Source of the DNA: a virus
Reading direction: 5' to 3' (one strand)
Length of the DNA stretch: 64,000 nt
Virus record (IMG/VR): IMGVR_UViG_3300037504_000213
Coordinates: 1 to 64,000 of that record
Each line of letters opens with the position of its first letter. The stretch's first letter is position 1. Positions 1 to 64,000 of this stretch are shown piece by piece. The notes under the pieces were generated by a model. The model saw nothing but the letters and a program-made list of their open reading frames with translations, had not been told where the DNA came from and made no database searches. The translations under genes and the position numbers were made by a program.

Positions 1-3
1 AAG

Positions 4-726
4 ATGGGGAGAAAGCACGGGACAAAGGTTACGGGTGGAAGTGCAGGTAGATATGTGTTGACGTTGTTTATCTTCTGTGCATCCCTGATTTTTATGACAG
101 AAGACATTTTAACGACGGTTTTTGGTTATGAGACGCTTCAGACTGATGAGGTGTTTCCAATAACCAAATATGCTATCGGCGTGTTTGTTGTTGCACTTCA
201 GATTGTGTTAGGCTATGTACTTTTTAGTCAGGCTGGAGACTCCATGCCACGCAATGCCTCTCTGGTAGAAAAGTTTGCATCTATGTTTAGAATTAGCACT
301 ACAAGATGGGTGCTCGGCCTAATTGTATTACTTGTAACCTTTGCATTTGACACATACACTGATTATCTGTATCGTAATGGTGGCAGCACAACGTTTAATG
401 CCACCACAATGCTGGTCACATTGTTTATTTTTACAATCGGCAGTGAGGTTGCCTTTACATTTAGCCTCGATCAGCTTAAGGAAAACTCTGAGGTTGCTAA
501 GTATTGCCTTGATCTATTCAGAAGACTTCTTTCAAATATAAACGAATCAAGAGTAGACCTAATGGAAAGAATCAATGATGCTGCTGATAATGAAGATCGT
601 GCGTCTATTAAGACTGGGGGTGTAGATACATATTCCTTTCGTGGAGAAGACAGACGAGATTGGCCTGAGGCAGAAGAAGGTGGAAGGTCAAAAAAGAAGC
701 AGCCCTATAACAGACGGTTCACATAA
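4..726 (+). CDS. Hypothetical integral membrane protein (about 4 TM segments)
   Basis: Several long hydrophobic stretches and a charged C-terminal tail. Confidence 0.6.
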   Translation: MGRKHGTKVTGGSAGRYVLTLFIFCASLIFMTEDILTTVFGYETLQTDEVFPITKYAIGVFVVALQIVLGYVLFSQAGDSMPRNASLVEKFASMFRISTTRWVLGLIVLLVTFAFDTYTDYLYRNGGSTTFNATTMLVTLFIFTIGSEVAFTFSLDQLKENSEVAKYCLDLFRRLLSNINESRVDLMERINDAADNEDRASIKTGGVDTYSFRGEDRRDWPEAEEGGRSKKKQPYNRRFT

Positions 727-875
727 ACCAGTTTACCCGCCTATTTGCGCACATCCTGAGTGTAATAGGGGGTGTGACGTTAGAAAGAGGAAATTTTATC
801 AAGACTGGGCTGGTGGAAAAAGAAACTGGTATTGCTGCCAGGGTCATTATTATAACAGAAATAAAAGCCTGAATC

Positions 876-904
876 AAAAAAGGGGCCGCTAGGCCCCTTG
901 GTTT
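876..904 (-). terminator. Rho-independent terminator ending the late operon (possibly bidirectional)
   Basis: AAGGGGCC/GGCCCCTT stem (880-899); the A-run at 876-881 gives a U-tract on the minus strand; lies between convergent genes. Confidence 0.75.
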
Positions 905-926
905 TGTCTAGGTTAACTTGGGACGT

Positions 927-1241
927 TCACTCTGGTTTTACAATTTCTGCCTGTTTAGCAGTTTCGAACACGCCAAGCGAAGTCAACCACGCAGACAGTA
1001 TCTGTACAGTGGCCATGCCAAGCTCAACGATGTTTTCAATTTCTATATTTGAGGCACCGCCAGCCTCTACAGCAAAAGCAATAAATGAGAGCGCAGCAAT
1101 TACAAAAACGTTCACTTTGCCGCCGTCTCCATCTTCAATGACTTCAAAGTGTAAAAGAACATTTTTTATAAGTTGTGTTATTGGTGATGCGATTGCGCCT
1201 ATGGCAATGCCACCAAGCAATATTGATTCAAACGATTCCAT
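927..1241 (-). CDS. Holin-like small membrane protein
   Basis: 104 aa with 3 hydrophobic segments, last gene of the late operon. Confidence 0.5.
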   Translation of the reverse strand: MESFESILLGGIAIGAIASPITQLIKNVLLHFEVIEDGDGGKVNVFVIAALSFIAFAVEAGGASNIEIENIVELGMATVQILSAWLTSLGVFETAKQAEIVKPE

Positions 1242-1662
1242 CCGCCTTCTCCTTTTTTAGTATTTCTATTTCTTCTTCTAAACTCTTAATTCTTGCCTCA
1301 AGCTCAGCTATTCTTTCTCTATACAGCTTAATTCGGTCAGAACAGTCGTCAAGCTGGCACTGCAAATCCTGTACGGTTTTTTCCAAAATGCCTATAGTGT
1401 TTTCGAGTGTGGCAATGGTCTTTTGGTATGTATCTATTCTGCTTTCTGTGCTATCTATGACTAGCTTGGTTTGAACCTCCATAGATGCTACTAGCTTTGT
1501 AGCATTGTCAATAAACGTTGTTTCCCGTTCGTTTATCGCCTGATTGCTTTCTCCACGCATTTGTCTAATTATTGACACGGACCTCAGTGCACCCTCAATA
1601 ACGAAGAATATAACAATTATCCATGTTGGTGTCGGGTTGTGGAGAAAGTCAAAGATGTTCAT
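1228..1662 (-). CDS. Membrane-anchored coiled-coil protein (lysis region)
   Basis: N-terminal TM segment followed by heptad-rich sequence. Confidence 0.5.
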   Translation of the reverse strand: MNIFDFLHNPTPTWIIVIFFVIEGALRSVSIIRQMRGESNQAINERETTFIDNATKLVASMEVQTKLVIDSTESRIDTYQKTIATLENTIGILEKTVQDLQCQLDDCSDRIKLYRERIAELEARIKSLEEEIEILKKEKADGIV

Positions 1663-1877
1663 TATGCCTCTGCTATATCCTCTCTGGTGTCCACTATAGG
1701 TTTTCCTAACTCTGTCTCAAGCCCCGCGATGAACGCGGCCTCGTCGCCGCCGTGCGCAGCGGACCAATCCTCATCCGTCCACATGCTTGCGCTAGGTGGT
1801 ATCGCGATGGTGTCATCAACCTCACCGACATCCATCAGATTGTAATGCGTTCCAACATCAGCCAGCACGATTGCCAT
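1662..1877 (-). CDS. Small acidic hypothetical protein
   Basis: GGAG Shine-Dalgarno; overlaps its neighbours. Confidence 0.5.
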   Translation of the reverse strand: MAIVLADVGTHYNLMDVGEVDDTIAIPPSASMWTDEDWSAAHGGDEAAFIAGLETELGKPIVDTREDIAEA

Positions 1878-2061
1878 TGCTTACTCCTGTTTTGTTGTTT
1901 ACGGGTTTCCCGCGTGCCATGCGCGCCAAAAGCGCGGTTTCCGCTGCCTGCACTGGCATTTTCGGAAACAGGACGCGGGCCATTGCGACCCATACTTCGT
2001 CTGAAAATGCCGATTCATCCGCGCCGAACACGGGGTTCGCCTTCGGTTTTTCTACTGACAT
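1858..2061 (-). CDS. Small hypothetical protein (likely start MSVEKP)
   Basis: In-operon ORF between the LRR gene and 1662-1877. Confidence 0.4.
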   Translation of the reverse strand: MSVEKPKANPVFGADESAFSDEVWVAMARVLFPKMPVQAAETALLARMARGKPVNNKTGVSNGNRAG

Positions 2062-2090
2062 TTCGCTTTTTTTATGCGTTAACCTTATCA

Positions 2091-3290
2091 TTACGGTGCG
2101 CTGCCTCCATTCCAAACCCACGTCCACCCGTGATCGTTCACGAGGGAGTAGATGTATTCAAGGCCTGTTGACGGCGTTGCAGCCGCTTGATACGTGCCGC
2201 TTGGCGTGGCGTTGCCACTGCCGCCGATGTTTCCCGATGGCGATCCGAACGTCTGATTTCCAGCTTCCGCGTTGGCCCAAAAACCGCGCACGCTTTCGTC
2301 AACAGCCGCTTGAGTGAGCGAATTGCCATCTGCCCGAAATTCCTGAATGGCGTCGAGTCCCTCGGTAGCGCCAGACTCGACGTCATCAAGCTGATTGGCG
2401 TACAGCCACAGCACAGTCAAATTCGACAGGTTGCCCAATTCGGCGGGGATGCTGCCCGTCAGCTGGTTGACGTGCAACCGCAGATCCGTCAAATTCGACA
2501 GGTTGCCCAATTCGGCGGGGATGCTGCCCGTCAGTTGATTGCTGATCAGATACAGCACAGTCAAATTTGACAGGTTGCCCAGCTCTGATGGGATGCTGCC
2601 CGTCAGCTGGTTGATGTGCAACCGCAGATCCGTCAAATTCGACAGGTTGCCCAGCTCTGATGGGATGCTGCCCGTCAGCTGGTTGTCGTACAGATACAGC
2701 CGCGTCAAATTTGACAGGTTGCCCAATTGGGATGGGATGCTGCCCGTCAGTTGGTTGGAGTACAGCAACAGCACAGTCAAATTTGACAGGTTGCCCAATT
2801 GGGATGGGATGCTGCCCGTCAGTTGGTTGATGTGCAACCGCAGATCCGTCAAATTCGACAGGTTGCCCAGCTCTGATGGGATGCTGCCCGTCAGTTGGTT
2901 GGCGTACAGCCACAGCACAGTCAAATTCGACAGGTTGCCCAATTCGGCGGGGATGCTGCCCGTCAGTTGGTTGGAGTACAGCAACAGCACAGTCAAATTT
3001 GACAGATTGCCCAATTCGGCTGGGATGCTACCCGTCAACGCATCCGCATCCGCATCCAACTGCATAATCGCCGCCGCATCGATGCCCGTGAGCTTGACAG
3101 TTTTTGTGCCCGCCGCGAACGTGAATGTCGGCGAGTTCGACTCGCTGACCTGCCCGTCGCTGGCGCCCCATGTGCCCGTGCCGCTTGTGGTCGTGATTGA
3201 CGGGTCGAATGATGCCTCGGCGGTGGTTACAAACGTAATAACACCATCTGGTAAAACCTTTGGGAACAAGAATTGTCTTGCCCTAGTCAT
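2091..3290 (-). CDS. Plant-type leucine-rich-repeat protein, putative adhesin or receptor-binding protein
   Basis: Nine 24-aa repeats of NQLTGSIP(A/S)(E/Q)LGNLSNLTxLxLxx. Confidence 0.9.
   Translation of the reverse strand: MTRARQFLFPKVLPDGVITFVTTAEASFDPSITTTSGTGTWGASDGQVSESNSPTFTFAAGTKTVKLTGIDAAAIMQLDADADALTGSIPAELGNLSNLTVLLLYSNQLTGSIPAELGNLSNLTVLWLYANQLTGSIPSELGNLSNLTDLRLHINQLTGSIPSQLGNLSNLTVLLLYSNQLTGSIPSQLGNLSNLTRLYLYDNQLTGSIPSELGNLSNLTDLRLHINQLTGSIPSELGNLSNLTVLYLISNQLTGSIPAELGNLSNLTDLRLHVNQLTGSIPAELGNLSNLTVLWLYANQLDDVESGATEGLDAIQEFRADGNSLTQAAVDESVRGFWANAEAGNQTFGSPSGNIGGSGNATPSGTYQAAATPSTGLEYIYSLVNDHGWTWVWNGGSAP
2389..3036. repeat. Nine tandem 72-bp repeats encoding the LRRs
   Basis: Near-identical units containing gtcaaatt(c/t)gacaggttgccc...gggatgctgcccgtcag. 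Confidence 0.9.
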
Positions 3291-3667
3291 TATGCCTTCA
3301 AGTTGTAGTAAATAGTGATTTCATCATCCTGATCGCAGGCTGATGTACCACCATTTTCAAGGAATCCGAACTTAAAAAATGACATGTCAAAAGCTGTGTC
3401 TGGGAAACCATATCTAACAGATCCAGAAGGCGAAGCGATATACACTTTGACCTTTCCACTGCTGTATGCAACATGAGATGCCGCGTCACTTGCGTTCGTG
3501 TGATAGGATATAAACGCAAGGTCACCGTTAACACTGGCATTGTCAAAATAGAGTTCGCCACCTGCCCAATTGCGGAAGTCAATTAAATCTGTAGCAATTG
3601 GGCTTCCAGACGACACAGTGGTAGAGCCGCTTTCAAACGCTCTACGCATATTAGTTAGTGGAGCCAT
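3290..3667 (-). CDS. Putative virion structural protein
   Basis: Position in the tail module; beta-rich, Ser/Ala-rich. Confidence 0.5.
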   Translation of the reverse strand: MAPLTNMRRAFESGSTTVSSGSPIATDLIDFRNWAGGELYFDNASVNGDLAFISYHTNASDAASHVAYSSGKVKVYIASPSGSVRYGFPDTAFDMSFFKFGFLENGGTSACDQDDEITIYYNLKA

Positions 3668-3677
3668 GAAAAACTCC

Positions 3678-4046
3678 TTATGAAATCAGTTTTCTGGAAG
3701 CACCCAAGACCATTAGTCGAACAGCGCTCGCAACATCGACACATGCACCAAAAACGCTATTGGCATTGTGCATTCTTATTGGTGGATTAAATTCAAGCAT
3801 ACAGGCACCAGACGCAACAGTAGAGAGTCTGTAGATTTGATCACTGGCCGTAAGCGAACCAGTAGGATTGTAATAAATTGTTACCGACGCACCACTGTCA
3901 TCCGCGAACGCATAAATACCCTGGACCTCCGTTTCTTGCCCACTCGATAATGTATAAAGGGGGCAGGCTGAGGAAACGTCTGGCCTTCCCTTATAAAGAA
4001 CTTCCTGTCTGTCTGTCCATTTAAATTCTTGTCTAATCTGTGGCAT
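3678..4046 (-). CDS. Putative virion structural protein
   Basis: Position in the tail module; GGAG(G) Shine-Dalgarno. Confidence 0.5.
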   Translation of the reverse strand: MPQIRQEFKWTDRQEVLYKGRPDVSSACPLYTLSSGQETEVQGIYAFADDSGASVTIYYNPTGSLTASDQIYRLSTVASGACMLEFNPPIRMHNANSVFGACVDVASAVRLMVLGASRKLIS

Positions 4047-4086
4047 AAGCCCTCCTTGCTATTGTCTGTAAAATTGTGACGACGTG

Positions 4087-5541
4087 CTAATAAAGTACGT
4101 CCGTGCCATGCTTGTCGCTGTAAAAGTGGAAGTCAATTTCGTGAAGATATGCATCGTCAGAATAATCATCTTCTGATGCTGACGACTGTCTAAACACCCT
4201 GCCAACCAACATGGCAGACGTGTGTATGTCAGAACCCGATATACTGCCAATCGATGTAAACTCATGGTTGTGAGACGCTGTAGAAGAACCAGCGCCAATC
4301 AGTGTTTGTGTTGGACCAAACTCACAACCAATAGACGTAAACGTAAACTCAAGTCCCCAAGCCACACTGCCGTCACAAGATGTGCTTTTTGACCAATGCA
4401 CATGTGGTTTAAATATTGTGCCGCTGGCGTAGGAATGCGGAACCTGCATGGTGAAAAACAGCTCTTCATCCTTATTTCCAGCGAATGCGTAGTCATACAC
4501 ACCCGTGCTGGCTGATGACTTGAATGTGGTGAACGTTGGGGCATCAGTGGGGCCAGTCTTGGTTGAGGTTACTGGCACCCTTATGTCATCTACAAACCTT
4601 GCCTCTCCAGAAAGACTCAATGCACCAGATGCGTTAAAGCTGGCACCAGAAACACCAGATGTACCAAAGGTCGCTGTTGTACTATCAACTTGACTTGCAA
4701 CAATGCTGTCTATATAAGCGCTTGACGATAATATGGTAGCAAAGCTGCCACTTGTCCAAGGGATAGATTCATAAACATTTTTGTACCTGTTGTAAATATC
4801 GGGTTGTGCTATTTTCGTATCCGTGTCCCTGAGGTAAATATAGGCATATGTCATTATGCCCTTTGACACAGAAGGTGCGGCTGTTGATATATTTACTGGA
4901 TTGTCCCTGTTAAAACTTGCCCCATAGGCAACTTGCAAGCAGGCAGATGGATCTCTATAAAGCATAGCGTAAAGCGCTGAGTTTGTTGCTGATGGCTTTC
5001 CAGACAAAACGCCTTCGTAAGACTGACCGTCTGCAAAAACCCTGCAACCATCTGCGTCAGTGTAAATCATTGAGTTAATATATATCGATGCACTTTGTGG
5101 AACAGTTTGTCTAACCCATCCGTCAAGAAGTTGGCCATGATCTATATAAACTGGATCTTTGCCATTTGGCTGGTGTTGCTGTGCGTGCGATTGCACTTTG
5201 TCTGGGTAACCGCTCCAGCCATAATCGCCGTCGGTCTGTATAATATTGGTGCTGTCTATGGCAAGCACCTGCTCCCTGTTCGGTTCTTCTTGTGGGTAGC
5301 CAACAATTACGGGAAGATGTAGTTTGGGTTGTATGCGTTGGTTGTATACTGGCTGTGCTGTATCTGATGTTTCGCCATCTCTGTATACCCAGATGTAACC
5401 TGGGCGATTGGATACATATACCCTGTTTTGGGCATCCCCTATAATGCCAAACCATTTTGGCAATGTCTTTTGATACGCAGGGATAAATTGTTCCTGAATC
5501 GCGTTCCTTAAATCATCTCGTGTATATCTTTGTCTTGGCAT
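4087..5541 (-). CDS. Minor tail or tail-fibre protein
   Basis: Downstream of the large tail protein; Ser/Thr/Gly-rich C-terminal beta domain. Confidence 0.55.
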   Translation of the reverse strand: MPRQRYTRDDLRNAIQEQFIPAYQKTLPKWFGIIGDAQNRVYVSNRPGYIWVYRDGETSDTAQPVYNQRIQPKLHLPVIVGYPQEEPNREQVLAIDSTNIIQTDGDYGWSGYPDKVQSHAQQHQPNGKDPVYIDHGQLLDGWVRQTVPQSASIYINSMIYTDADGCRVFADGQSYEGVLSGKPSATNSALYAMLYRDPSACLQVAYGASFNRDNPVNISTAAPSVSKGIMTYAYIYLRDTDTKIAQPDIYNRYKNVYESIPWTSGSFATILSSSAYIDSIVASQVDSTTATFGTSGVSGASFNASGALSLSGEARFVDDIRVPVTSTKTGPTDAPTFTTFKSSASTGVYDYAFAGNKDEELFFTMQVPHSYASGTIFKPHVHWSKSTSCDGSVAWGLEFTFTSIGCEFGPTQTLIGAGSSTASHNHEFTSIGSISGSDIHTSAMLVGRVFRQSSASEDDYSDDAYLHEIDFHFYSDKHGTDVLY

Positions 5542-8500
5542 TACAAAACCGTCCTAAACACCGCGTGCCTGACATATTGTGTTCCGAAATCAGACAAGTT
5601 GCCATATGTTGATTCAAAGTTTGATGCTTCGTCGTAAGAAACCTGCATTGCACATGCCTCCTCGTCTCCTGGAACAATAGCTATGAAGGATGCGTCTACT
5701 GGTGTTGTTAGAATTTTTCTGTATCTATTTATACCAGAAAGTGGCCTATTATGCTCTGTCCATGTTGTTGCAGTGTCAGAAGATGAATAGATGCTTCCAC
5801 CAGTATTAATCGCCCACAGCTTGACATTGCTGGATATGCCGTTAAGGCCATATGATAAGCTGTTCCAGCTGTCACTAGACGAAGGGTGATTCACCAAATT
5901 GAATGTTACTGCATCATCATCGCTGTATAATAGCCTTCTTGGCGTTACATAAATTTCAGTTGATGCTGTACTGGCTATTTCTGGAACTGTTCCCCTAATA
6001 AAGTGTGTGTCATTTCCAAGGTTTGCAGCAGGAGCATGTCGTCTATAAATCAGGTATCTGACAATTCCAGAATAACTGCCACTCCACACATGGTTGACCC
6101 ACCCAGTAGAAGATAACGACAAAAAAAATGTAGTAAATCCATCATTTGTGCCACATCCAGTGCCAAGCAGTTGATCGTACTTTCTGTTTTTAGTGAAACC
6201 GCCATATAGAACTGTTTCGGACGCATCAGAATATGTATAAGATTCTGAATATTGCACAACTATTGGATCATCAAAAAATATTTCAACAGCCGATCTTTCT
6301 GTCAAGCCCCCACCAATATCCGACAAAAAAGAAGACATGTAATTACCAGAAGCGCCACCACTAATGATTGAGCCACTCCTTATTCCAGCATAATTGGTGT
6401 ACGTACCAGCATCGTATGTTACAAGATAACTGGCAGAAAATGCCGAGTCAGAAGATGTTATGCCACCTGCGCCAGTAATCTTTGCTCCGTCCCTCCAAAT
6501 ATACTTATCCAGTGCTGTTCCCGCCCCAAAGGGTGCTTGGGCGGCCACTGACCAGCTGTCGCCATTATCGCTGCTTTGCAGGATATTACCACCACCTTTG
6601 CCCTCATAGCCATTTACAAATATTAGGCTTGATGTTGGCGTAATCGATTTGACGTAACTTGCCGTTGTCCATATTTGATCCCAGAATGGACAGGCACCAA
6701 GTTTCCACCCATCCCCATTGTTATATATTGTCCTGGCACATCTACAGCTGTTTTCGTACTCTATCGCACTATACAATGTGTCTTGTGAGATATTTGATTC
6801 TATATATGGAAAAAACGAAACCTCGTTTCCAGAAGCACCAAGTAATGTACATGCGTCAGACAACGCAAGATTCTCTTGCCAACCGATGGATGTATCCCAT
6901 ACATCACTCTTGTAATAAATGCCGATTTCTGTAACAGCATATGCTTGAACACCATCTGCCATTATAATAATGTCAGACGCACTTACGCCAGCAATGTTAA
7001 GGTCATTTTCTTCCCAAACAACATTGCTGCCATCATCATTTAGGTTTGCAGTCTTATATATCCCGTTGTCAGTCGCAATAACAGCACTTGCTATCACATT
7101 CACATCTGTCAATGGCTCGTCTGGTTCTGGCGGTTCTGGGAACTCATATGTATTCTCATACGAACTTGCGTCCCACTGCCAAGGATCTGGCTCTGTTGTA
7201 ACAGTTGGTGGTGGTGGAAATGTGATACTTGCACTGTTGCCAGGACTTGCCTCTTGCGTAATGACAAGTGTTGTCATCATGGCGTTCGTTTCTGGGTCTG
7301 GTGACAGCCGTGTTTCCTGAACCAACCACCGCTGTGATGTGTCAAGCCCAACATTTCTGTTATTGTTTGATGCAGACATTGTGAGTGTAATGTAAGATTG
7401 AGGAACAGCATCAAATGGATATTGCATGGCCAACGGCACTGTTCCAGATTTAAACGGCTTGTTTAGATCTGCCCTGTATCCACCAGCCCAAGACTCAAGT
7501 TCTGCTGGACTTGCCGATAGACCACGCTCGTAAATAGTAATATCGCCTTCCCAATATGCTGGATCGGCTGGCGACTGTGCACCAATTGGTGTGGCATAAT
7601 CAACGGCATACATCTTTACCTGTGCACTGTTACGCATCGTCTGGCGCGTGAACTGAACTTGATCAATGATGTCGTCTTCTGTGATATTTACAACGTTAAT
7701 GCCATTTTTACACGCCGATGATTTTATAATATCGTTTTCTTCGTCATATATAGCACCAGTCATGTCTACAGACGAAAAGCCAAGCTTGGTTTCTTCAATG
7801 TTCTTCTGTCTCATTGACCACAACGAGCCACGCGGTAAATCTTGATAGACAATTTGGTCATTCTCAGATGGAACATCTTCTGGGTAATACACATCTGTTA
7901 TCTCTGAGGTTGTGGACCACCACTGATCCAGGAAGCGCGTTGCGTTAGCTATGGTAAGTGGCTTATGCTCAATAAATCTTTGCGGTTGGTAAGATGGGTA
8001 GTCATCACCACCAACATTCTCTAACGTAATTGCATAATTGGTTGTTTTGCTTAACACAGCATCGATAGTTGCAACTTCAAACTCAACATAGCTCTCCTCT
8101 GGTTGTACATCAATTGTTTCTGACATGATGTAACCGTTGAAAAGGATGTTGTCTCTATATGGAAAATTTCTGTCACCAGCCTCAACCTGACTTGCACCAA
8201 ACCTGGATTTAGTAAACAAAACGACTTGCGCTTGATCTGGAAAATCTGATGCAGCAGCACCTCCGAAAACACGAAGTCTAGCAGAATGGCCTTTTCCAAC
8301 ACCGCCAGATATTTCGTTTACTACCATCGCTTCATATGGCATGTTGTCACCATCAAAGGCCCACACTGTTCTGTGGCCTTCGTGTGACTTACCGTTTGTG
8401 TCTTCAACCCTTAAATGGAAAGCTGCCCCGCCTGGGGACGCATTGGTATACTCTTTGATAACTGGCGATGATGCCTCCCCAAGTGTTGTGGACTGGGTTC

Positions 8501-9128
8501 CATCAGCGAATGTCCAAGACGCACTTAGGTTTCCAGAAGCCTCAGACCATATCTTGCTAAGCTCTCCAACATGGTACACATCGTATGTTGATGCCCCCTT
8601 CCATACAACAGCTGGTGGACCCATAACCGCCTGTGGCAGAAAAGATGCTGTCTGATCAGTGTAGCTGTATATGCCATCTATGATATAACATGCACTACAG
8701 GCTGTTATGCCACTTGCGTCAGTGAAAGTTGAATAACCAACTTCTGGATAATAAGGCGCTGCTCTGTATTCTGGCACAACGGTTATCCATGTGCCAACAG
8801 CCCAATCAAACGTGTGCTCTCCAGTTTCAGCTATTTCAAGAACTGAGCCGCTAGAGTAGTCTTGTAATACGCGGGACCATCCCTTGTCCCACTTATCACT
8901 GCCACTTGATCCACTGCCAAACCATACGGTCATGTTGCGTTCAATGCCAGATTCTTCGCCAATGCCATTGTTCCATGAGATGGACTGTGTTGGGTATGTT
9001 GTTGGCAGTGGTGTTGTGATTTGTGCTTGCAATATTGGGTCTGGCTTATAAACAGCAAGGTACAGTTCTTGTGCCTGCGGGTATGTCCTTATTTTTGTAA
9101 GCGTGCTTGCAGAAAGTTGGTTTTTCAT
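5541..9128 (-). CDS. Large tail-tip/central fibre protein with a C-terminal beta-propeller-like (Asp-box) region
   Basis: About 1195 aa after TMP and Dit-like gene; Pro-rich linker; SxDxGxSW-like boxes (SSDNGDSW, SDDDAVTF, SSDTATTW). Confidence 0.6.
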   Translation of the reverse strand: MKNQLSASTLTKIRTYPQAQELYLAVYKPDPILQAQITTPLPTTYPTQSISWNNGIGEESGIERNMTVWFGSGSSGSDKWDKGWSRVLQDYSSGSVLEIAETGEHTFDWAVGTWITVVPEYRAAPYYPEVGYSTFTDASGITACSACYIIDGIYSYTDQTASFLPQAVMGPPAVVWKGASTYDVYHVGELSKIWSEASGNLSASWTFADGTQSTTLGEASSPVIKEYTNASPGGAAFHLRVEDTNGKSHEGHRTVWAFDGDNMPYEAMVVNEISGGVGKGHSARLRVFGGAAASDFPDQAQVVLFTKSRFGASQVEAGDRNFPYRDNILFNGYIMSETIDVQPEESYVEFEVATIDAVLSKTTNYAITLENVGGDDYPSYQPQRFIEHKPLTIANATRFLDQWWSTTSEITDVYYPEDVPSENDQIVYQDLPRGSLWSMRQKNIEETKLGFSSVDMTGAIYDEENDIIKSSACKNGINVVNITEDDIIDQVQFTRQTMRNSAQVKMYAVDYATPIGAQSPADPAYWEGDITIYERGLSASPAELESWAGGYRADLNKPFKSGTVPLAMQYPFDAVPQSYITLTMSASNNNRNVGLDTSQRWLVQETRLSPDPETNAMMTTLVITQEASPGNSASITFPPPPTVTTEPDPWQWDASSYENTYEFPEPPEPDEPLTDVNVIASAVIATDNGIYKTANLNDDGSNVVWEENDLNIAGVSASDIIIMADGVQAYAVTEIGIYYKSDVWDTSIGWQENLALSDACTLLGASGNEVSFFPYIESNISQDTLYSAIEYENSCRCARTIYNNGDGWKLGACPFWDQIWTTASYVKSITPTSSLIFVNGYEGKGGGNILQSSDNGDSWSVAAQAPFGAGTALDKYIWRDGAKITGAGGITSSDSAFSASYLVTYDAGTYTNYAGIRSGSIISGGASGNYMSSFLSDIGGGLTERSAVEIFFDDPIVVQYSESYTYSDASETVLYGGFTKNRKYDQLLGTGCGTNDGFTTFFLSLSSTGWVNHVWSGSYSGIVRYLIYRRHAPAANLGNDTHFIRGTVPEIASTASTEIYVTPRRLLYSDDDAVTFNLVNHPSSSDSWNSLSYGLNGISSNVKLWAINTGGSIYSSSDTATTWTEHNRPLSGINRYRKILTTPVDASFIAIVPGDEEACAMQVSYDEASNFESTYGNLSDFGTQYVRHAVFRTVL

Positions 9129-9472
9129 GATGCCACCACGTGTGTTATTCTGACTTCCAGTCCATCCCACAGGTGATCTCCTGGCCCTTGTGTCCCAGGA
9201 GATGTAATTTCAACAAAGAAGGATGCAGATGATGCTGCTGTTTTTGAGTTTGGATTCATGATCATACCGTTTTTAGATTCTCCGTCGTCGTAAGCTCTCC
9301 ACGTAGCGTAATCTGATTCCGAAAGAGCACCAAACGTTAGAGTCAGTGCGGTGTAATAGCCCTTAACACGACCGCCAGAATGCCTTCTGCCAAGATTAAC
9401 TGGCTCGTCATACACAACGGATGTTGGCTGCACTGGTGACGCCCCGCCTATTTCAAATATAGCTTCTGTCAT
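9125..9472 (-). CDS. Distal tail protein-like
   Basis: Small gene immediately after the TMP. Confidence 0.45.
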   Translation of the reverse strand: MTEAIFEIGGASPVQPTSVVYDEPVNLGRRHSGGRVKGYYTALTLTFGALSESDYATWRAYDDGESKNGMIMNPNSKTAASSASFFVEITSPGTQGPGDHLWDGLEVRITHVVAS

Positions 9473-12400
9473 CTTATACCCAAGCCTCCTCTACCGCCAG
9501 CGCCACTTGGGGTGCTAACCATTGATGGCAGCACCTCATCAACATATACCTCTCTCGCTTGCTCTTTAACAACCTCGCCCTCAAGCTCTATAACATTGTT
9601 TATTCTAGTCTTGGCTTTCATGTACCACGGTGCCGTTGTTTGTGCGCTTGATTGAGACATGGCTGTTGACGGCGAACGTGCTGGAGGCGCAACACCACCA
9701 CCAAACACGCCAGAGCCAAACCCAGGCGACCGCGTGTTGGTCATTCTTCTGTTGCCACCAGTTATTGTCATGCCCATTCCAGTAGCCATGTTTGCTAATG
9801 TGGAGTATCTTTGCTGAAGCATGGTTTGCATCATTATAGTTGTCTTATTAATTTCTCCAGCAACCGCAGCCCTTTCCAAGCCGTATTGATCAAGAAGTTG
9901 TTGGATATAGAGGTTGTGCTGGTTTTTCATTGTGGTTTCAACGTCATCCCACTTATCAAGCTCAGCCTGTATGAGTTTGTTTTTGTTGTCCTCAGCTTTT
10001 TCAATAGACTTCTGGTATTTGGAGGCAATGTCCTCAAGCGCCTTGTTGTAATCGGCAAGTGTGTCTTGTTTAGATTGATTGAATTTCCTTAAGGCATCTG
10101 CACGAGCCTGATCGTATACTCTGAGTTGATCTGTTACAGCATCCCTGAAGTCTTGTTGCGCGTCCTGGTTTGCCCTCTTTTGGTCAAGATATGCGTCTTC
10201 TATAGCACGCTTTGTTTCAACTCTCAGTTCTTCTAATGACGCAGCCTGCTCTGTTGCCCTTGCCTCAGCAGCACCTTCTCTGGCAAGCATCTCCGCTTCG
10301 TTTGCTCTGTCAAGTGCGTCTTGCAATGCCAACGCATCTCGCTCTCGTATTGCGTCATCCCTGTCTTTCGCATAATCGCGCCATATGTCACGAAGCTCTT
10401 TTTGAAGATCATTGTTGATGTCACGAATGCGCTCTGACGAACGTAGCTCAATGTCCTCCTCTTTTCTTACCCTGTCTGTCTCAATATCCTCAAGCTCTCT
10501 TGCCAAATCCTGCGCGTTATCACGGCGTTTTCTTCGTAGGTCTATGCCAAGTTCTCCAACACCCGCGGAGACACCAGATAACGAAATGTTGTTTAATGCT
10601 GCTTCGACGTCTCCAATTTGTCTAATAGTATCCAGCTTTATCTCGTTGACACGCCTGCCATAGTCCTTGGCAAGCTCACCCATCTTTTCTTGATAAGTGT
10701 CAAGTGCTGCTATCTCGTCCTCAAGTTTTTTGCTATCGAGTTTTTCTATTTCTGTGTTGTAGTCGTCTATGATTTTTTCGATGTTGCCTGATATTTCTTC
10801 CTGAGCATCGCCAATTTCCTTGGCAAGTATTTCCATTTTGCTTGAAAGGGCTTCAGAAAACGCCTTCTGTTGATTTATTGCGGCTGTTTCTTTTTGAGCA
10901 GCGGCCTTGGCTTGTTCTGCTGCTTCCTCTGACTGCTTCCAGAGGTTATATGCCTGCTCAATGTTTTGATATTCTCGTTCGGTTACTTGGTTAAGGCCCG
11001 CCATGCCAGCAAAACCTTGAAGACCAAACTGAGACTCTGTACCCCTAGCTCTCAACACCTCTTTCCTGAACGCAAGTTCTGCTTCCAGCGCCTTGCGTCT
11101 CTCGTCTGTTAGGTTTTTGTTCTTCTCAAGTTCGGTTTCAATAATCTTTACACGTTTTTCTGCGGCATTTACTTGCTCTTTTGTTAGAGCGGCATCCGCT
11201 TCTCCTGGTTGATAGAACTCAAGCTCATTGCCAAGTGCAAACCTCGCCCGCTTGATTTCTTCAATAGTCGTTCTGTCAATACCAAGACTAGAAAGAAGCT
11301 GCTCAAATGGGTCAAGTTCAATCAAGCCAAGTTCCTTCATGGCGTTAAGTTCGCCGTAAATGCCCTCAAGCTCTTCTTGCAACTTGGCGAGTTCTTGCTG
11401 CTTGGCGGTTAATTCGTCAAATACATTGCCAATATTTAAAACGCCCTCGTCTGTTTGCTCTACCAAAACCTTACCAGCCCGAAGCGCCTCGTTAAGTGCA
11501 AGTTGGCTTTTCTCATTCTCTGTAAGCTGGCGGCCAATCTTGGCCTCCATATCGGCTATGGCTTCTCTGTTGATCAAGCCCTGACCAGCAATGTTGTCTA
11601 GCCTTTGCGTTGAACCTGTGATAATACCATCTATAAGGTCTTCGAATTGTTTGCCATATTCAATACCTTGGGCACCAGCGGTTACAAGCGCGGTTTTGAT
11701 TAAGTCTGGCAGCGCTTCGCCCAAATTGCCAGACATGTCACTCATCAGCGCCTTGGTGGCCTTGCCAACAAGTTCTGTCTCATCTATAAGTCCTCCAGCT
11801 GCATCCTTTATGTCATCCAGAAGCCTGACTGGGTTGTCTACACCACGTTGGGCTGCTAGGTTCAAAAAAGCCTGTTCGGAACGTTGAAGCTGTGCAAACC
11901 CTTGGCCAGCTTCTATGGTTGACTCTTTCCATTCTTTGTGGCCTTCTGCAACATTAACAAGAGCTTCGCGCAACGTCCCAAGAACACCAAGAACACCAGT
12001 CACAGCAAACGACAGCTTTCCCAAGCGTTCCATCCACGAGTCTGACCCATCCCTTACGTTGTCTATGGCATTCTTGGCAACCCTAGTGGCTTTGGCAAGA
12101 TCATATGTGCCCTTTACCATTTCTGGCAACGCCTTGTTGTGCCCCTGTCTGCCCAAAAACCCAATGAGGGTTCTCATAGTGTCGCCTGCATCTTGCCTTG
12201 CCTTATTGGCTCTTTCTTCTGTTCTTGCAAGTTCAACGTTGCGCTGTGCAGCCTCGACACTCGCCTTCGCCCTGTTGTATGTGAAATCCTCAAGTTTCTT
12301 TTCTGCCCACAGTCTTAATCTTACTATAATGTTCGCTTCTTTTTCGGATTCAATTGTTTTTTTGTTTACACTCAGGAATGCTTCTTGTGACGCATTTCTG

Positions 12401-13947
12401 GCTGCCTGTCGTTTTCGCATAGCGTCGTCTAATTTGGATTGCTCCTCATCTAGTTTCTTTTTTGCTTTTGCTACTTTTATAGACTCTTCCATGCCAAAAG
12501 CGACGCGGAGTTCCATCTCCTCTTGTTCTGTTGCTGTTTTAATAAGTTCTTGCCGTGCGGCGTTAGTGAGACCAGTTTTAATACCGAGTTCTTCCTGCCT
12601 GTTTGCTACAAGCTGATCTGCTTCAGCAACAGCGCGTTGGTAATTCAGCAGCGCGTCTAGCTGTTTTGTTGTGAGCTGTCTGCCCTTCACGAGTCCATCA
12701 ATAGCTTGAATTTGTTCTTCAAGCCTCTGCTTTCCGACTTTCCTAACTTCATTTATATCGTACTCGCCGTTGATATAATTTGATATTGCAGTCTGTGCAT
12801 CGCGATACATTGAAACAAGGCCAGCTGTAGAAGCAACAATTTCACTAGCAATTACATTTCCTATATTCGATGCGGCTTCTGATATATTTTGAACCTGCTG
12901 TTCTCCGATAATAGCTGATGCTATTTTTGGAGCAACAGAACTAGTAACAAAATTAGCTATATCACTAAATGCGCCCTTATATATCTTGGCGGTGTTTTTA
13001 ATTACATCTACTCCCAGGCCAAGTGCGGTTGGCGTAATGGTACCAACTGCTTCGCCTAGTGCCCCGCCAGTTTGCATATCTTGCAATCTTCTAAGCCTGA
13101 GTTCCGTTAATCGTTCTTCTTCTCTTGCAAGGCCAAATTCAGCACCACGGGCGCGTTCTTGTGCTTTTTGTCCCTGATAGGCTCTGTAGGTTCTGCCAGC
13201 GCCCATTAACGCGCCCATTGCAAGACCAGCACCACCAGCGATAGGGGCAATGCCGCCAGCAGCGGCAAAGGCACCAGTCGCAAAGCCTGCGGCAGATATT
13301 GCTGGCGTAGCAGTGGCAGCAGCGACCATTATTCTTCTGCGTTTTTCAAAGCCCTCTGCAAGTGCATCTGTGTTCTCTTCAAGGCCAAAAAGAAGCTGAT
13401 CAAACCTTTCAAGCATAACAGCGTTGACGACAGATTCGTTAAACGCAGACCACACGTCAGCGCGCCTTATCAGAAGGTCAATTTGTTTTTCAATAGCATT
13501 TGAGCCTCCCTTTATCATTTGTATTTCTTTTCGTAGTTCTAGTTCTCGCTCTTTTGCGGCAGAACGTTGGGCTTGACGCTGCGTTTTGCGCTCATGCTCG
13601 GCCTTCCTGTTAATTTCCCTTTGTTTTTCGGTTAGTCTTGTTTCCTCGGCAGTTAACTTGACACGCTTCGTGACCTCTTTAGATCGCTCCTCACCAGCTT
13701 TTGATCTTACGGTTCTGAGCATTTGCTCTGTGAGCTTTTTCTCTTCGTCTGTAAGCTGCTGGATGCCACGCTGCATTTGTCTCAACATTGGTTCAGCTTC
13801 GTGCTGGAATGCCTTAAAGAACGCCTCAACACTGTTGATTGACGTTCTGGCCTCGCTCTTGATCTGATCGATTTCAACGCTTATTCGATTAAGCGAGTTG
13901 CTTACATCTTCAAGTTGTCTCGCTACATCACGCGGCGTATCTGCCAT
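9469..13947 (-). CDS. Tape measure protein
   Basis: 1492 aa, helical/coiled-coil, with hydrophobic Ala/Gly segments; canonical position. Confidence 0.85.
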   Translation of the reverse strand: MADTPRDVARQLEDVSNSLNRISVEIDQIKSEARTSINSVEAFFKAFQHEAEPMLRQMQRGIQQLTDEEKKLTEQMLRTVRSKAGEERSKEVTKRVKLTAEETRLTEKQREINRKAEHERKTQRQAQRSAAKERELELRKEIQMIKGGSNAIEKQIDLLIRRADVWSAFNESVVNAVMLERFDQLLFGLEENTDALAEGFEKRRRIMVAAATATPAISAAGFATGAFAAAGGIAPIAGGAGLAMGALMGAGRTYRAYQGQKAQERARGAEFGLAREEERLTELRLRRLQDMQTGGALGEAVGTITPTALGLGVDVIKNTAKIYKGAFSDIANFVTSSVAPKIASAIIGEQQVQNISEAASNIGNVIASEIVASTAGLVSMYRDAQTAISNYINGEYDINEVRKVGKQRLEEQIQAIDGLVKGRQLTTKQLDALLNYQRAVAEADQLVANRQEELGIKTGLTNAARQELIKTATEQEEMELRVAFGMEESIKVAKAKKKLDEEQSKLDDAMRKRQAARNASQEAFLSVNKKTIESEKEANIIVRLRLWAEKKLEDFTYNRAKASVEAAQRNVELARTEERANKARQDAGDTMRTLIGFLGRQGHNKALPEMVKGTYDLAKATRVAKNAIDNVRDGSDSWMERLGKLSFAVTGVLGVLGTLREALVNVAEGHKEWKESTIEAGQGFAQLQRSEQAFLNLAAQRGVDNPVRLLDDIKDAAGGLIDETELVGKATKALMSDMSGNLGEALPDLIKTALVTAGAQGIEYGKQFEDLIDGIITGSTQRLDNIAGQGLINREAIADMEAKIGRQLTENEKSQLALNEALRAGKVLVEQTDEGVLNIGNVFDELTAKQQELAKLQEELEGIYGELNAMKELGLIELDPFEQLLSSLGIDRTTIEEIKRARFALGNELEFYQPGEADAALTKEQVNAAEKRVKIIETELEKNKNLTDERRKALEAELAFRKEVLRARGTESQFGLQGFAGMAGLNQVTEREYQNIEQAYNLWKQSEEAAEQAKAAAQKETAAINQQKAFSEALSSKMEILAKEIGDAQEEISGNIEKIIDDYNTEIEKLDSKKLEDEIAALDTYQEKMGELAKDYGRRVNEIKLDTIRQIGDVEAALNNISLSGVSAGVGELGIDLRRKRRDNAQDLARELEDIETDRVRKEEDIELRSSERIRDINNDLQKELRDIWRDYAKDRDDAIRERDALALQDALDRANEAEMLAREGAAEARATEQAASLEELRVETKRAIEDAYLDQKRANQDAQQDFRDAVTDQLRVYDQARADALRKFNQSKQDTLADYNKALEDIASKYQKSIEKAEDNKNKLIQAELDKWDDVETTMKNQHNLYIQQLLDQYGLERAAVAGEINKTTIMMQTMLQQRYSTLANMATGMGMTITGGNRRMTNTRSPGFGSGVFGGGVAPPARSPSTAMSQSSAQTTAPWYMKAKTRINNVIELEGEVVKEQAREVYVDEVLPSMVSTPSGAGGRGGLGIR

Positions 13948-14191
13948 AACGCTTCATTTCCTCTACCATATGCTTGGTTAATTCCATTGCGGCATTGAAG
14001 GACTGCATGTTTTGCATTCTAAAATTAGTCGCTTGCTTGCCTTCCATCTTGTTGTATGTGTCCATAAAATCATAAGCATCAAGATATTCTCTAACACGAA
14101 GCAAGCGGTTGAGGTCGCCATAATCCATTTCTGTATACTCTACTACAGATGGCGTGACGTTCAACCGCTCTCTTCTAAACAATTTTGTCAC
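13928..14191 (-). CDS. Tail assembly chaperone, downstream (T-like) frame
   Basis: Lies in the -1 frame relative to 14239-14682 and stays open across that gene's stop codon. Confidence 0.55.
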   Translation of the reverse strand: MTKLFRRERLNVTPSVVEYTEMDYGDLNRLLRVREYLDAYDFMDTYNKMEGKQATNFRMQNMQSFNAAMELTKHMVEEMKRYGRYAA

Positions 14192-14238
14192 ACAGAATGG
14201 TTGCCTACCGCCTTGATATAGATAGGCACCTATCTGCG

Positions 14239-14682
14239 CTATTTCGTAGGGTCCAAGCTCGTGGCTTTTTCCTTGGCATCGTTATAGCATTCTGTAAACC
14301 AAGACGACATCCCAATTGAGTTATACTCGTTCTCAAATGTCATGCCCCAGAAGCCATCATCAATATCTTTATATGCCTTTTGCTTGTGGGGATATGGCGG
14401 TTCTGGCCATTCTTCATCAAATCCGTCAGTAATGTGCCACGCAGCTACATTCCGAAGCCTAACGGCATTCATATCACGCATGAGCCTGTCTGCCATGTCT
14501 CTTGGAAGATCAACCTCTTCTCTGCTCTTCCCCTGCTCTTCGCAGAGGTGCACCACCTCGGCGTCATATCTCTCATACACATCACGTATGGCTTCTTCGT
14601 CTCGTGTAAGCCACGGACCCCTAAAATCAATCCAGTTGTCTTCGTGACCCTCTAACGGGCACTCATAATGATATTTGTTCAT
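14239..14682 (-). CDS. Tail assembly chaperone (G-like)
   Basis: Between tail tube and TMP; acidic; ends DPTK. Confidence 0.6.
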   Translation of the reverse strand: MNKYHYECPLEGHEDNWIDFRGPWLTRDEEAIRDVYERYDAEVVHLCEEQGKSREEVDLPRDMADRLMRDMNAVRLRNVAAWHITDGFDEEWPEPPYPHKQKAYKDIDDGFWGMTFENEYNSIGMSSWFTECYNDAKEKATSLDPTK

Positions 14683-15131
14683 TAGACTGTCACCGCGCCT
14701 GTTGTAACAGAACCATCAAAAATGTTGAGCGTCGCAGTCATCTTTACCATTTCCTGACCAGGAATGTCGAACGACATGTCTGTAACAATCATGGATGCAG
14801 ACCACAACGGATAAGAGGCAAGACAACCAGCTGGAGCAAGCTGTACCAGAAATGATGTTTCTTCGTCATAATAATGTTTGATTGCGCAAGCGGCGTTGGA
14901 TGCCGTAAGACCAACCCAAAACCCGTTGATGTCAATGGAAAATTCCTTGAGGCCAGACGAAGAGTACGAGCGTGTTGTGTCACACATTCGTGTGGTCTCT
15001 GGAACCTCTCTCGTGAAGTTAGCTGTGATCTGTTCAAGGTCACAGCTAAACTTGGTTAACGTACCGTCGCCAGCAATATCGTCGAAAAGCAGAACAGCAT
15101 TTCGACCGTGTGCTTCTATATTTCCTGCCAT
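14682..15131 (-). CDS. Major tail tube protein
   Basis: 149 aa; ETT...R.Y..GLKEFSIDINGFW pattern typical of siphoviral tube proteins; strong SD. Confidence 0.7.
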   Translation of the reverse strand: MAGNIEAHGRNAVLLFDDIAGDGTLTKFSCDLEQITANFTREVPETTRMCDTTRSYSSSGLKEFSIDINGFWVGLTASNAACAIKHYYDEETSFLVQLAPAGCLASYPLWSASMIVTDMSFDIPGQEMVKMTATLNIFDGSVTTGAVTV

Positions 15132-15189
15132 AAATAACTCCTTGTCTGATAGCTATCATCGCTATCAAGATGTGACAAGGGGTTGTGGG

Positions 15190-15651
15190 TCAACAATTTC
15201 CGCTTGGTATCCCAGACTGCACAACATCAACGCCAACATAAATATCGGCCCATCTCCTGGATTTGTAGGCCAGGCCGCTTTTCAGGTCTCTCTTTGTCAC
15301 CCTGACATTTTGCACATGTATATTGTCTGATGCGGCGTATCCAAGCTGTTGATTTGCCAATATGGAAGAGGCGGCAGCATGTGCAGCGTCATAAAGATTG
15401 CCTAGCGTGCCCACTGCATCCCTGGCGCTCTGTACACCTATCGTGATGGTAATTGGGATAGATAGCTCAAACGCTCCACCTGTACGTATAATGGAATAAT
15501 CCCATCCCCCATCTGGTGACACAAAAAGCGCGCAACCGCTGTTTAAACTGAACACCTGTGCGTTGCAAGCACTGATTTGATATTGGTCAAATTCTGGGGC
15601 CGCTACCATCGTTTCAACGACTTTAACAATAATTTCTTCTGGTGATTTCAT
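15190..15651 (-). CDS. Tail terminator/completion protein
   Basis: Size and position upstream of the tail tube. Confidence 0.5.
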   Translation of the reverse strand: MKSPEEIIVKVVETMVAAPEFDQYQISACNAQVFSLNSGCALFVSPDGGWDYSIIRTGGAFELSIPITITIGVQSARDAVGTLGNLYDAAHAAASSILANQQLGYAASDNIHVQNVRVTKRDLKSGLAYKSRRWADIYVGVDVVQSGIPSGNC

Positions 15652-16280
15652 AAATCAATGTCCAAATCCAAGTTTTCTGTCCAATCCTTTGCCAACATGC
15701 CTGAAAAATCCTTGGCCAATGACACAAAAACATTATCTTCAGCAATATCGTCTTTAAATGGATAGGCATAAACGCCTCTCTCTTTAATCTTTCTCCATAT
15801 CGGAAACGCTGGCAAGCTCCTTGCGTCAGCCCATAACATAATGGGCGTCCAAGGCAGGTTTGGTATTGGATCAGTCCCGAACTCAAGGTTGGCGGCTGCC
15901 AGAAACTCTTTCCCGCCAGAATTGTAATAATACAAGTCACTGTACACCGTCATGCGATTTCCATCAATAACGTACTGCCAGCTTTTGGAAAGCTCTCCAG
16001 TGTAGTAGTGATCTTCGTTGGCAATGAAGTCTTGTATCTCGCTGATTATTGCGTCTCCAACCTTTTCAAGGAAAGACTCTGCCAATTGCTCTGGAACCAT
16101 TGAGGCCACCGTGACAAGAAATTGCATCTCGTCAGTGGCCTCAATTGTCAGCAAATCTTCTTCTGATGGCAAATCTGGTCGAAGGCTTGCTATCATTTCC
16201 TTAATCTTAGATTTTAGGTCATTTACCCAATTCTCAAGCCTGTCCGCAAGGCCAGTTATTCCATTAAACAGTTTTTGCAA
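15648..16280 (-). CDS. HK97 gp10-like neck/tail-completion protein
   Basis: YTGELSKSW...LEFGT...YPF motifs. Confidence 0.6.
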   Translation of the reverse strand: MQKLFNGITGLADRLENWVNDLKSKIKEMIASLRPDLPSEEDLLTIEATDEMQFLVTVASMVPEQLAESFLEKVGDAIISEIQDFIANEDHYYTGELSKSWQYVIDGNRMTVYSDLYYYNSGGKEFLAAANLEFGTDPIPNLPWTPIMLWADARSLPAFPIWRKIKERGVYAYPFKDDIAEDNVFVSLAKDFSGMLAKDWTENLDLDIDL

Positions 16281-17625
16281 TCTCCCTTATAAGCTGCGCA
16301 ACGTTTTTTGCCCCACTGCCAGTGCCCTGATCCATTCTTCTCACAAAGTCTGCCATGTCTTTTCTGTAGTCGTATTCACTTGTAATGTGAATACGAATAG
16401 CTTCCGCAATATCATCGACATTCATATCTACATCCATTGGGTACTGCGTGCCGTAAACCTCATCTTTGTACTCATCAGCGTAGATGAGGGGAACGCCATC
16501 CAACACAGCTGCTTCTGTAGCAGAATTTGTGGCTGTGCACGATATGAGCAGCGACGCACTTGCAAGGACATTGCGGTATTCATCAAAGTCTGTAATAATA
16601 CGAAGATCTAGCGATTTGAATGGTTCAACGTGTTCTTGCACATGAGCCTCGCTTGGGTGTGGCTTGTACACCACAACAACTTGCTTATCTGTGCTTTCTG
16701 CAAACTTTTTTACCGCCTCGGCTATTGTAGACATCCATCTGGTCACAACGCCAAAGCCATGCTGGCCAGCGTGAGCCTGTTCTTCTGTGCCAATAACTGT
16801 GAGTACAATGGCGTCAAGGGGAAGATCAAGTACACGTCGTGCCATATCGCGTGATATGGCGTCTGCGGCTTGCCACATTTCATCAAAATGAGGGTTGCCA
16901 GTTACGATATACTGGCACTCATCGTTCCCGCGTTCTCTGTACCAATCAACATGATGCTGTCCTCCACAGCACAGGTGTGTAGCAAATGTGATGTCATGTA
17001 CGTCTGGCTCATTTGGGTCAAACTGCCTGTAGTGATTGGCATGAGGGATGTGAATGACATTTTCGCCAAGATGATTCAACATCATAGCCGTTGGTCTGGC
17101 ACGTGCTGTTACATCCTCCCATGTCAAGAATCCTACAAAGTTATCAATGCGTTGCGACACCCACCAAGCTCTGAACATATCTCTTGCAGCCTCAATGACA
17201 TTTCCCAAAAGAAGGGCATCTTCTGGCACATGATGTTTGGCAATTTTATCAAGAAACGTTCGGCTGGCGTCATGTATATATTTCCCAAGTTCGACCTTGG
17301 GAAGCTCCATGTTCACCACATGGTATCCACCTCTCGTCATGTATTTGCTAATATCATCGGATATTGGCAAAAAGAAAAAGTCATCCTTCAGGTGTGGAAG
17401 CACTGGCAGTACCGTATGCCTGCCACCAACGTGAACCATAATTAATGGCTTCTCTAGTGAAATTGTGTCTTGTGAGGGCGGTTTAGTGCGAATTTTTTCA
17501 TGCGCCCAAGGCAGCATTGCGTATTCCAACGCCACGTTGAGATCTACCCCGTCCACCATGCACCCCTGCCATTTAAAGGCTGTGTCGAGGGCTAAGTGGT
17601 GCAACTCACGATTCTTGTCTGTCAT
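16264..17625 (-). CDS. GT-B glycosyltransferase, sialyl/nonulosonyl-transferase-like
   Basis: VTGNPHFD, VVYKPHPSE (HP motif), SATEAAVLDGVP C-terminal GT-B signature. Confidence 0.6.
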   Translation of the reverse strand: MTDKNRELHHLALDTAFKWQGCMVDGVDLNVALEYAMLPWAHEKIRTKPPSQDTISLEKPLIMVHVGGRHTVLPVLPHLKDDFFFLPISDDISKYMTRGGYHVVNMELPKVELGKYIHDASRTFLDKIAKHHVPEDALLLGNVIEAARDMFRAWWVSQRIDNFVGFLTWEDVTARARPTAMMLNHLGENVIHIPHANHYRQFDPNEPDVHDITFATHLCCGGQHHVDWYRERGNDECQYIVTGNPHFDEMWQAADAISRDMARRVLDLPLDAIVLTVIGTEEQAHAGQHGFGVVTRWMSTIAEAVKKFAESTDKQVVVVYKPHPSEAHVQEHVEPFKSLDLRIITDFDEYRNVLASASLLISCTATNSATEAAVLDGVPLIYADEYKDEVYGTQYPMDVDMNVDDIAEAIRIHITSEYDYRKDMADFVRRMDQGTGSGAKNVAQLIREIAKTV

Positions 17626-19027
17626 TAAACATCTCCTGGTATGTGCTTGTAGCTGGTGCAGATGGAAGCTGGCGTGTTTGCTTAACTTTCATGGCATTTA
17701 CAGCAAACGCTATGTAACGATGTTGATTGGCAAATGCTGTAAGATTTTGCCTTGCATGCCTCATTGCGCCTAGCATTTTTTCCTTCTCCGCACTTAGGTT
17801 ATCAATAACCTGTCTTAACTTATTATACCATGCAGATTGTGTATTTTCAACTAAATGACCAAACGAGTTTGCCATTAGCTTGGGTGCTGCACTTGGGATG
17901 TAGCTGTCCTTATCCTGGTATGGCGCGCCGTTTGTTGCAATAAATGGTACACCAGCCATCATGTATTCCAGAACCTTAATCCACGATCTGTGCTCATCAT
18001 ACGAATAGCCAAAGTCATCTATTGGTTCAAGCTCAAGTGGCGCAATACCAACGTCAAACGTAGACACAACCAGTGGCCATGTGTAGCTGTTTACATAACC
18101 CTGGTGAATAATACGATCCTTTGGTACGTTGCCAAGTGGACCATCAATAATTCTTGTGTCGCCACCGCAAATCTTAATCATAACATTGTCTGTCTCTTCA
18201 ATTATTTGCTCAAGCGCTGGCACAATGTTGCTCAGATAAAAGCTGTCAAGGTGACCAGAGCTTCCACCCCATCCAATGATGATCTGGCGTTCGCTTCCAT
18301 CTCTTTCAGCTACATCAAATCGTCTTTGATCTGCCAAATGAGACACTGCATTAACGAATGATCTTGCTGGCATATTGCCCCACGATGGAAGATAGGCAGA
18401 TATGTTGTCCTGCATAAGCTGGTGCATCACATCTGCATCTATTGGCCTATTGTGCGGTTCGAACATAACGTCTGGCGCGCCGATTTGTTTTTGTCTAACG
18501 GTTCTATATGATCGCGGGTCTGCAAAGTTTGGAAGATGAAATACTGGCAGTGTTGCATCAAATCTCTTCCAAGATTCCAACAAAACCTTCGATGGTGAAA
18601 CGACACCGTCGCTGTGATTTACGACACCTTCTATTAGACCTTCAACAGTGTCGTACGGCAATCCAGATCTGCCCTTGACCCAGTACTGGTGCGCTGGGTT
18701 AATCGGCGGCAGGGCAGTGTAGTGATCATCCAAATCTACCAAGACAACCTGCCCGCGCAGCCTAAAACGATCCATTGCCTCCATAATGGATTTATCAAAG
18801 ACGTTTCTTTCCATAATGATAATATCGGCAGTTCCGATCAGCCTGTCAACTTCTGGGTCTCTCCAACGCGCTGCCGAGTTTAGGTGAATAACCTGAGCTT
18901 CAAGGATGTTGCCACCACCAGTTATGTTTATGCTGTCTGCTGGTGTTCTGGATCTCCACTGAGAGACATTGGCGTTTCTAATATCATCAGCATACAAAAA
19001 CATTAACTTCAACTTGTTCTCTTGCAT
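17606..19027 (-). CDS. Glycosyltransferase (GT4-like, phage type)
   Basis: WRSRTP, VDLDD, IGWGGSSGH, DVGIAPLE, SWIKVLEYMMAGVPFIAT. Confidence 0.8.
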   Translation of the reverse strand: MQENKLKLMFLYADDIRNANVSQWRSRTPADSINITGGGNILEAQVIHLNSAARWRDPEVDRLIGTADIIIMERNVFDKSIMEAMDRFRLRGQVVLVDLDDHYTALPPINPAHQYWVKGRSGLPYDTVEGLIEGVVNHSDGVVSPSKVLLESWKRFDATLPVFHLPNFADPRSYRTVRQKQIGAPDVMFEPHNRPIDADVMHQLMQDNISAYLPSWGNMPARSFVNAVSHLADQRRFDVAERDGSERQIIIGWGGSSGHLDSFYLSNIVPALEQIIEETDNVMIKICGGDTRIIDGPLGNVPKDRIIHQGYVNSYTWPLVVSTFDVGIAPLELEPIDDFGYSYDEHRSWIKVLEYMMAGVPFIATNGAPYQDKDSYIPSAAPKLMANSFGHLVENTQSAWYNKLRQVIDNLSAEKEKMLGAMRHARQNLTAFANQHRYIAFAVNAMKVKQTRQLPSAPATSTYQEMFNDRQES

Positions 19028-19057
19028 GTTTCCTCCGAATCAAATAAGTCCGACCTA

Positions 19058-19086
19058 ATTATAGATCGGACTTAATATTATGTCAA
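19058..19086 (-). promoter_or_regulatory. Perfect sigma70/sigmaA promoter for the glycosyltransferase pair
   Basis: TTGACA-17 nt-TATAAT; overlapped by inverted repeat TAAGTCCGA/TCGGACTTA. Confidence 0.8.
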
Positions 19087-19096
19087 TACCAATATA

Positions 19097-19603
19097 TTAA
19101 TTGTAGTCGAACTGATCTTTCCTAAACGAAGGCTGCACAAGATCTGAGTCGTCAAGAAGCTCTTCTTTGTCGGTTTTGCTTTGTCCAGTTATCTTGACAT
19201 GTGTGTTATAAGTAAGGCCAAGCTCACTGAGTTTTGAGCACTTTAACATATCCAGGTTTTCAAGATACTCTTTTCGTCTCAACTCCCCCCTGGTTCTTTC
19301 CTCTATGGAGATCGTTGCAGATATTTGCCTATCCTCTGCTCTCCATGCGGCATACAGCGCGCTTGTGATAGTCAGGAATGGATAAAATGCTATGTCACTT
19401 CCGACTGGAACCGTATATCCGCGTGTCGCTAAAACAGCATTTATTTGCTGATCTGCGACATTCAACCATGTGTTTACAACGGTCAGTGAAGGATTAGTGT
19501 CACTGGCAAAATTACTTGCGCCAGTGCCACCATAGTCGGCGTCCGTAAATATGACTCCTTCTCCGACTATGGCAGCAACATCAGAGGCGGATGCGTACGA
19601 CAT
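19097..19603 (-). CDS. Head-tail adaptor (Mu gp36-like)
   Basis: MSYASASDV start, INAVLATRGYTVP; directly after the capsid gene. Confidence 0.65.
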   Translation of the reverse strand: MSYASASDVAAIVGEGVIFTDADYGGTGASNFASDTNPSLTVVNTWLNVADQQINAVLATRGYTVPVGSDIAFYPFLTITSALYAAWRAEDRQISATISIEERTRGELRRKEYLENLDMLKCSKLSELGLTYNTHVKITGQSKTDKEELLDDSDLVQPSFRKDQFDYN

Positions 19604-19609
19604 TAAATA

Positions 19610-20596
19610 CTAAGCTAAGCAGTCCGATACGAGGAGTCCAGCCTCAGAGCTAACGACCACTTCGTCAACAAAGTGCTCGGCAACCATCTTGGTAAAGCCT
19701 TCCTCGTCATATCTGAATTCCTTGATTTGTCTTGGAACGCCGATATAGTCTGGAACCCATTCTACAATCGCACCAGCTGTTGGATTCATGAACGCTGGAG
19801 CGGCATCAACGTAACCCCACCAACAGTAATCGCCATCCCATATATCTGACATTGACGATTCCTCGCCCTGATCAGATGTGTCATAGATGGCTGTACCGAT
19901 AAGGATTCTTTCCATCTCCCACATAGCCTGAAGAAGCTGCACGGTGACCATAGCTGGTTGGCCGTTGGTCGCACCACCTTCTACACGAGCAAGCATATCT
20001 GGATGATTCCTGAGAGCCTGCCACGTCTTGGCACCCATAACAACAGTGTTTGGATACACGCCCATCTGTGTTCTGAACGTTTCTCTAATATCAAGGCCAC
20101 CCTTGATAACCTCAGCAGTGTCGTCATTAAACTGAGCGCCAAAGATGTTTGTCGCAGTATCAGAGTTGCTGCTCCAATTGCCACTCGTGTTAACCATGTC
20201 GGCAACACGCTTTTCCATGCTCAGGAACAGTGCGTCCATCGCCAATTCCATAGTTGTGGTTCGTATCAGCGGTCTAGCGGCATCATCTGCGATGTCAAGC
20301 GTGTGATCCAGCAATCTTTCACCGTGAGAATAGTTCTCACAATTATATGTCCCTGGATCCCCCATACCCCACGTCGATGTGGAGTACTTGGTGCCTGGAG
20401 CATGAGCAGTCGCCTTCAGTCTAAATCTGTCGTTCTTCTGTAACTTTCTGAACTGACCAGACTGCTGATCGGATCTGAACATTGGGAAAATGAGTTCGGC
20501 AATGTACTGCATGTTGGAGTAGCCCGTAGCCAGCTGGCTAAGGACACGGTTAATTGCATTGATTTGATTCTTACCTAAAGTTGGATTATAAGCCAT
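19610..20596 (-). CDS. Major capsid protein
   Basis: LSQLATGYSN..YIAELIFP, PNTVVMG..W.ALRNHP; GGAGG SD. Confidence 0.85.
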   Translation of the reverse strand: MAYNPTLGKNQINAINRVLSQLATGYSNMQYIAELIFPMFRSDQQSGQFRKLQKNDRFRLKATAHAPGTKYSTSTWGMGDPGTYNCENYSHGERLLDHTLDIADDAARPLIRTTTMELAMDALFLSMEKRVADMVNTSGNWSSNSDTATNIFGAQFNDDTAEVIKGGLDIRETFRTQMGVYPNTVVMGAKTWQALRNHPDMLARVEGGATNGQPAMVTVQLLQAMWEMERILIGTAIYDTSDQGEESSMSDIWDGDYCWWGYVDAAPAFMNPTAGAIVEWVPDYIGVPRQIKEFRYDEEGFTKMVAEHFVDEVVVSSEAGLLVSDCLA

Positions 20597-20607
20597 TATT
20601 GTTCCTC

Positions 20608-21045
20608 CTAGCTCGCAATGCCGTCGCCAGCATCAGTATCAAAGTGTGGCGGCAAAATGAGACCAGTACCCAACTTTGAACCACTTGTAAATGTTGGCCC
20701 AAGGTAACGACCGTATCTCGAAGACGCGCCAGAGGCCGCAACAACAGCGCCATTTGTGTGAACAGTAAACCAATCACCAGTGCTAAGACCATTGCTTGCT
20801 CTGACAATTGCCTCACCCATATAAACAAGTCTTACGAATTCACCAGGGCACGAAGAAAGGTTAAACTGTGACGGAAGCACTCCAAGTGCCGTTGGGTTGC
20901 TGGCACCAGTAGCCTTGGCGACATATGGAATTTCGTCATTTCTTGTCGCACTCCCGTTAGGGGCGAAAAAATAGCCCATATCAGAAGCATACAAAGCGTT
21001 TGAAGCACAAACCCCAATTGTAGCCTGCCATCCTTCAGTAGGCAT
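20608..21045 (-). CDS. Capsid decoration/cement protein
   Basis: Small Gly/Ala/Ser-rich gene between scaffold and capsid. Confidence 0.55.
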   Translation of the reverse strand: MPTEGWQATIGVCASNALYASDMGYFFAPNGSATRNDEIPYVAKATGASNPTALGVLPSQFNLSSCPGEFVRLVYMGEAIVRASNGLSTGDWFTVHTNGAVVAASGASSRYGRYLGPTFTSGSKLGTGLILPPHFDTDAGDGIAS

Positions 21046-22136
21046 TACATACCCTCCTTAATGAGTGTGGCGTATTCTGGCTTGTTGCTCATGTATACAA
21101 GCGCCTTGTTCAGGTCGCCACTGAACTTCTCGTCTGCAACCGATCTCATTGCATCAATCAGCTTTTGCTCTGGATCCCCGTCGCTAGATGGTTCTTCCGT
21201 AGAACCCTGCATCTGAAAGTTTGTCTTGGCAAGCTCATTGACTTTGGCCAACCAACCAAAAACTTCCTCTACCATTTCATCATTAACCCCAGAAACCAGC
21301 TTTGTTACAAAGCCAGCGTCTGGAAGAGCGTTAAAGTGCTCAACGCGAGCCTGTAACTCGGCGAACCGCATCTTCTGCTGCATCGCAGAAAAATTAGCCT
21401 CCATGTCCCGAAGGCGCTTTTCCATCTGATCGCGTTCGCGTGCCAACTTTTCGTTCTGCCGTCTCAGCAGGTTGTCAACATCGCTCGCGTGGTTAGCAAA
21501 GCCTTCAGGAGTGTCTGGCTGCGGCACCGCTTCAGCTTCAACGTCAGAAGCGTCGATAACCTCGACCTCTTCAACGTTTGGCTTGTTGCCGTGTTCATCT
21601 GCCATAATATCTCTCCTACTCGTTAAATCTGCGAATACAGCCGTGTTCTCTCCGAAATACGGCTGGTTGGTGAGGGCCACCGCAACTAAAACGTTGTCGA
21701 TTTCCTCACCATCTCTTTTCTGATATAATGTGTCGAAGAAGTTGGACCAAACCACTTCAGCGCTTGCATATTCATATTCTCCACGCGACAGAATATCCAT
21801 GCCAGCCTCGTTGTATTCTGGCGTGACATAAAGGCCTTCTCCTGGCTCATACCGAAGACCAGCAACGTTGCCAATCTTGGGCGGGTCTTCTGAGAAGCCA
21901 GGATGTCCAGCCCAAATTGGTATTTTCATGTCTGGGATATTGGCATCGAAGTTAGCTCTCATTTGTGCTAATCTGGCATCTGTGACCTCTATTTCTCTGT
22001 CTCCACGCTTAAATGTTCCAATAGGAAACAGAAGGAACTCTTTGCCTTGCTCTAGCTTGGCAAACTTATCATTCTTCCGTTTCTGTGTCTGGTTCAGATT
22101 CTCCCTCTGGCTCAGAATCCAATCCGTCTTCATCAT
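21045..22136 (-). CDS. Mu gpI-like prohead protease with C-terminal scaffold
   Basis: LFPIGTF, GH, YEYASAE, VALTNQPY; acidic coiled-coil C-terminus; GGAGG before ATG at 22136. Confidence 0.8.
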   Translation of the reverse strand: MMKTDWILSQRENLNQTQKRKNDKFAKLEQGKEFLLFPIGTFKRGDREIEVTDARLAQMRANFDANIPDMKIPIWAGHPGFSEDPPKIGNVAGLRYEPGEGLYVTPEYNEAGMDILSRGEYEYASAEVVWSNFFDTLYQKRDGEEIDNVLVAVALTNQPYFGENTAVFADLTSRRDIMADEHGNKPNVEEVEVIDASDVEAEAVPQPDTPEGFANHASDVDNLLRRQNEKLARERDQMEKRLRDMEANFSAMQQKMRFAELQARVEHFNALPDAGFVTKLVSGVNDEMVEEVFGWLAKVNELAKTNFQMQGSTEEPSSDGDPEQKLIDAMRSVADEKFSGDLNKALVYMSNKPEYATLIKEGM

Positions 22137-23466
22137 TTTGCATACCTCCAATTATTGCTTCTTTTTGCGCCTCTTTTTCTTCTATAGCCTTTTGGTATTC
22201 AGATTCATCAAATGGAAGGCTGGAGAGTTCGTGCATGAACTCACTGATTTTTTGTGTTGGCATGATATAGCCCTTGTCTGTCATAAGGCCAATAAACGCC
22301 CCCATCTTCTCAAGATCATAAGACATTGAGCTTGCTGGTTTAAACCTTGGTGCCTTGGTCAAGTCCATTCCGTTTATTCGCATCAGCCTTGGAATGGCAA
22401 ATCTGTTTAAGACATCAGATATTCTAGTGTTCATAACATCGATTGCTTGAAACAGAACATCAATAACGCGATCTGCCAATGCCTGAGTTCCAGTTGCGCT
22501 CATACCAAGAAAAATAAATTGTGCCAGTGCTGACATAGCCATTCTTTGCTCATAACGTTCAATAACGCCATGAAATGTGCCAGCCTGAAAACTGCCAGCG
22601 TTAAGCAACTCCAGCCTGATGCCCTTTCCTTCCTTGGCACCCTGGCCCATCTTTGCATATGGCAATACCACACCGCCACGCTCATCAATGCGAATGTCTT
22701 CAACTATTTGCTCTAGCTTTCCGCTTTCAATATCCTCTCTTGCCTCGTCTGAGGCATAGATCACTGGGAAGCCAGCACCCATGCGTTCTAGGGCTATTGC
22801 CTCTACTTCGCCAAGCCTTGTTGCATAATAATACGGAACATAGGCGTTCCTGAGCACAGATCTTCCTTCTGGCCTTGCCGAACCACCATAAGTATTGAAT
22901 AGCAGCATCTTTTCTATACTAACGTCAATTAGCTCACCACCCTCAGCACGTAGGTCTTGCCTGATCGACATTAAGCCGCCATGTGCATCTAGCCCCCAAG
23001 GTTCATCTACATAAAGGCTTTCTGCATCCCACGGTGCCCACTTACGCCACCCTATTTTCCCGTCATCGTATTTACTTGGCGTCGTGGCATCAAGCCCACG
23101 TCTGTATTTATATACAATTTCAAACACACTGAAACCATAATAAAGCATGGTGAATATCTGGCTTAGCGTATCAGACCATGAATGCGTCATGTCTTTCCAG
23201 CACTCGTCAACAAACTGAAATTCTTGTTCTCCGTCAGGTGCTGGCTCAAGTTTCCACTCAACAGACATAGCCATTAGCTGTATCGCCATGACGATAGCAC
23301 CAAGCACTGGATTGTTATCGCGCATCTCCCTATACGTCTTAAGGCCCTTTGCGCCCTTAAGGGACGGGAGGAAATCATCATACAGCTGGTTGTCATAGCG
23401 GTGCGGATCGTAATTGCCGTATTCTTGAAATTTACCGCGTCTTGGCCTGCCACGTAATCTAGGCAT
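22069..23466 (-). CDS. Portal protein (DUF935/Mu gp29-like)
   Basis: YREMRDN, YGFSVFEIVY, PEGRSVLRNAY, NRFAIPRL. Confidence 0.85.
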   Translation of the reverse strand: MPRLRGRPRRGKFQEYGNYDPHRYDNQLYDDFLPSLKGAKGLKTYREMRDNNPVLGAIVMAIQLMAMSVEWKLEPAPDGEQEFQFVDECWKDMTHSWSDTLSQIFTMLYYGFSVFEIVYKYRRGLDATTPSKYDDGKIGWRKWAPWDAESLYVDEPWGLDAHGGLMSIRQDLRAEGGELIDVSIEKMLLFNTYGGSARPEGRSVLRNAYVPYYYATRLGEVEAIALERMGAGFPVIYASDEAREDIESGKLEQIVEDIRIDERGGVVLPYAKMGQGAKEGKGIRLELLNAGSFQAGTFHGVIERYEQRMAMSALAQFIFLGMSATGTQALADRVIDVLFQAIDVMNTRISDVLNRFAIPRLMRINGMDLTKAPRFKPASSMSYDLEKMGAFIGLMTDKGYIMPTQKISEFMHELSSLPFDESEYQKAIEEKEAQKEAIIGGMQNDEDGLDSEPEGESEPDTETEE

Positions 23467-25144
23467 ACTTAAAATTCCTTCTTCCGCTTCCTAATAAACT
23501 CTTTGTCGGGTTTCGCCATTTGGATGGTCTTCTTGGTCCTCTAGGGCTTGCGTGATAATATGGTTTGTTAACCATACACAACACAAAAGCGTCTGCAAAG
23601 TCTGGGGATCGCCCAATCCTGGATTTAATCTTAGACTTTTTGTGAACATACCTTCTGTTTCTGGCATCTGTATCCCATGTGATGCTCGTTAGCTCACTTA
23701 GCAACATTTCGTAGTCTTCTTCTTCTATTCTGCTAAGATCCACTGGTGTGTCAGCCAAGGTTTGCGCTATGGCAAAATGTGTTTCAGACCGTAAGTAGTC
23801 ATACTGTTCTGGTACATTTGGAGATGCCCCGCCATTGTATGGAACTATATCCCAGTTTGGTGGTGCCTTGGTGGATAGAATATCTGTAATAGCACCGCCA
23901 CTTCCAACATCGTCTATCCTAACAGTAACTCTGTCATCTCTGTTTGCGACCATTAAAATACTGTGTAGTGCCCTGTTGGCACTGTCATCCAAATCTGCCT
24001 TTATCCAATACTCACACTTAAATACAACCCAACCACGTCTAAAAAACAAAACTGTCTTATCGGCACCATGTCTTGCCACATCAATGCCAACTGTAAGTGG
24101 CAAGTCGTTAAGACTATCCCAGTCCGTACTGCCATCTTCTTCAGAGTATGTTTCTCTCATTCTCGCCTGTTCAATATGCGTAATGTTGAACAAGTTGTCT
24201 GTTTGCGTTGTAGGAAAGCGGCCAAGCATCTTAGCTTCTGCCATAGGCTTGGGCTTGTACCACTCATTACTGTTAGGAGGAAACTCAAAGCAGTCTGGGG
24301 TAATTTCATTCATCGATACACGTTGGCACCACATTGGGTTGGTCAACTTGTCTTCAATCCAGTCCAACGTAACAGCACCTGGAAAAATTGGTGGTTTGCC
24401 ATCAAGTTGTGCCTGAATGTTTGGGTGCTCTAGCGTAGACACAGTAATAACATGCCAGCTGTTGTCTTTTTGGGCACGCCGTGCAGCATTATAAAAATAA
24501 CCATGAGACACAGTCGGGTTGCCAATAGCTAAGATATGGTTGCTTTGTCCAGTTGCAATAGAGTCTAGGCCCATCCATACCTCTGGCGCAATGCCAGGCC
24601 CCTCATCAAGGACAACAAGCATGTGCTCTGCGTGACGACCCTGCATTGCCGTACTTCCCATTTCATCTGAGCTTTTAGATACTTTGGGAGACATACCGTA
24701 AGCAAGGTGTTTTGGTGAATACTCATCTTTAATACGTAGCGTTAGTGGTTCCCCTGGTGCGTCATTGGGCCTAAGGTCATTGATCTCGCTCCACAAAACA
24801 TCTTTGACCTGTGGCCACGTTGGAGCCGTTGTGATAGTTAAGGATGGATCAAATGAATCAAAATGCCAGTTAACCAGGGCCGCCGCCAAGAACGTCTTAC
24901 CAACTCCATGCCCAGCCTTTACAAGTACGCGACGGTATTTCTGTACAGCATTCGCAATCTCTATCTGCTTGCTCCACAGCTTTACGCCAAGGATATTGTG
25001 TGCATATCCTACTGGATCGTTGGGATAAGCAGAGAAGCGCCTGTAGTTTTCTAGGCGCTTCTGCTCATCTTCGAGGTATGCTTTTAACTCCTGAAGTTCA
25101 TCAGGATCCATTTCGTCAATCCATTGCAGTTCGGCTCTCGGCAA
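23459..25144 (-). CDS. terL: Terminase large subunit
   Basis: Walker A GHGVGKT, Walker B VVLDEG, nuclease motifs GIDVARHGAD and SPDFADA. Confidence 0.92.
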   Translation of the reverse strand: MPRAELQWIDEMDPDELQELKAYLEDEQKRLENYRRFSAYPNDPVGYAHNILGVKLWSKQIEIANAVQKYRRVLVKAGHGVGKTFLAAALVNWHFDSFDPSLTITTAPTWPQVKDVLWSEINDLRPNDAPGEPLTLRIKDEYSPKHLAYGMSPKVSKSSDEMGSTAMQGRHAEHMLVVLDEGPGIAPEVWMGLDSIATGQSNHILAIGNPTVSHGYFYNAARRAQKDNSWHVITVSTLEHPNIQAQLDGKPPIFPGAVTLDWIEDKLTNPMWCQRVSMNEITPDCFEFPPNSNEWYKPKPMAEAKMLGRFPTTQTDNLFNITHIEQARMRETYSEEDGSTDWDSLNDLPLTVGIDVARHGADKTVLFFRRGWVVFKCEYWIKADLDDSANRALHSILMVANRDDRVTVRIDDVGSGGAITDILSTKAPPNWDIVPYNGGASPNVPEQYDYLRSETHFAIAQTLADTPVDLSRIEEEDYEMLLSELTSITWDTDARNRRYVHKKSKIKSRIGRSPDFADAFVLCMVNKPYYHASPRGPRRPSKWRNPTKSLLGSGRRNFKYA

Positions 25145-25658
25145 GCCGCTTATCCTCCAGTCTTCCCTTCGCCATTTCGCTTAGCCTACTCATTTGCTCC
25201 ATAATATCTTTCTTGAGCTGCTTCTTGTTTTTTGCAGAACGACTATTAGTTGTTTTCTCAAACTGTGATGGAAACCGCATTCTTAGTGTTTTCTCTGCGT
25301 AATCTGGATCCCCATGCGTCTCTCTGCCAGTTGCTCTAGACCACAAAACATTCCATAAATCAGTTTGAACAAACGCCTCTGCATAAGATATGCTGTCATA
25401 AAGATATAATACAATTTTCTCATATTCAGAAAGCCTATCTTTGTCTAAGGCCCCAGAAGCAATTTGTTCTGAGACATAATAAGCATCATCCATCATAGCC
25501 TCGAAAATATCGCTGTTGACTCCAGCCATTCTCGCCGCTTCTGTTGGCTTTGTCGCGGAATCCATGATGTGCATCTTGATTTTATTAATCTGTTCTTGAG
25601 TAATGCTATGACGCATCGTATATAACCATATCGATGTGATTTGCTTTTCTGTACTCAT
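25116..25658 (-). CDS. Putative terminase small subunit
   Basis: HTH-like N-terminus, directly upstream of terL. Confidence 0.5.
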   Translation of the reverse strand: MSTEKQITSIWLYTMRHSITQEQINKIKMHIMDSATKPTEAARMAGVNSDIFEAMMDDAYYVSEQIASGALDKDRLSEYEKIVLYLYDSISYAEAFVQTDLWNVLWSRATGRETHGDPDYAEKTLRMRFPSQFEKTTNSRSAKNKKQLKKDIMEQMSRLSEMAKGRLEDKRLAESRTAMD

Positions 25659-26115
25659 GGTTCTGTCTACAGGATGAGTATGGAGAATTAGGAAGAAGAG
25701 GGTCTGTCATGTTAGGGTCAATTCCATAACCCTCAAGCTCCCAGTAACTCCTGGAATGCCAACCACGAATCTGCCTTCCAGTAGTGTGTATGGCCAAGCC
25801 ACTTCTTTCTGGCTCTGGGTACATCATGACAGTAAAATACTGAAGATCAACACCATCAACCTGCTCTGGCATGGCAACCTCGTAACCGCTCTGCCGATGC
25901 CTGTTGGCATTGTGATACCTGTTGTCTTCCATGCGTATCAATGTCCTTAACCAGGGTTCATCATGGCGTCCAGCGTATTCTTTATTGCACTCAACACATA
26001 AAGAAAATCTTTTAGAAGACAATCTTCTGTTGCATATTGCGCAATGTTTTTTATCTATTTGATACCTGTTGTCCCTTATTGTTGTCATCATCATCACCAT
26101 TACTGTGACATTCAA
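25606..26115 (-). CDS. Hypothetical Zn-finger protein
   Basis: CAIC...CVEC. Confidence 0.45.
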   Translation of the reverse strand: MNVTVMVMMMTTIRDNRYQIDKKHCAICNRRLSSKRFSLCVECNKEYAGRHDEPWLRTLIRMEDNRYHNANRHRQSGYEVAMPEQVDGVDLQYFTVMMYPEPERSGLAIHTTGRQIRGWHSRSYWELEGYGIDPNMTDPLLPNSPYSSCRQNHEYRKANHIDMVIYDAS

Positions 26116-27166
26116 TCTCTTCCCTAATACTGTCTTTTAAAGACAGCCACCACGAAGATACAGTCTGCTGAGCAACACCATAGTGCTCACCTATTGTGCG
26201 TTGTAGGTGATTCTGCAATATTGCTGCCAAGATCCATTTGTCATGATCAGACAAACCCTCTACAACCGCCTTAAGCTCTGGGTTTTCAAACTCAAGTATT
26301 TCCAAAGGATCGCCCTGGAACTCAGTTATGGTCTTGGTCGGTACGCTTGAGTTAATTTCAGCAACCTCTGGGTGTTCATCAAGCCAAGTCACCAGGTCAC
26401 TTAACTTGCTGGACTTCATTGGCATTTCTTTGTCAACTGCCCTTAGCCATTCAATATCCTTCTCTGTATCCACCTCAACTCTATACTTTGGACGCCAATA
26501 AATATCGTCGTCCTTTAGTACACCAACCCTTATCTTTGAAGCATCCTTGAGGTCATTAATGTTCTTGTACATCCATTGTCCAGCGTGCTCAAGGTCATCC
26601 TTAGACTTGCTGTTTTCAACAATCATATCCCATGCCTTGATAGACCAAGGGCTTTCGGCTGATCCGTACAGCGGCCAATTTCGTTTACCATTTGCTGGAA
26701 GAGACTTTGGTATCATGACATCCATGTTGTGTAATGCCATGTGCTCATATGCCCATATTACATTGTTCCACTCAATGTACGGGCAATCGCCAAGACCCCT
26801 GAAGATGTACTTGACATCTGGGAACATGAGCCTCACCAAGTTCATGTTGTGTACAAGGTTGCCCATCTCAGATCGCGCAACCTTTATGCCACGCTTTTTA
26901 GCAACCTCAACAATAACGTCGTCACAGCTGTTAATTGTTGTTGCAATAGCAACACTAACATCTGGAGCGAAAAAAAACAATCGGTCAAGCCATTTTTCAA
27001 CTAGTGGCTTGCCATTTATGTCTGCCATCATCTTTCCGTGACGTCTCTTTGCGCTCATATGGGCGCATAAGACAACTAGCATATCTTTATTCAAACTCAT
27101 ATGTCCCCTCAAGATATTCAGCGCCAGCACGGGCGGCCATATCTGCCTCAATAACATTGTTGGCAA
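26051..27166 (-). CDS. SpsF/PseF-like cytidylyltransferase with C-terminal HTH
   Basis: AHMSAKRRHGKMMADINGKPL, IATT..DD, GDCP, EH, RVEVDTEKD; tail QRTIGEHYGVAQQTVSSW. Confidence 0.75.
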   Translation of the reverse strand: MPTMLLRQIWPPVLALNILRGHMSLNKDMLVVLCAHMSAKRRHGKMMADINGKPLVEKWLDRLFFFAPDVSVAIATTINSCDDVIVEVAKKRGIKVARSEMGNLVHNMNLVRLMFPDVKYIFRGLGDCPYIEWNNVIWAYEHMALHNMDVMIPKSLPANGKRNWPLYGSAESPWSIKAWDMIVENSKSKDDLEHAGQWMYKNINDLKDASKIRVGVLKDDDIYWRPKYRVEVDTEKDIEWLRAVDKEMPMKSSKLSDLVTWLDEHPEVAEINSSVPTKTITEFQGDPLEILEFENPELKAVVEGLSDHDKWILAAILQNHLQRTIGEHYGVAQQTVSSWWLSLKDSIREEIECHSNGDDDDNNKGQQVSNR

Positions 27167-28322
27167 CTACTATCACACTTCCAAGCCTATCGCCGTGGCT
27201 TTTAACACCATCAAACTTATCGCCAACCTTCTTATATTTGACCTCCATAACGCCAACCGCGCTATTCGTTGACGGCATTGGCATTTCATCGTAACATACG
27301 GATGGCTCTGGGCCACGTACAATAGTTCCGTTTTTAGGAAAGCCGTAGCGTTGCGAAAACCACTTGCCATTCCATGACACATTACCAGAAACATCGTGAT
27401 CCATGTCAAGGGCGTGCATTATCGCGTGCCCCACAATGTCCATTCCTGGAAACACGGCGTCAAATATATCTGACGCCAAGTAGCCGCCACTTAGCCTTGG
27501 TGCTATCTCAAGCACATAGATGTTTTCTCCGTCATATATGGTGTCAAGTTTTAATGCGGCTCCCTCTTCTACGCCGAAGACGTCAGCAACCTCATCAAAA
27601 GCCAATTTGTTTATAAGGTAAAGATCGCTGTTGATAACAGGACCAATACAGCCGTCCTCTACTGGATGTGTGCCAAAGGTTTTGTCGTAATTTCTCATTG
27701 CGACACCAATTAGCGGAGAACCAACGACACCCTCCACACTAAACTGCTTTCCTTTTATTTCCTCGGAGACAATAATGCTTCTAAGTATCTGTACATTTTT
27801 TGCACCCCTGCTTTTATTAGCTGTATATATATAAAAATTACCATGCTTCTTGGGCGGGGACAAGAAACTAACATAACCAGCCTTTTGCAATCCAGACAGG
27901 GTGCTATAAAGCCCCATTTTGTCAACACTCAGTATCGCAAGTTCTTCTGGAACAGCGGCTTTGCAAGACAACGATAGTGCAACTTGACATTGTACATCAG
28001 CGGCATCGGTTGCCGCGCACATTACACCATCAACCTCCAACCCGTCAATCAGTTGCTTGTAATACAATTCTCTGATAATTTCGTCTGCGTCATAGCATGA
28101 AGCCTTTACAAAAACATCAGCCTCTTGGACACAAAACGCATTTGGGTCCATGTCAATTGCCACTATGCGACAGCCAAGCTCCCGTGCACGATTATAGATG
28201 CTGGCAGCCTCTATGCCAGCACCCAACATCGCAATTGTCATCCCATTAGCAGCACCACGATCAACCTTCATCTGTGCCATCCTCACTCGCATCTCTGGGC
28301 GTACGGTCAGATTGTTCCTCAA
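27087..28322 (-). CDS. ATP-grasp ligase
   Basis: LGAGIE, D.DPNA, EEIKGKQFSVEG, LEIAPRLSGG, DRLGSVI. Confidence 0.8.
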   Translation of the reverse strand: MRNNLTVRPEMRVRMAQMKVDRGAANGMTIAMLGAGIEAASIYNRARELGCRIVAIDMDPNAFCVQEADVFVKASCYDADEIIRELYYKQLIDGLEVDGVMCAATDAADVQCQVALSLSCKAAVPEELAILSVDKMGLYSTLSGLQKAGYVSFLSPPKKHGNFYIYTANKSRGAKNVQILRSIIVSEEIKGKQFSVEGVVGSPLIGVAMRNYDKTFGTHPVEDGCIGPVINSDLYLINKLAFDEVADVFGVEEGAALKLDTIYDGENIYVLEIAPRLSGGYLASDIFDAVFPGMDIVGHAIMHALDMDHDVSGNVSWNGKWFSQRYGFPKNGTIVRGPEPSVCYDEMPMPSTNSAVGVMEVKYKKVGDKFDGVKSHGDRLGSVIVVANNVIEADMAARAGAEYLEGTYEFE

Positions 28323-28939
28323 TTCTTAATATCTTAACGACACCAGACCGCCTACAATATCTGGTAGCCTCTGGCTTTCCATCATCATTTTTAGAAATAT
28401 CGTATGTCATTGAACCCATTACTTCATGGGCGTGTTGCTTTAGCCACACCTCTGGATCTGTAGCAACAATACCATCTTGGTATACCTCATTCTTTACCTC
28501 ACCACCCAACGATGGGTCGATTTCGATATGTCTAGCAATATACATTTAATACTCCTTCAGTATTTCATTTACTTTCGCTACTGCAAAATCAATATCTCTC
28601 CATGCAAGTGTTGTAATGTTAGACAGCCGTCTAATTAACTGATCGTCAATCACTACATTGCTCACAAGGACACTTCTCTTCTGTTGTCTGCGTCTGTCCA
28701 CCAGCTTTACCTCTGTCAACATGCGTACTCCGTGCACAATATTCTCGTATATTGACAGTCTTATCATCTTTACTCCCAAGCGTATTCATGCCAACGTTAT
28801 TTATGGCTTCGCACACAGCATCCCATACAGACATTGGATCTATGAACGTGTTTGCACTAATACTGTGCGTTCCACCCCTAGTGCCCATTGCGAATTCACA
28901 GACAACACCTTCTTCATCGACCTGTATAAAAATTTCCAT

Positions 28940-30190
28940 TTATCCTTTATCCTTTATCCAAAGTTGAATTGCATCTAACGGCAGTTTGCTTTGCATCGCA
29001 TAATCCATCTTTACATAGTGTTCTCCTCTCGTAACAGCCCAAACCATGTCAACTGGAAGGCCGTGATCCCCAACGAAGCCTACAAACTGCTGTGGTGTTT
29101 GCCAATTTTGCTTGTGTGATGGCATAACTGGCACACCCCACGGAAATTGCTTCTCCAAAGGGACCTCAAGAATTAAAAGCCCACTTTCGCCTAGCATCGT
29201 CCATAGGTGCCATAGCGCAACCTCTGGCTCATCAAGATGTTCAAGCGTGTGGCACGACACAATGAGATCAAAGCCACCATGTGACTTTTTGTTGATAAGT
29301 GCATCTGGCAACGTGTTCCTTTCCATATCCCAATACACAAGGTGATTGCCCTCACTTCTACAATGAGAAAAATCAATATCAGCACCAACAACTTCACGCG
29401 CATATTTGTTCATTGCATTTGTGCCACTTCCCGTGCCACAGGCTGCATCAAGTGCAAGATCAAACCAGTCAACGTCATAGTGCTCAGACGCCAGCTTCAA
29501 GAACTTATTATATTTACCGTAATTTCCAAGGTCGTGCCTCTCAAACCAGCTTGGCTTATTTCTAATCTCCTGTACTGACATTATATCGCCGTATTCCCTT
29601 GGATAGCACGGCGCTGATTTGAACTCATCATCATGATGCAGTATATAGTTCCACGGCCTCATTTTCACGGAGCTTTCGTGTTCATGTGACGCAAGTTTCT
29701 GAACCGCCTCGCGTGAAAGTACGTCAGCACCAGCGTTCACGTTCCAGCTATGTGGAAGATGAACGTAGTCTAGGTCTTTATCAACAAGGAGTTTTATCTG
29801 CTGAGCAATAACTTCCTGAGACGAGTAAAACCTTGGAAAAATAGTTCTGACAATAACATCGTAATTGCATGATTCTGCGAAAACCCTCATTTGACCAACA
29901 AGATCTTTGTTTGGTAAAAAGTGGCGGCTTGCTATATCCCATATATTGCCGAGATAATCGAAGATGCTATTTTCTGGACCAAAGTCACTGCAAATCGTCA
30001 TACCCCAAGAATTGTCAAATGCTCCTGGTGCCCAGTTTGACTTGTCAAGAACATCAAGCCAACTCATGTCATCAACAATGTCTGTATGGTGGGCCTGAAT
30101 AAAAACACCTATCTTCTTACCCTTGTACGAACGCATTGACCTTCTCCTCAATTTTGTCTGCAATCCTGCACGCAGCGTCACTCCTGACAA
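28940..30190 (-). CDS. SpsF-like domain fused to a class I SAM methyltransferase
   Basis: YDVIVRT..P, LDYV, GADVLS in the N-half; LDAACGTGSG, FDLIVSCHTLEHL in the C-half. Confidence 0.7.
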   Translation of the reverse strand: MSGVTLRAGLQTKLRRRSMRSYKGKKIGVFIQAHHTDIVDDMSWLDVLDKSNWAPGAFDNSWGMTICSDFGPENSIFDYLGNIWDIASRHFLPNKDLVGQMRVFAESCNYDVIVRTIFPRFYSSQEVIAQQIKLLVDKDLDYVHLPHSWNVNAGADVLSREAVQKLASHEHESSVKMRPWNYILHHDDEFKSAPCYPREYGDIMSVQEIRNKPSWFERHDLGNYGKYNKFLKLASEHYDVDWFDLALDAACGTGSGTNAMNKYAREVVGADIDFSHCRSEGNHLVYWDMERNTLPDALINKKSHGGFDLIVSCHTLEHLDEPEVALWHLWTMLGESGLLILEVPLEKQFPWGVPVMPSHKQNWQTPQQFVGFVGDHGLPVDMVWAVTRGEHYVKMDYAMQSKLPLDAIQLWIKDKG

Positions 30191-30899
30191 CCCTTTCTGG
30201 TCTATTGTACATTAATCTGTCAATTACGTCGGCCAAGTCTTCCCATCGCATATCTTCGTTTACAAAAAACACCTCTTGTGCAACACCACGCTCTAACATT
30301 AACATGGCATCATCCATTCTTTTCTGATCCACCGCCAGCAACACAACTGGCTTTCTCATGGCGTTGGCCTCATAGGCAATGCGCCCTGGCGCAGTCAAAA
30401 CGACTGCACTGTGACCAACGACATTATACCACGCTTGATGCGGAATCTCAACGACATTTTTAGGTATCTCGTAATCCTGTTGCACAAGATTACCCCTCCC
30501 AAGCATAAACTTCATGGTAGGCCAATTCGTTGCAAGTTCGGCAAGAACGCTGTTACCAAGATCATCAACATCAGAGGAACCAAACGCAACTGCCACATAA
30601 CCATCAGACCTTGTGTTCTGAAACCACTTCTTATCAACCACAACGTCCTGCACGCTATCAACAAGCTCGCTATAATATATCGTTAGCGGAAGAAAGTATC
30701 TTCCGTCGGCCTTCCACCAGTCATACACGACAGCATCTGTATCGTGATCTGGGGTAAAGACCTGATCCACGTTTAGCCTGTAGAGCCATGCGTCATGGCC
30801 CCTATTTCTCATCTCTTGAACGATAGGTTCACACCTTGCCGCATGACCGCCACCACAGCAAGTGTCATATGAAACAACAAAATCCACTTTCATAACCAA
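30117..30899 (-). CDS. PseG/SpsG-like UDP-sugar hydrolase
   Basis: GGGHAARC, AFGSSD, APGRIAYEA...P. Confidence 0.65.
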   Translation of the reverse strand: MVMKVDFVVSYDTCCGGGHAARCEPIVQEMRNRGHDAWLYRLNVDQVFTPDHDTDAVVYDWWKADGRYFLPLTIYYSELVDSVQDVVVDKKWFQNTRSDGYVAVAFGSSDVDDLGNSVLAELATNWPTMKFMLGRGNLVQQDYEIPKNVVEIPHQAWYNVVGHSAVVLTAPGRIAYEANAMRKPVVLLAVDQKRMDDAMLMLERGVAQEVFFVNEDMRWEDLADVIDRLMYNRPERVVRSDAACRIADKIEEKVNAFVQG

Positions 30900-31531
30900 T
30901 ATCCTTCTCTATATGGATTTAGGGCCGAAACATCATCTCTTTTTGTAGGACCAATAAATGGCATGTCCATTATATCAAAAAAATTTATCTCTGTAAATAG
31001 AGCTTTATGAGGACTTCTCGACACGACATCATTAGTGGCCCTTTCCCTTATGACCAGTTCTCTGACGCCCCAATAATTTTTTACATTTCTTGGCCCAACA
31101 CGCCAGTCGTCGTTCAAGCAGCCGCCGTACATTCTATTAGATATAAGTGTCCTCCAAAATTCATTGGAAGACGACAGTCTAAGCCTTGCGCCTCCCCACC
31201 CAACCTGAGACGGGGGAGTAACAATCTTAACCTTAACGCCATCAATTTTTGTTCTTACTATCTGCCCCTTTCTCATTACCTTTCGCTTGTAGTCAAGTTC
31301 AAATTCAGCCTCTATGCCAGCGTCTTGCACAGCACCCCTTATATGTGCCCAGGTGTAAGAGGTAAAAGGCTTGAGGTGCCCGTAAGGAAGTCCAAGTGCG
31401 GTAACAGCCATAACGTTTTCATGTAACATATAGACATCACCGCACGGAACCAACTTGGCGTAAACGCTCTTAAACAACACTTTGACTTCTTCAAATATCC
31501 TTTTGCCCTCTTCAAGAGTTACGCATTTCAT
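30890..31531 (-). CDS. Degenerate PolX-family protein
   Basis: Layout and WG...SS..F and TE..FF....P.I.P..R motifs of minimal PolX; catalytic GSxRR/DxD absent. Confidence 0.45.
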   Translation of the reverse strand: MKCVTLEEGKRIFEEVKVLFKSVYAKLVPCGDVYMLHENVMAVTALGLPYGHLKPFTSYTWAHIRGAVQDAGIEAEFELDYKRKVMRKGQIVRTKIDGVKVKIVTPPSQVGWGGARLRLSSSNEFWRTLISNRMYGGCLNDDWRVGPRNVKNYWGVRELVIRERATNDVVSRSPHKALFTEINFFDIMDMPFIGPTKRDDVSALNPYREGYWL

Positions 31532-32678
31532 TTAACACCTCTACTGCTTCTTTCGCCAACGATATGGCATCTTCCTTGGTGTGTATAAGTGTTGCAAAGT
31601 TTGGACGCCACACTAGATGCCCGCGCCGTAGCAATTCCATACTAAACTTTTTCATAACACTGTCTGGCACATCAAACCATGTTCGCGTTGGGTTGTTTCC
31701 AACAATGCGATAAGAAATATAGTTTTCGTTCGCAAGGCCATTGAACGTTGACATAAGTGTATCACCAACACTGTAAATGTGATCGTAAAGCTCTGGGTGA
31801 TCTCTATAATACTTCAAGTTTAACTGTGCCGCCCGTAAACCACGCGGGTGTCCAAAATATGTCCTACTGAAATGAACATGTTTCCCGTGAAAGGGTGAGA
31901 GCATTAACATTACATCTTTGTTGCCAACAACAGCACTAATGGGTTCGTCACCGCCAAGCGCCTTACCATAACAGGCCAAATCTGGTATGACACCATAATG
32001 CTCAGTCGCACCGCCAATCCCGTAACGGAACCCAGTCACCACCTCGTCAAAGATTAACAATGCTCCGAGCTTGTCGCACACTTCTCTGCATTGTGTCAAA
32101 AATTCTTTGTATTCCTTATATGGCATTTTGCCATCGTCTTCAACAATAATAGCGGCTACTGAACCAGCCATTTTTGTATTTCTTAGCCACTGCAAAGAGT
32201 GTTTATCCAGCTTCAGTATATTGTTGTTTTTATTGAACTGCGCTTGAGTTCCATACTTTGAGTCTGCCCAGAGAAAAGATGAGCCATGATAGCCATAGGA
32301 ATAAACATTCTCTCTGTTGGTATAAGCTATGGCCAGCTTCACAGCCATTTCTGTTGCATCACCTCCACTTAGGGCAAAACGCGCCATGTGATCCTGCGTG
32401 TTTGCCCAAGGCAACACCTCTATCAAAAGCCTTGCGACGCGACTTTCTAGCGGTGAACGAAACGAACCGCATGGATTGGCCTCTACGCCACCCCAGTAGT
32501 TATATCCAAGCAATGGGCCGTATTGACCCATAACCCAACTTGTACACGGATATTCAGAACCGTCACTTGCAATCACAGTTTCGTGTACACCTTCACAAAT
32601 TAACGTCTCGCCATCTAATGGGCGATACTTTAGCGTCCTGCTGTCTAACGACGCACCGCCTGGAACGAGATTATCCAT
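31512..32678 (-). CDS. Class III PLP aminotransferase (GSA-like)
   Basis: SGGDAT, YHG, LIFDEVVTGFR, PDLACYGKALG. Confidence 0.85.
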   Translation of the reverse strand: MDNLVPGGASLDSRTLKYRPLDGETLICEGVHETVIASDGSEYPCTSWVMGQYGPLLGYNYWGGVEANPCGSFRSPLESRVARLLIEVLPWANTQDHMARFALSGGDATEMAVKLAIAYTNRENVYSYGYHGSSFLWADSKYGTQAQFNKNNNILKLDKHSLQWLRNTKMAGSVAAIIVEDDGKMPYKEYKEFLTQCREVCDKLGALLIFDEVVTGFRYGIGGATEHYGVIPDLACYGKALGGDEPISAVVGNKDVMLMLSPFHGKHVHFSRTYFGHPRGLRAAQLNLKYYRDHPELYDHIYSVGDTLMSTFNGLANENYISYRIVGNNPTRTWFDVPDSVMKKFSMELLRRGHLVWRPNFATLIHTKEDAISLAKEAVEVLNEMRNS

Positions 32679-32987
32679 CTGTTACCTCCACATACCCCAA
32701 ACTTTCTATAGCGTTGGCAATCGCAAGATCAACAGCACTGTCCAAAACAACTTCTAATTTGGCAACATAATCATAGTCCATTGATGATGCAGCCATAATT
32801 GATATGCAACCATCACATGTCTTGACAAAAACCCGATACCGCTTTTCGTCAGGGCAAAATGGCCGTGGGTCACCGCCTATGATATAACTCTCACCTATTG
32901 GCTTAAAGCTACCAGATGTCCATTCGCCAAAAGTAACCTTCTGGGCTAACCAATCAGTAGAATCACAGCGGATAAGACCATCAGCTT

Positions 32988-34103
32988 TTATTTCTTTTCC
33001 CATGTCTTAACTTTCTCCAATGTTGTTTTCACATCAAGTTTGTTATGCGCGTCTGTCGCATAATTTCTATTCCACATGATAATGCCATTATCGAACATGT
33101 GCTTGGCAAAACTCTTTCGCTCATCCCTGGGCAGCCTTATTGAAAAATTAGTGTCTTGCCCAACTGTTCCAAAGCCAAGGTCCTGAAGTCCTTCCTTTAG
33201 GCTGTGTCCAATCTTGGATATTTTTTCAAATACGCTATCAAACCTTGTGACATTTTCAAGAAAGGCTATTGCTATAGATACTGCAAATGGGTCCCCAGAA
33301 AACGTTGATGAAGAATACACATCATCAGCAAGGTGTTGCATAAAATCGATTTGTCCACCCAACACGGAAACAGGTGAACCCCACGCTTTCCCATATACAA
33401 CCATAGATGGGTTTATATCAATACCAACTTTTCCGTAATACTCAACTGCACCACGCAAGCCAAGTCTGAACCCAGTTACTACTTCGTCAAGAATAATTGG
33501 TATGCTAGATTTTGTGCATAGGTCAATGCCAAGCCTCAACCAATCCAGGAAATCATCAGTTCCATCATCCATCGACAGATCCACAATCCAACACGCGGCC
33601 ATACTGTCCAGACGACGCTTCAGCTCCTCAGAGTCGCGATATGGCACATAGCGAGTGCCCTCAGCCGTTCCATAAGTAATACCACCATCTCTGGGTGGCC
33701 GTATAAAGCTACTGCTCATTCCGTGATAACCAGATGAGACAACCCTGTTCCTGCCCGTTTCTGCACGAGCAATGCGTACAGCAGCCTCACAGGCGTTACC
33801 ACCAGTTTGACTTAGCCAAACAGCTTCAACATGTGGCATAATGTCACAAACCATGCCAGCAAGCCTGTTTTCAAGTTTATGCCCAGACGACCCCAGTGAG
33901 CCGTTGCCCATAAAGATTGGTGTCCCTGGTATGTTCCTGGGATGATGAAAACCAAGCACGGGACCATAATGGCCCATCTGCCATGACTTGTACTTATTCC
34001 CATCTTCGCCAACCTCTACAGCACCCCAATAGCCATATGTTTGTTGGCCTATAGCATTGTACAAGGACGAACGCGCTAAACACGATGATTTATTAATGAG
34101 CAT
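32988..34103 (-). CDS. Class III PLP aminotransferase (second paralog)
   Basis: TGGNACEAAVRIAR, GYHG, ILDEVVTGFR, YGKAWG, SSTFSG. Confidence 0.85.
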   Translation of the reverse strand: MLINKSSCLARSSLYNAIGQQTYGYWGAVEVGEDGNKYKSWQMGHYGPVLGFHHPRNIPGTPIFMGNGSLGSSGHKLENRLAGMVCDIMPHVEAVWLSQTGGNACEAAVRIARAETGRNRVVSSGYHGMSSSFIRPPRDGGITYGTAEGTRYVPYRDSEELKRRLDSMAACWIVDLSMDDGTDDFLDWLRLGIDLCTKSSIPIILDEVVTGFRLGLRGAVEYYGKVGIDINPSMVVYGKAWGSPVSVLGGQIDFMQHLADDVYSSSTFSGDPFAVSIAIAFLENVTRFDSVFEKISKIGHSLKEGLQDLGFGTVGQDTNFSIRLPRDERKSFAKHMFDNGIIMWNRNYATDAHNKLDVKTTLEKVKTWEKK

Positions 34104-34286
34104 ATCCTGGCTTCATCCTTTTATTTGGCACATCTGACATATCGTCGTTTTCCCAGATCTTGACACACGCAACCTCATCAGATTCTTTCATCCTCTGAAT
34201 GCCTAATGCGTCAAGCGCCTTCCAGCTGCGCCACTTTTTCTGAAATGTACATATGCCGTTCCAGTCATATACCTTCATGATAGCCA

Positions 34287-35216
34287 TTAAAGCACGCCCC
34301 TAACAGCACGAAGTGGTCGCTTTTCGTCAAGCGGATCAGCACGCCAATAAACCTCGTCTCTTTCACATTCTTGCGGAAACTTATAGCCATCGCCAAGGCG
34401 TTCGTCTCTCTGACTTTCAAATTCATTGTCTGGCGTCATATTAATAATGTTTCTAGCGTCTCTTGAATACCCATAGGGGTCATCCAAAAAATAAGAATGC
34501 CCATTTTCATTCCCAATACTATCTAAATCGAAATGAACCTCTATAACCTCGGCACCAAGATTCACGGCCTGTATTACAACGTTGACGTTTGCAGTATGGT
34601 CGCTATAGCCAATTGCAACTCCAGGAAACGCTCTTTTTAGTGCCTCAATGGCAAGAAGATTAACTTGATCCTCTGGCGTTGTATAGGCAGACACACAATG
34701 CAATATTGACAACTTGCCATCAGGTAAATCAAGTGCCCCACCCAAAGACAGGGAGGACATAATCTCTGGCATTGTGGCGGCCCCAGTAGACACAATGATG
34801 CCCTTTACCCCAGAGTTTTCAGACGACACAATCTTAGTGGCTTTTCGCATCATTTTATAGTTCAACAGTTCATAGCTGCCAAACTTGATGTAATCAATGC
34901 TTTGTCCAGCAGACCACTTCATTTGACTTATTCTATCAAGATTATTTGTATTCAGTGTAGTAACAATGTAGTCCATCCCAAGCTCATGTGTGTATTCGCA
35001 AAGCATTGGATGCCAACTGTTTGGCGTAAATGGATAATACGGATTAGACTTGTACTTCTCAACTGCATATCTTTCACAGTAGACGTCTTCCCACTTAGAA
35101 AGCATTTGGGTTTTCACTGCGTCAAACCCAACATCCTTGACAGCCTCAATTAGCTCAAGCGCCCTGTGAATGTCACCATTGTGATTACTGCATAACTCAG
35201 CGATATAGTATGTCAT
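34287..35216 (-). CDS. neuB: Nonulosonic acid synthase (NeuB/PseI family), lacking the C-terminal AFP domain
   Basis: IAELCSNHNGD, DAVKTQ, KFGSYE, STG, LHCVSAY, GYSDHT, IEVHF. Confidence 0.9.
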   Translation of the reverse strand: MTYYIAELCSNHNGDIHRALELIEAVKDVGFDAVKTQMLSKWEDVYCERYAVEKYKSNPYYPFTPNSWHPMLCEYTHELGMDYIVTTLNTNNLDRISQMKWSAGQSIDYIKFGSYELLNYKMMRKATKIVSSENSGVKGIIVSTGAATMPEIMSSLSLGGALDLPDGKLSILHCVSAYTTPEDQVNLLAIEALKRAFPGVAIGYSDHTANVNVVIQAVNLGAEVIEVHFDLDSIGNENGHSYFLDDPYGYSRDARNIINMTPDNEFESQRDERLGDGYKFPQECERDEVYWRADPLDEKRPLRAVRGVL

Positions 35217-35220
35217 TGGC

Positions 35221-36201
35221 CTAGCCTTCCCTCCCGAACATTGCGATATGATCATTATACACCTCATCAACCATTTTTTCAAGTGGAATGCCAAACATCG
35301 CGGCGTCTTCAGAAGAACGCATGGCCACATGTGGTAAATCTGTTTCCTCGCTCCCACATTTATAGATAGCGATTATCTCGTTTACCAACTCAAGCACCTT
35401 GACCTCCCTTTGGTTAATCAGGCTTTCATGTTGTTTTTCCTCTTGGCCAAGGCCAATCCATCTCACACCACCTAACACATTCAGTGTTGCCAAGTCACCA
35501 GAAACCATTTTGAATAACACCTCTGCAAGCGCAGTTATAGAAGAAGCATTCATACAACGAACATACAGGCCACTGTCCATCTCAAGGACATTGTCTATAA
35601 AAGTTACTGCTTCTCTGAACGTCATCCAATACCTAGTTACTATAGGTAGGGGGCCAACTATCGTTAGAAGTTGACTTGCATTAATTTGATCAATCCATTT
35701 CCAGAAAACACTTCCTCTGCTACCAAGGACATTCCCATACCTTATAACTTGCGAGCACAAGCCTTTATTTGCCAATACCAGTCGCTCTGCAACAGCCTTT
35801 TGCATTCCATATATATTTACTGGTTCCACAGCCTTGTCGCTACTAATTTGCAGGAACTTCCCAATATCAGCGGCAACAGCAGCATAGCTAGCATTAGCAG
35901 CGCCAGTTGCATTTACAGAATGCGAATAATATGGATTGCGGTTACATGCACCAACAGATTTAACTGCGGCTGCATTTACTACAGCATCAATATCGTGCTC
36001 CTTGAATATTCTTGTCAGTTCATCCGTGTCCCGAATATCACAAGCATGAAATTTGGGTAATTTGGGATAATTTTGTGATAAAGACTGAATTTCGTCAAAC
36101 TTATGCCAGTCCCTTGCACACCCAGCCACAATCTCATGCCTGGAAAACATCATCATTGCTCTGCCCAAGGTACCAGTGATGCCAGTAACAAAAATTCTCA
36201 T
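35221..36201 (-). CDS. pseB: UDP-GlcNAc 4,6-dehydratase (PseB/FlaA1/CapD family)
   Basis: TGITGTLG, NAAAVK, SSDKAVEPVNIYGMQK, RYGNVLGSRGSV, EKQHE. Confidence 0.85.
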   Translation of the reverse strand: MRIFVTGITGTLGRAMMMFSRHEIVAGCARDWHKFDEIQSLSQNYPKLPKFHACDIRDTDELTRIFKEHDIDAVVNAAAVKSVGACNRNPYYSHSVNATGAANASYAAVAADIGKFLQISSDKAVEPVNIYGMQKAVAERLVLANKGLCSQVIRYGNVLGSRGSVFWKWIDQINASQLLTIVGPLPIVTRYWMTFREAVTFIDNVLEMDSGLYVRCMNASSITALAEVLFKMVSGDLATLNVLGGVRWIGLGQEEKQHESLINQREVKVLELVNEIIAIYKCGSEETDLPHVAMRSSEDAAMFGIPLEKMVDEVYNDHIAMFGREG

Positions 36202-36202
36202 A

Positions 36203-36269
36203 TTGCATACTCCAATAATAGATGATATAATACCAAAAAGATCTTATCACATAAAGGAGAACATGTCAA
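36203..36269. promoter_or_regulatory. Overlapping divergent sigma70-like promoters (sugar operon / HNH)
   Basis: Minus strand TTGACA-17-TAAGAT (36269-36241); plus strand TTGCAT-17-TATAAT (36203-36231). Confidence 0.6.
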
Positions 36270-36270
36270 G

Positions 36271-36822
36271 GTGTCTCGAACACAGAAGTTTGCCAATACA
36301 TGCAGGTTTTGCGGATCAACGTTTTACAGAAAAACGAGAAGAAAAAAGGTCTTTTGTCCAGTTTGCGACTGCAACCCAATGATTAAGCACTACAATAAAA
36401 TAGTCAATAACGCCAACAGGCGAACACGAAAGCTAGGGCTTCGCTCTGATTTAACGCTTTCAGAATGGTTTGACACACTCAGAGATTTTTCATTTTTCTG
36501 CTGCTTCTGTGGAACACACCCAGCAAGCGACCTAGAGCATTTCATACCAGTGTCAAAGGGCGGCGGCACAACTAGAAAGAATGTACTGCCAGCATGTAGA
36601 TACTGTAATAGTCAAAAGGCTAACCTTGTGCCTTTTGTTGACGAAATGGACGACATAAGGTTTTCTATATCAAGGTTGAGGAGGGCATTGGATTATTTAG
36701 AGCAATTCGGAACCGTAGAGATACCAGGGCTGTCAGATGAAATGGCATATCAATTGACACAAAACAGGAAGTTCCTTATCCCAGGAACAGCAACCTACAG
36801 AAAGCCAGAAAGGGCGTGGTGA
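36271..36822 (+). CDS. HNH endonuclease
   Basis: CCFCG...EHFIPVSKGG....NVLPACRYCNSQK. Confidence 0.85.
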   Translation: MSRTQKFANTCRFCGSTFYRKTRRKKVFCPVCDCNPMIKHYNKIVNNANRRTRKLGLRSDLTLSEWFDTLRDFSFFCCFCGTHPASDLEHFIPVSKGGGTTRKNVLPACRYCNSQKANLVPFVDEMDDIRFSISRLRRALDYLEQFGTVEIPGLSDEMAYQLTQNRKFLIPGTATYRKPERAW

Positions 36823-36857
36823 TTAGCCACACCCCTTCCAACTCGAAACCAGGAGGC

Positions 36858-37250
36858 CTAGAATTCAAATCCATCCATCGCAGACGGATGATTGTTATCT
36901 ACATCACGATAGTTATCATCACCACCACCTCGCCCACCCATAAACTTCACGGTTTGTGCCGTAAGCTCAAGCTGTGCACGCGGTTCGCCATCAGCGCCTA
37001 CCCAGGCATTTGCTGATGGGCGACCAACGACCATTACCTGACTTCCCTTTGACAAATATTCAGAGCACGTCTCTGCCTGTCTTCGCCAGACATTAACACG
37101 ATACCATGTGGTGCGCTCTTTCTTTTCCTTATCCTTATACCAGACTTCGTTAACGGCCACAGAAAAGTTTGCAACCGCAGTTCCATTGTCAAGGTACTTG
37201 AGTTCTGGGTCACTACCGAGGTTTCCTACAATAATCAACTGGTGAAACAT
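36858..37250 (-). CDS. ssb: Single-stranded DNA-binding protein
   Basis: IVGNLGSDPEL, FSVAVN, W..V..W..QAE....LSKGSQV.V.GR; acidic tail. Confidence 0.95.
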   Translation of the reverse strand: MFHQLIIVGNLGSDPELKYLDNGTAVANFSVAVNEVWYKDKEKKERTTWYRVNVWRRQAETCSEYLSKGSQVMVVGRPSANAWVGADGEPRAQLELTAQTVKFMGGRGGGDDNYRDVDNNHPSAMDGFEF

Positions 37251-38119
37251 ATTTTATTTATCCTCCTGGATAGTATCTTTACTAAAACGAGTATAGCACA
37301 TCGCGTCACACGAGTCAATAGAATTCCGCTCTTTCCACCAAGGGCTGTGAAACTTCATGCCCTGATTAATTTCAAACGACGTGTCAGCATTGTTGGCGTC
37401 TATAGCGAGTCTCAGGTAGCGCAGCTTTTCTTGAGAACAACCATCAAGAAGTATAGAGCAGCTTGTCGTTACGATATATATACTCTTGTCATCTTCCATA
37501 AAATGCGTAACGTTTCGAGGATTTATCCAGACGCCATCTCCATTAACCGTTCTTGCATAAATCATTCTGAACCTCCAACAGATTGCCACACATGAATAAT
37601 TTTCTCAACTTTCTTAACACGTATCATTTTGTCACACGTATTATAATGATAATCTGTGAAGTAACTACCAGAAAGAGTAACATAAAGTTTGTAAAACGCC
37701 CCAGGGTAATCAGCATGTTTGATAATGAGTTCCCTTTTGAAGTATTTTCCTTCATCGGTCCACAACCCCTCTTCAACCAACTCAACTTCCTCTGGTCCAT
37801 CCTCAATATCAAATCCAGATGCAGGCCAAAAGTCTTGGTTACTCCCAAACCACTCAGACGTATTAATCACATCAGGATAACTGTCATTGCACATTTTATT
37901 TCTCCTAGCCTATCGCCACACTACACGATTGCGAACAGACACGCCATATGTTCCATTTGATTTTTCCAGTCTAAACACCCCCATTACTGCATCGAAGTGG
38001 TCCTCTGGCTCCCTCTCGCATTCAAGCCACAGCACCCTGCTGTCAGGGTCCTGCACGACATTGACAGCACTCTTGCACTCAGGGCATTCACATACGCCAC
38101 GCTGAATTGTTTCCTTCAT

Positions 38120-38785
38120 TTATTCCTCCATTGGCACTGGTTCAATAGTATTTCCGCTAAAATCTTTGATCTCAAAATCGCAATCCACTTCATTGCCCCA
38201 CACATCGTATCCAGGTTGCTTTTTCCTTGCAAATATCTCACACCTGTTAACGCGGTCTGGATACAACGCATCTATCATGTCATATTGAGAGTCTGGCTTC
38301 TCAGAATGTTGTCTGCGTATGTCCAATAACACAGTATGATCCAACAAATTTAAGACACCATGATCTGACACTGGTGCACTGCCGCCATTCTTGACACAAA
38401 TCCAGAGTTCCTCCACACAACCGCGTGTATAATAACCCATTGACATAGCAGGGCGGTGCGGTTTGCCCTTAGTGTGCTTAACCCAGTACACTTTAGTACG
38501 AGCACTAAAGCCCCATCTGTGCAAAAGGGAGGCAACTGGATTGACTATATAATCAATGCCATCGACCTTGACCTTTTTGAAATCAACGCTGTGTGGCGTA
38601 GTTGTCCACAAGAACATAACAGCATCGTCAGTCGTCAGATCTCGCAAATTCATATTCATCAAAAAGTCATAGCCCTGAACAGGGTAGTGCTGTTCAGCAG
38701 AGCGACCAGTACCCTTAGCAGACCAAACACGAAACCTCCACGGAGGATCGATTAAGACTAAGCTGTACTTATCGTTCCCAAGCAT
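38120..38785 (-). CDS. MT-A70 family adenine methyltransferase
   Basis: DPPW, LWTT, GYYTR..E, HSEKP, EIFAR, WGNE. Confidence 0.9.
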   Translation of the reverse strand: MLGNDKYSLVLIDPPWRFRVWSAKGTGRSAEQHYPVQGYDFLMNMNLRDLTTDDAVMFLWTTTPHSVDFKKVKVDGIDYIVNPVASLLHRWGFSARTKVYWVKHTKGKPHRPAMSMGYYTRGCVEELWICVKNGGSAPVSDHGVLNLLDHTVLLDIRRQHSEKPDSQYDMIDALYPDRVNRCEIFARKKQPGYDVWGNEVDCDFEIKDFSGNTIEPVPMEE

Positions 38786-39573
38786 CTATTTTCTCCGTCC
38801 ATTTTTTAAGGTCCGCTTCGTCAACAGTATCTTCGCTTAAAAGGTTTGTAAAAATCTTGTACAGTGCAGAAGAGCGTTTGCCTATATCATGACAGACATC
38901 ATCTTCACACACAATTTTTAGCACCACAACATTATTTTCTATGACGTAATAAGCCTTATCAGCACCCCAGGATTTTACTAACAACCTAAGGCAAAACGCA
39001 AGCGTTGTATTGACTGGACTGTCGCAGGCCAGAAAATAAACATTGCTAGAGTCTTTGTCCTGTTGCCCTTTCCCAGGCATCTATCTTTTCCCTCCACTTC
39101 CTCTCTGTCTTTGTCATCCTCTTTTGTTTGGCAATGGGCTTAGCTTTGCCATCAAACTGCCATGATCTTATTGTACCATACTTTGCCTCGCTTGGATATA
39201 CAAGCTCTACATTACCAATCAGTTCTAACAATGTTCCAATACAGGCATGAACACTTTGGCTAACCCCCTTCCCAAAACACATTAACTTAAGAGAGGAAAG
39301 CCAATAGGCTGCGCAACCCAAAACATTCATGTCGCAAAAAATGTTATCTGTTAGCAGTTGAATGCTCTTTCTGAGGTTTCGTTCAATGTAGGTATTAGCA
39401 AACTCGATTGGATCGTCCTTCATGTTAGATTGTATGTGAGACAGACTTTCGTCATTCATCTCAAAATATTTCGCTGGATAAAGAACACAATCCCTAATGG
39501 ACGCTAAAAAGGATGTTTGCCAAGGTTCAGACTTGTAGTAAACGACATCGTATTCTTTCATTTATCCTCCTTG

Positions 39574-39645
39574 AGGCCCAGGTGAGACTTGCACTCACAT
39601 GAAAACGCTTTGCAGGCGTATACCTTTCTATTCGGACACTGGGCC
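39574..39645 (-). tRNA. tRNA-Cys(GCA)
   Basis: Cloverleaf GGCCCAG/CTGGGCC, anticodon loop CTGCAAA, U discriminator; T-loop TGCAAGT. Confidence 0.75.
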
Positions 39646-39647
39646 TA

Positions 39648-39720
39648 AGCTCCGAGTGAGATTTGCACTCACGGCCTCCGCGTTACAAAGGCGGCGCTCT
39701 ACTAACTGAGCTATCGGAGC
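39648..39720 (-). tRNA. tRNA-Thr(TGT)
   Basis: GCTCCGA/TCGGAGC acceptor, TAGCTCAG D-arm, loop TTTGTAA; T-loop TGCAAAT. Confidence 0.8.
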
Positions 39721-40494
39721 GTTGTACTATTTAGCTACTTGGCCTCGACCAAGCTTCAATGGTCTTCTTCTTCTTTTCTACGCGATACCCCTTCGAGTCA
39801 GTGTAAAAAGCCCATTCTGCTCTGCCAGCCCCATTGCGCTTCCACTGGTAAAATATATAGTAAGCACCTGGAAAGTCATCAAACTGAAGAATGTATTCAT
39901 GGCATGGTGAGTTCCATCCATTTCCTGCAAGTTTGTTGTGATCTATGAACTTGACGTTGTCAATTTTGTTGTTATAACCCAAGTCTGCTATAAACTGCTC
40001 CCAACTCTTCCAACTTTTCAGGTTGCCAATACAAGGGCGATTCCTAAGATCGACATAATCTAAGGCTTCAATCGTGTCTGGTGCATTCACATTGTTTGGT
40101 GTACTCATGCCATTCTCCTTATTTGACAACTGTGGTTCAAGGCCAGTTATTTCCGCATTGTCCTTGCCTAATGTACTCATGTTTTTCTCCTTTAATAGTC
40201 CATTAAGTAATACTTATTATCACTTGACGATTTTACGTACTCGCCACCAACCCCAACATTCTTAAATCCACACCTCATCAGATCCCCAATATCTATGGGA
40301 CTGGATATGACATATCGATCAGGCTTAACCAGAAAATCATCACCTCCTAACATGTCTTCAAATTTTTTACGTGCGTCCTCCTCACTTTTTGCTGTTACAA
40401 GGGCTTGCCTAGTAGAGAAGCCACGCGGCCATTTAAATACCCACAGGTTGTCCTTTTCTGTTCTCATTATACCTCCTAACCTTAATTAAACCCA

Positions 40495-40567
40495 TGCTCG
40501 CGGCTGGACTCGAACCAGCAACCTGTCGGTTATGAGCCGAATGCTCTAACCATTGAGCTACGCGAGC
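40495..40567 (-). tRNA. tRNA with CAT anticodon (Ile2 or Met)
   Basis: Canonical cloverleaf, CGGCTCATAACCG, GTTCGAGT. Confidence 0.85.
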
Positions 40568-41297
40568 TTGTATATATTCTACCACTTGTTGTGTGGTGCC
40601 ACAAGGGCAAGAACACAAGCGAGACCAAGGCGGCCAAGCAGCGCCAATGCCCTCAAGTTGGCTAAGTAGACAGATCCCCGCATAACCTCATCTCCGTTAT
40701 CTTCGCTAATAGCTTCAATCTCTAAGACTTTTTGTCCACCAAGATCACTTGGAGCATAAGCTGCCCACCAACATCCGTGGTCATATTGCTTGCGCTCAAT
40801 AGTATAACCAAGACCCTTAAGGGTCTCAACGATAAGTTTTGCGTCAGGGGGTTTTTCTTCCACCGTTTCACTCCTCCTCGACTTCCAGCTTTGCCATCTT
40901 GATCGTCGGGGCACGAGCATCGTCCCATACCCACATGGTATTGTGGTGCAATGCACGTGTAAAAAGTTCATCGGCGGGTCCTGCATAGTAGGTAATATAA
41001 ATGTGAAATCCTATTCGGTGAAAGCTTCCCAAAACGGATATTCTAATACCGTTGGCTAAATGGTGTTCACCTCGGCAGTACCACAAATCATACTCACCAC
41101 GATCCTTTGTCCATTCAAGATCGACCGCATCCTCACCAAGTGGAAGCGCGCCAAGCGCAAGGTGCGCCAACTTGTCGAAGTGAGGAATAGGGTCGCCAGC
41201 GGTTTTCGCATTTTTAAGCTCATTCTTCATGGCACCGTAAACGTTCATTGTTTTAGTCCTCCTCGTCTTCCGCACGCCACAATTTAAAAAGACAAAG

Positions 41298-41370
41298 CAC
41301 CTGCTACAGGATTCGAACCTGTGACCAAGAGTTTAGAAGACTCCTGCTCTGTCCTCTGAGCTAAGCAGGC
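41298..41370 (-). tRNA. tRNA-Arg(TCT)
   Basis: Canonical cloverleaf, loop CTTCTAA, GTTCGAAT. Confidence 0.9.
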
Positions 41371-41421
41371 TTGTTGCCAACGGCAAGATCGCTTTATAGA
41401 CACGCAAGCTACGTTGGCAAA

Positions 41422-41493
41422 TCGGGCAGGGTAGAATCGAACTACCTTCAATTTCTTCATGAGAGAAATGCACCTCCATTGTGCTTCTGCCCG
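41422..41493 (-). tRNA. Atypical tRNA with CAT anticodon (Met-like)
   Basis: CGGGCAG/CTGCCCG acceptor, TTTCT-CTCATGA-AGAAA anticodon arm, GTTCGATT. Confidence 0.65.
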
Positions 41494-41496
41494 TAA

Positions 41497-41569
41497 TCTG
41501 GGTGATTGGACTTGAACCAACGACCTCCTCGACCCAAACGAGGCGCGCTACCATCTGCGCTACACCCAG
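41497..41569 (-). tRNA. tRNA-Pro(TGG)
   Basis: Canonical cloverleaf, CCTCG-TTTGGGT-CGAGG. Confidence 0.9.
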
Positions 41570-41578
41570 TTAACACAA

Positions 41579-42214
41579 TTATACCCAATCATTTGGACTT
41601 TCAACACTAAAGTCTTGTTTATAATAAATGTAGCTTCTATGTTTTACTGGCCCAAGCTCAACCAATCCACGTACAGCATCGTTAACATCATGTTCAAAAA
41701 TAACATTGACACCCCACAACTTATCTGGAGTATAGCACCAACCGCTTGTTGTCCGTTTCATTACACCATTAACTTTCAGTTCATCTACAAAACTATCAAC
41801 ACGCTCGTAATCGCAGGCGTCAAACTTTTTTGAATGTAACGTCATGCTGTGATGGCCAATGCGAACAATGGTAATTGTAGCTTTAATTTCTGGTTTGACG
41901 GCTTCAGTTTTGCCAAGAAGATATGCCTCTAAGGCTACTTTATCGTACAAGTGTTCTGGTCTTATGGTCACATGGCAATGCGGTGTAATACCAGAACGGA
42001 CAACGTCATAAGAAATACTATAATTAAACTTGCACAGCCTTCTTTTTAATTTGTATATATTAACATCTCTAAACGTAAGTCTAATCGGTACAACCTTAAC
42101 AGAACCAACCCCATCTATGTTAAAATGCTCAGCGCTGTTGTAAATACGAATGGCAATATATGCCCAAATCAACAAGATCAATAAGATAATTGCCAAGCCC
42201 ACTGTTATCTCCAT
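41579..42214 (-). CDS. Hypothetical protein with N-terminal TM anchor
   Basis: Hydrophobic N-terminus. Confidence 0.5.
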   Translation of the reverse strand: MEITVGLAIILLILLIWAYIAIRIYNSAEHFNIDGVGSVKVVPIRLTFRDVNIYKLKRRLCKFNYSISYDVVRSGITPHCHVTIRPEHLYDKVALEAYLLGKTEAVKPEIKATITIVRIGHHSMTLHSKKFDACDYERVDSFVDELKVNGVMKRTTSGWCYTPDKLWGVNVIFEHDVNDAVRGLVELGPVKHRSYIYYKQDFSVESPNDWV

Positions 42215-42273
42215 TCCATTTGTCTATTGAGCCAAAATTGCCATCTATTCAAAGAACCTCTATCTACGCAATA

Positions 42274-42672
42274 TTATACCCAATCGTCTGGAGAAGGCAA
42301 GTTAGAACTTCGTTTGATTTTTGTCTTGCCACATTCTCCACATGACGCAGAACTTGGGGGAACAATGCAACCATGCGCACTTCCAGAAACAATGATTGAG
42401 TTACCGCCTGGGAGATCACCCTGAGAGATGTCGTATTGGTGCTGGCGTTCAAGCCAAAACTCACTCGGAATGCCAAGCCCGACACTTAGTTTGTCGGCAA
42501 TCATGTTGTCTATAGACGTTCGTCCATCTAACACCATATCTGCTGCAAACGGAGAAACATTAAGCATTCCAGCAAGATCGAGCCTGTTCATGTTGGCGTC
42601 AGAAAGCACCTCACGCAACGTTTCAAACGGAGGTGTCACATAATCTGGATCATATTCCAAATAGTTCGTCAT
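42274..42672 (-). CDS. HigA-like (addiction-antidote) HTH protein
   Basis: YDPDYVTPPFETLRE, LA..L, G...I....A.KL...LG....FWL..Q..YD. Confidence 0.75.
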   Translation of the reverse strand: MTNYLEYDPDYVTPPFETLREVLSDANMNRLDLAGMLNVSPFAADMVLDGRTSIDNMIADKLSVGLGIPSEFWLERQHQYDISQGDLPGGNSIIVSGSAHGCIVPPSSASCGECGKTKIKRSSNLPSPDDWV

Positions 42673-43345
42673 GTTTTCTTTTCTCCTCTGGGGACATCAT
42701 GGTTTCAAGCGTTGCAATATCATGCAAGTCAGCAAGCACGTTTTTCCAATACTCAACATTCTGTCCGCGAACACGGGAAATGACTGGCTCCCTTTTCTGT
42801 CCCTGGTATTTGCCGTTTCTATCAGCATACGATACAGCTGGCTCGTCTATCCATCTGAAGACTAACTGTGCCACACCTTCTCCAACACGCAGCTTGATGG
42901 GCCTAGGAGCAGCGTTAAACAATTCAAGTGTGAGGTATCCCTCCCATTCACTCTCTGCTGGCGTTAATAATGGCAATATACCAACACGGGCAAGTGTAGA
43001 TTTTCCCAAACACTCTACCATAATGTTTCTTGGTATTCTTAAATATTCTATAGAGTGTCCAAGTACAAATTGCCCTGGCTGAAGAATAATGTGATTTTTT
43101 CTATGAACAACCTGAAAGTCGTCTTCAGCAACATGTGCCAAGTCCAAAACTTCGTCAGACGGGATCATAAACTTGAACGTTTCACCAAGCCTAATATCAT
43201 AACCGCTTGATGACAGACCATATGATATTCCATCGCTGACTTGGTGAGAGACGAATGGAGAAATCATTGGTTGCTGTTTGTCACACAGCTGTGCTATTTG
43301 CTTGTCGTTTAGTGTCCCTCTCCCCCCTCCTATCTCTCTCTTCAC
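42650..43345 (-). CDS. dcd: dCTP deaminase
   Basis: ISYGLSSSGYDIRL, GKSTLARVG, WEGYLTLE, SYADRNGKYQGQ. Confidence 0.92.
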   Translation of the reverse strand: MKREIGGGRGTLNDKQIAQLCDKQQPMISPFVSHQVSDGISYGLSSSGYDIRLGETFKFMIPSDEVLDLAHVAEDDFQVVHRKNHIILQPGQFVLGHSIEYLRIPRNIMVECLGKSTLARVGILPLLTPAESEWEGYLTLELFNAAPRPIKLRVGEGVAQLVFRWIDEPAVSYADRNGKYQGQKREPVISRVRGQNVEYWKNVLADLHDIATLETMMSPEEKRKHDELFGI

Positions 43346-43476
43346 TACACTTATCTACTATACCACAACATCTCCACCTCATCAACACATCCCCTTGATT
43401 CTAACACTATTCTTATACTACAAGACATCGAATATAAGAGATATGTTAGAAATAAGCATTCTTATGAATTTCTTAC

Positions 43477-43505
43477 TTGACAAGGGTAATTTTCTGGAGT
43501 ATAAA
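43477..43505 (+). promoter_or_regulatory. sigma70-like promoter
   Basis: TTGACA-17-TATAAA. Confidence 0.6.
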
Positions 43506-43675
43506 AGAGATATGGGTTGATCTACCTGGTGGGGGGCGTTGATCTATAAGATATGATTACTATATATTATATGATCTAGATATATATATGTATATTTTCA
43601 TGAATATATACTTCGTATATATTCATACAATCTCAACATCAACATCAAGTGAGACCTTTAGGACAACATTAACGC

Positions 43676-43704
43676 TTGACTATTCGTTCTCTTTATGATA
43701 CAAT
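43676..43704 (+). promoter_or_regulatory. sigma70-like promoter preceding a long hairpin
   Basis: TTGACT-17-TACAAT with TGn extended -10. Confidence 0.65.
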
Positions 43705-45323
43705 TCAGATACCCCCCAAAAAGGCAGAGGACAGTTGCAATTCCTGCGCTGTCCTTTGTCTATTTGGGGTATCCTCTGAAACACGTTTCCCATCTCTTTG
43801 TTTCAACATCATGTCATATACACATTACCAACGTCTAAACGGCATTGTGCTGCATGTAGAACAATGCTGTGTGATGCTATGTCCTCATTCAAATATTACA
43901 TTTCACGAACATATACCCTCTAATCAACGATACACAATTCTATGACGTATATGACCTGTACTCAATGCATATCGCCACAGAGCTTATCCTGGTGCACAAG
44001 AGCAGTGTTTTTGATGATTTAGACACTGACTGCTGAGGATAAACGTTGATGTCGTTGATTGTAATAGCAAATCTAAGTGCTCGCAACATTCGATTGACAG
44101 TGTATATAGTATATAGATCTATATATAATATTCTTTACTCTATAATATATATATAGACATATAATATACACTAGCGATCTCGATCTCTTCGTATGATAAT
44201 TGTAATCATACAATGTGTTATTTGTGTTGCTTCACAGAATATCTGTATCATTCAAGGAAAATTGATGTCATGATGTGTAGTTAGAAGTATTCGTGTTTAT
44301 TTTCGATAAAACGACCGTATTCCGCGCTATTAGTCGATTTATTTATGAAAAATGGCTTTTCTGTGAACTTTATGTTGCTTTTTATTGCAAAATGATGATG
44401 TGCTAAGCATATTGCACTTAGCACATGGCATACATGATAGCTTTTGGTAGTATTTGGTAGCTTTTGACAGACTTGTGTAAGTGTTAATTGATGTGTGTTG
44501 TAGGCTTGTTGATAGCATGTGTTATGTATTTTAGTAAGAGCTGCGATTCTGTTGGTATATGTGCTGTTTGTGTTGTGGTAATAGTGTGTAATGAGATGTG
44601 ATTAGTGTGGAAAGTGTTAAGTTAAGAACGTAGATCTAGGGAATCTTTAAGAAGTGTAAGATTGTGCATATCCTGTGCATATCCTGTTCATAACTTATAC
44701 ACCGTTCCCAATTCGTATCAACTCACCTAACATCGCTCACGCTTAAACTTAACATACACATGCAATCCACCACAGCTGTCGCTACTGTACGTTTCGCCAT
44801 CAACCGTCCATCCTATGAACACAAAGCCGTAGCCCTGTCTTTCAATGGCATCTGCCATAAGTGGTTGAACAATACCGACATAATCCACTTCTCTGCCACG
44901 AAATCTTTCTCCAGGCTCTGGAATATCTCTATGAATCATGCTTACCCCTATCTTTAGATCCAGTATGTAGAATACACTTTGTCTTCAACATTGCCATCAA
45001 GACCAACAAAGACATCATCGTGCCCATAACCCCCATTGTGGCTGTTATACACATGTTAGAATGGCTCTACTTTGTCTGGGTGCGTCCAGATTATAACTCG
45101 TGATGGGTGCTCTGAGAACCATATCTTTACCATCCGAGGGTCACCTAGGTAATGCGCAGGTGGTTCAACCCAGTTTTCATCCAGAAAAGTTGGTTCGTAT
45201 GCAGTATGTTCCCATTCATCAGTCGTGTTTTTCACTGTTTCGTCGTCTACTCTCTTTGAAACACCAACTATCACATCTACATCGCCAAGATCTTCCATAT
45301 AGTCTTGCAGGTCAGCAATCAGT

Positions 45324-45929
45324 TCACTTAATTTCATTTTTATCTCCCTTGCTTTTATTCCACCACCATTCCATTGTAACTGGGAAGTGGCTCTTTGTCA
45401 ATGATTGCATTGCCCAGGCATAGCTGGCTGTTTCTGGCTGAGCGTGGTCACTGCATCGAAGGTCGAAGAAGTTGAGCAAGCTGCGGAGGTTCATTTTCAT
45501 CTGGAACACGGTGTATGTTCCCATAGGCAGCACCGAACGAGCATAGCCAGGGCGTTCCCCGCGATCAAGCATGGTGTAGTACACCTCTGTAGCTTGGTCG
45601 TATACAGCATAAAGCTCAGGCTCGCCCTGGTCAAAGAATTTCAAATCGGATGGCACTACATATCTCAGTGACCTTTCAAGGTATGACGCAATGCGATGCC
45701 TCATAATTTGTCTCTGCACGAAGATAGGGCATTCCAATCGAAAGTGCATGGATGCGAACTCGAATGGGCTGGTGTGCCCAAGGTCAAGTAGCTTCCTGAC
45801 GAGTTGCTCGTTGCTTTCACCGTCACCCTCTGACTGCCAGCTTTCTCTGGCCACGTTGGCAATTAGCTGGTCACTTCCGTAGTGGCCGATGTATTCCACA
45901 AAGCCATCGTAGACTTCTATTTTGCTCAT
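45324..45929 (-). CDS. thyX: Flavin-dependent thymidylate synthase
   Basis: GHTSPFE, RHRIASYLERSLRY (RHRx7SxR), ARSVLP, LRCSDHAQPE. Confidence 0.93.
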   Translation of the reverse strand: MSKIEVYDGFVEYIGHYGSDQLIANVARESWQSEGDGESNEQLVRKLLDLGHTSPFEFASMHFRLECPIFVQRQIMRHRIASYLERSLRYVVPSDLKFFDQGEPELYAVYDQATEVYYTMLDRGERPGYARSVLPMGTYTVFQMKMNLRSLLNFFDLRCSDHAQPETASYAWAMQSLTKSHFPVTMEWWWNKSKGDKNEIK

Positions 45930-46428
45930 TTGGCCTCCCTGCTGCTTCGCAAGAACTCTACAAGTTCATTGCCTGGGTCTACTCTATCTAGTTCTTTCTC
46001 AAGGTAATCAATTATGATCGTTGCCATTTCGCAAGTTCGTGGGTAATGGCACACTGTGCAAAAAATGCCCTGTGCACCATCAAACCAGCAATTGTCACAT
46101 CTTCCACCATCACGCACAAAAGATGCCCTGTTGATTAGCTTTTCCACTGACGTTTTCATATTACACATCTTCGTTTTCAGCAGCCAGTTCAACAAGTTTC
46201 TCAGCTGCGTTCATTACCCGCTCGCGGAAATTACCACTTGACCCGCGCCAACACAAGTTGATGTCTTTTGGCTTGACATGATCTGCAAAAAGCTGGATTA
46301 GCATTGTCCTTGCGGTTCCCCTCGACGCGAAAGCAGCCGCCTCAAGGTGTGCTGCGCGGTCATTCGATAGTTGATCGTGTGCAAGCTCTTCATAGTAGAT
46401 CGATGCAGCGTTGATTAAATTCTGTTTG

Positions 46429-47961
46429 TCAATGTACATAGTTTCTCTCGCCTACAAAGTTAGAAATCAAACCTGGGACATTGGCATCAAACCCAACAAT
46501 GTCTATCATACCAGGATCGTTGGGATCGGCGATGCTGAACTCTGTCGCTGTGGTGGCAGCAACCAACAGCTTGGCATTGTGAACGCCTGATTGTTCGCGG
46601 TACATCCTGAGGGCATCAGCAGGCACGTACTTGTTGACATTGGTCTCGTTATCTGTGTAAATCACAAATGCGTCGTACAGCAAACCCTTTTCCATTGCCC
46701 AAACCATTGGCATGTCGCATGCCGTTGCGCCGAAATTGAGAGATCGTATCTCTGCGATTATCTCTCCAAGGCTCATTCTGTCATGCAGCTTTAAAGGAAC
46801 AATGTCTTTCGAGAAAGCTATAATATCCCAGTCATCCTCAATGCGCATTGTAATCATAGCCATTGCAGCACTGATTTCCCTGGGTGTAAGGCCACCCCAT
46901 GCGTTATCGAATGTCATGGAGCTTGACACGTCAAGTGCAATGCAAATGCGTTTTCCAGTTGGCTCCACGTTGTCAAACGCAAGGTAAAACATTTCATCAA
47001 GCGCAGATATAATGTGTCCTATTGGATCCCACGAGTTGCTGCCCCTAATGCCCTCTCCGTTGCTGTATGTAACCAACGCCGACAAAACTGTAATGGGGTG
47101 AATGCGTGACCTTATAACAGATGTTCTGTCTGTAAGCATTTTGGCAACACTTCGAACGTTGTCACGAGAATCGAAGTAACCTGATCGGGTGATAGTGCCA
47201 AGGTTTCGAACAATTTCCCAAAGACCCATGTTGGGCATAAGGGCTTCCCAGGCTTCTGAGAATTTCCACAGTTCTCCTGGTACAATTGAGCGAGGGAGGC
47301 CGTATTCTTCAATAATTGCTATGGCCCTGCGTGCATCGTTGGTATCTTTCAGTAGTTCGTACCCCACAGTAAGTTTTGTGTTTGGGTTTTCCTTGCCAAC
47401 GGTCCATCCAAACAGCCTGTCGTGCCATACGCTAGCTGGCTTGACGTGTGCCAGCCTGAGGACATCTCGGTGAGACATGCCACCGCGCTGTCCATACTTT
47501 ACGATTTGGTAGTCAACAGCATCCTTTGTGTTATACCACGCCGCAAAGGCTCGCCGTATCATTCTCCCCCATCCGCGCATATCGTTTATGAAGTTGGCTA
47601 TAGTCAAGAGGTGAGAACCTGTTCTGACTGTTTTGAGGAATGTGCTAACGAAGTCTTCGTGCGCACCAGTGGTTGACACTAGCGCAAGCGCAAATAACGC
47701 TGGATCGTTTGATGGTGCACGCCCGCTATCGCTAATGTCGCCGATTAGCTTAAGCGTTCGTTTGGGATTTTCTCGTGCACACTCAAGTACAACATCTGCA
47801 TTGTCTTCTGTGAGTTTGCTTGAGTTTGCATAATACGTCGAGGCACTTCCTATAATAAGAAAGCGTTCCAAACGTGTCCATTTGTCAACGACATATGACA
47901 TGCCGCCACCATTATTGTGTCTTAAGCCATCCTTATGTCTTTTGCTGTAGTTTCTATACAT
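46429..47961 (-). CDS. rsr: Ro60/Rsr TROVE-domain RNA-binding protein with vWA domain
   Basis: RLERFLIIGS..TYY, SGRAP.NDP.LFAL, GWGR, KYGQRGGMSHRDVLRLAH, RIHP, DVSSSM, TDNET; AGGAG SD before ATG at 47961. Confidence 0.93.
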   Translation of the reverse strand: MYRNYSKRHKDGLRHNNGGGMSYVVDKWTRLERFLIIGSASTYYANSSKLTEDNADVVLECARENPKRTLKLIGDISDSGRAPSNDPALFALALVSTTGAHEDFVSTFLKTVRTGSHLLTIANFINDMRGWGRMIRRAFAAWYNTKDAVDYQIVKYGQRGGMSHRDVLRLAHVKPASVWHDRLFGWTVGKENPNTKLTVGYELLKDTNDARRAIAIIEEYGLPRSIVPGELWKFSEAWEALMPNMGLWEIVRNLGTITRSGYFDSRDNVRSVAKMLTDRTSVIRSRIHPITVLSALVTYSNGEGIRGSNSWDPIGHIISALDEMFYLAFDNVEPTGKRICIALDVSSSMTFDNAWGGLTPREISAAMAMITMRIEDDWDIIAFSKDIVPLKLHDRMSLGEIIAEIRSLNFGATACDMPMVWAMEKGLLYDAFVIYTDNETNVNKYVPADALRMYREQSGVHNAKLLVAATTATEFSIADPNDPGMIDIVGFDANVPGLISNFVGERNYVH

Positions 47962-48018
47962 AGTTTCTCCTAACAAGCACGGGATGCCATTTGATTCTGG
48001 CATCCCGCTATGTGCTTT

Positions 48019-48072
48019 CGGTCAAATCAGTGTGGGTCGAAATTTTCCGAGATAACGAACCACTTCGTACCG
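48019..48072 (-). ncRNA. Y-RNA-like element upstream of rsr
   Basis: 5' CGGU-A-CGAAGUG pairs with 3' UUUGACCG as in the bulged Ro-binding helix; starts about 7 nt after a promoter. Confidence 0.6.
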
Positions 48073-48079
48073 TATTTAT

Positions 48080-48107
48080 AGTATAGCATGTTTTGTCGTA
48101 TTGTCAA
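48080..48107 (-). promoter_or_regulatory. Promoter for the Y-like RNA/rsr unit
   Basis: TTGACA-16-TATACT with TGn extension. Confidence 0.7.
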
Positions 48108-48217
48108 GTATCAATTTGGTATTAATCACCAATATCGCGAAATACGTAAGCGATATAGATTGCAAGGGCCAAAATTGACAGTATTATCACAAATGCGACA
48201 ATTACCGTCACGTCAGA

Positions 48218-48577
48218 TTACTCCAGTCCCATAGCGCCTGTCATGTCAGCGCCCTTGAGGTTTGTTCCTTGCAGGTTAGCGTTCTGTAAATCTGCGCCAC
48301 GAAGGTTCGCACCTGTCATATCGGCATCATGAAGGTCTGCGCCACGCAAATCTGCGCCACTCAGGTTTATGCCACGAAGATCTGAGCCTGCCAGATTGAT
48401 GCGGCGAAGGTCCATGTTACTAAAATCAAAACCACTAAGGTTCATCATGCTCATGTCGTGATCGCGCAGGTTTTCGTGTGTGTTGCGAATTTCTTGATCT
48501 ATCTCAGACATCTGTTGCCCTTTCATGTTACATATCCTATTTATTTCTGCTGATTCTCCAACAACAATTTCCCCCAT
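48218..48577 (-). CDS. Pentapeptide repeat protein
   Basis: A(D/N)L(R/S/Q)G repeats. Confidence 0.85.
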   Translation of the reverse strand: MGEIVVGESAEINRICNMKGQQMSEIDQEIRNTHENLRDHDMSMMNLSGFDFSNMDLRRINLAGSDLRGINLSGADLRGADLHDADMTGANLRGADLQNANLQGTNLKGADMTGAMGLE

Positions 48578-49173
48578 TGTTCTGCCATTGCGTTAGCAAT
48601 CCCACGGTAGGTTTTTGACCTCAGCTTTGAGCGATTCTTTGACGGTGGCATATAGTGAATTCTGTTTTGAACAGACTTTGGTAGTGTTAACATTTCATCA
48701 TATACATTGTTTGTTGGTTTTAAGGGTGGCAACCCCTTTAACCACAGACATGTCGATTTCTTTTCTGGGTGACCAAATTGCCACGGATGAATGATTTGAT
48801 CTGGTTTTCTCCATTGTGTTGACATAATGCCAATGGGGTTTTCGATTGCCACATATGGGTTATCAAGGTTTGCAAAAAGCATGAAAAAGTCAATGGCCTT
48901 TTGCTGTCTTCCGTCCTCTCGTTTTTGTTTAAACCACCTGGCCCCACTTGATGCAAGGTGTGTACACGGCGGGAATGCTATGATCATGTACCACGACTCA
49001 AGGTCAAGGACAGATTTTACATCCTGTTGGATGTGAAAGTCTGGTCTTGGGCCAGACGTTGGTTGCAAGTCACACGAGAACGCGATTATTCCCAACCTGC
49101 GCATTGCCATCGTTACTTCTTGGCTCTCTTCACATGCAACAAGTACTTTCATGTCAACTCCCAGTTTAGCCAC
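48541..49173 (-). CDS. Phage DNA cytosine methyltransferase-like protein
   Basis: KVLVACEES, FPPCT, IENP, QFGH..K.TCLWL, RSKTY.GIA.AMAEQWG. Confidence 0.8.
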   Translation of the reverse strand: MAKLGVDMKVLVACEESQEVTMAMRRLGIIAFSCDLQPTSGPRPDFHIQQDVKSVLDLESWYMIIAFPPCTHLASSGARWFKQKREDGRQQKAIDFFMLFANLDNPYVAIENPIGIMSTQWRKPDQIIHPWQFGHPEKKSTCLWLKGLPPLKPTNNVYDEMLTLPKSVQNRIHYMPPSKNRSKLRSKTYRGIANAMAEQWGKLLLENQQK

Positions 49174-49448
49174 AGTCGCATAACGGCTAGGCTGTAGCTG
49201 TCATTTGTAAACTGAACTTTTTTGATATTCCTGAAGTCAAAGCGTTCGACCGTTGGCCTTCGCCTCGTTTCCATAAGCCATCCCTCTGATTTGGAATACA
49301 TTTTCGCAGATGGAATTTCCGCGAAGGCGCTCATCACCTCTGCGCTTGTTGATACTTTCATGTACGGGCAAATCTTTTTCATAGCTTTGGACAGTCTTTT
49401 GTGTCGCTCTGCGTTTAATCGTGTTTTGTTCATGCTAGCTCCTTCGTG

Positions 49449-49916
49449 TTACTTTCCAGTCCATTCGTGGATCCAACAGATATTAGGCAGAGGCCGTAGT
49501 GCCTTTTCCATTACTGGCTTTACAACCTCCCACTCAAGTCCACCGAGTCCACATCCTAACATTGGGAACGCATATTCATGCTGGTGCGCTGTATTTATTG
49601 CCTCGATGAGCTTTACGCAGTACGCAAGGGTTTCTTCTACAAACAACTTTGTGGATTTTTCCCAGTGATTAACCTTGGTTGGCAAGCTGATGAACGGCTT
49701 TGTGATGCCACCATCTGTTGCCACGAGCATCAACACTCGTGCTCTGTCATAGTCTCCAGCACGGCAGTGCAATCTGTGCTGCTTTAGAAGCTCTGGGTAA
49801 CGATCTGCAAACTTTTTGGCAAGTCCAGCGCCCATGACGCCAGACTTGTTTGTCGGAATGACCTGGATAACGTTGATTGGGTGATTAAAAATGCTGTCAT
49901 TGGTGTATTTAATCAT
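49449..49916 (-). CDS. Macrodomain (DarG/TARG-like ADP-ribosylhydrolase)
   Basis: N..GVMGAGLAK.F..RYP, LPTK..W, FP.LGCGLGGLEW..VK. Confidence 0.85.
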   Translation of the reverse strand: MIKYTNDSIFNHPINVIQVIPTNKSGVMGAGLAKKFADRYPELLKQHRLHCRAGDYDRARVLMLVATDGGITKPFISLPTKVNHWEKSTKLFVEETLAYCVKLIEAINTAHQHEYAFPMLGCGLGGLEWEVVKPVMEKALRPLPNICWIHEWTGK

Positions 49917-51221
49917 AGGATTTCTCCAGTGTTCAGTACTCGCGTTGTCCCCATTTGTGACAATGCGTATAATGTTAAGTCAACGTCTTGTGTTATTCCA
50001 TACAGTACGGGCATATGCCCGTACTTGTCCCTAAAGGTTCCGCACGCCTCACATGGGCCAAATCTTTCCGACATTGAGGATATAAGATAACAGTTTTGTT
50101 GAACATATTTCAGGTCCTCACTGCTAACAATCACAAGTGGGTGGTAATTGGTGTCTGCCCAATAGGGGCTTTCGCTTCCACAGAACAAGCGCCCATTTGC
50201 AATGCTAAATGATTGCTCTCTGTCTATAAAATAAACAGCAGAGTCAACCCCCTGTATCATGATGGGTTTGTGCTTTTTTCCAAGCAACATCAATGATAAA
50301 GCGTCATAGTTGAGAACATGGCGCGAAAACACATCTATTTTTAGGTCTGCGACACCAGAATGGTACAGATTTTTATATTCTATGTCTATGTAATCAACGT
50401 ATTGTTCGATTTCGCGACGTACCTGATCTATGTTGCCTCGCATTTGTATGGTGCGTTTGTGCTGATCCACCATTTCGCAAACGATGCCCATTAGCAGGGT
50501 GTCATTTCTTTTTGAGTACCTTACCCTCCTTCCTGTCGTGTTGCATTTTAATAATCTTTTAATCCTATCTTTGATTGACATGTTTCTATAGCTCCCAGTT
50601 AATATTGTATCGTTTCACGACTTCCCATGCTACGTCGATCATGGCATTTGCTATGTCGGATCCCTTGATGGTGCACAATGTTCTTTCTGCCCCTATTGCT
50701 GGAAAGCCAACTACAACCCCAGGGTCTCTGTGGTGTCCATGGTTGACAAAGCAAAAGGATATACGTGCTTCGTACCCAATGATGTTCTGCACGTCCGACA
50801 TGAAGATCATGGCGTTTTGGATGTTGTCTTTTATTGAGTAGCCATCGTAAAAATAGAGGCCACTCAATGGGGTCAGAAGTATGTCATCCTTCATGATTGC
50901 GACCACAGAAGGGCTGTAGCTGTGTAGAACTTCGTACACCTGCCCTTCGTTATCGCTATCTATTTTTCTGAATTCAAAGCCATACCACTCTAAGATTTCT
51001 TTGTTAGTAGGCATCGTTATATTCCAGTTCTGGAGCGCCAAACTTTTCATCTGGAACAGTAATTTCAGCAAGGTCAAGGGACAAGGTCTTATACGCATCA
51101 AGCGCTAACCCCTTGTAGTATTTGTACTGGGCCTGATCGAGTGCCGATCCTCCGTTGATCACCTTGGCGTAGTAAGCCAACATTTGGCCAACAGCACGCT
51201 CAAATTGATTGGCATCCAAAT

Positions 51222-51668
51222 CTACTCTTCGCATTCTTCCCTCCGTTTTCTGTATCCAAGCCACAAAAGGGCGTAGTTAGCAAGATCCATGATGGTGTCC
51301 TCAAACCTCTCGTCCTCAAAGTCCTGGTTTGGTGTCTCCGTTATTCTGGCCCACTTCAGGGCCATGTAAAACAAAAACGCTTGGTCAATCGGCATTCCAG
51401 TAAGCTGGCTTACTTTTTCAAAGTTAACGAACGGGTTGGGGTTCTGATCTTCATGTCCAGCGTATTTTCGCCTGCGATCAGCCACGACATCGCCAGCTTC
51501 CAAAACGGCGCTGAGCCACCACTCGTTGGCAGATTTGACGTTTTCTTCCCAAGACTCTAGTTGGATATTCCCCAACCACCCAAAGAAACTGTTACAATTC
51601 TCACACATAACCTCCCGCGTTTCTTCATCTATATTGAATGTGTCGTTGCCGCAGTTTTTGCATTTCAT
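51222..51668 (-). CDS. Zn-ribbon plus all-helical nucleotide-modification-associated (DUF1599-like) domain
   Basis: CKNC..CENC; KYAG..PF.NF, K.AR, EDT.MDLANYA. Confidence 0.6.
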   Translation of the reverse strand: MKCKNCGNDTFNIDEETREVMCENCNSFFGWLGNIQLESWEENVKSANEWWLSAVLEAGDVVADRRRKYAGHEDQNPNPFVNFEKVSQLTGMPIDQAFLFYMALKWARITETPNQDFEDERFEDTIMDLANYALLWLGYRKRREECEE

Positions 51669-52183
51669 CGGTTATCTCCTTCTCCGTGAATAGCGTTGCG
51701 TTGTGCTCTGTCCGTTAGCTTTGCAACGTTCATGTCCATGATTTCTTCGATTGACGATCCAAGGCGGCTGGCAAGTTCGTTTATGGCGCTCAGGGAAATT
51801 GTGATAGAAATCTCAAGGTACGGCAGATCGGGAAAAATAATGTTGTTCTCTATCTGAGACAGGTTTCTTGATATGATATTGAGAAGGCTTGACCATGAAA
51901 ACTCTGCCAGTTCAGTATATTTCATTTCATGTCCAGTATGATCGGCAACCCTGGCAATATACCACAGCACATCACCAAGTTCATCAAGCACCTTGGCGCG
52001 ACGTTCCTCAGTAAGCTCTGCTTTGTAGTCACTGACGGCACACCCGTCGTCTCTGATAGCCTTCTTCAGTTGGTTGCGAACCTCGCCCCATTCCCAAAGG
52101 CCGTGCGGTACATAGTCTTTCCACATGTCGTGGTCATACTTTGCTGTTGACCGCGTGAACTCCATATATTCCTGTGGTTTCAT
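51665..52183 (-). CDS. MazG-like NTP pyrophosphohydrolase
   Basis: E.GEV...KK..RD, DELGDVLWY, N..KL.DR..R..I.G.GDNR. Confidence 0.85.
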   Translation of the reverse strand: MKPQEYMEFTRSTAKYDHDMWKDYVPHGLWEWGEVRNQLKKAIRDDGCAVSDYKAELTEERRAKVLDELGDVLWYIARVADHTGHEMKYTELAEFSWSSLLNIISRNLSQIENNIIFPDLPYLEISITISLSAINELASRLGSSIEEIMDMNVAKLTDRAQRNAIHGEGDNR

Positions 52184-53090
52184 TCTGACTCCTGTGGCTG
52201 AATTTTGACTAAATCTTGTGCTACGGTTTTCTCAAGGCCACATCGTGGGCATTTCCATTCGCCCATACACAGCGTATCGAAATCAAGCCCTGCTATTTCA
52301 AAATCGCATCCGCATTCTTTTTCATATGTGCCATATGGTCGCGTCTGAATATCCACCGTGCTCGTACAATGGAATAGGAGGTTAAACCGAACTCCTTCAA
52401 AACCATCAATTAGAGCACCCCTAAGTTGTTCGTTCATTCTGGTAACCCCAATTTGGCGATTAGCTCTATGCGCCTGCGTAAGTACGATACGATGACATCG
52501 CTCCACTCAGCATCCTCAGATTCTTTTGGTGTTGTCACTGGGAATCTGTATTGAAGTTCTCTTGTCATTATCCATGCGTAACCAGATTCCATTGGTATAT
52601 TCCGTATAATTGTTATTTCTGGCACCTCTCGTTCGCCAAAAAACGCCTTTGCGGTAATGTCAAAGGACTTGTCTGCTCTCTCGGTGACATCATATACGAT
52701 CTTGCTGAACTTCACTTGTATTCCCCATCTTGTGCTACTTCGAAAAACCTTCCGCAGTGCGCACACAATATGCGCTTTCTGCTCCAAGGTCTAAAGCGAC
52801 GTGGTGGAAGCTGAACGCTTGCACGAATGCAACACGGGTTTTGCCCGCATTCGGGGCATTCACCATGCCACTTGCTTGATAGGATAATGGTCATTTCTCT
52901 TGTCTCTTTTCTTGCTGTCATATAGATCTCCATAGTACTAGCACTGTGCCTGCAATAATCATTGTTGCGCCAGCCTTTGATGTGTCATCACTTTCACCGA
53001 TTATTGTAATGACAGTACCAAGAGCGATCAGCAGCCACGGCGTTAATTTCATTGCGTTAGCGTCAACCCAATTCATAAAGTATTTCATTG

Positions 53091-53675
53091 TCACTCCTCT
53101 ACTTTCTCGATTAATACTAGACGCCCGCATCGAATTTTTCCATTCGTGTTGAATGGCACGATAACATCAGCCAAATCGCACCATTCGATGCGGCATCGCC
53201 ATATCACCACGTTTTTGTAGTGTTCCCGAACCCAATCCAACGTGGCTGCTGCAATACCGCAACCACACTCCGTGCATGGGTCTGGATTCACCGTCTCCGT
53301 GAGAACCGCACCAGGGGCGAACAGCCAATGGTCAGGATTATCAAATCGGCCCTTCTCGCTGCGGTACACAATGTATCCGCGCTCATCAGACTCTAAATTT
53401 TTTCTCATCCACTCGGATGTGGATACGAGGCCCGTTGCACCGCTTAGGTCTGCGTAGTGCAGGTCCGTATAGCGCAGGTCCGTGTTGTTGAGGTTCGCGT
53501 AGCGCAGGTTTGCGTCGCTCAGGTCCGCATAGCGCAGGTCCGCGAAGCGCAGGTTCGCGCCGCTCAGATTTACGCCGCTCAGGTTCGAACTGCGCAGGTC
53601 TGCGTAACTCAGATCAGGGGTTTCGCCTCTCTCGCGGGCGTCTTCAACTATCCTTAATACGTCTTGTCTGTTCAT
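53091..53675 (-). CDS. Pentapeptide repeat protein with phage C-terminal domain
   Basis: ADLRY/ANLRY repeats; ECGCGI, GKIRC. Confidence 0.8.
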   Translation of the reverse strand: MNRQDVLRIVEDARERGETPDLSYADLRSSNLSGVNLSGANLRFADLRYADLSDANLRYANLNNTDLRYTDLHYADLSGATGLVSTSEWMRKNLESDERGYIVYRSEKGRFDNPDHWLFAPGAVLTETVNPDPCTECGCGIAAATLDWVREHYKNVVIWRCRIEWCDLADVIVPFNTNGKIRCGRLVLIEKVEE

Positions 53676-53677
53676 TG

Positions 53678-54289
53678 CTACCGTCGCTTGCAGAAGCCAT
53701 CAGCAGGCCAAGGATTGGGAGGGCCGTCTGGCACATCTCCGAGTAAAATACCGCGCTCAACGAGTTCATCTCGAAATGCGTATCGAACGCTGTCGGAAAA
53801 TATCAACTTGTCACGCTCAAAGGTGGTGATTCCTACGTTATCATTCAAATCGCGTCCAGCATCCGTACCCGCCGACATGCTGCGGGTCATGCCACGATAA
53901 ACAACTTCTTGTTTGTCGTCTTCCTTCTCAGACCATACTGCAACGGCCACAACACCCTCGTTGCCACCAAGCCCGCTCTTGTAAGCGTAGCTCAATTTAC
54001 TATATGTGGCGACAAATGCCATAACGTTATTCATTGACGTTCGCCAGCCCTTGACGACAACATCAAGTGGTGCGATGAGGCCGCGATTGTGTTGCGATGC
54101 TTTCTTGCCACTTATAACATCTACGCCGTCAACAGAAACGACGTACTCTCGACGCGCCCAACCATACCCGCGTGGTTCAATTTCCACACGAAATTCCTGC
54201 CCAGGCCTTACCTCATACCATCGCTTCCCTTCGTGATTATAAGAAGGAAGCTCTTTACCGCGATTGTCCGTCAATTTCAAGTAAAACAT
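53678..54289 (-). CDS. Hypothetical protein, first gene of the leftward early unit
   Basis: Strong SD; SVDGVDVISG, GW, G.EGV. Confidence 0.6.
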   Translation of the reverse strand: MFYLKLTDNRGKELPSYNHEGKRWYEVRPGQEFRVEIEPRGYGWARREYVVSVDGVDVISGKKASQHNRGLIAPLDVVVKGWRTSMNNVMAFVATYSKLSYAYKSGLGGNEGVVAVAVWSEKEDDKQEVVYRGMTRSMSAGTDAGRDLNDNVGITTFERDKLIFSDSVRYAFRDELVERGILLGDVPDGPPNPWPADGFCKRR

Positions 54290-54379
54290 TTTGTCTCCTT
54301 TTGCTGTTCTGATACGCTCCTATTGTACCATGTCGTATGGCATCATATATTAGAATTGTATATGATCTCTCGGTGGCAC

Positions 54380-54408
54380 TTGATAGTATTTGCCTGGGAT
54401 GATATGAT
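54380..54408 (+). promoter_or_regulatory. Promoter of the replication module (divergent region)
   Basis: TTGATA-17-TATGAT with TGn. Confidence 0.55.
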
Positions 54409-54446
54409 GGTGACATCGAATAAGCAACTTCAACTATGGAGGCAAA

Positions 54447-55535
54447 ATGCAACAAAACGATTTTGAGTTTTTAACGAGTGATAAGGTTCGTCTTCGGATT
54501 GCCGTTATGGGGCCTACCAAGGCTGGAAAGTCTACCACAGCAATACGGCTTGCGACGCTAATTTGTTATTTACGTGGCATAGAGAAACCGAACATTATCG
54601 TCATCGACACGGAGTCTGGGAGGTCATTGATCAATAACGGTGTTCGGTTTGAGGACGACCCTCTTCCGATGCGCTTTAAGGTTATTGGTATGGACCCGCC
54701 GTATACGCCAGACCGTTACATTGCGGCCATGCAACATGCCGCAGAGTTGGAGCCAGACTTTGTTATCCTCGATCAGGCCAGCAATGAGTGGCAGGGGGAG
54801 GGCGGGTGTCTTCAGATGGAGGCCGAACTTGAGAGTCGTAGCGATTACAATCGAATGCGGGCCTGGGGCGTAGTCACAAAGAAGCACGACCGATTCATCA
54901 GCACCATTGAAAGTTACCCGTACGATCTTATGGTAAACATTCGAAGCAAGTCCAAGGTGGTTATTGAGGATGAGAGTGGTGGCAAGGCCAAGAGCAGGCA
55001 GATGGCCCTCGACGCGATTCAGCGTGACGACTTTGAGTTTAATCTCGACATTGTATTTCGTGGCTCTGAAAATGCAGAGTTTGTGGTTTGGAGTCGCTTT
55101 CCTACGCTGAACGACAAACTTTTCATAAAGCCTGGCATGGAAGTGGCAAAATTGATTGTTGCTGAAATGGATCGCATCAAGAAGGCTGAGGATACGATTA
55201 TCTCGCTTGATGATCTTGGTGACGTGCCAACATATAGCATTGAGGATATTAAGAAAGAAATTCAGGCCCACATCGACTCGGCAACGAAAAAGGGTTTTAG
55301 CGATGATGTGCCAGAAGCAGACAGCCCTGGTCGCCTGCGTGCTGCAACAGCTATTCAACAAGCTGTTGGCACCATTTCTGATGAGTTCTACAGCACAATG
55401 TTTGGAAAGGATGACTTTAATTCGCTTTCTCAGGCTGAGCTGGTTGCTGTAAGTAATTGGGTTAGCGAAATGGAAAACAATCTTGGCGAGACACAACTAA
55501 AGGTTGAGTTGTCAAGGTTTGACAATGCAAGCTGA
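54447..55535 (+). CDS. AAA_24-family P-loop ATPase (phage recombination/annealing)
   Basis: GPTKAGKST, IDTE, PPYTP..Y, ILDQ.S.EW.G.GG. Confidence 0.8.
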   Translation: MQQNDFEFLTSDKVRLRIAVMGPTKAGKSTTAIRLATLICYLRGIEKPNIIVIDTESGRSLINNGVRFEDDPLPMRFKVIGMDPPYTPDRYIAAMQHAAELEPDFVILDQASNEWQGEGGCLQMEAELESRSDYNRMRAWGVVTKKHDRFISTIESYPYDLMVNIRSKSKVVIEDESGGKAKSRQMALDAIQRDDFEFNLDIVFRGSENAEFVVWSRFPTLNDKLFIKPGMEVAKLIVAEMDRIKKAEDTIISLDDLGDVPTYSIEDIKKEIQAHIDSATKKGFSDDVPEADSPGRLRAATAIQQAVGTISDEFYSTMFGKDDFNSLSQAELVAVSNWVSEMENNLGETQLKVELSRFDNAS

Positions 55536-56871
55536 GAAGGTATGGCCTGCGTCGGTCGATGCAGAGGAGGCACTCTTGGGGTGCCTCCTCATCAACCCAG
55601 ATGATATTTGGTCTGTTGCAAACAAGATAACGCAAGAAGATTTCTTTTTGCGCAAGAACGGCAATATCTATGATGCCATGATGCACTTAGCTAGCAATGG
55701 GCATGGCATTGATAACATCACCGTTTCTGAGCAGCTGGACAAAAACGATCTGTTGAACAGTGATGTGCAGGCCCATATGGCGCATCTCCTTACCGTGGCA
55801 CCGTATGGCGCTAACATAGAAACGTACGCAGAGCAGGTTATCGAAACATCTGTTCGTAGGCGGCTGTTGGATGCATGTAACAAGGCTGCCAAGCTAGCCT
55901 TTGATGAAAAGACCCCGCTGTCTGATGTCATACCAAACATCACATCAAGGTTCTCAGAGGCGTCTGGTCACGGGGTTGGCGATGACATCCTGAGTGGTCA
56001 TGACCTCGCAACACTGCATAGTGAGCACGTAGAGGCCTTGCGACAGCTGGATGAACCCCCTGGGATAAAGACGGGCTACAGCAACCTTGACAAGTTAATT
56101 GTAGGCATCCAGCCAGGAGACTTCTTTGTGCTTGGCGCTGGCACAGGGCACGGCAAAACGCAGATGTCTATCAATATTGCGCTAAATGCCATATTGCAGG
56201 GTCACGGCATCATGGTTGTGTCTTTTGAGATGCGCCCAGAGCAAATGATGAATCGTGTGGCTGCACTCATGTCAGGTATTTCATCTCGGAAGTTCAAGTC
56301 TGGCGATCTCACTAACGACGAGATGTCAAGAGCTTACGGCGCTTGGGATAGCATAAGCAGGATGCCACTGTGGATTACGAGGCCTAGCATTGGCGGTAAG
56401 ACAATGTCAAACATCATTGCTAATGCCTCAAGGTTGCAGATGCAAGAAAAACTCGATCTTGTGATAATAGACTATCTCCAACAAGTTCAACCAGAGCGAG
56501 CAGGCAACAGAACACAAGAGGTTGGTAGAATAGCCGATGCTGCCAAGAACATGGCAATGGAGCTTGGGGTTGGTGTCCTGGCGCTATCTCAGTTGAATAG
56601 GCGCGGGCAACGGGATGATCGCCCTAGCCTGAATGACTTGAGGGAATCTGGCAACATGGAAAACAATGCGGATGGCGTGTGGCTGTTATTTAACCATGAT
56701 GCAGCGCACGGCCCTGATGCAGAGTACCCTGGTATAATAGAACTTGATGTTGCGAAAAACAGGGATGGGCCAACGGACACAATCAATTTGCATATCAACT
56801 ACATAAATGGTAAAATCACTGAAGTCAATCGCGTCAGTGATGATTATGGGAACAAGATACACTTGCCCTAG
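55525..56871 (+). CDS. dnaB: Replicative DNA helicase
   Basis: AEEALLG, GAGTGHGKT, SFEM, IIDYLQ, LSQLNR, P.LNDLRESG..E..AD, KNRDGPT. Confidence 0.95.
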   Translation: MQAEKVWPASVDAEEALLGCLLINPDDIWSVANKITQEDFFLRKNGNIYDAMMHLASNGHGIDNITVSEQLDKNDLLNSDVQAHMAHLLTVAPYGANIETYAEQVIETSVRRRLLDACNKAAKLAFDEKTPLSDVIPNITSRFSEASGHGVGDDILSGHDLATLHSEHVEALRQLDEPPGIKTGYSNLDKLIVGIQPGDFFVLGAGTGHGKTQMSINIALNAILQGHGIMVVSFEMRPEQMMNRVAALMSGISSRKFKSGDLTNDEMSRAYGAWDSISRMPLWITRPSIGGKTMSNIIANASRLQMQEKLDLVIIDYLQQVQPERAGNRTQEVGRIADAAKNMAMELGVGVLALSQLNRRGQRDDRPSLNDLRESGNMENNADGVWLLFNHDAAHGPDAEYPGIIELDVAKNRDGPTDTINLHINYINGKITEVNRVSDDYGNKIHLP

Positions 56872-56880
56872 GAGGTACAG

Positions 56881-57495
56881 ATGCCAGTGTCCACTACATG
56901 GGATGGCAAAAAGAAGCTCAAGAGCGGTTCCAAGACCGCAGACATTTTTATGACCAAGCATAAGCGTGGCCCTAAAAATGCTTATTGCATGGACTTGGAT
57001 TGTGTGATCTATGATTTTAAAAATAGGATTATCGCTGTTGTAGATCACAAGCACATAAAACGAAGGCACAATCTTACGTCTGGCGAGGTCACTGTATATG
57101 ACCAAATGCTTGAGATGGGTATCCCAGTGTTCATTGTTGCTACTAATGATGATGTGACGTCGCTGTCGGTATATCAGTATCTTGGTGCTCACCCAAGAAA
57201 AAGATGGCCAAGTTATAAGAAGCCGTCTTTTGACCTTGACGTCGTATTTGAGGATAGCGACTGGAATGATTACTGGAAATGGGAAATGGGGCTGCGGCGT
57301 TCTGTTGCTGTTGAACGTGGCGGTATTGGAGAAAATAATCATAACGCTCATATTAGCGAGCACGACGTTGATATGATACGATATTTATACGGTGACGGAG
57401 ATGACCTGACACAGCAGGATATTGCGGATTTGTTTGGCATCTCACGGCAGCAGGTTTCTAAAATCGTAAGGAAAGAGATGTGGAATCATGTCTAA
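56881..57495 (+). CDS. Putative PD-(D/E)XK-like domain plus C-terminal HTH
   Basis: D.D....D.K; TQQDIADLFGISRQQVSKI. Confidence 0.5.
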   Translation: MPVSTTWDGKKKLKSGSKTADIFMTKHKRGPKNAYCMDLDCVIYDFKNRIIAVVDHKHIKRRHNLTSGEVTVYDQMLEMGIPVFIVATNDDVTSLSVYQYLGAHPRKRWPSYKKPSFDLDVVFEDSDWNDYWKWEMGLRRSVAVERGGIGENNHNAHISEHDVDMIRYLYGDGDDLTQQDIADLFGISRQQVSKIVRKEMWNHV

Positions 57496-58345
57496 AAATA
57501 CGGTTCACCCGATAATGGCATGGGCATCTATAGCTTCGACTTACAATCGATTGCTCATGGCCATAAGGCAGTCCAAGCAAATCGACAGTGTTGATGTCGT
57601 GTGGATGCTGAAAGAGGCCGCCGTCTTGATCAGGTGTGCAGAGCAGATGTTTAAGAGAGGAAACAGTGATGAGTGATTATGTAGAGAGGGTGAGAGAGTT
57701 AAAGAAGCTGTCTGGTGAGTATCAAAAATACATGAAGCTGTGGATTAAGATGGCAAAGCTGGATGGCTACAAAGTGGTTGAACAGAAGAGTAACGGCGGC
57801 AAGCCATATTATCAGATAGCTAAAGGCGACGTCATGCTCTACGACTGTGGGGCTACACCAGAAGAGGCGTGGGAAAATGCATATTGGGATTACGACCTAC
57901 CAGATTACTTGAACTCAATATCTGATGTTTGGCCTATTCTTGTGAAGCTGCTTAAGGCTAACCTAGGTACATACAACGAACCACAGGCAGCGCAGCTTGA
58001 CGACAGCGGGTTCTCGTTTAGCGCGAGTCCGTTTGCTTGTGACGAGGTTAGGTCTAGCAGTTCAAACGAAGATGATGTTGCGTATGCAATATGCAAGGCT
58101 GCTGAGAAATGGTTGACTTAAACTTGTGGGCTAAGGTGCAAATTGATGGCGGGAAAGAGGCACTGTCGGCAATTGTAGATTTGCTGATGATCAACTACCC
58201 AGTGGTTAAAGAATATTTTAGAAAGTTGCCTGGAAGGGATGAGTACCGTGTCGTCTTACAAGTCAGGACAACCACACTGCCAGATGATGCCCCAGAAGAC
58301 ATTTTTAAGGCACTGGACTTCTTTGATCAAGGAACGGGAGGTAAC

Positions 58346-59078
58346 GATGAAAATCAATCTTCATAGTGATATTGTTGGTGCTATGTCATTGTTTAACGAT
58401 GCCCCAAGCAATACGCTTGGCCTGCTCCTAACAATGATGCAGAAGTCAAAGAATGGCCTCTGGACTGGATACAAGAAAGAGCTTTACAGCGCTATTGATA
58501 TGTCATATGGTAAACTGAACACGCGCTTGGAGTGGCTCAAGGAGCATGTTTGCATTGTTGAGGTCGAGTCTGTGTCCGACAAGCGCATGACATCGATGGT
58601 GATCACGGGAATCGTTGGTCTATCTGATGTTGCCTACCCGCTGTTGGGCGTGTGGCCAGAAAGCCTGGATATGATAGGTGTCCCCACGAGCTTCACTGGC
58701 ACGCTTGTTGGTGACACGATCCCAGTATATGATATGCTCAAAAGCTGCGCTGGCATTGGGCGTGACTGTTGTGATGAAGAGGACGTTGTCGAGGCTATGG
58801 CTGAAGCTATTGCGAAGATGTTGTTTAATGTTTCCCCTGGGTTGCTGTCTTTATCGAAGCGCAAGCAGCTTGAGCAATACGCCAATGTGCTTATAACCAA
58901 TAAGCCAGACGTGACACCAGAGGTGTTGCGTGGTTTTCCTGCGTGGTGGTATAAGCGTGGCAGCGGCAGCTGGTCGGACAGCAAAAGACCGCAGTTAGGA
59001 CATCTTCGCAATGAGCTTGGCGCTTATTTAGAGGATAAGGAAGAGACAAAAGAAGTGGAAGACGTCTTTGGACTCTGA
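58346..59078 (+). CDS. Putative replication initiator-like protein
   Basis: GGAGG SD; winged-helix-like N-terminus; between dnaB and the loader. Confidence 0.35.
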
Positions 59079-59122
59079 TTGTGCTACTTTGCGTTTTGTG
59101 ATATAATGATATAGGAGGAAAC

Positions 59123-59215
59123 ATGAAGGACATTTGGATACTTGAGTTCGTCACGAACGGCGGGCTTGTACAGGCCAAACGTAATGACGTGTGCAATACA
59201 CTTAGATCGCGATAG
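59123..59215 (+). CDS. 30-aa microprotein MKDIWILEFVTNGGLVQAKRNDVCNTLRSR
   Basis: AGGAGG SD, upstream TTGTGC-17-TATAAT; similar to the C-terminus of the next ORF. Confidence 0.55.
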   Translation: MKDIWILEFVTNGGLVQAKRNDVCNTLRSR

Positions 59216-59220
59216 CAAAA

Positions 59221-59529
59221 ATGGAGGTTGCAATGGATGGAGCCAAAGAATTATCCGAAAAGTTTGGTGTCGTTGTATTGGTAATTTTGGTGGTTTTGGC
59301 GGGGATTGCGGTTGTTTTGTTGTTTGTTGATGTGTTGGGTGATATTCTAAACGGCAACTTCTACGTTAGGTACAGAGTAGAAGACATAGACGACGGATAT
59401 ATTACACTTTCAGACAGACACCGCACTGTAACGTGCAGGGTTAACGACTGGGTGGTTGACTTTATCACGCATGGCGGCAAATTAGAAGCTATGCACAGCG
59501 ATGTATGCGGTACCTTGAGGGCGCAATAA
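59221..59529 (+). CDS. Small membrane protein
   Basis: One strong TM segment. Confidence 0.55.
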   Translation: MEVAMDGAKELSEKFGVVVLVILVVLAGIAVVLLFVDVLGDILNGNFYVRYRVEDIDDGYITLSDRHRTVTCRVNDWVVDFITHGGKLEAMHSDVCGTLRAQ

Positions 59530-60230
59530 TGACATGTGACCTTTGTAATGGCACTTCATACGTAACTGGCGAAGATGGTCGGCCAGCGCGCTGCCCAAAA
59601 TGCAATAAAGGGCCACGTCGCTCTGACATCATTCTCTCCAGGGCTGGTATACCGCCACGATTTGATAAGTCAATGCCCTTGGCAGATGCTTTGTCATCGC
59701 TGTCTACGTCTATTAACGAGCAGGCTCGTACAAATGTAGCCAAGTATGCCGAGTCCTTGACTGTTGTTCGCTCATCTGGACAGGAATTGCACTCCCTGGT
59801 GTTCTATGGCAAGCCAGGGAGTGGCAAGACCAGCCTTGCAACCACAGTGTTTAAGCAAATCATATGCAACGGCCTTGTTGACAGCGCCTTGTGGGTAAAT
59901 TCATCGGACCTACCAACCATGGTTCGTGCCACCTACGGCACATCTACATCTGAAGATGATGTCATCGATAAGTACAAAATGACTGACTTACTATTGCTTG
60001 ACGATTTCGGCAGGGGAAATATTACCAAGCACGCAGAGGATTTGACATATCGTGTCATGGACTATCGATATAGATGGGATTTGCCACTGATTGTTACGAC
60101 AAACGACGATCCCAGAGAGTTGGTTGAAAAGTTTGATATGGCCGTTGTGCAGCGTGTAGCAAGTACAGCGGCGTGGATAAGAATGGATGCACTTAAACGT
60201 GGCATTAAGCTAGAGGAGTGGGAGAAGTGA
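59505..60230 (+). CDS. DnaC/IstB-like helicase loader ATPase
   Basis: CxxC..CxxC, AGIPPRF, GKPGSGKT, LLLLDDFG, YRY...P.IVTTN. Confidence 0.85.
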   Translation: MRYLEGAIMTCDLCNGTSYVTGEDGRPARCPKCNKGPRRSDIILSRAGIPPRFDKSMPLADALSSLSTSINEQARTNVAKYAESLTVVRSSGQELHSLVFYGKPGSGKTSLATTVFKQIICNGLVDSALWVNSSDLPTMVRATYGTSTSEDDVIDKYKMTDLLLLDDFGRGNITKHAEDLTYRVMDYRYRWDLPLIVTTNDDPRELVEKFDMAVVQRVASTAAWIRMDALKRGIKLEEWEK

Positions 60231-60459
60231 CGAGGTTCTTTGTATTCTTGCTTGCCCTGTGCATTGCGGCAATAGGCGTTATCATGGTCATTAACGAGGT
60301 AGAGAGGCAGGGCTTGGTAATCATTGGCATTTCGTATACGGGTAGTGGCAAACTGCTGTTGTTTGAGATCGGTGGCCGCAAGGAAGCCTGTGTTATAACG
60401 GATGAGCAGATTGAGGCATTGCAAAATGGCGCTATGCTGTATGCCAGTATAGACAGGCC

Positions 60460-61005
60460 ATGCGAATGGGAGATACGGTAATGGCTGTTTTAGGAGAATC
60501 CGCAACGTCATATAATGGTGACGGGGCATTAATTATGGTCAAGCAGGCTAGTGGTGATAAAGGTTTCCAAGATCCAGGCAATATGTTATGTATAGATGCC
60601 ACCAATCGTCTGGTAGCTATGTATGAGACATGGCTATATGACAATGACATAGGATACAAATATATTAATTTCGATAGGCTTGGTGGTTTATTTAGATCGG
60701 TAACAATTCTTGCAAATGACGGTCATGGCTTTTTGGAACAAGAAACTGGATTTCATAGGTATGTGTCAATAAATCCATACGACTCGATGTCGCGCCGATG
60801 GACCGTGTTTGTTGGCGTAAGGGTCGTTAGATCAAATATTTCGTTTCTTGAATATCTTAATCTTGTAGATGAAGGGTTAAGCCCCTGTCGAAGCTATGAC
60901 ATTTACAGGGGTCGCATAACAAACGAGCGAGAAGGAATTAGCACCGACAAAGTTGAAGAATATTTTAACGGTAATTTAGGGCTAGTGAGGAGAAATAATG
61001 GCTGA
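60460..61005 (+). CDS. Truncated peptide-chain release factor 2-like protein (domains 2/4 only, no GGQ)
   Basis: MY..W, SVT, G.L..ETG.HR...NPYD...RR.T.F, RSY....RI...R.G.T......G.L. Confidence 0.75.
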   Translation: MRMGDTVMAVLGESATSYNGDGALIMVKQASGDKGFQDPGNMLCIDATNRLVAMYETWLYDNDIGYKYINFDRLGGLFRSVTILANDGHGFLEQETGFHRYVSINPYDSMSRRWTVFVGVRVVRSNISFLEYLNLVDEGLSPCRSYDIYRGRITNEREGISTDKVEEYFNGNLGLVRRNNG

Positions 61006-61274
61006 GACAGTAGACGCAACGACAGTAGTGTTTGGAATCCCTGTTGATGGAGAAACCCCAGTTAACGTTGAGGTATCTCCAAGTGGTGCCAGAATTGGCC
61101 CTATGCCTTGGATGTCTGGCGAGGGCATAGCATTAAACGGAGATAATGTGATTGCGAGGTTTGCAGCGCTCAAAGAGGCCCTTGCACACACAGAGAGGCT
61201 GTATATCGCAATGACAAGTGCCAGTGGGCTGGAAATCTAAAGTGTTACGGTACCTTACAAAATGTTGTAAGGTA

Positions 61275-61303
61275 TTGACATAGAACTAATTGCATGATAC
61301 AAT
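61275..61303 (+). promoter_or_regulatory. sigma70-like promoter, preceded by hairpin 61251-61274
   Basis: TTGACA-17-TACAAT with TGn; TACCTTACAA/TTGTAAGGTA. Confidence 0.7.
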
Positions 61304-61337
61304 AATGTTGTATAAAAGTAGAAAAGGAGATGAAATA

Positions 61338-61457
61338 ATGAGTCTTGGGTATTCTGGGGGTGGCGAGCGTGGCAGCCCCCGTCGTGGTGGCGACACTGGA
61401 TACCGCGAGAAAAAGTGGCCTCAACGCAACGGCGACACTGGATACCGCGAGAAATAA
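61338..61457 (+). CDS. 39-aa peptide with duplicated GDTGYREK motif
   Basis: AAGGAG SD, own promoter, 24-bp direct repeat. Confidence 0.55.
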   Translation: MSLGYSGGGERGSPRRGGDTGYREKKWPQRNGDTGYREK

Positions 61458-62678
61458 CGATGTTGTGGGTGCCCAAGGTACCGATAGGTGTGCAGGTTGT
61501 TCATGCCCAACTTTTTACATTGGGCATGATATAGCATAACGACATGGCTGCGTGTTTTTTGACAATATCCTCTCTTATTGCTGAGAGGATATTGTTTTTG
61601 TCATCCATGCCCCTTGAGACATGCCCCATGACTATGCTATTGCTGTACCACCCACAGTCTGGGCAGTACAGCAAAATCGGCGTTCCTGTTACGGCAATGG
61701 GATTATGCTTGCAGTTCACGGTATTCCAATACCGCCTGTTCTGACGTATAGCGTAGTTTGGAACTCTGGTATCACAAGTTCCGTGTACAGCGCCCTGGCC
61801 TCAACCTCTGTGGTGTGGTATTTCACAGGGAACACCTTCTTCAGTAATTCTGGGAACCATCGCTCTTTGAAAGCATCCCACCATGTTTCAGGATACTCAA
61901 TGCGAACGTAGTCCAACTCTTGCGATGCAATATGCGCACGCATCGATACTATGAGTTGTTCGGCAACCATTCCACCAAGCCGATCAATGTCGATTGTGGC
62001 ATCTTGAATCAAATCGCATGAGATGGCTTCTTGGATAGACAGCTTAAGCCTTTCCAGCTTTATCTCTTTGATTTCCTCTTCGGTTTTATCCGTTATCATT
62101 TCTTGCTCTCCACTACTTGCCATTCATCTTATCGATAACTATAGACAAAAGAATAAGCACCAACGCGAGGTGCAATATAATCTCCACCAATGCTAATTCG
62201 TTACTCATCACAGACTCCCTTTGTACCATTGCCACAGATCAATAATGAGTGACCCTGCGGCTATGCCACCAATAAGCAGGATAGGTGCCAGCACGCCCAT
62301 CATGCTTGCCAGCAATAAGCTGCCTGAGATTATAACCAAGACTTGCCCTTCTCTACTCATCGTTGCCTCCTGTTGTATAATAGAATGTAAACCTAACCTT
62401 CAGTCGCATGTATTCATGGTAGTATGCGGTTTCAACCTTCCACGCGCCCTTTTTCACCAAGTTGATGTCTATCTCACTTTTAACACTATGATACGCAATA
62501 TACGTCATGTCATCGACGTAGTAGTCGGTGAAGTCCTCTTTTAATTTTTCTAACCCAACTCCTTTAATAGAAAGCTCTATGCCTGTGCTGTAGGTGGCCC
62601 TAGCATCCCCAAGTGGCTCTATTCCAGGGTAAAGCTCTGGCACTGCATTTTCCTCTATGTAGTCTAGTGTTTCTTGCA

Positions 62679-63593
62679 TTATCCCCACCACCTTGGATCG
62701 ACATCGTGCTGAACTTTCCTTGCAGCATCTATTGCTGAATGTGCCACCGCAACCTCTTCACTAGTATACTCCTTTTTTTCCCATTTGACAAGGCGTGCAA
62801 GCTGATTGGCGTTGCGGATGCCAACGACGACTTTTTGGAAGTTATCGTTGTTAACCACATGTTTAAACGCAACCGCCGCTGGATCGAGTCCAGCCCTGTC
62901 GCAGTTGAAGTGATAAATTTCAGCAGTTCGCTTAACGCTTGCTGGCACATCATGCCGAAACCTCCAGCCAACAGCGTCTGCTATGATTCCCTGTAAGAAC
63001 ACACTGCGTGCCCACAGGTTTTTGAGCTTTTTGGCAAAGGCAAACTCTGCCATCGTGCTCTCGTGCCTTCGGTCCAATATACTGTACGGAACTACAATAT
63101 TTTTGATTAGCGCCATGTCCGTATAGGCCCTATAGGCATCTTCCTTGTTGTATACGGTGGCGCCACCGCTCACAATATTTGCGCCTTGCAGAGCTTCATG
63201 TAGCTTGCCATCTATGCTGGCAGTGTAATTGTAGTTGTGGATGTGGAGGTGAACATAGGCGTTGCTGCCAAGAAGCTCTATGCTATTATTTGTCTGAGGT
63301 TTATAGTGATTTCTTGTGCTGTTGTTGTCGCTGTGGGCCACTTTAGTGACAACATGCCATTTTCTTTCATGGTCTGGCAGTAGTTTCCCTAACCACTGCT
63401 CTGCCTTGCCATATGTGGGCGCTGTGTCAAACCAGGAAACCCCAAGTTTGTCTGCAACCGCCACAATGTTAGTGGCCTCATCGAAATCCACACTACCCGC
63501 AGGGTAGGAAGAACCCCACCCTGCGGTACCAATAACAATTTTACTCATACTGTACCATTTCCCTATTGTTGAACTCGTATATCTGATGTGCAT
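62679..63593 (-). CDS. Aldo/keto reductase
   Basis: IGTAGWG, FDTAPTYGKAEQWLG, TK, ARSVFLQG, VVVG....QL. Confidence 0.85.
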   Translation of the reverse strand: MHIRYTSSTIGKWYSMSKIVIGTAGWGSSYPAGSVDFDEATNIVAVADKLGVSWFDTAPTYGKAEQWLGKLLPDHERKWHVVTKVAHSDNNSTRNHYKPQTNNSIELLGSNAYVHLHIHNYNYTASIDGKLHEALQGANIVSGGATVYNKEDAYRAYTDMALIKNIVVPYSILDRRHESTMAEFAFAKKLKNLWARSVFLQGIIADAVGWRFRHDVPASVKRTAEIYHFNCDRAGLDPAAVAFKHVVNNDNFQKVVVGIRNANQLARLVKWEKKEYTSEEVAVAHSAIDAARKVQHDVDPRWWG

Positions 63594-64000
63594 CTACACA
63601 GAATTGAATAATGGGTGGTGTTACGTTGCTCCCGCGTCTCCGCAGGATGACATGAACGTACCCATATGGACATTCCATTGGCTCCATCGTGAAATCAACA
63701 CCAGTTCTCCTTTTGGAATAGTAGGCGTTGATTGCCTTCACCACATCACTATACACGTGCTTTGCTACAATGTACACGCTGTACAGTGCATCTGTACAAT
63801 GATGCCTAGCCCCAAGAATGTCATCTGCATTCTTGGTGTAAACTGCCTTTTTAGGGAACCACTTTTTGATCATTCTAACACCCCGTCTACCAATATGGCA
63901 ACATCTCCGTTTGGAAATTTCCATCGAAGGGGGTTATCTTCGATGCTGATTAAGCGATCTGCTGCCTCCAGAATATCGTTGGTGGTCCAGCTTTCATTAT

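Follow-up and report, generated by a model that had tools for sequence, protein, structure and literature searches.

A short motif, best explained as selected at the protein level, is carried by the peripheral virion proteins of an uncultivated phage, namely the tail hub, fibre-like and small distal tail proteins, the capsid cement protein and the N-terminus of the head-tail adaptor. The core of the motif is Ala followed by Ser or Cys (A[SC] below), and a small residue often precedes the Ala. The source record (IMG/VR IMGVR_UViG_3300037504_000213) is 76 kb long and encodes its own sialic-acid-like sugar pathway together with two glycosyltransferases (GT1 and GT2) amid the structural genes; the window analysed was the 64,000 nucleotides at positions 1 to 64,000 of this record. 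Acceptor sites for a putative cytoplasmic glycosylation machinery of the phage itself are the likeliest of the explanations considered, and we give this one about an even chance.

Enrichment of A-S and A-C in the source phage

The seven proteins examined, and two comparators, were the following:

20608..21045, minus strand: capsid cement/decoration-like protein, 145 aa; A[SC] 7 against 2.1 expected, AS 7
19097..19603, minus strand: head-tail adaptor, 168 aa; 4 AS, all in residues 4-34; opens the adaptor-GT1-GT2 cassette
9125..9472, minus strand: small distal tail protein, 115 aa, directly after the tape measure protein (TMP); AS 4 against 1.0
5541..9170, minus strand: tail hub (tail tip), 1209 aa; AS 26 against 10.6, AC 6 against 0.74
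4087..5541, minus strand: fibre-like protein, 484 aa; A[SC] 10 against 4.7, AS 9
3678..4046, minus strand: distal tail-module protein, 122 aa; AS 5 plus AC 3 against 1.7 expected
3290..3667, minus strand: distal tail-module protein, 125 aa; A[SC] 5 against 1.9, AS 4
19610..20596, minus strand: major capsid protein (MCP), comparator; 0 A[SC], 2.1 expected
9469..13947, minus strand: TMP, comparator; AS 8 against 8.5 despite 189 Ala

The hand counts of AS made in the first-pass annotation were all reproduced, with 8 in the TMP where 'about 7' had been given, as were its counts of Cys following Ala, which are six of nine in the hub and three of three in 3678..4046. When residues were shuffled within each protein, the seven together held 59 AS where 22.5 were expected (z 8.6), and the same pool (tail tip, cement, adaptor and four small or fibre-like proteins) held 11 AC where 1.8 were expected (z 7.3). 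These were ranks 1 and 2 among the 400 dipeptides, for which the family-wise 95% limit lay at z 4.7, and SA, AA, SS, CA, AT and GS were flat in the same shuffles. With shuffling confined to blocks of 10, 20 or 40 residues z stayed at about 8, so local composition is not the cause, and the enrichment survives both forms of composition correction.

The AS excess was absent from 11 other structural proteins (z 0.05) and from 71 non-structural proteins (z -0.7) in such shuffles; the portal has 2 AS, and the major tail protein shows a weak excess (4 against 1.7). The motif is therefore over-represented in its putative target proteins relative both to their composition and to non-targets, as is asked of a sequon. 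The original proposal that the bias is confined to predicted exposed virion proteins has limits: the LRR protein at the tail end (2091-3290) is not enriched (2 against 3.3 expected), and a few enzymes of related phages are AS-rich. The placing of the signal at the protein level was borne out, as hexamers coding for A-S or A-C occur at 29.5 per 1000 codons in frame 0 and at 1.7 and 4.6 in the two remaining sense frames, antisense frames show no excess of them, and all Ser codon families are in use.

Chance, composition or a selection artefact, with post hoc choice of proteins and inflated dipeptide z-scores, was considered as the source of the signal. The first proteins had indeed been chosen by eye, those of other genomes were picked on their A[SC] or AS score, and in real proteins a z of about 5 turns up for one dipeptide or another in roughly 1 in 60,000 tests. 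This explanation is largely refuted, and we hold it to be highly improbable, given the family-wise threshold, the block shuffles and an unbiased ranking of ORFs, and, in other phages, the test of AC on AS-picked proteins in two batches, an internal control over 20 residues and the negative controls described below. In the ranking by shuffle p-value of 114 ORFs of at least 80 aa, made without prior choice, five of the seven proteins took places 1 to 5, with 3678..4046 joint top, and the remaining two took places 9 and 10.

Over the 2368 residues of the seven proteins, Ala precedes 11 of 20 Cys (55%) and 59 of 257 Ser (23%), so that Cys is bound to Ala more tightly than Ser is. This argues against a reading in which something trivial or unknown gave rise to the AS excess and AC is a by-product of Ser-to-Cys mutation at the abundant AS sites. 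TGY codons are one base from AGY and TCY, and Cys is rare, with 20 in total, as that reading would have it; yet Thr codons are also one step from those of Ser while AT is flat or depleted, and none of the 20 residues other than Ala shows the coupling. We regard it as very unlikely.

The carrier proteins have no sequence kinship with one another. The hub consists of 640 N-terminal residues that are gp27/VgrG/Mu gp44-like, followed by a long C-terminal extension; its AF2 model has an N-terminal pLDDT above 90, with CIS, VgrG and Mu gp44 hubs as Foldseek matches. The z of 7.2 for this protein compares with 149 family representatives that average 0.64 and reach 4.0 at most, and 30 of its 32 motif sites are not conserved in 35 remote homologues; as judged from these alignments, the hub motif is lineage-specific. 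Motif sites fall in variable alignment columns. In the model, 16 of 24 motif Ser/Cys lie in loops and five of the six strand sites lie at most one residue from a strand end (secondary structure only), giving 21 of 24 in loops or strand ends. Other Ser/Cys, with 39 of 67 in loops, do not differ significantly from this.

For the cement-like protein, encoded between a Mu-I-like protease and the MCP, the closest clusters in the ESM-Atlas, on features and on structure alike, carry Phage_cement_2 and E217 gp24-like cement families, an assignment at the level of a lead. The N-terminus of the fibre-like protein shares homology with the gene that follows the hub in two GT1-bearing relatives, G1 and G2, and in the phage Rctr41k, and 3678..4046 has no Pfam or PHROG match. 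The G1 protein in the position of 9125..9472 has 4 against 1.5 expected, and the adaptor family, when pooled, shows no enrichment (26 against 27.6). A small residue is enriched ahead of the motif Ala in the source phage (G0) and, independently, in other phages; it is often Ser or Gly in the former and Ser or Thr in relatives.

Recurrence in other phages

At least nine IMG/VR phage contigs share the adaptor-GT1-GT2 cassette, which is conserved, with adaptor homologues adjoining GT1, in G3-G10 and G12. Of the 18 GT1-bearing records searched, 13 contain NeuB, among them 12 of the first 13 (G000-G012), and most of the GT1 records negative for NeuB are fragments of 25-37 kb. The A[SC] signal was seen in G0, G7, G12, G10, G1, G15 and G16. 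Four structural-module proteins of G7 hold 39 AS against 15.1 and 9 AC against 2.3, these being the top two dipeptides, and in the Dit-like protein of G12 the top two are AC and AS. That distant phages carrying these enzymes show the excess too makes it a good, though unproven, candidate for a glycosylation site motif.

For replication, 17 other GT1-bearing contigs were taken in two independent batches, in which proteins were picked on AS excess alone and AC was then tested. In the first batch, the picked proteins contained 25 AC against 10.2 (z 5.0), with CA, GC, SC, AT and AG flat; in the second they contained 13 against 7.1 (reached in 13 of 1000 shuffles), with AT depleted. When the coupling of XS to XC was compared over the 20 residues X, Ala alone stood out (z 4.6), the next being Gly at 2.3, and Thr had no share in the Ser-to-Cys coupling after Ala.

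AS-high proteins made up 30 of 717 in GT-bearing genomes, slightly above the 8 of 252 in controls, so it is the extremes and the AC coupling that carry the replication. The AS-high proteins of relatives include enzymes that are not virion parts, an ATP-grasp homologue in G4 and an epimerase in G1. The 252 dereplicated control proteins reached a maximum z of 3.4 and showed no AC coupling (1 against 2.6), and the lambdoid controls gave no signal, the controls lacking the GT cassette being few and partly redundant. A GT-less relative had been proposed as a comparison, and Rctr41k, which has homologues of the tail hub and the fibre without GT1 or NeuB, showed no bias (10 against 9.5). No A[SC] signal was found in G2, G8 or G9, which carry GT1 (G8 and G9 also GT2), so the link between motif and GT is imperfect.

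The glycosyltransferases and the sugar operon

Three features of the window bear on the possible modification:

17606..19027, minus strand: GT1, a GT-B, GT4-like glycosyltransferase; 0 A[SC] itself, 2.6 expected
16264..17625, minus strand: GT2, a probable TagF/KpsS/LIC12162-like GT-B transferase; has a KPHP motif and shares 20 nt with GT1
26051..36201, minus strand: nonulosonic-acid operon, with a PseB-like dehydratase, a NeuB/PseI-like synthase, two class-III aminotransferases, a weak PseG-like protein, a methyltransferase, an ATP-grasp protein and a KdsB-like cytidylyltransferase

GT1 matches phrog_7162 and, weakly and below the cut-off, Pfam Glyco_trans_1_4 (23.5 against 27); it has 68 homologues and 359 relatives in IMG/VR. 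Its AF2 model (pLDDT 75.6, pTM 0.78) matched BshA, MshA, PimA and sucrose-phosphate-synthase-like enzymes in Foldseek with E 1e-12 to 1e-14, the probability being 1.00 for BshA, MshA, PimA and related enzymes, and OGT was also matched. The two predicted Rossmann-like domains and the GT4-like structural similarity of the model are those of a GT4-like retaining GT-B enzyme, though such a fold alone is no sign that the acceptor is a protein. Both family matches of GT2 were below their cut-offs (Pfam Glyphos_transf, 19.1 bits against 22.1; TIGR04396, surface carbohydrate biosynthesis protein, E 2.4e-7, 30.3 against 125), and PF04464, PF05159 and LIC12162 recur consistently among its Atlas neighbours, whether these are found by features or by structure. 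GT2 is a candidate CMP-ulosonic-acid transferase. In the operon, whose proteins show no A[SC] excess, NeuB was matched with E 7.8e-36 and the KdsB-like cytidylyltransferase weakly, so that the synthase and cytidylyltransferase of Maf/FlmG-type systems are both represented.

A real, selected motif might instead serve some other chemistry directed at Ser and Cys, such as acylation, dehydroalanine formation or cross-linking, or phospho-type transfer by the TagF-like GT2, or might have a small-residue packing role. The statistics fix only the motif and not the chemistry, glycerophosphotransferases are among the nearest families of GT2, and the operon encodes an ATP-grasp ligase; nevertheless, ATP-grasp homologues are missing from G7 and G12, both with a strong signal, Pfam scans of the module gave no lanthipeptide-type, YcaO-type or formylglycine-type enzyme, and the formylglycine context C/S-x-P-x-R is absent. 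The carriers (hub, cement, Dit-like, fibres) are moreover non-homologous and differ in fold, which argues against a fold requirement. We consider such alternatives fairly unlikely.

Putative virion glycosylation and known systems

If the motif is an acceptor site for the phage enzymes, the late operon would co-express GT1 and GT2 with their targets. GT1 would probably use an NDP-sugar (GT4-like) and GT2 probably a CMP-ulosonic acid (TagF/KpsS-like, HP motif), the CMP-activated nonulosonic acid being provided by the neighbouring operon. One GT would place the first sugar on the hydroxyl of a motif Ser or the thiol of a motif Cys, the beta-methyl of Thr being excluded, and the other would extend or cap the glycan. 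Few motifs or none are found in proteins that are internal or tightly packed (MCP, TMP, portal), or in GT1. The initial proposal, of acceptor sites for the phage GTs with Cys interchangeable with Ser (S-glycosylation, a reading drawn from sequence statistics), is partly supported. Its Ser/Cys equivalence, with Thr excluded, replicates and its enzyme context is real; the GT1-bearing genomes without signal do not fit it.

The same imperfect link would be expected if a host factor (a protein-glycosylation system, chaperone or protease) read the motif, while the phage GTs and nonulosonic acid acted on the host envelope or the phage's receptor. Virions of tailed phages are assembled in the cytoplasm, so periplasmic oligosaccharyltransferases could not reach their proteins, and the GT pair lies within the head-tail late operon, not among early or lysogeny genes. 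We judge a host factor improbable, although a host PglL-type system that prefers Ala-flanked Ser is known (PMC8423747).

Returning to glycosylation by the phage's own enzymes, a bolder form of this proposal is possible but tentative: a clade of uncultivated tailed phages may 'sialylate' its own virions by means of adaptor-GT1-GT2 and a self-encoded nonulosonic-acid pathway, at a minimal sequon [S/G/T]-A-[S/C] in which Cys would be an S-linked acceptor interchangeable with Ser. If true, a cytoplasmic O-/S-protein glycosylation system would for the first time have a sequence-defined sequon, and S-glycosylation would be seen for the first time beyond the small bacteriocin peptides and OGT. The literature searched yielded no description of a motif of this kind.

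GtfA/GtfB (GT4, GT-B) O-glycosylate Ser of serine-rich-repeat adhesins, often in Ser-Ala-type dipeptide repeats; those acceptors are long low-complexity repeats, whereas here isolated motif sites occur at variable positions in globular proteins. The S-/O-glycosyltransferases of glycocins (SunS/ThuS/GccA type) are GT-A enzymes of the GT2 family, and ThuS takes both Cys and Ser. Their substrates are small ribosomal peptides, and both phage GTs are GT-B, without detected homology to them; no SunS/ThuS-family transferase, nor any other hit to the GT2 family, came from the scanned ORFs. Glycocins are O- and/or S-glycosylated, Cys and Ser both being possible acceptors (PMC12457901).

In Burkholderia, PglL has a strong preference for Ser over Thr and favours Ala-flanked Ser (PMC8423747). 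PglL-type O-glycosylation (Burkholderia, Neisseria) thus resembles the present case in Ser preference and Ala flanks; it differs as a periplasmic, lipid-linked oligosaccharyltransferase system acting on disordered Ala/Pro-rich regions, whereas soluble GT-B enzymes and sites across folded domains are found here, and no PglL-like gene was seen in the source phage. Flagellin O-glycosylation with pseudaminic or legionaminic acid (Maf, FlmG) likewise has a NeuB-type synthase, CMP activation and a soluble donor, and its target, a structural protein exposed at the surface, is modified in the cytoplasm ahead of assembly (PMC7591256), as the virion proteins would be here. Unlike the motif proposed here, it has no known sequence consensus (PMC7591256), and it uses Thr, which is excluded here; no Maf (MptE-like, PF01973) transferase matched at E <= 0.1 anywhere in the 76-kb record, and no TPR family was reported by Pfam for GT1 or GT2.

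Glycans decorate the virions of mycobacteriophages (Freeman et al. 2023, Cell Host Microbe, as cited in PMC12619734), where they are reported on the C-terminal ends of capsid and tail-tube subunits. By comparison, the source phage differs in its nonulosonic-acid pathway and in the proposed dispersed dipeptide motif with Cys; its MCP lacks the motif and its tail tube shows a weak excess, the candidates being the hub, fibres and cement protein. In both, phage GTs lie beside structural genes and virion proteins are the presumed targets.

Gene order around the glycosyltransferase-like genes

The window covers the first 64 kb of a viral contig of 76,273 bp. A siphophage-type late module occupies the minus strand at about 2.1-25.7 kb, with an operon for nonulosonic acid (NulO) directly upstream.

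Main features, in late-module gene order
26051-36201, NulO operon
First gene of the late module, minus strand, terminase
22069-23466, minus strand, Mu-like portal
21045-22151, minus strand, Mu-I-like protease
20608-21045, minus strand, 145-aa protein, between protease and major capsid protein (MCP) in gene order
19610-20596, minus strand, E-like MCP
19097-19603, minus strand, adaptor
17606-19027, minus strand, GT1, glycosyltransferase-like
16264-17625, minus strand, GT2, glycosyltransferase-like
Between GT2 and the major tail protein, minus strand, tail completion genes
14682-15131, minus strand, major tail protein
After the major tail protein, minus strand, in order: 1492-aa tape measure protein (TMP), 115-aa protein, 1209-aa protein, three more proteins, LRR protein
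2091-3290, minus strand, LRR protein, end of the tail module

The NulO operon encodes a NeuB/PseI-like synthase, a PseB-like dehydratase, two class-III aminotransferases, a weak PseG-like protein, a methyltransferase, an ATP-grasp enzyme and a KdsB-like cytidylyltransferase. In the product of 26051-27166 (minus strand), an N-terminal KdsB-like part is followed by a weak sigma-70 region 4/ECF match (residues 275-350, E 0.002). No Maf domain was found in the genome. A phage-encoded Ro60/TROVE protein with a vWA domain was detected at 46429-48003 (minus strand; Pfam E 4.8e-59 and 5.1e-24).

The predicted fold of GT1 was GT-B (pTM 0.78), and its closest solved structures were GT4 enzymes (BshA, MshA, PimA), with OGT also matched. 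GT2 carries a KPHP motif; its profile matches were below cut-off, and its Atlas neighbours belonged consistently to the TagF, KpsS/KpsC and LIC12162 families, which use CDP- or CMP-linked donors. The N-terminal 640 residues of the 1209-aa protein, which has 423 remote homologues, gave a predicted model with pLDDT above 90 and were confidently modelled as a tail hub of the gp27/VgrG/Mu-gp44 type. The nearest Atlas clusters of the 145-aa protein were phage cement proteins, which is taken as a lead only, and in relatives the product of the gene that follows the hub has an N-terminus in common with the 484-aa protein.

Ala-Ser and Ala-Cys in seven virion proteins

The counts of Ala-Ser (AS) and of Cys reported per protein in the first-pass annotation were all reproduced on recount. 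In seven pooled proteins (the 145-aa, 115-aa and 484-aa proteins, the adaptor, the hub and the products of 3678-4046 and 3290-3667; 2368 aa), AS was found 59 times versus 22.5 expected from within-protein shuffles (z 8.6), and Ala-Cys (AC) 11 times versus 1.8 (z 7.3). These were the two most deviant of the 400 dipeptides, the family-wise 95% limit for the maximum z being 4.7, and SA, AA, SS, CA, AT and GS were flat. One third of the Ala residues (70 of 207) precede Ser or Cys, and Ala precedes 55% of Cys versus 23% of Ser. No AS excess was detected in 11 other structural proteins (23 versus 22.8) or in 71 non-structural proteins (59 versus 64.3). All ORFs from 80 aa upwards, 114 in number, were ranked by shuffle p-value: five of the seven proteins took places 1-5 and the remaining two places 9 and 10. 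The LRR protein was without enrichment in AS plus AC (A[SC]); its repeats drive extreme dipeptide z-scores (IP 9 versus 0.9).

The excess persisted after correction for composition, with both within-protein and block shuffles. As shuffling in blocks of 10, 20 or 40 residues did not lower the signal, and AA, SS and SA were flat, local low-complexity clustering of Ala and Ser was ruled out. A DNA-level motif was also rejected, as the coding hexamers were enriched in frame 0 only, with no antisense excess. All Ser codon families contributed, in agreement with the earlier claim that mixed Ser codons place the signal at protein level, and the sole codon effect was an under-use of GCT ahead of Ser or Cys. 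An origin of the Cys part as a mutational by-product, or of the whole as an artefact, is, even taken jointly, improbable. The signature is real, lies at protein level and is specific to the lineage; it treats Ser and Cys alike and leaves out Thr.

The carrier proteins are not homologous to one another. Among AS-rich proteins, blastp matched only the hubs of this phage and of G1, a 100-kb phage, and three paralogues within contig G7, so a shared domain or paralogy was ruled out. Of the 32 A[SC] sites of the hub, only AS244 (18/35) and, partly, AS217 were conserved in an alignment with 35 homologues; 30 lay at variable positions or in insertions, and family-conserved structural AS sites were discarded. 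That the motif serves another Ser/Cys chemistry or a structural role is unlikely, and its recognition by a host factor improbable. In the hub model, 16 of 24 motif residues were in loops, and 21 of 24 in loops or at strand ends, and other Ser and Cys residues were placed likewise; conservation and hydropathy, used as proxies of exposure, did not set the motif sites apart.

The hub A[SC] z was 7.2, compared with a mean of 0.64 and a maximum of 4.0 in 149 family representatives, and a mean of 1.7 in their closest quartile. The hub gene had no megablast match among phages, and its sole tblastn match was Rctr41k (KX853513); a word-index protein search with the hub and GT2 returned only each query itself, and no hub relatives appeared in a scan of genome contigs. 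Rctr41k has hub and fibre homologues and no match to the GT1 family or to the NulO synthase NeuB. In this relative the bias was missing, as proposed for phages without the glycosyltransferases, with 10 A[SC] versus 9.5 in the hub and no ORF above z 2.5. Lambda gave no signal. A small and partly redundant control set was drawn from lambdoid tail regions and other loci; its 252 proteins, after dereplication, reached an AS z of at most 3.4, and the eight AS-high ones had AC 1 versus 2.6. The lambda-J loci were nearly all lambdoid prophages, 88-100% identical, and therefore yielded few independent controls after dereplication.

Recurrence in other phages bearing GT1

A tblastn search of IMG/VR gave 359 relatives of GT1, and one of the phage collection with GT2 gave no match. 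The order of the MCP, adaptor, GT1 and GT2 homologues in contigs G3-G10 and G12 (loci L117-L148) matched that of the window, and homologues of the cytidylyltransferase, the aminotransferases and NeuB were elsewhere on the same contigs. At least nine uncultivated phage contigs, with a GC content of 46-65%, have this gene order within the head-tail module. Of the first 13 GT1-bearing records, 12 had a detected NeuB, and over all 18 records the number was 13; most of those lacking it are fragments of 25-37 kb. G1 and G2 are 100-kb phages that share the hub, and each has GT1 and two NeuB genes and no GT2. In two high-GC contigs, the NeuB-family matches (G003:C1:35187-35798 in L118 and G004:C1:24958-25563 in L121) contain one in-frame TGA each, which would fit two genes, a broken gene or recoding.

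Seventeen GT1-bearing contigs were taken whole, with ORFs called crudely. In G7, whose GT1 is 31% identical to that of the window, AS and AC were again the top two of 400 dipeptides in four structural-module proteins (AS 39 versus 15.1, z 6.8; AC 9 versus 2.3, z 4.7), and its MCP, TMP and GT1 were at or under expectation for A[SC]. AC and AS were the top two dipeptides of a 655-aa Dit-like protein of G12, and AS was the top dipeptide in sets from G10 and G1 that include the adaptor, the hub and a small post-TMP protein.

As these sets from G7, G12, G10 and G1 were chosen on the dipeptide statistic itself, proteins were selected on AS alone (z at least 2.5; 30 of 717 proteins, 11 genomes) and AC was measured as an unbiased test. 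The 30 selected proteins had AC 25 versus 10.2 (z 5.0; 0/1000 shuffles), with CA, GC, SC, AT and AG flat, and the remaining 687 had 241 versus 235.5. Over all residues X, coupling of XS to XC was found for Ala alone (z 4.6; Gly next at 2.3, others at most 1.0), and AT was not coupled to the AS excess. In a second batch, of six contigs, AC was 13 versus 7.1 (13/1000 shuffles) and AT was in deficit (35 versus 59.6); one 893-aa protein of this batch had AS 46 versus 27.8 and AC 8 versus 2.3. Before the Ala, Ser and Gly were enriched in the phage of the window, and Ser and Thr in the other phages. Distantly related phages that have the GT pair in the head-tail operon and a NulO pathway carry the motif again, in peripheral virion proteins that are unrelated to one another.

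Possible readings of the motif

The simplest reading, to which we give an even chance, is that the motif would mark acceptor sites of the GT pair and the NulO machinery. The cytoplasmic NulO glycosylation described so far lacks a sequence consensus (PMC7591256). The nearest precedent for the Ala context is the periplasmic PglL, which prefers Ala-flanked Ser to Thr (PMC8423747); glycocins provide one for the interchange of Ser and Cys (PMC12457901), and mycobacteriophages one for glycosylated virions, as cited in PMC12619734. No report of NulO glycosylation of phage virions, or of such a motif, was found in the literature searched.

If the motif were the acceptor code of the phage GTs, it would provide cytoplasmic protein glycosylation with a readable and portable sequon; systems of this class, such as flagellin glycosylation, currently have no known sequence rule. 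Phages would be able to coat selected virion parts with sialic-acid-like sugars, which could affect adsorption and stability, and the sequence would suffice to predict glycosylated virion proteins in hundreds of metagenomic phages. A transferase that tolerates both Ser and Cys and has a recognition element of two to three residues would also be a useful tool for glyco-engineering. Even with a different chemistry, a dipeptide signature that is lineage-specific and replicated, and that is found in virion proteins unrelated to one another, calls for explanation.

Some observations do not fit this acceptor-site reading. G2, G8 and G9 have GT1, and G8 and G9 also GT2, with no A[SC] signal, and the LRR protein of the window is without enrichment. 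Alternative sequons were sought in G1 and G2 by a scan of 400 dipeptides, and none was found. AS-high proteins made up 4.2% in GT-bearing genomes, only slightly more than the 3.2% of the controls. Two such proteins of relatives are sugar-pathway enzymes, at odds with a virion-only pattern: an ATP-grasp homologue of G4 (L120:17195-18469; AS/AC 10 versus 3.5) and a nucleotide-sugar epimerase of G1 (L028:13454-14470; 8 versus 3.1).

A mild depletion of A[SC] in the GT1, portal and MCP families (z -2.6, -2.2 and -1.4) is suggestive only, and in GT1 might weakly hint at avoidance of self-modification. The GT1 family (68 homologues, P0152-P0219, plus that of the window) had 116 A[SC] versus 146 expected, and the count was zero in the GT1 of the window and of G7.

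Follow-up and report, generated by a model that had tools for sequence, protein, structure and literature searches.

A tidal-flat phage carries a candidate CMP-nonulosonate pathway linked to a glycosyltransferase in its head-tail gene block

Does a phage that carries nonulosonic acid genes, together with glycosyltransferases amid its head and tail genes, make its own activated sugar, and to what would it attach it? The question is raised by a stretch of 64,000 nucleotides (the window) that is part of a 76-kb IMG/VR contig (IMGVR_UViG_3300037504_000213; completeness about 65%) of an uncultured tidal-flat phage. Dozens of related phages share the sugar-pathway genes and the transferases. A preliminary description had proposed that the phage encodes a CMP-nonulosonate route coupled to structural-module transferases that modify the virion, the host surface or DNA. 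All the genes it named were recovered at their assigned positions on the minus strand, and a route linked to a transferase of the structural module is supported by gene content and by the co-occurrence of one transferase, GT_HP, with NeuB. We see an even chance that the phage makes a tailored CMP-nonulosonate which GT_HP transfers late in the infection; the acceptor, located in the cytoplasm, would most likely be a virion protein or several of them.

The sugar genes form a tightly packed minus-strand run (36201-26051) that carries on into the large terminase (23459..25144; phrog_2, 1.3e-23) directly downstream; from PseB to TerL the genes overlap or abut each other, which suggests late expression. 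The first gene (35221..36201) encodes a PseB/FnlA-like UDP-GlcNAc 4,6-dehydratase of the SDR type (Polysacc_synt_2, 2.4e-48; TIGR03589 PseB, 2e-37, under the cut-off of that model) with orthologues in 10 related clusters. The second encodes a NeuB-family nonulosonate synthase (34287..35357; PF03102, 7.8e-36), whose real start is probably near residue 46. It matches the NeuB_NnaB (5e-40) and PseI (1e-35) models, reaching the cut-off of neither, and is roughly equidistant from SpsE, NeuB and PseI in the PDB.

Two class-III (HemL-like) aminotransferases follow, copy a (32988..34103; PF00202, 3e-17; HemL-type models, 5e-38) and copy b (31512..32678; PF00202, 1.6e-26; family profile, 2e-77), the latter having GSAM as its top solved match (8e-28). 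Both retain the PLP-binding Asp and Lys (in copy a the Asp of DEVVTGFR and the Lys of GK), and it is copy b, not copy a, that is nearest to the single aminotransferase orthologue of related phages. A 110-aa ORF between them (32671..33003), with no family match and no assigned function, overlaps both neighbours. The next gene (30890..31531) encodes a 213-aa protein that has no Pfam match and appears to adopt a Pol-beta-like nucleotidyltransferase fold, its ESM Atlas neighbours being viral DNA_pol_B_thumb/palm clusters (score 0.96, TM 0.69).

The PseG-like UDP-sugar hydrolase (30117..30899) is a short form of 260 aa. By itself it matches TIGR03590 weakly (E 0.002), while the profile of the 335-aa family of its relatives matches it at 1.4e-9; aligned with these relatives and used as a profile, it has the Campylobacter jejuni PseG 3HBM as its top solved match (1e-8), and it retains the G-x-G-H-x-x-R motif. 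The adjacent product (28940..30190) had been read as a fusion of SpsF and a methyltransferase. The second half of this reading holds, the C-terminal half being a SAM methyltransferase (Methyltransf_23/11/12, 1e-9) that is matched by the stand-alone methyltransferase family of the relatives (1.3e-9). The SpsF half has weak support: the N-terminal region is divergent, matches the CMP-synthetase family of these phages over part of its length (E 2.9e-5), and yielded no homologue in a word search. Two small ORFs of 97 and 94 aa (28261..28939) have no matches. They precede an ATP-grasp amide ligase (27087..28322; LAL_C2, 2e-5; ATP-grasp_3, 4e-3; family profile, 1e-48; orthologues in 10 related clusters), a candidate for the N-acylation that PseH would otherwise perform. 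The last sugar gene (26051..27166) encodes a CMP-nonulosonate synthetase of the CTP_transf_3 family, which by itself matches PF02348 weakly (1.3e-3) and KdsB models at 5e-5, and scores 5e-57 against orthologues that pass the Pfam cut-off. Its C-terminal tail is a helix-turn-helix with a sigma-70 region-4-like match (E 0.002).

This gene content is compatible with a pseudaminic-type route from UDP-GlcNAc. The PseB-like enzyme would catalyse the 4,6-dehydration, the HemL-like class-III aminotransferase the transamination usually performed by a DegT-type PseC, and the ATP-grasp ligase the N-acylation that is otherwise the task of the GNAT enzyme PseH; the acyl group may be of amino-acid type and may then be methylated by the methyltransferase. 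The PseG-like hydrolase would remove UDP, NeuB would condense the product with PEP and the CTP_transf_3 enzyme would activate it with CTP. The operon shares with the CMP-pseudaminic acid pathway of Campylobacter and Helicobacter (PseB-C-H-G-I-F) a PseB-like dehydratase, a PseG-like hydrolase, a NeuB/PseI-type synthase and a CTP_transf_3 synthetase, but has a HemL-like class-III enzyme, in two copies, instead of the DegT aminotransferase, lacks the GNAT, and has an ATP-grasp ligase and a methyltransferase added. The absence of a DegT-type PseC and a GNAT PseH noted earlier was borne out across the whole 76-kb record, which yielded neither a DegT nor a GNAT nor a hexapeptide acetyltransferase. 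The proposal that class-III aminotransferases replace PseC gains support from the relatives, where the class-III and DegT enzymes are mutually exclusive. The ATP-grasp ligase and the methyltransferase are conserved additions to the pathway, and relatives have, besides these, a Gfo/Idh/MocA oxidoreductase and one more SDR.

The two glycosyltransferases lie, as had been described, between an adaptor-like neck gene and the tail-tube gene. On the minus strand, the major capsid protein gene (19610..20596; phrog_1005, 9e-55) is followed by the gene of a 168-aa conserved head/neck protein (19097..19603), a putative adaptor with a faint match to Mu Gp36 (E 0.09) and, in the alignment of relatives, a conserved S/T-S-P-T motif. 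In about 40 related loci this neck gene is directly upstream of GT1, at a distance of at most about 1.6 kb and usually of a few hundred bases. Within the window a 69-bp gap precedes GT1; a sigma-70-type promoter (TTGACA-17-TATAAT; 19045..19086, minus strand) matches the consensus at 12/12 positions and is overlapped by a hairpin with a 13-bp stem, classed as terminator-like. Downstream of GT_HP are neck genes (210 and 153 aa) and the tail-tube gene (together 14682..16280, minus strand; tail tube, 14682-15131, Phage_tail_2, 5e-4), and the 210-aa gene is conserved immediately after GT_HP in relatives. The order capsid, neck gene, GT1, GT_HP, neck gene, tail tube is kept in about 40 related viral contigs.

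GT1 (17606..19027, minus strand) is a soluble GT-B glycosyltransferase with a GT4-like C-terminal half (Glyco_trans_1_4, 7e-5; phrog_7162, 5e-10) and 871 relatives in the representative library. It is also found in phages without NeuB, which implies that its role is not confined to the nonulosonate pathway. GT1 may first place an ordinary sugar on a protein that GT_HP then caps; alternatively, the two enzymes may act at different sites.

GT_HP (16264..17625, minus strand), a soluble TagF/TarL-like GT-B protein, is our candidate CMP-nonulosonate transferase. Its K-P-H-P motif occupies residues 321-324 (bases 16654-16665); K-x-H-P is invariant in the family, as are H195, D208, H210 and H323, and an acidic pair, E170-D171, some 150 residues upstream of the HP motif, is nearly so. 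The structural model (pLDDT 82) has a predicted GT-B fold. Among solved structures it matches TarL with CDP-ribitol best (Z 20.9), followed by TagF (Z 19.9); in both enzymes CMP is the leaving group. The nearest solved relatives transfer polyol phosphates and not sugars, which counts against a nonulosonate role. Glyphos_transf was found in 22/32 family members, a profile match links GT_HP to the TagF-like Cps3D (8e-5), and no solved sialyltransferase is among the fold matches listed. In sialyltransferases the His of the HP motif binds both the phosphate of CMP and the carboxylate of the sugar (PMC2169525), and the TagB-like Pse/Leg transferases that serve protein O-glycosylation in Tannerella have this His as well (PMC5420450). 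Fold, motif and co-occurrence together suggest that GT_HP may bind a CMP-sugar via its His-Pro motif and transfer the nonulosonate. Of the earlier label "sialyltransferase-like", the shared motif remains; sequence and fold are TagF/TarL/2-epimerase-like, and with 13.6 bits against a cut-off of 200 in the curated nonulosonate-transferase model NF046086 the protein is not a member of the Tannerella transferase family.

The link between transferases and pathway was examined by co-occurrence and applies to GT_HP, not to GT1. NeuB is present in 14/38 GT_HP-positive and 0/12 GT_HP-negative records; among contigs of at least 40 kb the figures are 11/12 with GT_HP and 0/9 with GT1 only (Fisher p 3e-5, ignoring phylogeny), and among those of at least 60 kb 8/8 and 0/6. 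The GT_HP-positive contigs are one phage clade, and the co-occurrence is confounded by relatedness. The sugar cluster nevertheless changes its site from genome to genome (in some it lies upstream, on either the same or the opposite strand, and in others 16-55 kb downstream), which argues that the link is not simple synteny.

Characterized systems resemble the phage genes in part. The Tannerella forsythia enzymes Tanf_01245 and TFUB4_00887 (NF046086) put a tailored Pse/Leg at the end of an oligosaccharide that other glycosyltransferases have started on a protein (PMC5420450). They too are TagB/TagF-like GT-B proteins with an HP motif, and their logic is that proposed for GT1 and GT_HP; by contrast, GT_HP is virus-encoded within a neck gene block, with no membrane or periplasmic export context. 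TagF, TarL and the TagF-like capsule polymerases (PF04464; 3L7I, 8VA1, 8QOY) have in common with GT_HP the GT-B fold and a His at the HP-equivalent position, but TagF and TarL are membrane-associated polymerases that move glycerol or ribitol phosphate from CDP-polyols, whereas the phage is devoid of CDP-polyol genes and encodes a complete CMP-nonulosonate route, which co-occurs with GT_HP. With the bacterial GT-B sialyl- and polysialyltransferases (GT38, GT52, GT80) GT_HP shares the HP motif and a comparable spacing of the acidic pair to that of D/E-D/E-G, but no detectable sequence similarity, and its acidic pair is followed by Val instead of Gly. In mycobacteriophages, subunits of the capsid and of the tail tube are glycosylated by phage transferases encoded in the structural operon, a placement like that seen here (Freeman et al. 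2023, Cell Host Microbe, as cited in PMC12619734 and PMC11256854). Those systems involve no nonulosonic acid, and their transferases are unrelated to ours, since neither GT1 nor GT_HP matches any of 50,697 GenBank phage records. To our knowledge, glycosylating mycobacteriophages use host nucleotide sugars and encode no sugar pathway.

GT_HP might instead be a genuine transferase of the TagF type, moving polyol phosphate or something else that is not a nonulosonate. The CMP-nonulosonate would then serve GT1 or a transferase of the host, and the co-occurrence would reflect only the shared ancestry of one clade. The TagF, TarL and Cps3D matches and the Glyphos_transf domain speak for this, as do capsid and neck homologues common to all GT_HP-positive contigs; the His-x-x-His and D-x-H invariants of the N-terminal half would likewise resemble the catalytic-histidine region of TagF. 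We nonetheless consider it improbable. There is neither a TagD-like nor an IspD/TarI-like cytidylyltransferase (the sole NTP_transf_3 trace is within the CMP-synthetase gene), no glycerol- or ribitol-phosphate genes were seen, and GT1, found without NeuB, is not dedicated to this sugar; no Maf/MptE-like gene that could supply an alternative nonulosonate transferase was found in the 76-kb record or in 14 NeuB-positive relatives, and GT_HP accompanies NeuB wherever the cluster lies. Transfer of the sugar to phage DNA, as hypermodified bases, is extremely improbable. Some phage GT-B enzymes do glycosylate 5-hydroxymethylpyrimidines (Pyle et al. 2024, as cited in PMC12619734), but the record, about 65% of a genome and to that extent leaving room for this target, contains no ThyA-family hydroxymethylase; its nucleotide genes are an ordinary dCTP deaminase and ThyX, and the glycosyltransferases are in the neck module, not beside replication genes. 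DNA, one of the targets first suggested, has thus become unlikely.

A host acceptor is harder to dismiss, though we still hold it to be rather unlikely: the same enzymes would alter a glycoconjugate or glycoprotein of the host (for example the receptor, a flagellin, pilin or S-layer protein, or a lipid-linked glycan that host machinery exports later). Phage sugar genes are often interpreted as host-surface modifiers, as in the LPS clusters of cyanophages. The perfect promoter with its overlapping hairpin gives the GT pair a moron-like look and would fit its being expressed, like a moron, separately from the head genes; two relatives have been classified as proviruses, the whole layout is present on a Steroidobacteraceae MAG contig, and in bacteria TagF-like enzymes with the HP motif, encoded close to nonulosonate genes, have surface glycans as their targets (PMC5420450). 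Against this, the 76-kb record has no integrase, no terminator comes after the GT pair, whose second member, GT_HP, overlaps the next neck gene at its end, and the site of the pair within the neck block is kept in about 40 loci. GT1 and GT_HP have no TM segments, and no flippase, polymerase or ligase genes (Wzx/Wzy/WaaL-like ORFs) or lipid-carrier machinery were found; expression of the pathway together with the terminase would come too late for surface remodelling. Should the host be modified after all, this could block superinfection or keep progeny from sticking to debris.

Virion proteins are the acceptors that we favour. The glycosyltransferases are soluble and lie within the neck block and the pathway genes run into packaging genes, from which the capsid, adaptor or tail-tube protein would probably be the acceptor, an assignment made from position only. 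Large Ser/Thr-rich ORFs, present between capsid and neck genes in many relatives, are absent from the window, which therefore holds no obvious glycan-carrier protein. Our literature search found no paper that describes sugar-coating of virions by such a phage system. With a gene set for an activated sialic-acid-like sugar and two soluble glycosyltransferases between its head and tail genes, this phage probably sugar-coats its own particle.

The minus strand, transcribed from high to low coordinates, carries nearly all genes of the window between ~1 kb and 54 kb. On it, the sugar operon opens with a PseB/FnlA-like 4,6-dehydratase (35221-36201; Polysacc_synt_2, 2.4e-48), followed by a NeuB-family synthase (34287-35357), the first copy of a HemL-like class-III aminotransferase (32988-34103), a 110-aa ORF (32671-33003), the second aminotransferase copy (31512-32678), a protein of 213 aa whose fold resembles that of Pol-beta-like nucleotidyltransferases (palm/thumb; 30890-31531), a short PseG-like hydrolase (30117-30899), a 416-aa protein with a SAM methyltransferase in its C-terminal half (28940-30190), two small ORFs (28261-28939), an ATP-grasp ligase with an L-amino-acid-ligase-type C-terminal domain (27087-28322), a CTP_transf_3-type cytidylyltransferase with a helix-turn-helix tail (26051-27166) and again two small ORFs (25116-26115). 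The large terminase (23459-25144) comes next, and from PseB to the terminase consecutive ORFs mostly overlap or abut, the exceptions being gaps of 183 and 100 bases, in agreement with the preliminary description of one unit running into the terminase. The Mu-type portal (22069-23466), protease/scaffold (21045-22151), major capsid protein (19610-20596), a conserved 168-aa neck protein (19097-19603), the glycosyltransferases GT1 (17606-19027, GT4-like in its C-terminal half) and GT_HP (16264-17625), two more genes of the neck, the tail-tube gene (14682-15131) and the tape-measure gene complete the series. The gene content first described was confirmed. An HNH endonuclease gene (36271-36822, plus strand) separates SSB from PseB, directly upstream of the operon, and may mark a module boundary.

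The pathway enzymes were identified with differing precision. The PseB-like protein scores 128.7 bits against TIGR03589 (cut-off 407.75), FnlA being nearly as good a match, while NeuB-family membership of the synthase is clear (7.8e-36), with SpsE, NeuB and PseI equally similar. The PseG-like protein keeps the G-x-G-H-x-x-R motif; the window sequence alone matches weakly, and it is a profile built with its relatives that identifies it as a MurG-like UDP-sugar hydrolase, the best solved match being PseG of C. jejuni (PDB code: 3HBM; 1e-8, full length). Similarly, the cytidylyltransferase alone reaches 19 bits against PF02348 (cut-off 22.6), and is recognised as a PseF-type CMP-sugar synthetase (CTP_transf_3) through its phage orthologue family (5e-57), the members of which pass the PF02348 cut-off and are of similar length (median 344 aa). 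Its C-terminal sigma-70 region-4-like helix-turn-helix tail, with an acidic end, is encoded just upstream of the packaging genes. Both class-III aminotransferase copies keep the PLP-binding Asp and Lys. The 416-aa protein had been described as an SpsF-methyltransferase fusion; the methyltransferase is supported by a match (1.3e-9) to a stand-alone methyltransferase conserved in the relatives, and the SpsF-like N-terminal half amounts to a partial match (E 2.9e-5).

In the CMP-pseudaminic acid pathway (PseBCHGIF), to which the operon was compared, PseG and PseF have counterparts here and PseC and PseH do not. PseC-type DegT aminotransferases (PF01041) are absent from the whole 76-kb record, which carries the two class-III aminotransferases instead, and neither PseH-type GNAT (PF00583, PF13302) nor hexapeptide (PF00132) acetyltransferases were found in the record, the contig being ~65% complete; the lack of a visible DegT-type PseC or GNAT PseH reported earlier thus extends to the full record. 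The occurrence of both a PseB-like and a PseG-like enzyme speaks for a Pse-type route, and it is very probable that the phage makes a CMP-nonulosonate.

Clustering the ORFs of 15 related sugar clusters revealed a conserved order of PseB, NeuB, class-III aminotransferase, Gfo/Idh/MocA oxidoreductase, methyltransferase, PseG-like hydrolase, SDR, ATP-grasp and cytidylyltransferase. The window retains PseB, NeuB, the aminotransferase (duplicated), the methyltransferase (fused), the PseG-like hydrolase (shortened), the ATP-grasp and the cytidylyltransferase, lacks the Gfo/Idh/MocA oxidoreductase and the SDR of its relatives, and has in addition the Pol-beta-like protein and small ORFs. The Pol-beta-like protein, which belongs to mostly viral clusters and does not occur in the sugar clusters of the relatives, may be a tailoring nucleotidyltransferase or an unrelated insert. 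DegT was found only in two relatives (G039 and G048), both devoid of the class-III aminotransferase, PseB and ATP-grasp. Such a complementary distribution lends support to the role of the class-III enzyme as putative sugar aminotransferase of the pathway. Since the ATP-grasp ligase is conserved and no acetyltransferase is present in the record, it is the likeliest enzyme to N-acylate the sugar, and the methyltransferase is likely a tailoring step. The consistent exchange of PseC and PseH for a class-III aminotransferase and an ATP-grasp enzyme suggests a new branch of nonulosonate chemistry. In two relatives NeuB contains one in-frame TGA each (G001:C1:35187-35798 and G005:C1:24958-25563), which could stem from gene inactivation, an error in sequencing or recoding.

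GT1 has 871 relatives in the representative library, and its profile matched none of the solved structures. Scanning IMG/VR with the GT1 alignment recovered 67 loci, in ~40 of which the order capsid, 168-aa neck protein, GT1, GT_HP, 210-aa neck protein and tail tube is found. A sizeable clade of uncultured phages thus has the GT pair as a conserved insertion within its neck block. Full-length GT1 homologues with 25-30% identity are also extant in many Anaerolineae/Chloroflexota genomes (L106-L132; e.g. Thermanaerothrix daxensis and T. solaris), with no GT_HP, capsid or neck-gene homologue detected nearby.

Word-index searches with GT_HP returned only GT_HP itself. Thirty-one orthologues were recovered from related viral loci, and the resulting alignment of 32 sequences raised the pLDDT of the AlphaFold model to 82, compared to 37 from the single sequence; the model confidently adopts a GT-B fold. 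Among solved structures, it matches best TarL with CDP-ribitol (Z 20.9), TagF (Z 19.9) and NeuC (Z 19.6); UDP-GlcNAc 2-epimerases match equally well (Z 19-20.6), and generic GT-B enzymes score a little lower (Z 15-19). The GT_HP profile matches the TagF-like capsule polymerase Cps3D (8e-5) and TagF (5e-4), Pfam Glyphos_transf (PF04464) is detected in 22/32 members at E<=0.01 (best 8e-9; the window protein alone scores 19.1 bits, cut-off 22.1), and ESM Atlas neighbours are labelled Glyphos_transf, Capsule_synth and Epimerase_2. Together, the fold, profile and Pfam matches place GT_HP, as far as sequence and predicted structure can assign it, in the TagF/KpsS/2-epimerase branch of GT-B, the characterised transferases of which have CMP as leaving group.

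The KPHP motif, noted in the preliminary description, is present at residues 321-324. All 32 sequences share H195, D208, H210 and H323, the last being the histidine of HP; P324 is at least 90% conserved, and (H/W)-E-D-V at 169-172 is nearly invariant. The histidine of this motif binds both the phosphate of CMP and the carboxylate of the sugar in bacterial sialyltransferases (PMC2169525), and the HP motif is also found in the TagB-like Pse/Leg transferases that act in protein O-glycosylation of Tannerella (PMC5420450). GT_HP has the HP motif in common with the bacterial GT-B sialyltransferases (GT38/52/80). Its E-D-V, ~150 residues before HP and with no Gly, is a possible counterpart of the sialyltransferase D/E-D/E-G motif, and no solved sialyltransferase is among the listed sequence or fold matches. 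Membership in the Tannerella-type nonulosonate transferase family NF046086 was ruled out, GT_HP scoring 13.6 bits and its relatives at most 25 bits against a cut-off of 200. TagF and TarL are the closest structural relatives of GT_HP, and the Tannerella TagB-like Pse/Leg pair, which acts on a protein-bound glycan, is its closest functional analogue. No TagD- or TarI-type gene was found in the record, which argues against a CDP-glycerol or CDP-ribitol donor. We consider it likely, with a good deal less assurance than the synthesis of the sugar itself, that GT_HP transfers the nonulosonate of the phage.

The full records behind 50 of the loci were searched for NeuB, CTP_transf_3 and GT_HP. NeuB was detected in 14/38 GT_HP-positive and 0/12 GT_HP-negative records, the GT_HP-positive records devoid of NeuB being mostly short fragments. 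Among records of at least 40 kb, the proportions are 11/12 versus 0/9 (Fisher p 3.4e-5, uncorrected for relatedness, which matters since GT_HP-positive records share capsid and neck homologues); they are 8/8 versus 0/6 at 60 kb or more, and 2/2 versus 0/4 in genomes at least 90% complete. The lone exception is a 43-kb fragment that ends 11 kb beyond the GTs on the downstream side, which is where the cluster is located in several relatives. The position of the sugar cluster varies, being upstream on either strand (on the same one in the window) or 16-55 kb downstream, hence the association of NeuB with GT_HP is not just inherited adjacency. GT1, however, is also found without NeuB, in larger and more distant phages, which suggests that GT1 is a general phage transferase and GT_HP the pathway-linked one. 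The original proposal of a nonulosonate pathway coupled to both GTs is accordingly supported in part, for GT_HP and not for GT1. In a 57-kb phage without GT_HP and NeuB (L064:8994-12213), a GT1 homologue has as neighbours another GT1-type transferase and a gene resembling that of GDP-mannose-4,6-dehydratase, suggesting that modular GT-plus-sugar-pathway cassettes for other sugars exist. No Maf-type transferase (PF01973, MptE-like/DUF115) was found in the record or in the 14 NeuB-positive relatives; on its gene content, the present case appears to be a TagF-like, Maf-free phage nonulosonate module with clade-wide co-occurrence.

The parent IMG/VR viral contig is 76,273 bp long and 65% complete according to CheckV, and its DNA is present in one sequencing run, a tidal-flat metagenome, which is the probable source; no RNA run was listed as containing it. 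GT1, GT_HP and the DNA of their region had no match among 50,697 GenBank phage records, only 3 of which matched the window NeuB. With a capsid protein at most 29% identical to GenBank phage capsids and a 20-kb region without DNA match, the phage has no close cultured relative. The 91.8-kb contig JBGAHO010000011.1 of a Steroidobacteraceae MAG (L105, L154-L158) has the same overall layout (PseB, NeuB, class-III aminotransferase, CMP-synthetase, TerL, portal, capsid, neck gene, GT1, GT_HP), with 36% identity to the window in TerL, 40% in the portal and 37% in GT1; it may be a phage contig that was binned with the MAG, or a prophage, in which case a gammaproteobacterial host would be hinted at. 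Elsewhere in the window, a Ro60/TROVE protein with a vWA domain (46429-48003, minus strand; PF25045, 5e-59) and, in the early-gene region, an aldo/keto reductase (62679-63593, minus strand; PF00248, 1e-22) are encoded. The tail gene block has, distally, a gene for a leucine-rich-repeat protein (2091-3290, minus strand; LRR_1, 1e-27), which is a possible receptor-binding protein. A 5'-open ORF at the contig edge (4-726, plus strand) with four hydrophobic segments is the sole multi-span membrane candidate in the record, and is followed by two small holin-like ORFs with hydrophobic segments (927-1662, minus strand).

Whether virion proteins are the acceptor of the nonulosonate is, in our judgement, evenly balanced. 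A virion acceptor is favoured by the conserved neck-block position of the GT pair, the overlap of the GT_HP end with the next neck gene, the continuation of the sugar operon into the terminase gene and the lack of an integrase in the 76-kb record. It is also favoured by the membrane predictions, no membrane segments being predicted in the GTs or pathway enzymes, and by the lack of any flippase, polymerase or ligase-like ORF. Moreover, the capsid and neck genes of many relatives are separated by long orphan ORFs of 430-1029 aa that are rich in Ser+Thr (20-28%; L016:4995-7604, L105:4448-7537, L017:4153-6834, L007:4956-7016 and others). Their products could carry glycan or be head fibres, and a domain search with them gave nothing informative except one ConA-like lectin. 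That the window has no homologue of these ORFs is either against a virion acceptor or neutral to it.

The GT pair could instead be a moron, expressed independently and serving to modify the host. Within the 69-bp gap between the neck gene and GT1, thus directly before the GT pair, a perfect sigma-70 promoter (19045-19086, minus strand; TTGACA-17-TATAAT, 12/12 consensus) is overlapped by a hairpin with a 13-bp stem and a T-rich tail. The same element could be a terminator after the head genes combined with a promoter for the GTs and the tail genes. Two relatives are flagged as proviruses, which, like the layout shared with the Steroidobacteraceae contig, is either against a virion acceptor or neutral to it. 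DNA, a third conceivable target, is unlikely, as a ThyA-type hydroxymethylase is absent from the record, in which the nucleotide genes, dCTP deaminase and ThyX, are ordinary.

To our knowledge, phage self-glycosylation has been shown so far only for mycobacteriophages, which use host sugars. Our literature search found no paper on a nonulosonate pathway that is encoded by a phage and connected with its virion genes. Mycobacteriophage virion glycosylation, reportedly by GTs inside the structural operon, is the closest viral precedent, and the placement of the GTs recurs here in the ~40 loci with a GT pair in the neck block. We propose that the 4-amino group would be introduced by the HemL-like class-III aminotransferase and acylated by the ATP-grasp ligase, probably with an amino-acid-type group, with methylation following, and that a TagF-derived family of CMP-nonulosonate transferases would attach the sugar with a GT4-like partner encoded in the neck gene block. 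The complete scheme, in which a large clade of environmental, uncultured tailed phages coats its own virions with a self-made new nonulosonic acid by these steps, is tentative, its chances being somewhat short of even.

Nonulosonic-acid transferases are known for very few systems, and GT_HP is a compact, soluble and directly assayable candidate; the two GTs and the pathway form a module small enough for reconstitution in E. coli. If true, the scheme would be the first case of a phage particle undergoing virus-encoded "sialylation", and would provide an orphan reaction with a new enzyme family. With virions as the target, phage self-glycosylation would extend to environmental phages that supply a sialic-acid-like sugar themselves, and a virion nonulosonate could then influence adsorption, stability, aggregation, grazing or recognition.

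Follow-up and report, generated by a model that had tools for sequence, protein, structure and literature searches.

Introduction

Class I release factors are described as obligate two-function proteins, in which recognition of the stop codon is followed by cleavage of the peptide. PrfH (TIGR03072), a short release factor homologue, rescues damaged ribosomes. The RF2 residues that are taken here to read the codon or to touch the decoding centre are reportedly those defined by the RF2-ribosome structures of Weixlbaumer and Korostelev in 2008. PMC6881298 was used for this assignment as well.

The recognition and the catalytic motifs of RF2 have each been probed by mutation. RF2(GAQ) is inactive in release, replacement of SPF by SPT alone abolishes the termination activity of RF2, and the tryptophan of the switch loop stacks on A1492 during stop-codon decoding (PMC6881298). 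The plant plastid protein PrfB3 stabilises petB mRNA (PMC5897788, PMC3472500). In the full-text literature, with most subscription journals outside the scope of the search, no description was found of a bacterial-type release factor reduced to domains 2 and 4, whether in phages or elsewhere. Here we describe such a protein from a phage. It apparently belongs to a rare and undescribed group of short RF2 derivatives, called mini-RF2s in the following, of which it is an unusually diverged member.

Genomic Context of the Mini-RF2 Gene

The window, i.e., the whole stretch of DNA analysed, comprises 64 kb (64,000 nucleotides) of a 76,273-base viral contig from IMG/VR (IMGVR_UViG_3300037504_000213), which is estimated to be 65% complete. 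The contig is that of a tailed phage, with a terminase, a portal protein and six tRNAs. The stretch is present in one DNA run from a tidal-flat metagenome, which is probably its source, and no RNA run was listed with it. A close relative of the phage was found neither among GenBank phages nor in IMG/VR, and searches with its DnaC-like or DnaB proteins returned no relatives either; its terminase is only ~29% identical to the terminases of known phages. The genome is 92% coding, and TGA and TAA close 32 and 39, respectively, of the 86 ORFs in the window.

A block of + strand genes (54447-61240) has the mini-RF2 gene at its end and also encodes an AAA_24 protein, a DnaB-like helicase, an HTH protein and a DnaC-like loader. 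Membership of this block places the mini-RF2 in a replication (early/middle) module. The features around the gene are as follows.

54380-54408, + strand: promoter-like site, TG-extended, 10/12 by consensus match only, preceding the block 54447-61240
60218-60481, + strand: upstream ORF of 87 aa with an N-terminal hydrophobic helix and no family match, in a frame different from that of the mini-RF2 gene and translationally coupled to it
60468-60473, + strand: Shine-Dalgarno-like GGGAGA, 7 nt before ATG 60481, read from the sequence
60481-61005, + strand: mini-RF2 gene, 174 aa from ATG 60481, with the TGA stop at 61003-61005
60998-61240, + strand: downstream ORF of 80 aa with no family match, its ATG overlapping the end of the mini-RF2 gene by 8 nt

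An earlier note, made from the sequence of the window, had reported an ORF of 181 aa at 60460-61005. This ORF is present on the + strand, intact and closed by TGA, and independent gene calls recover it as proteins of 174 aa and 179 aa. It is the longest form of the gene; 60460 and 60466 are alternative in-frame starts, and ATG 60481, which shares bases with the TAA stop of the upstream ORF (TAATG), is the likelier start. An identical protein was obtained from two independent assemblies, thus the short architecture is not an assembly artefact. An RF2-style frameshift fusion with the upstream ORF was considered and rejected, since that ORF is membrane-like and bears no relation to domain 1 and since a CUU-UGA-C site is lacking. 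With an intact frame, a Shine-Dalgarno sequence, translational coupling on both sides and a place within the replication-gene block, the gene looks live from its sequence. Its GC3 is 0.346 (genome 0.460 +/- 0.069), the 4th lowest among the 86 ORFs, which could be a weak hint of foreign origin or of relaxed codon selection.

Several other features of the window deserve mention. Directly after the mini-RF2 operon, the region 61275-61457 (+) has a near-consensus promoter (TTGACA-17-TG-TACAAT) followed by AAGGAG and by a minigene of two codons (ATG-AAA-TAA). The stop of the minigene and the start of a 39-aa ORF share bases (TAATG), and this ORF contains an exact 24-bp repeat (GDTGYREK twice). It is curious to see a start-stop minigene adjoining a release factor derivative. 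The tRNA cluster occupies 39573-41569 (-) and consists of six genes, Cys, Thr, Met, Arg-TCT, Met and Pro, with no suppressor among them. A Ro60 homologue with TROVE and Ro60 vWA domains is encoded at 46429-48003 (-) (Pfam E 5e-59; PHROG RNA-binding protein), and an aldo/keto reductase family gene at 62679-63593 (-) (Pfam E 1.3e-22). Two large ORFs, of 1492 aa at 9469-13947 (-) and of 1209 aa at 5541-9170 (-), have no PHROG match at E <= 1e-5.

Relationship to RF2

Sequence comparison points to RF2, at a level well beyond chance. When the protein was searched against PDB sequences with phmmer, the best matches were RF2 chains only (E 1.1e-6), and among the NCBIfam families TIGR00020 (prfB) matched at E 1.1e-10 while prfA and prfH gave no match. 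The TIGR00020 score, 41.1 bits, is below the curated cut-off of 370. Comparing the PCRF and RF-1 families of Pfam had been put forward in the earlier note as a check: PCRF reaches 22.1 bits, slightly short of its cut-off of 24, and RF-1 (PF00472) gives no match. With a profile of 12 full-length RF2s as the hhalign reference, residues 14-117 align to RF2 126-224 (probability 97%, E 8e-11). The C-terminal 50 residues alone give a weak hhalign match (E 0.0014), collinear with RF2 320-356 and with RSY on RSY; domain 4 is also backed by HMMER alignments to other mini-RF2s (P0003, P0009, P0010, P0016 and others), each of which runs in a single stretch over residues ~45-175 of the window protein, and by the structural model.

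An AlphaFold2 model was built from an alignment with ten short homologues. It has a pLDDT of 77 and a pTM of 0.77; the two release-factor-like parts reach 84-95, and the domain 4 part 86-95. All of the best 50 Foldseek matches of the model in the PDB (each at E <= 0.001) are release factors of the RF1/RF2 type (50/50). In the VIA-align superposition, residues 13-174 of the model lie on residues 125-363 of E. coli RF2 (1gqe) with Z 17.4 and an rmsd of 3.5 A over 154 of 174 residues, domain 3 being skipped; a model that departs from RF2 domains 2 and 4, which the earlier note had named as evidence against its reading, was thus not what we obtained. The parts of the protein map to the window as follows.

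60520-60831, + strand: equivalent of RF2 domain 2, residues 14-117 of the 174-aa protein (hhalign, phmmer)
60772-60780, + strand: NPY at the position of the RF2 codon-recognition motif SPF (alignments)
60793-60810, + strand: RRWTVF at the position of RF2 RRHTSF, with His replaced by Trp, Ser by Val, and Thr kept
60829-60888, + strand: linker of ~20 residues (117-136), partly helical in the model, in place of the ~100-residue GGQ domain 3
60889-61002, + strand: equivalent of RF2 domain 4, opening with RSY (60889-60897) (hhalign, pLDDT, structural alignment to RF2 363)

The domain reading offered in the earlier note is borne out by these data, namely the match to domain 2 and that to domain 4, the missing domain 1, the replacement of domain 3 by a linker of ~20 aa, and NPY where RF2 has SPF. 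Just ~13 residues precede the RF2-like part, which aligns from RF2 125; the protein has no GGQ motif, and no PF00472 match was found on the 76-kb contig. Sequence and model together identify the protein as an RF2 derivative that consists of domains 2 and 4 only. Having no domain 3 and no GGQ, it cannot hydrolyse peptidyl-tRNA and so cannot be a release factor; having no domain 1, it cannot use the L11-stalk and RF3 contacts. PrfH was considered as an alternative identity and rejected because of the missing TIGR03072 match, the missing GGQ and a fold similarity of Z 9.8, as compared to 17.4 for RF2. In the ESM Atlas, BNR_4 look-alikes appeared at low recognition and were judged spurious. The BFVD search of viral folds gave no match at E <= 0.001; its rank 2 entry, A0A6J5T9T2, is a 164-aa 'PrfB' of an uncultured Caudovirales phage (probability 0.98, TM only 0.34) and may be another short release factor derivative.

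Other Proteins Reduced to Domains 2 and 4

A word-indexed homologue search with the window protein found only the protein itself and no close homologue, making it a singleton; a further search of this type was dominated by full-length RF2. When 1.84 billion representative proteins were searched exhaustively with HMMER, the matches comprised, besides full-length RF2s, proteins of 130-190 aa that align in one stretch over both halves. Altogether, about 15 other short proteins with domains 2 and 4 only were found among metagenomic proteins and IMG/VR phages. The GGQ-less metagenomic ones are P0003, P0009, P0010, P0014, P0016, P0017, P0021, P0022, P0030, P0035 and P0057, each of them rare (on 1-3 contigs). 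Members of the group have no domain 1, and their domain 2 is joined to domain 4 by a linker of 9-20 aa. GenBank phage records yielded full-length release factor genes only, and the sole single-piece match there (H62) is a full-length RF1. Three further distinct phage genomes in IMG/VR, unrelated to the window phage, carry a mini-RF2.

L006/L007/L008: one phage, 78,240 bases, complete with terminal repeats; the mini-RF2 gene adjoins a head-tail adaptor gene in L006
L009: complete phage genome of 104,614 bases
L025: phage genome of 42,557 bases, 92% complete

In the two complete genomes and L025, the only PF00472 match is one of 15.6 bits that falls inside the L025 mini-RF2 gene itself. The window phage and the two complete phages are ~90% coding under code 11 and use all three stops, and neither a suppressor tRNA nor a tmRNA was found in these three. 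Compared all against all, they have essentially no common gene except the mini-RF2, and its neighbourhoods differ as well (a replication block in the window phage, a head-tail adaptor in L006). A conserved partner gene is therefore rejected, as the phages compared share essentially only the mini-RF2 and its neighbours differ. Taken together, the missing GGQ domain, the standard code and the lack of common genes imply that these phages encode no partner for the mini-RF2 and that the gene has no link to stop-codon recoding.

Conservation was examined in an alignment of 13 other mini-RF2s, from which that of L025 was left out. Their mean pairwise identity is only 39%, yet conservation per column follows the pattern seen in full-length RF2 (Spearman 0.65, p 9e-19). 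In 24 columns, 12 or all 13 of the sequences share one residue; among these columns are those of the helix-alpha5 Glu, of GxHR, of SP and D in the SPF loop, and of RR-x-TSF, RSY and PY. The Ser-Pro of SPF is kept in all 13, whereas the window copy has NPY, and several of the other mini-RF2s retain the switch-loop Trp ahead of RSY. This RF2-like pattern with invariant decoding motifs indicates that selection would have continued to act on the decoding surface after the loss of domain 3. By their sequences, the other mini-RF2s look like true readers of UGA and UAA.

A quick maximum likelihood tree was calculated on 145 columns shared by mini-RF2s and full-length RF2s. The mini-RF2 branches are much longer than those of full-length RF2s. 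A grouping of eleven mini-RF2s has weak support (SH-aLRT 80; a long-branch warning applies), and P0057 and L006 sit with different full-length RF2s (SH-aLRT 87-88). The placement of these two suggests that the domain deletion probably occurred more than once, with long-branch effects elsewhere in the tree. The window protein has by far the longest terminal branch, 7.2 substitutions/site compared to a median of 0.24, and it is unplaced in this tree. At ~29% identity to the other mini-RF2s it is also the most diverged of the group. Such a branch fits a changed function or relaxed constraint, as far as can be judged from a tree.

The searches also turned up other partial and complete release factor genes. 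Full-length RF2 genes are present in the IMG/VR phage contigs L001, L002, L004, L023 and L029. L027 (1453-1650) and L030 (1435-1635) contain stand-alone ORFs of 65-66 aa with RF2 domain 4 only; that of L027 lies ~600 bases downstream of a full-length RF2-like gene (76-870), and that of L030 has no other release factor part within 1.5 kb. Among metagenomic proteins, P0031 (286 aa) has RF2 domains 1, 2 and 4 and is missing only the GGQ-bearing part of domain 3. P0007 (219 aa) is an RF2 without domain 1 that keeps GGQ, and it groups with the mini-RF2s in the tree. By their domain content, P0031 and P0007 may be intermediate forms. The mini-RF2s, full-length RF2s, domain-4-only ORFs and P0007 (the last from the metagenome protein search, not from a phage contig) suggest a broader, undescribed set of phage release factor fragments.

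Codon-Reading Residues in the Window Copy

The earlier note had stated that the protein keeps the stop-codon-reading core, which is correct in part. What stands is the fold together with residues of the loops (GxHR, P, D, RR, T, F and RSY); in full, the window copy keeps L, M-Y, E-x-G-x-H-R, V, P, D, R-R, T, F, V, R-S-Y and a C-terminal G, which comes to 17 of the 24 near-invariant positions of the other mini-RF2s. What does not stand is the set of residues that read the codon. In SPF, Ser is replaced by Asn and Phe by Tyr; Trp takes the place of the stacking His and Val that of the Ser in TSF, and PY in domain 4 is RG. The helix-alpha5 Glu is lost (Gly, Gln, Phe or Leu takes its place, depending on how an upstream insertion is aligned), and no aromatic residue occupies the position of the switch-loop Trp. 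Thus, in the codon-reading set (alpha5 Glu, SPF, and the His and Thr of RRHTSF) just the Thr is kept. Among the 55 columns that are at least 90% identical in full-length RF2s, the window copy keeps 28 and the other mini-RF2s keep 33-51.

Since these residues are lost and the change of SPF to SPT is by itself sufficient to kill termination, RF2-like codon reading by the window copy is doubtful. Relative to the other mini-RF2s, its codon specificity has probably been altered or lost, and the description in the earlier note is one that the others, by their motifs, fit better than the protein for which it was written.

Discussion

We tentatively favour the view that the window protein is a non-hydrolytic ligand that would still dock at the decoding centre, with its codon specificity altered or lost. 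Sequence and model make this a possible reading that falls short of an even chance. Docking in the A site would be the ancestral function minus catalysis and is, we infer, the most economical assumption. The Foldseek matches include solved complexes of hydrolysis-dead mutants, RF1(GAQ), GGS and GGD, and so release factors that cannot hydrolyse still occupy the A site. As proposed, the window protein would dock at the 30S decoding centre as a non-catalytic ligand and would there compete with RF2, RF1 and other A-site ligands, and this competition would pause or modulate translation in the early, replication phase of infection. For the canonical mini-RF2s, competitive occupation of UGA and UAA codons is predicted; for the window copy, the prediction is A-site binding with altered or no codon specificity. 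All three phages examined close many genes of their own with UGA or UAA, and a strong blocker of termination at these codons would hit phage genes too, which speaks against a simple global block of termination. A mini-RF2 must thus have an effect that is mild, timed or selective, if any. The roles that the earlier note had listed (A-site decoy, stalling, hibernation and titration) are all plausible for a protein of this sequence, and our results do not discriminate among them.

An alternative that we regard as unlikely, and as the best of the remainder, is that the protein acts away from the ribosome as a decoy. Its domain 2/4 surface would bind a host protein that recognises RF2, either of the ArfA/BrfA type or an RF2-sensing factor, and would titrate it or recruit a dead release factor to non-stop ribosomes. 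ArfA and BrfA add a beta-strand to the domain 2/4 sheet of RF2 and do not need SPF (PMC6881298), the ArfA-RF2 and BrfA-RF2 structures are among the top fold matches of the model, and a role that needs only the domain 2/4 scaffold is compatible with the lost codon-reading residues. However, the switch-loop Trp that both ArfA and BrfA engage is absent from the window copy, and a pure scaffold would not require the RR, T, F, P and D of the decoding loop, which are still conserved. The lack of a conserved partner gene among the three mini-RF2 phages compared also counts against a decoy.

Returning to docking at the decoding centre, the substitutions at the codon-reading positions could themselves be adaptive. 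The protein would then be a retuned, non-hydrolytic A-site clamp. It would recognise something other than UGA/UAA, be it a codon or a state of the ribosome, and would pause, protect or silence host ribosomes in early infection, as a viral, RF2-derived counterpart of hibernation or decoy factors like Balon. From the sequence, we think this elaboration quite unlikely.

A lower standing still is given to two further explanations, to which we assign equal and small probability. In the first, the RF2 fold would have been recruited as an RNA-binding protein off the ribosome, e.g., one that protects or regulates a phage transcript. PrfB3 sets the precedent, as it has lost both signature motifs and binds the petB 3' UTR (PMC5897788, PMC3472500), and the window copy is likewise without both and very diverged. 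Against this, no RNA target is evident, PrfB3 is a paralogue specific to a plant lineage and known for motif loss rather than domain deletion, and the decoding-loop residues retained in the window copy point to the ancestral binding site. In the second, the gene would be a drifting remnant of a captured prfB gene without current function. It has the longest branch in the tree, it has lost half of the positions invariant in RF2, it is a singleton and its GC3 is low. Yet it keeps an intact frame of 174 codons in a genome that is 92% coding, with a Shine-Dalgarno sequence and coupling on both sides, its fold is predicted with confidence, and the fold-critical and loop residues have been kept in a non-random manner (17/24 mini-invariant positions).

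Finally, phages are known to carry full-length RF2 genes, but the idea that the protein is one half of a split release factor with a separate GGQ domain, or a helper in stop-codon recoding, is barely credible and is largely refuted by the GGQ-domain, code, stop and tRNA results: PF00472 is absent from the window contig (65% complete) and from the two complete mini-RF2 phages and amounts in L025 to the 15.6-bit match in the mini-RF2 gene, and the three phages are ~90% coding under code 11 with all three stops and no suppressor tRNA.

A free-standing codon-reading module without the catalytic domain would be a natural separation-of-function variant, and several unrelated phages that use the standard code carry one. 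Such a module could inhibit termination by competition, park ribosomes, or serve as a decoy for rescue factors that bind RF2. The mini-RF2s may offer a handle on how phages manipulate termination and ribosome rescue, as well as tools for stalling ribosomes at stop codons. For such purposes the canonical members, in which SPF and RRHTSF are kept, make cleaner test objects. How far the scaffold can drift is illustrated by the window copy; it may have acquired a new specificity, and its function is more uncertain than that of its relatives.

Comparison With Known Systems

The likeness to Balon, a member of the aeRF1/Pelota family, is one of functional analogy only. Balon is a GGQ-less, release-factor-like protein that sits in the A site and decoding centre without catalysis (PMC10901736), as is proposed for the window protein. 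Its fold is unrelated (that of the archaeo-eukaryotic release factor family), and it is a cellular protein with three domains that works with EF-Tu.

PrfH and the window protein are both short relatives of class I release factors without domain 1. PrfH binds the A site; unlike the window protein, it keeps the GGQ domain.

The plant plastid protein PrfB3 (mtRF2b, AT3G57190) is likened to the window protein by description only. Both are derived from RF2 and have lost the SPF and GGQ signatures, and PrfB3 has a non-termination role (PMC5897788, PMC3472500). In contrast to the phage protein, it is eukaryotic and organellar, it binds the petB 3' UTR, and what has been described for it is loss of motifs, not excision of domains 1 and 3.

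RF2 itself (prfB, TIGR00020; 1GQE, 4V5E, 5MDW) shares with the window protein a homologous and superposable domain 2/4 superdomain, including GxHR, P and D in the SPF loop, RR-x-T-x-F and RSY. The window protein differs from it in having neither domain 1 nor domain 3 with GGQ, in NPY, in Trp for His, in the absence of the alpha5 Glu and the switch-loop Trp, and in scores below the cut-offs. Of the features by which membership in RF2 is defined, it has the domain 2/4 fold and none of the others.

The closest counterparts are the other mini-RF2s. The window protein has the same architecture, in which domain 2 is followed by a short linker and domain 4, without domain 1 and without GGQ. The others keep the alpha5 Glu, SP[FYH], RR[HY]TSF and PY in domain 4, and in many cases the switch-loop Trp as well, whereas the window copy has kept none of these.
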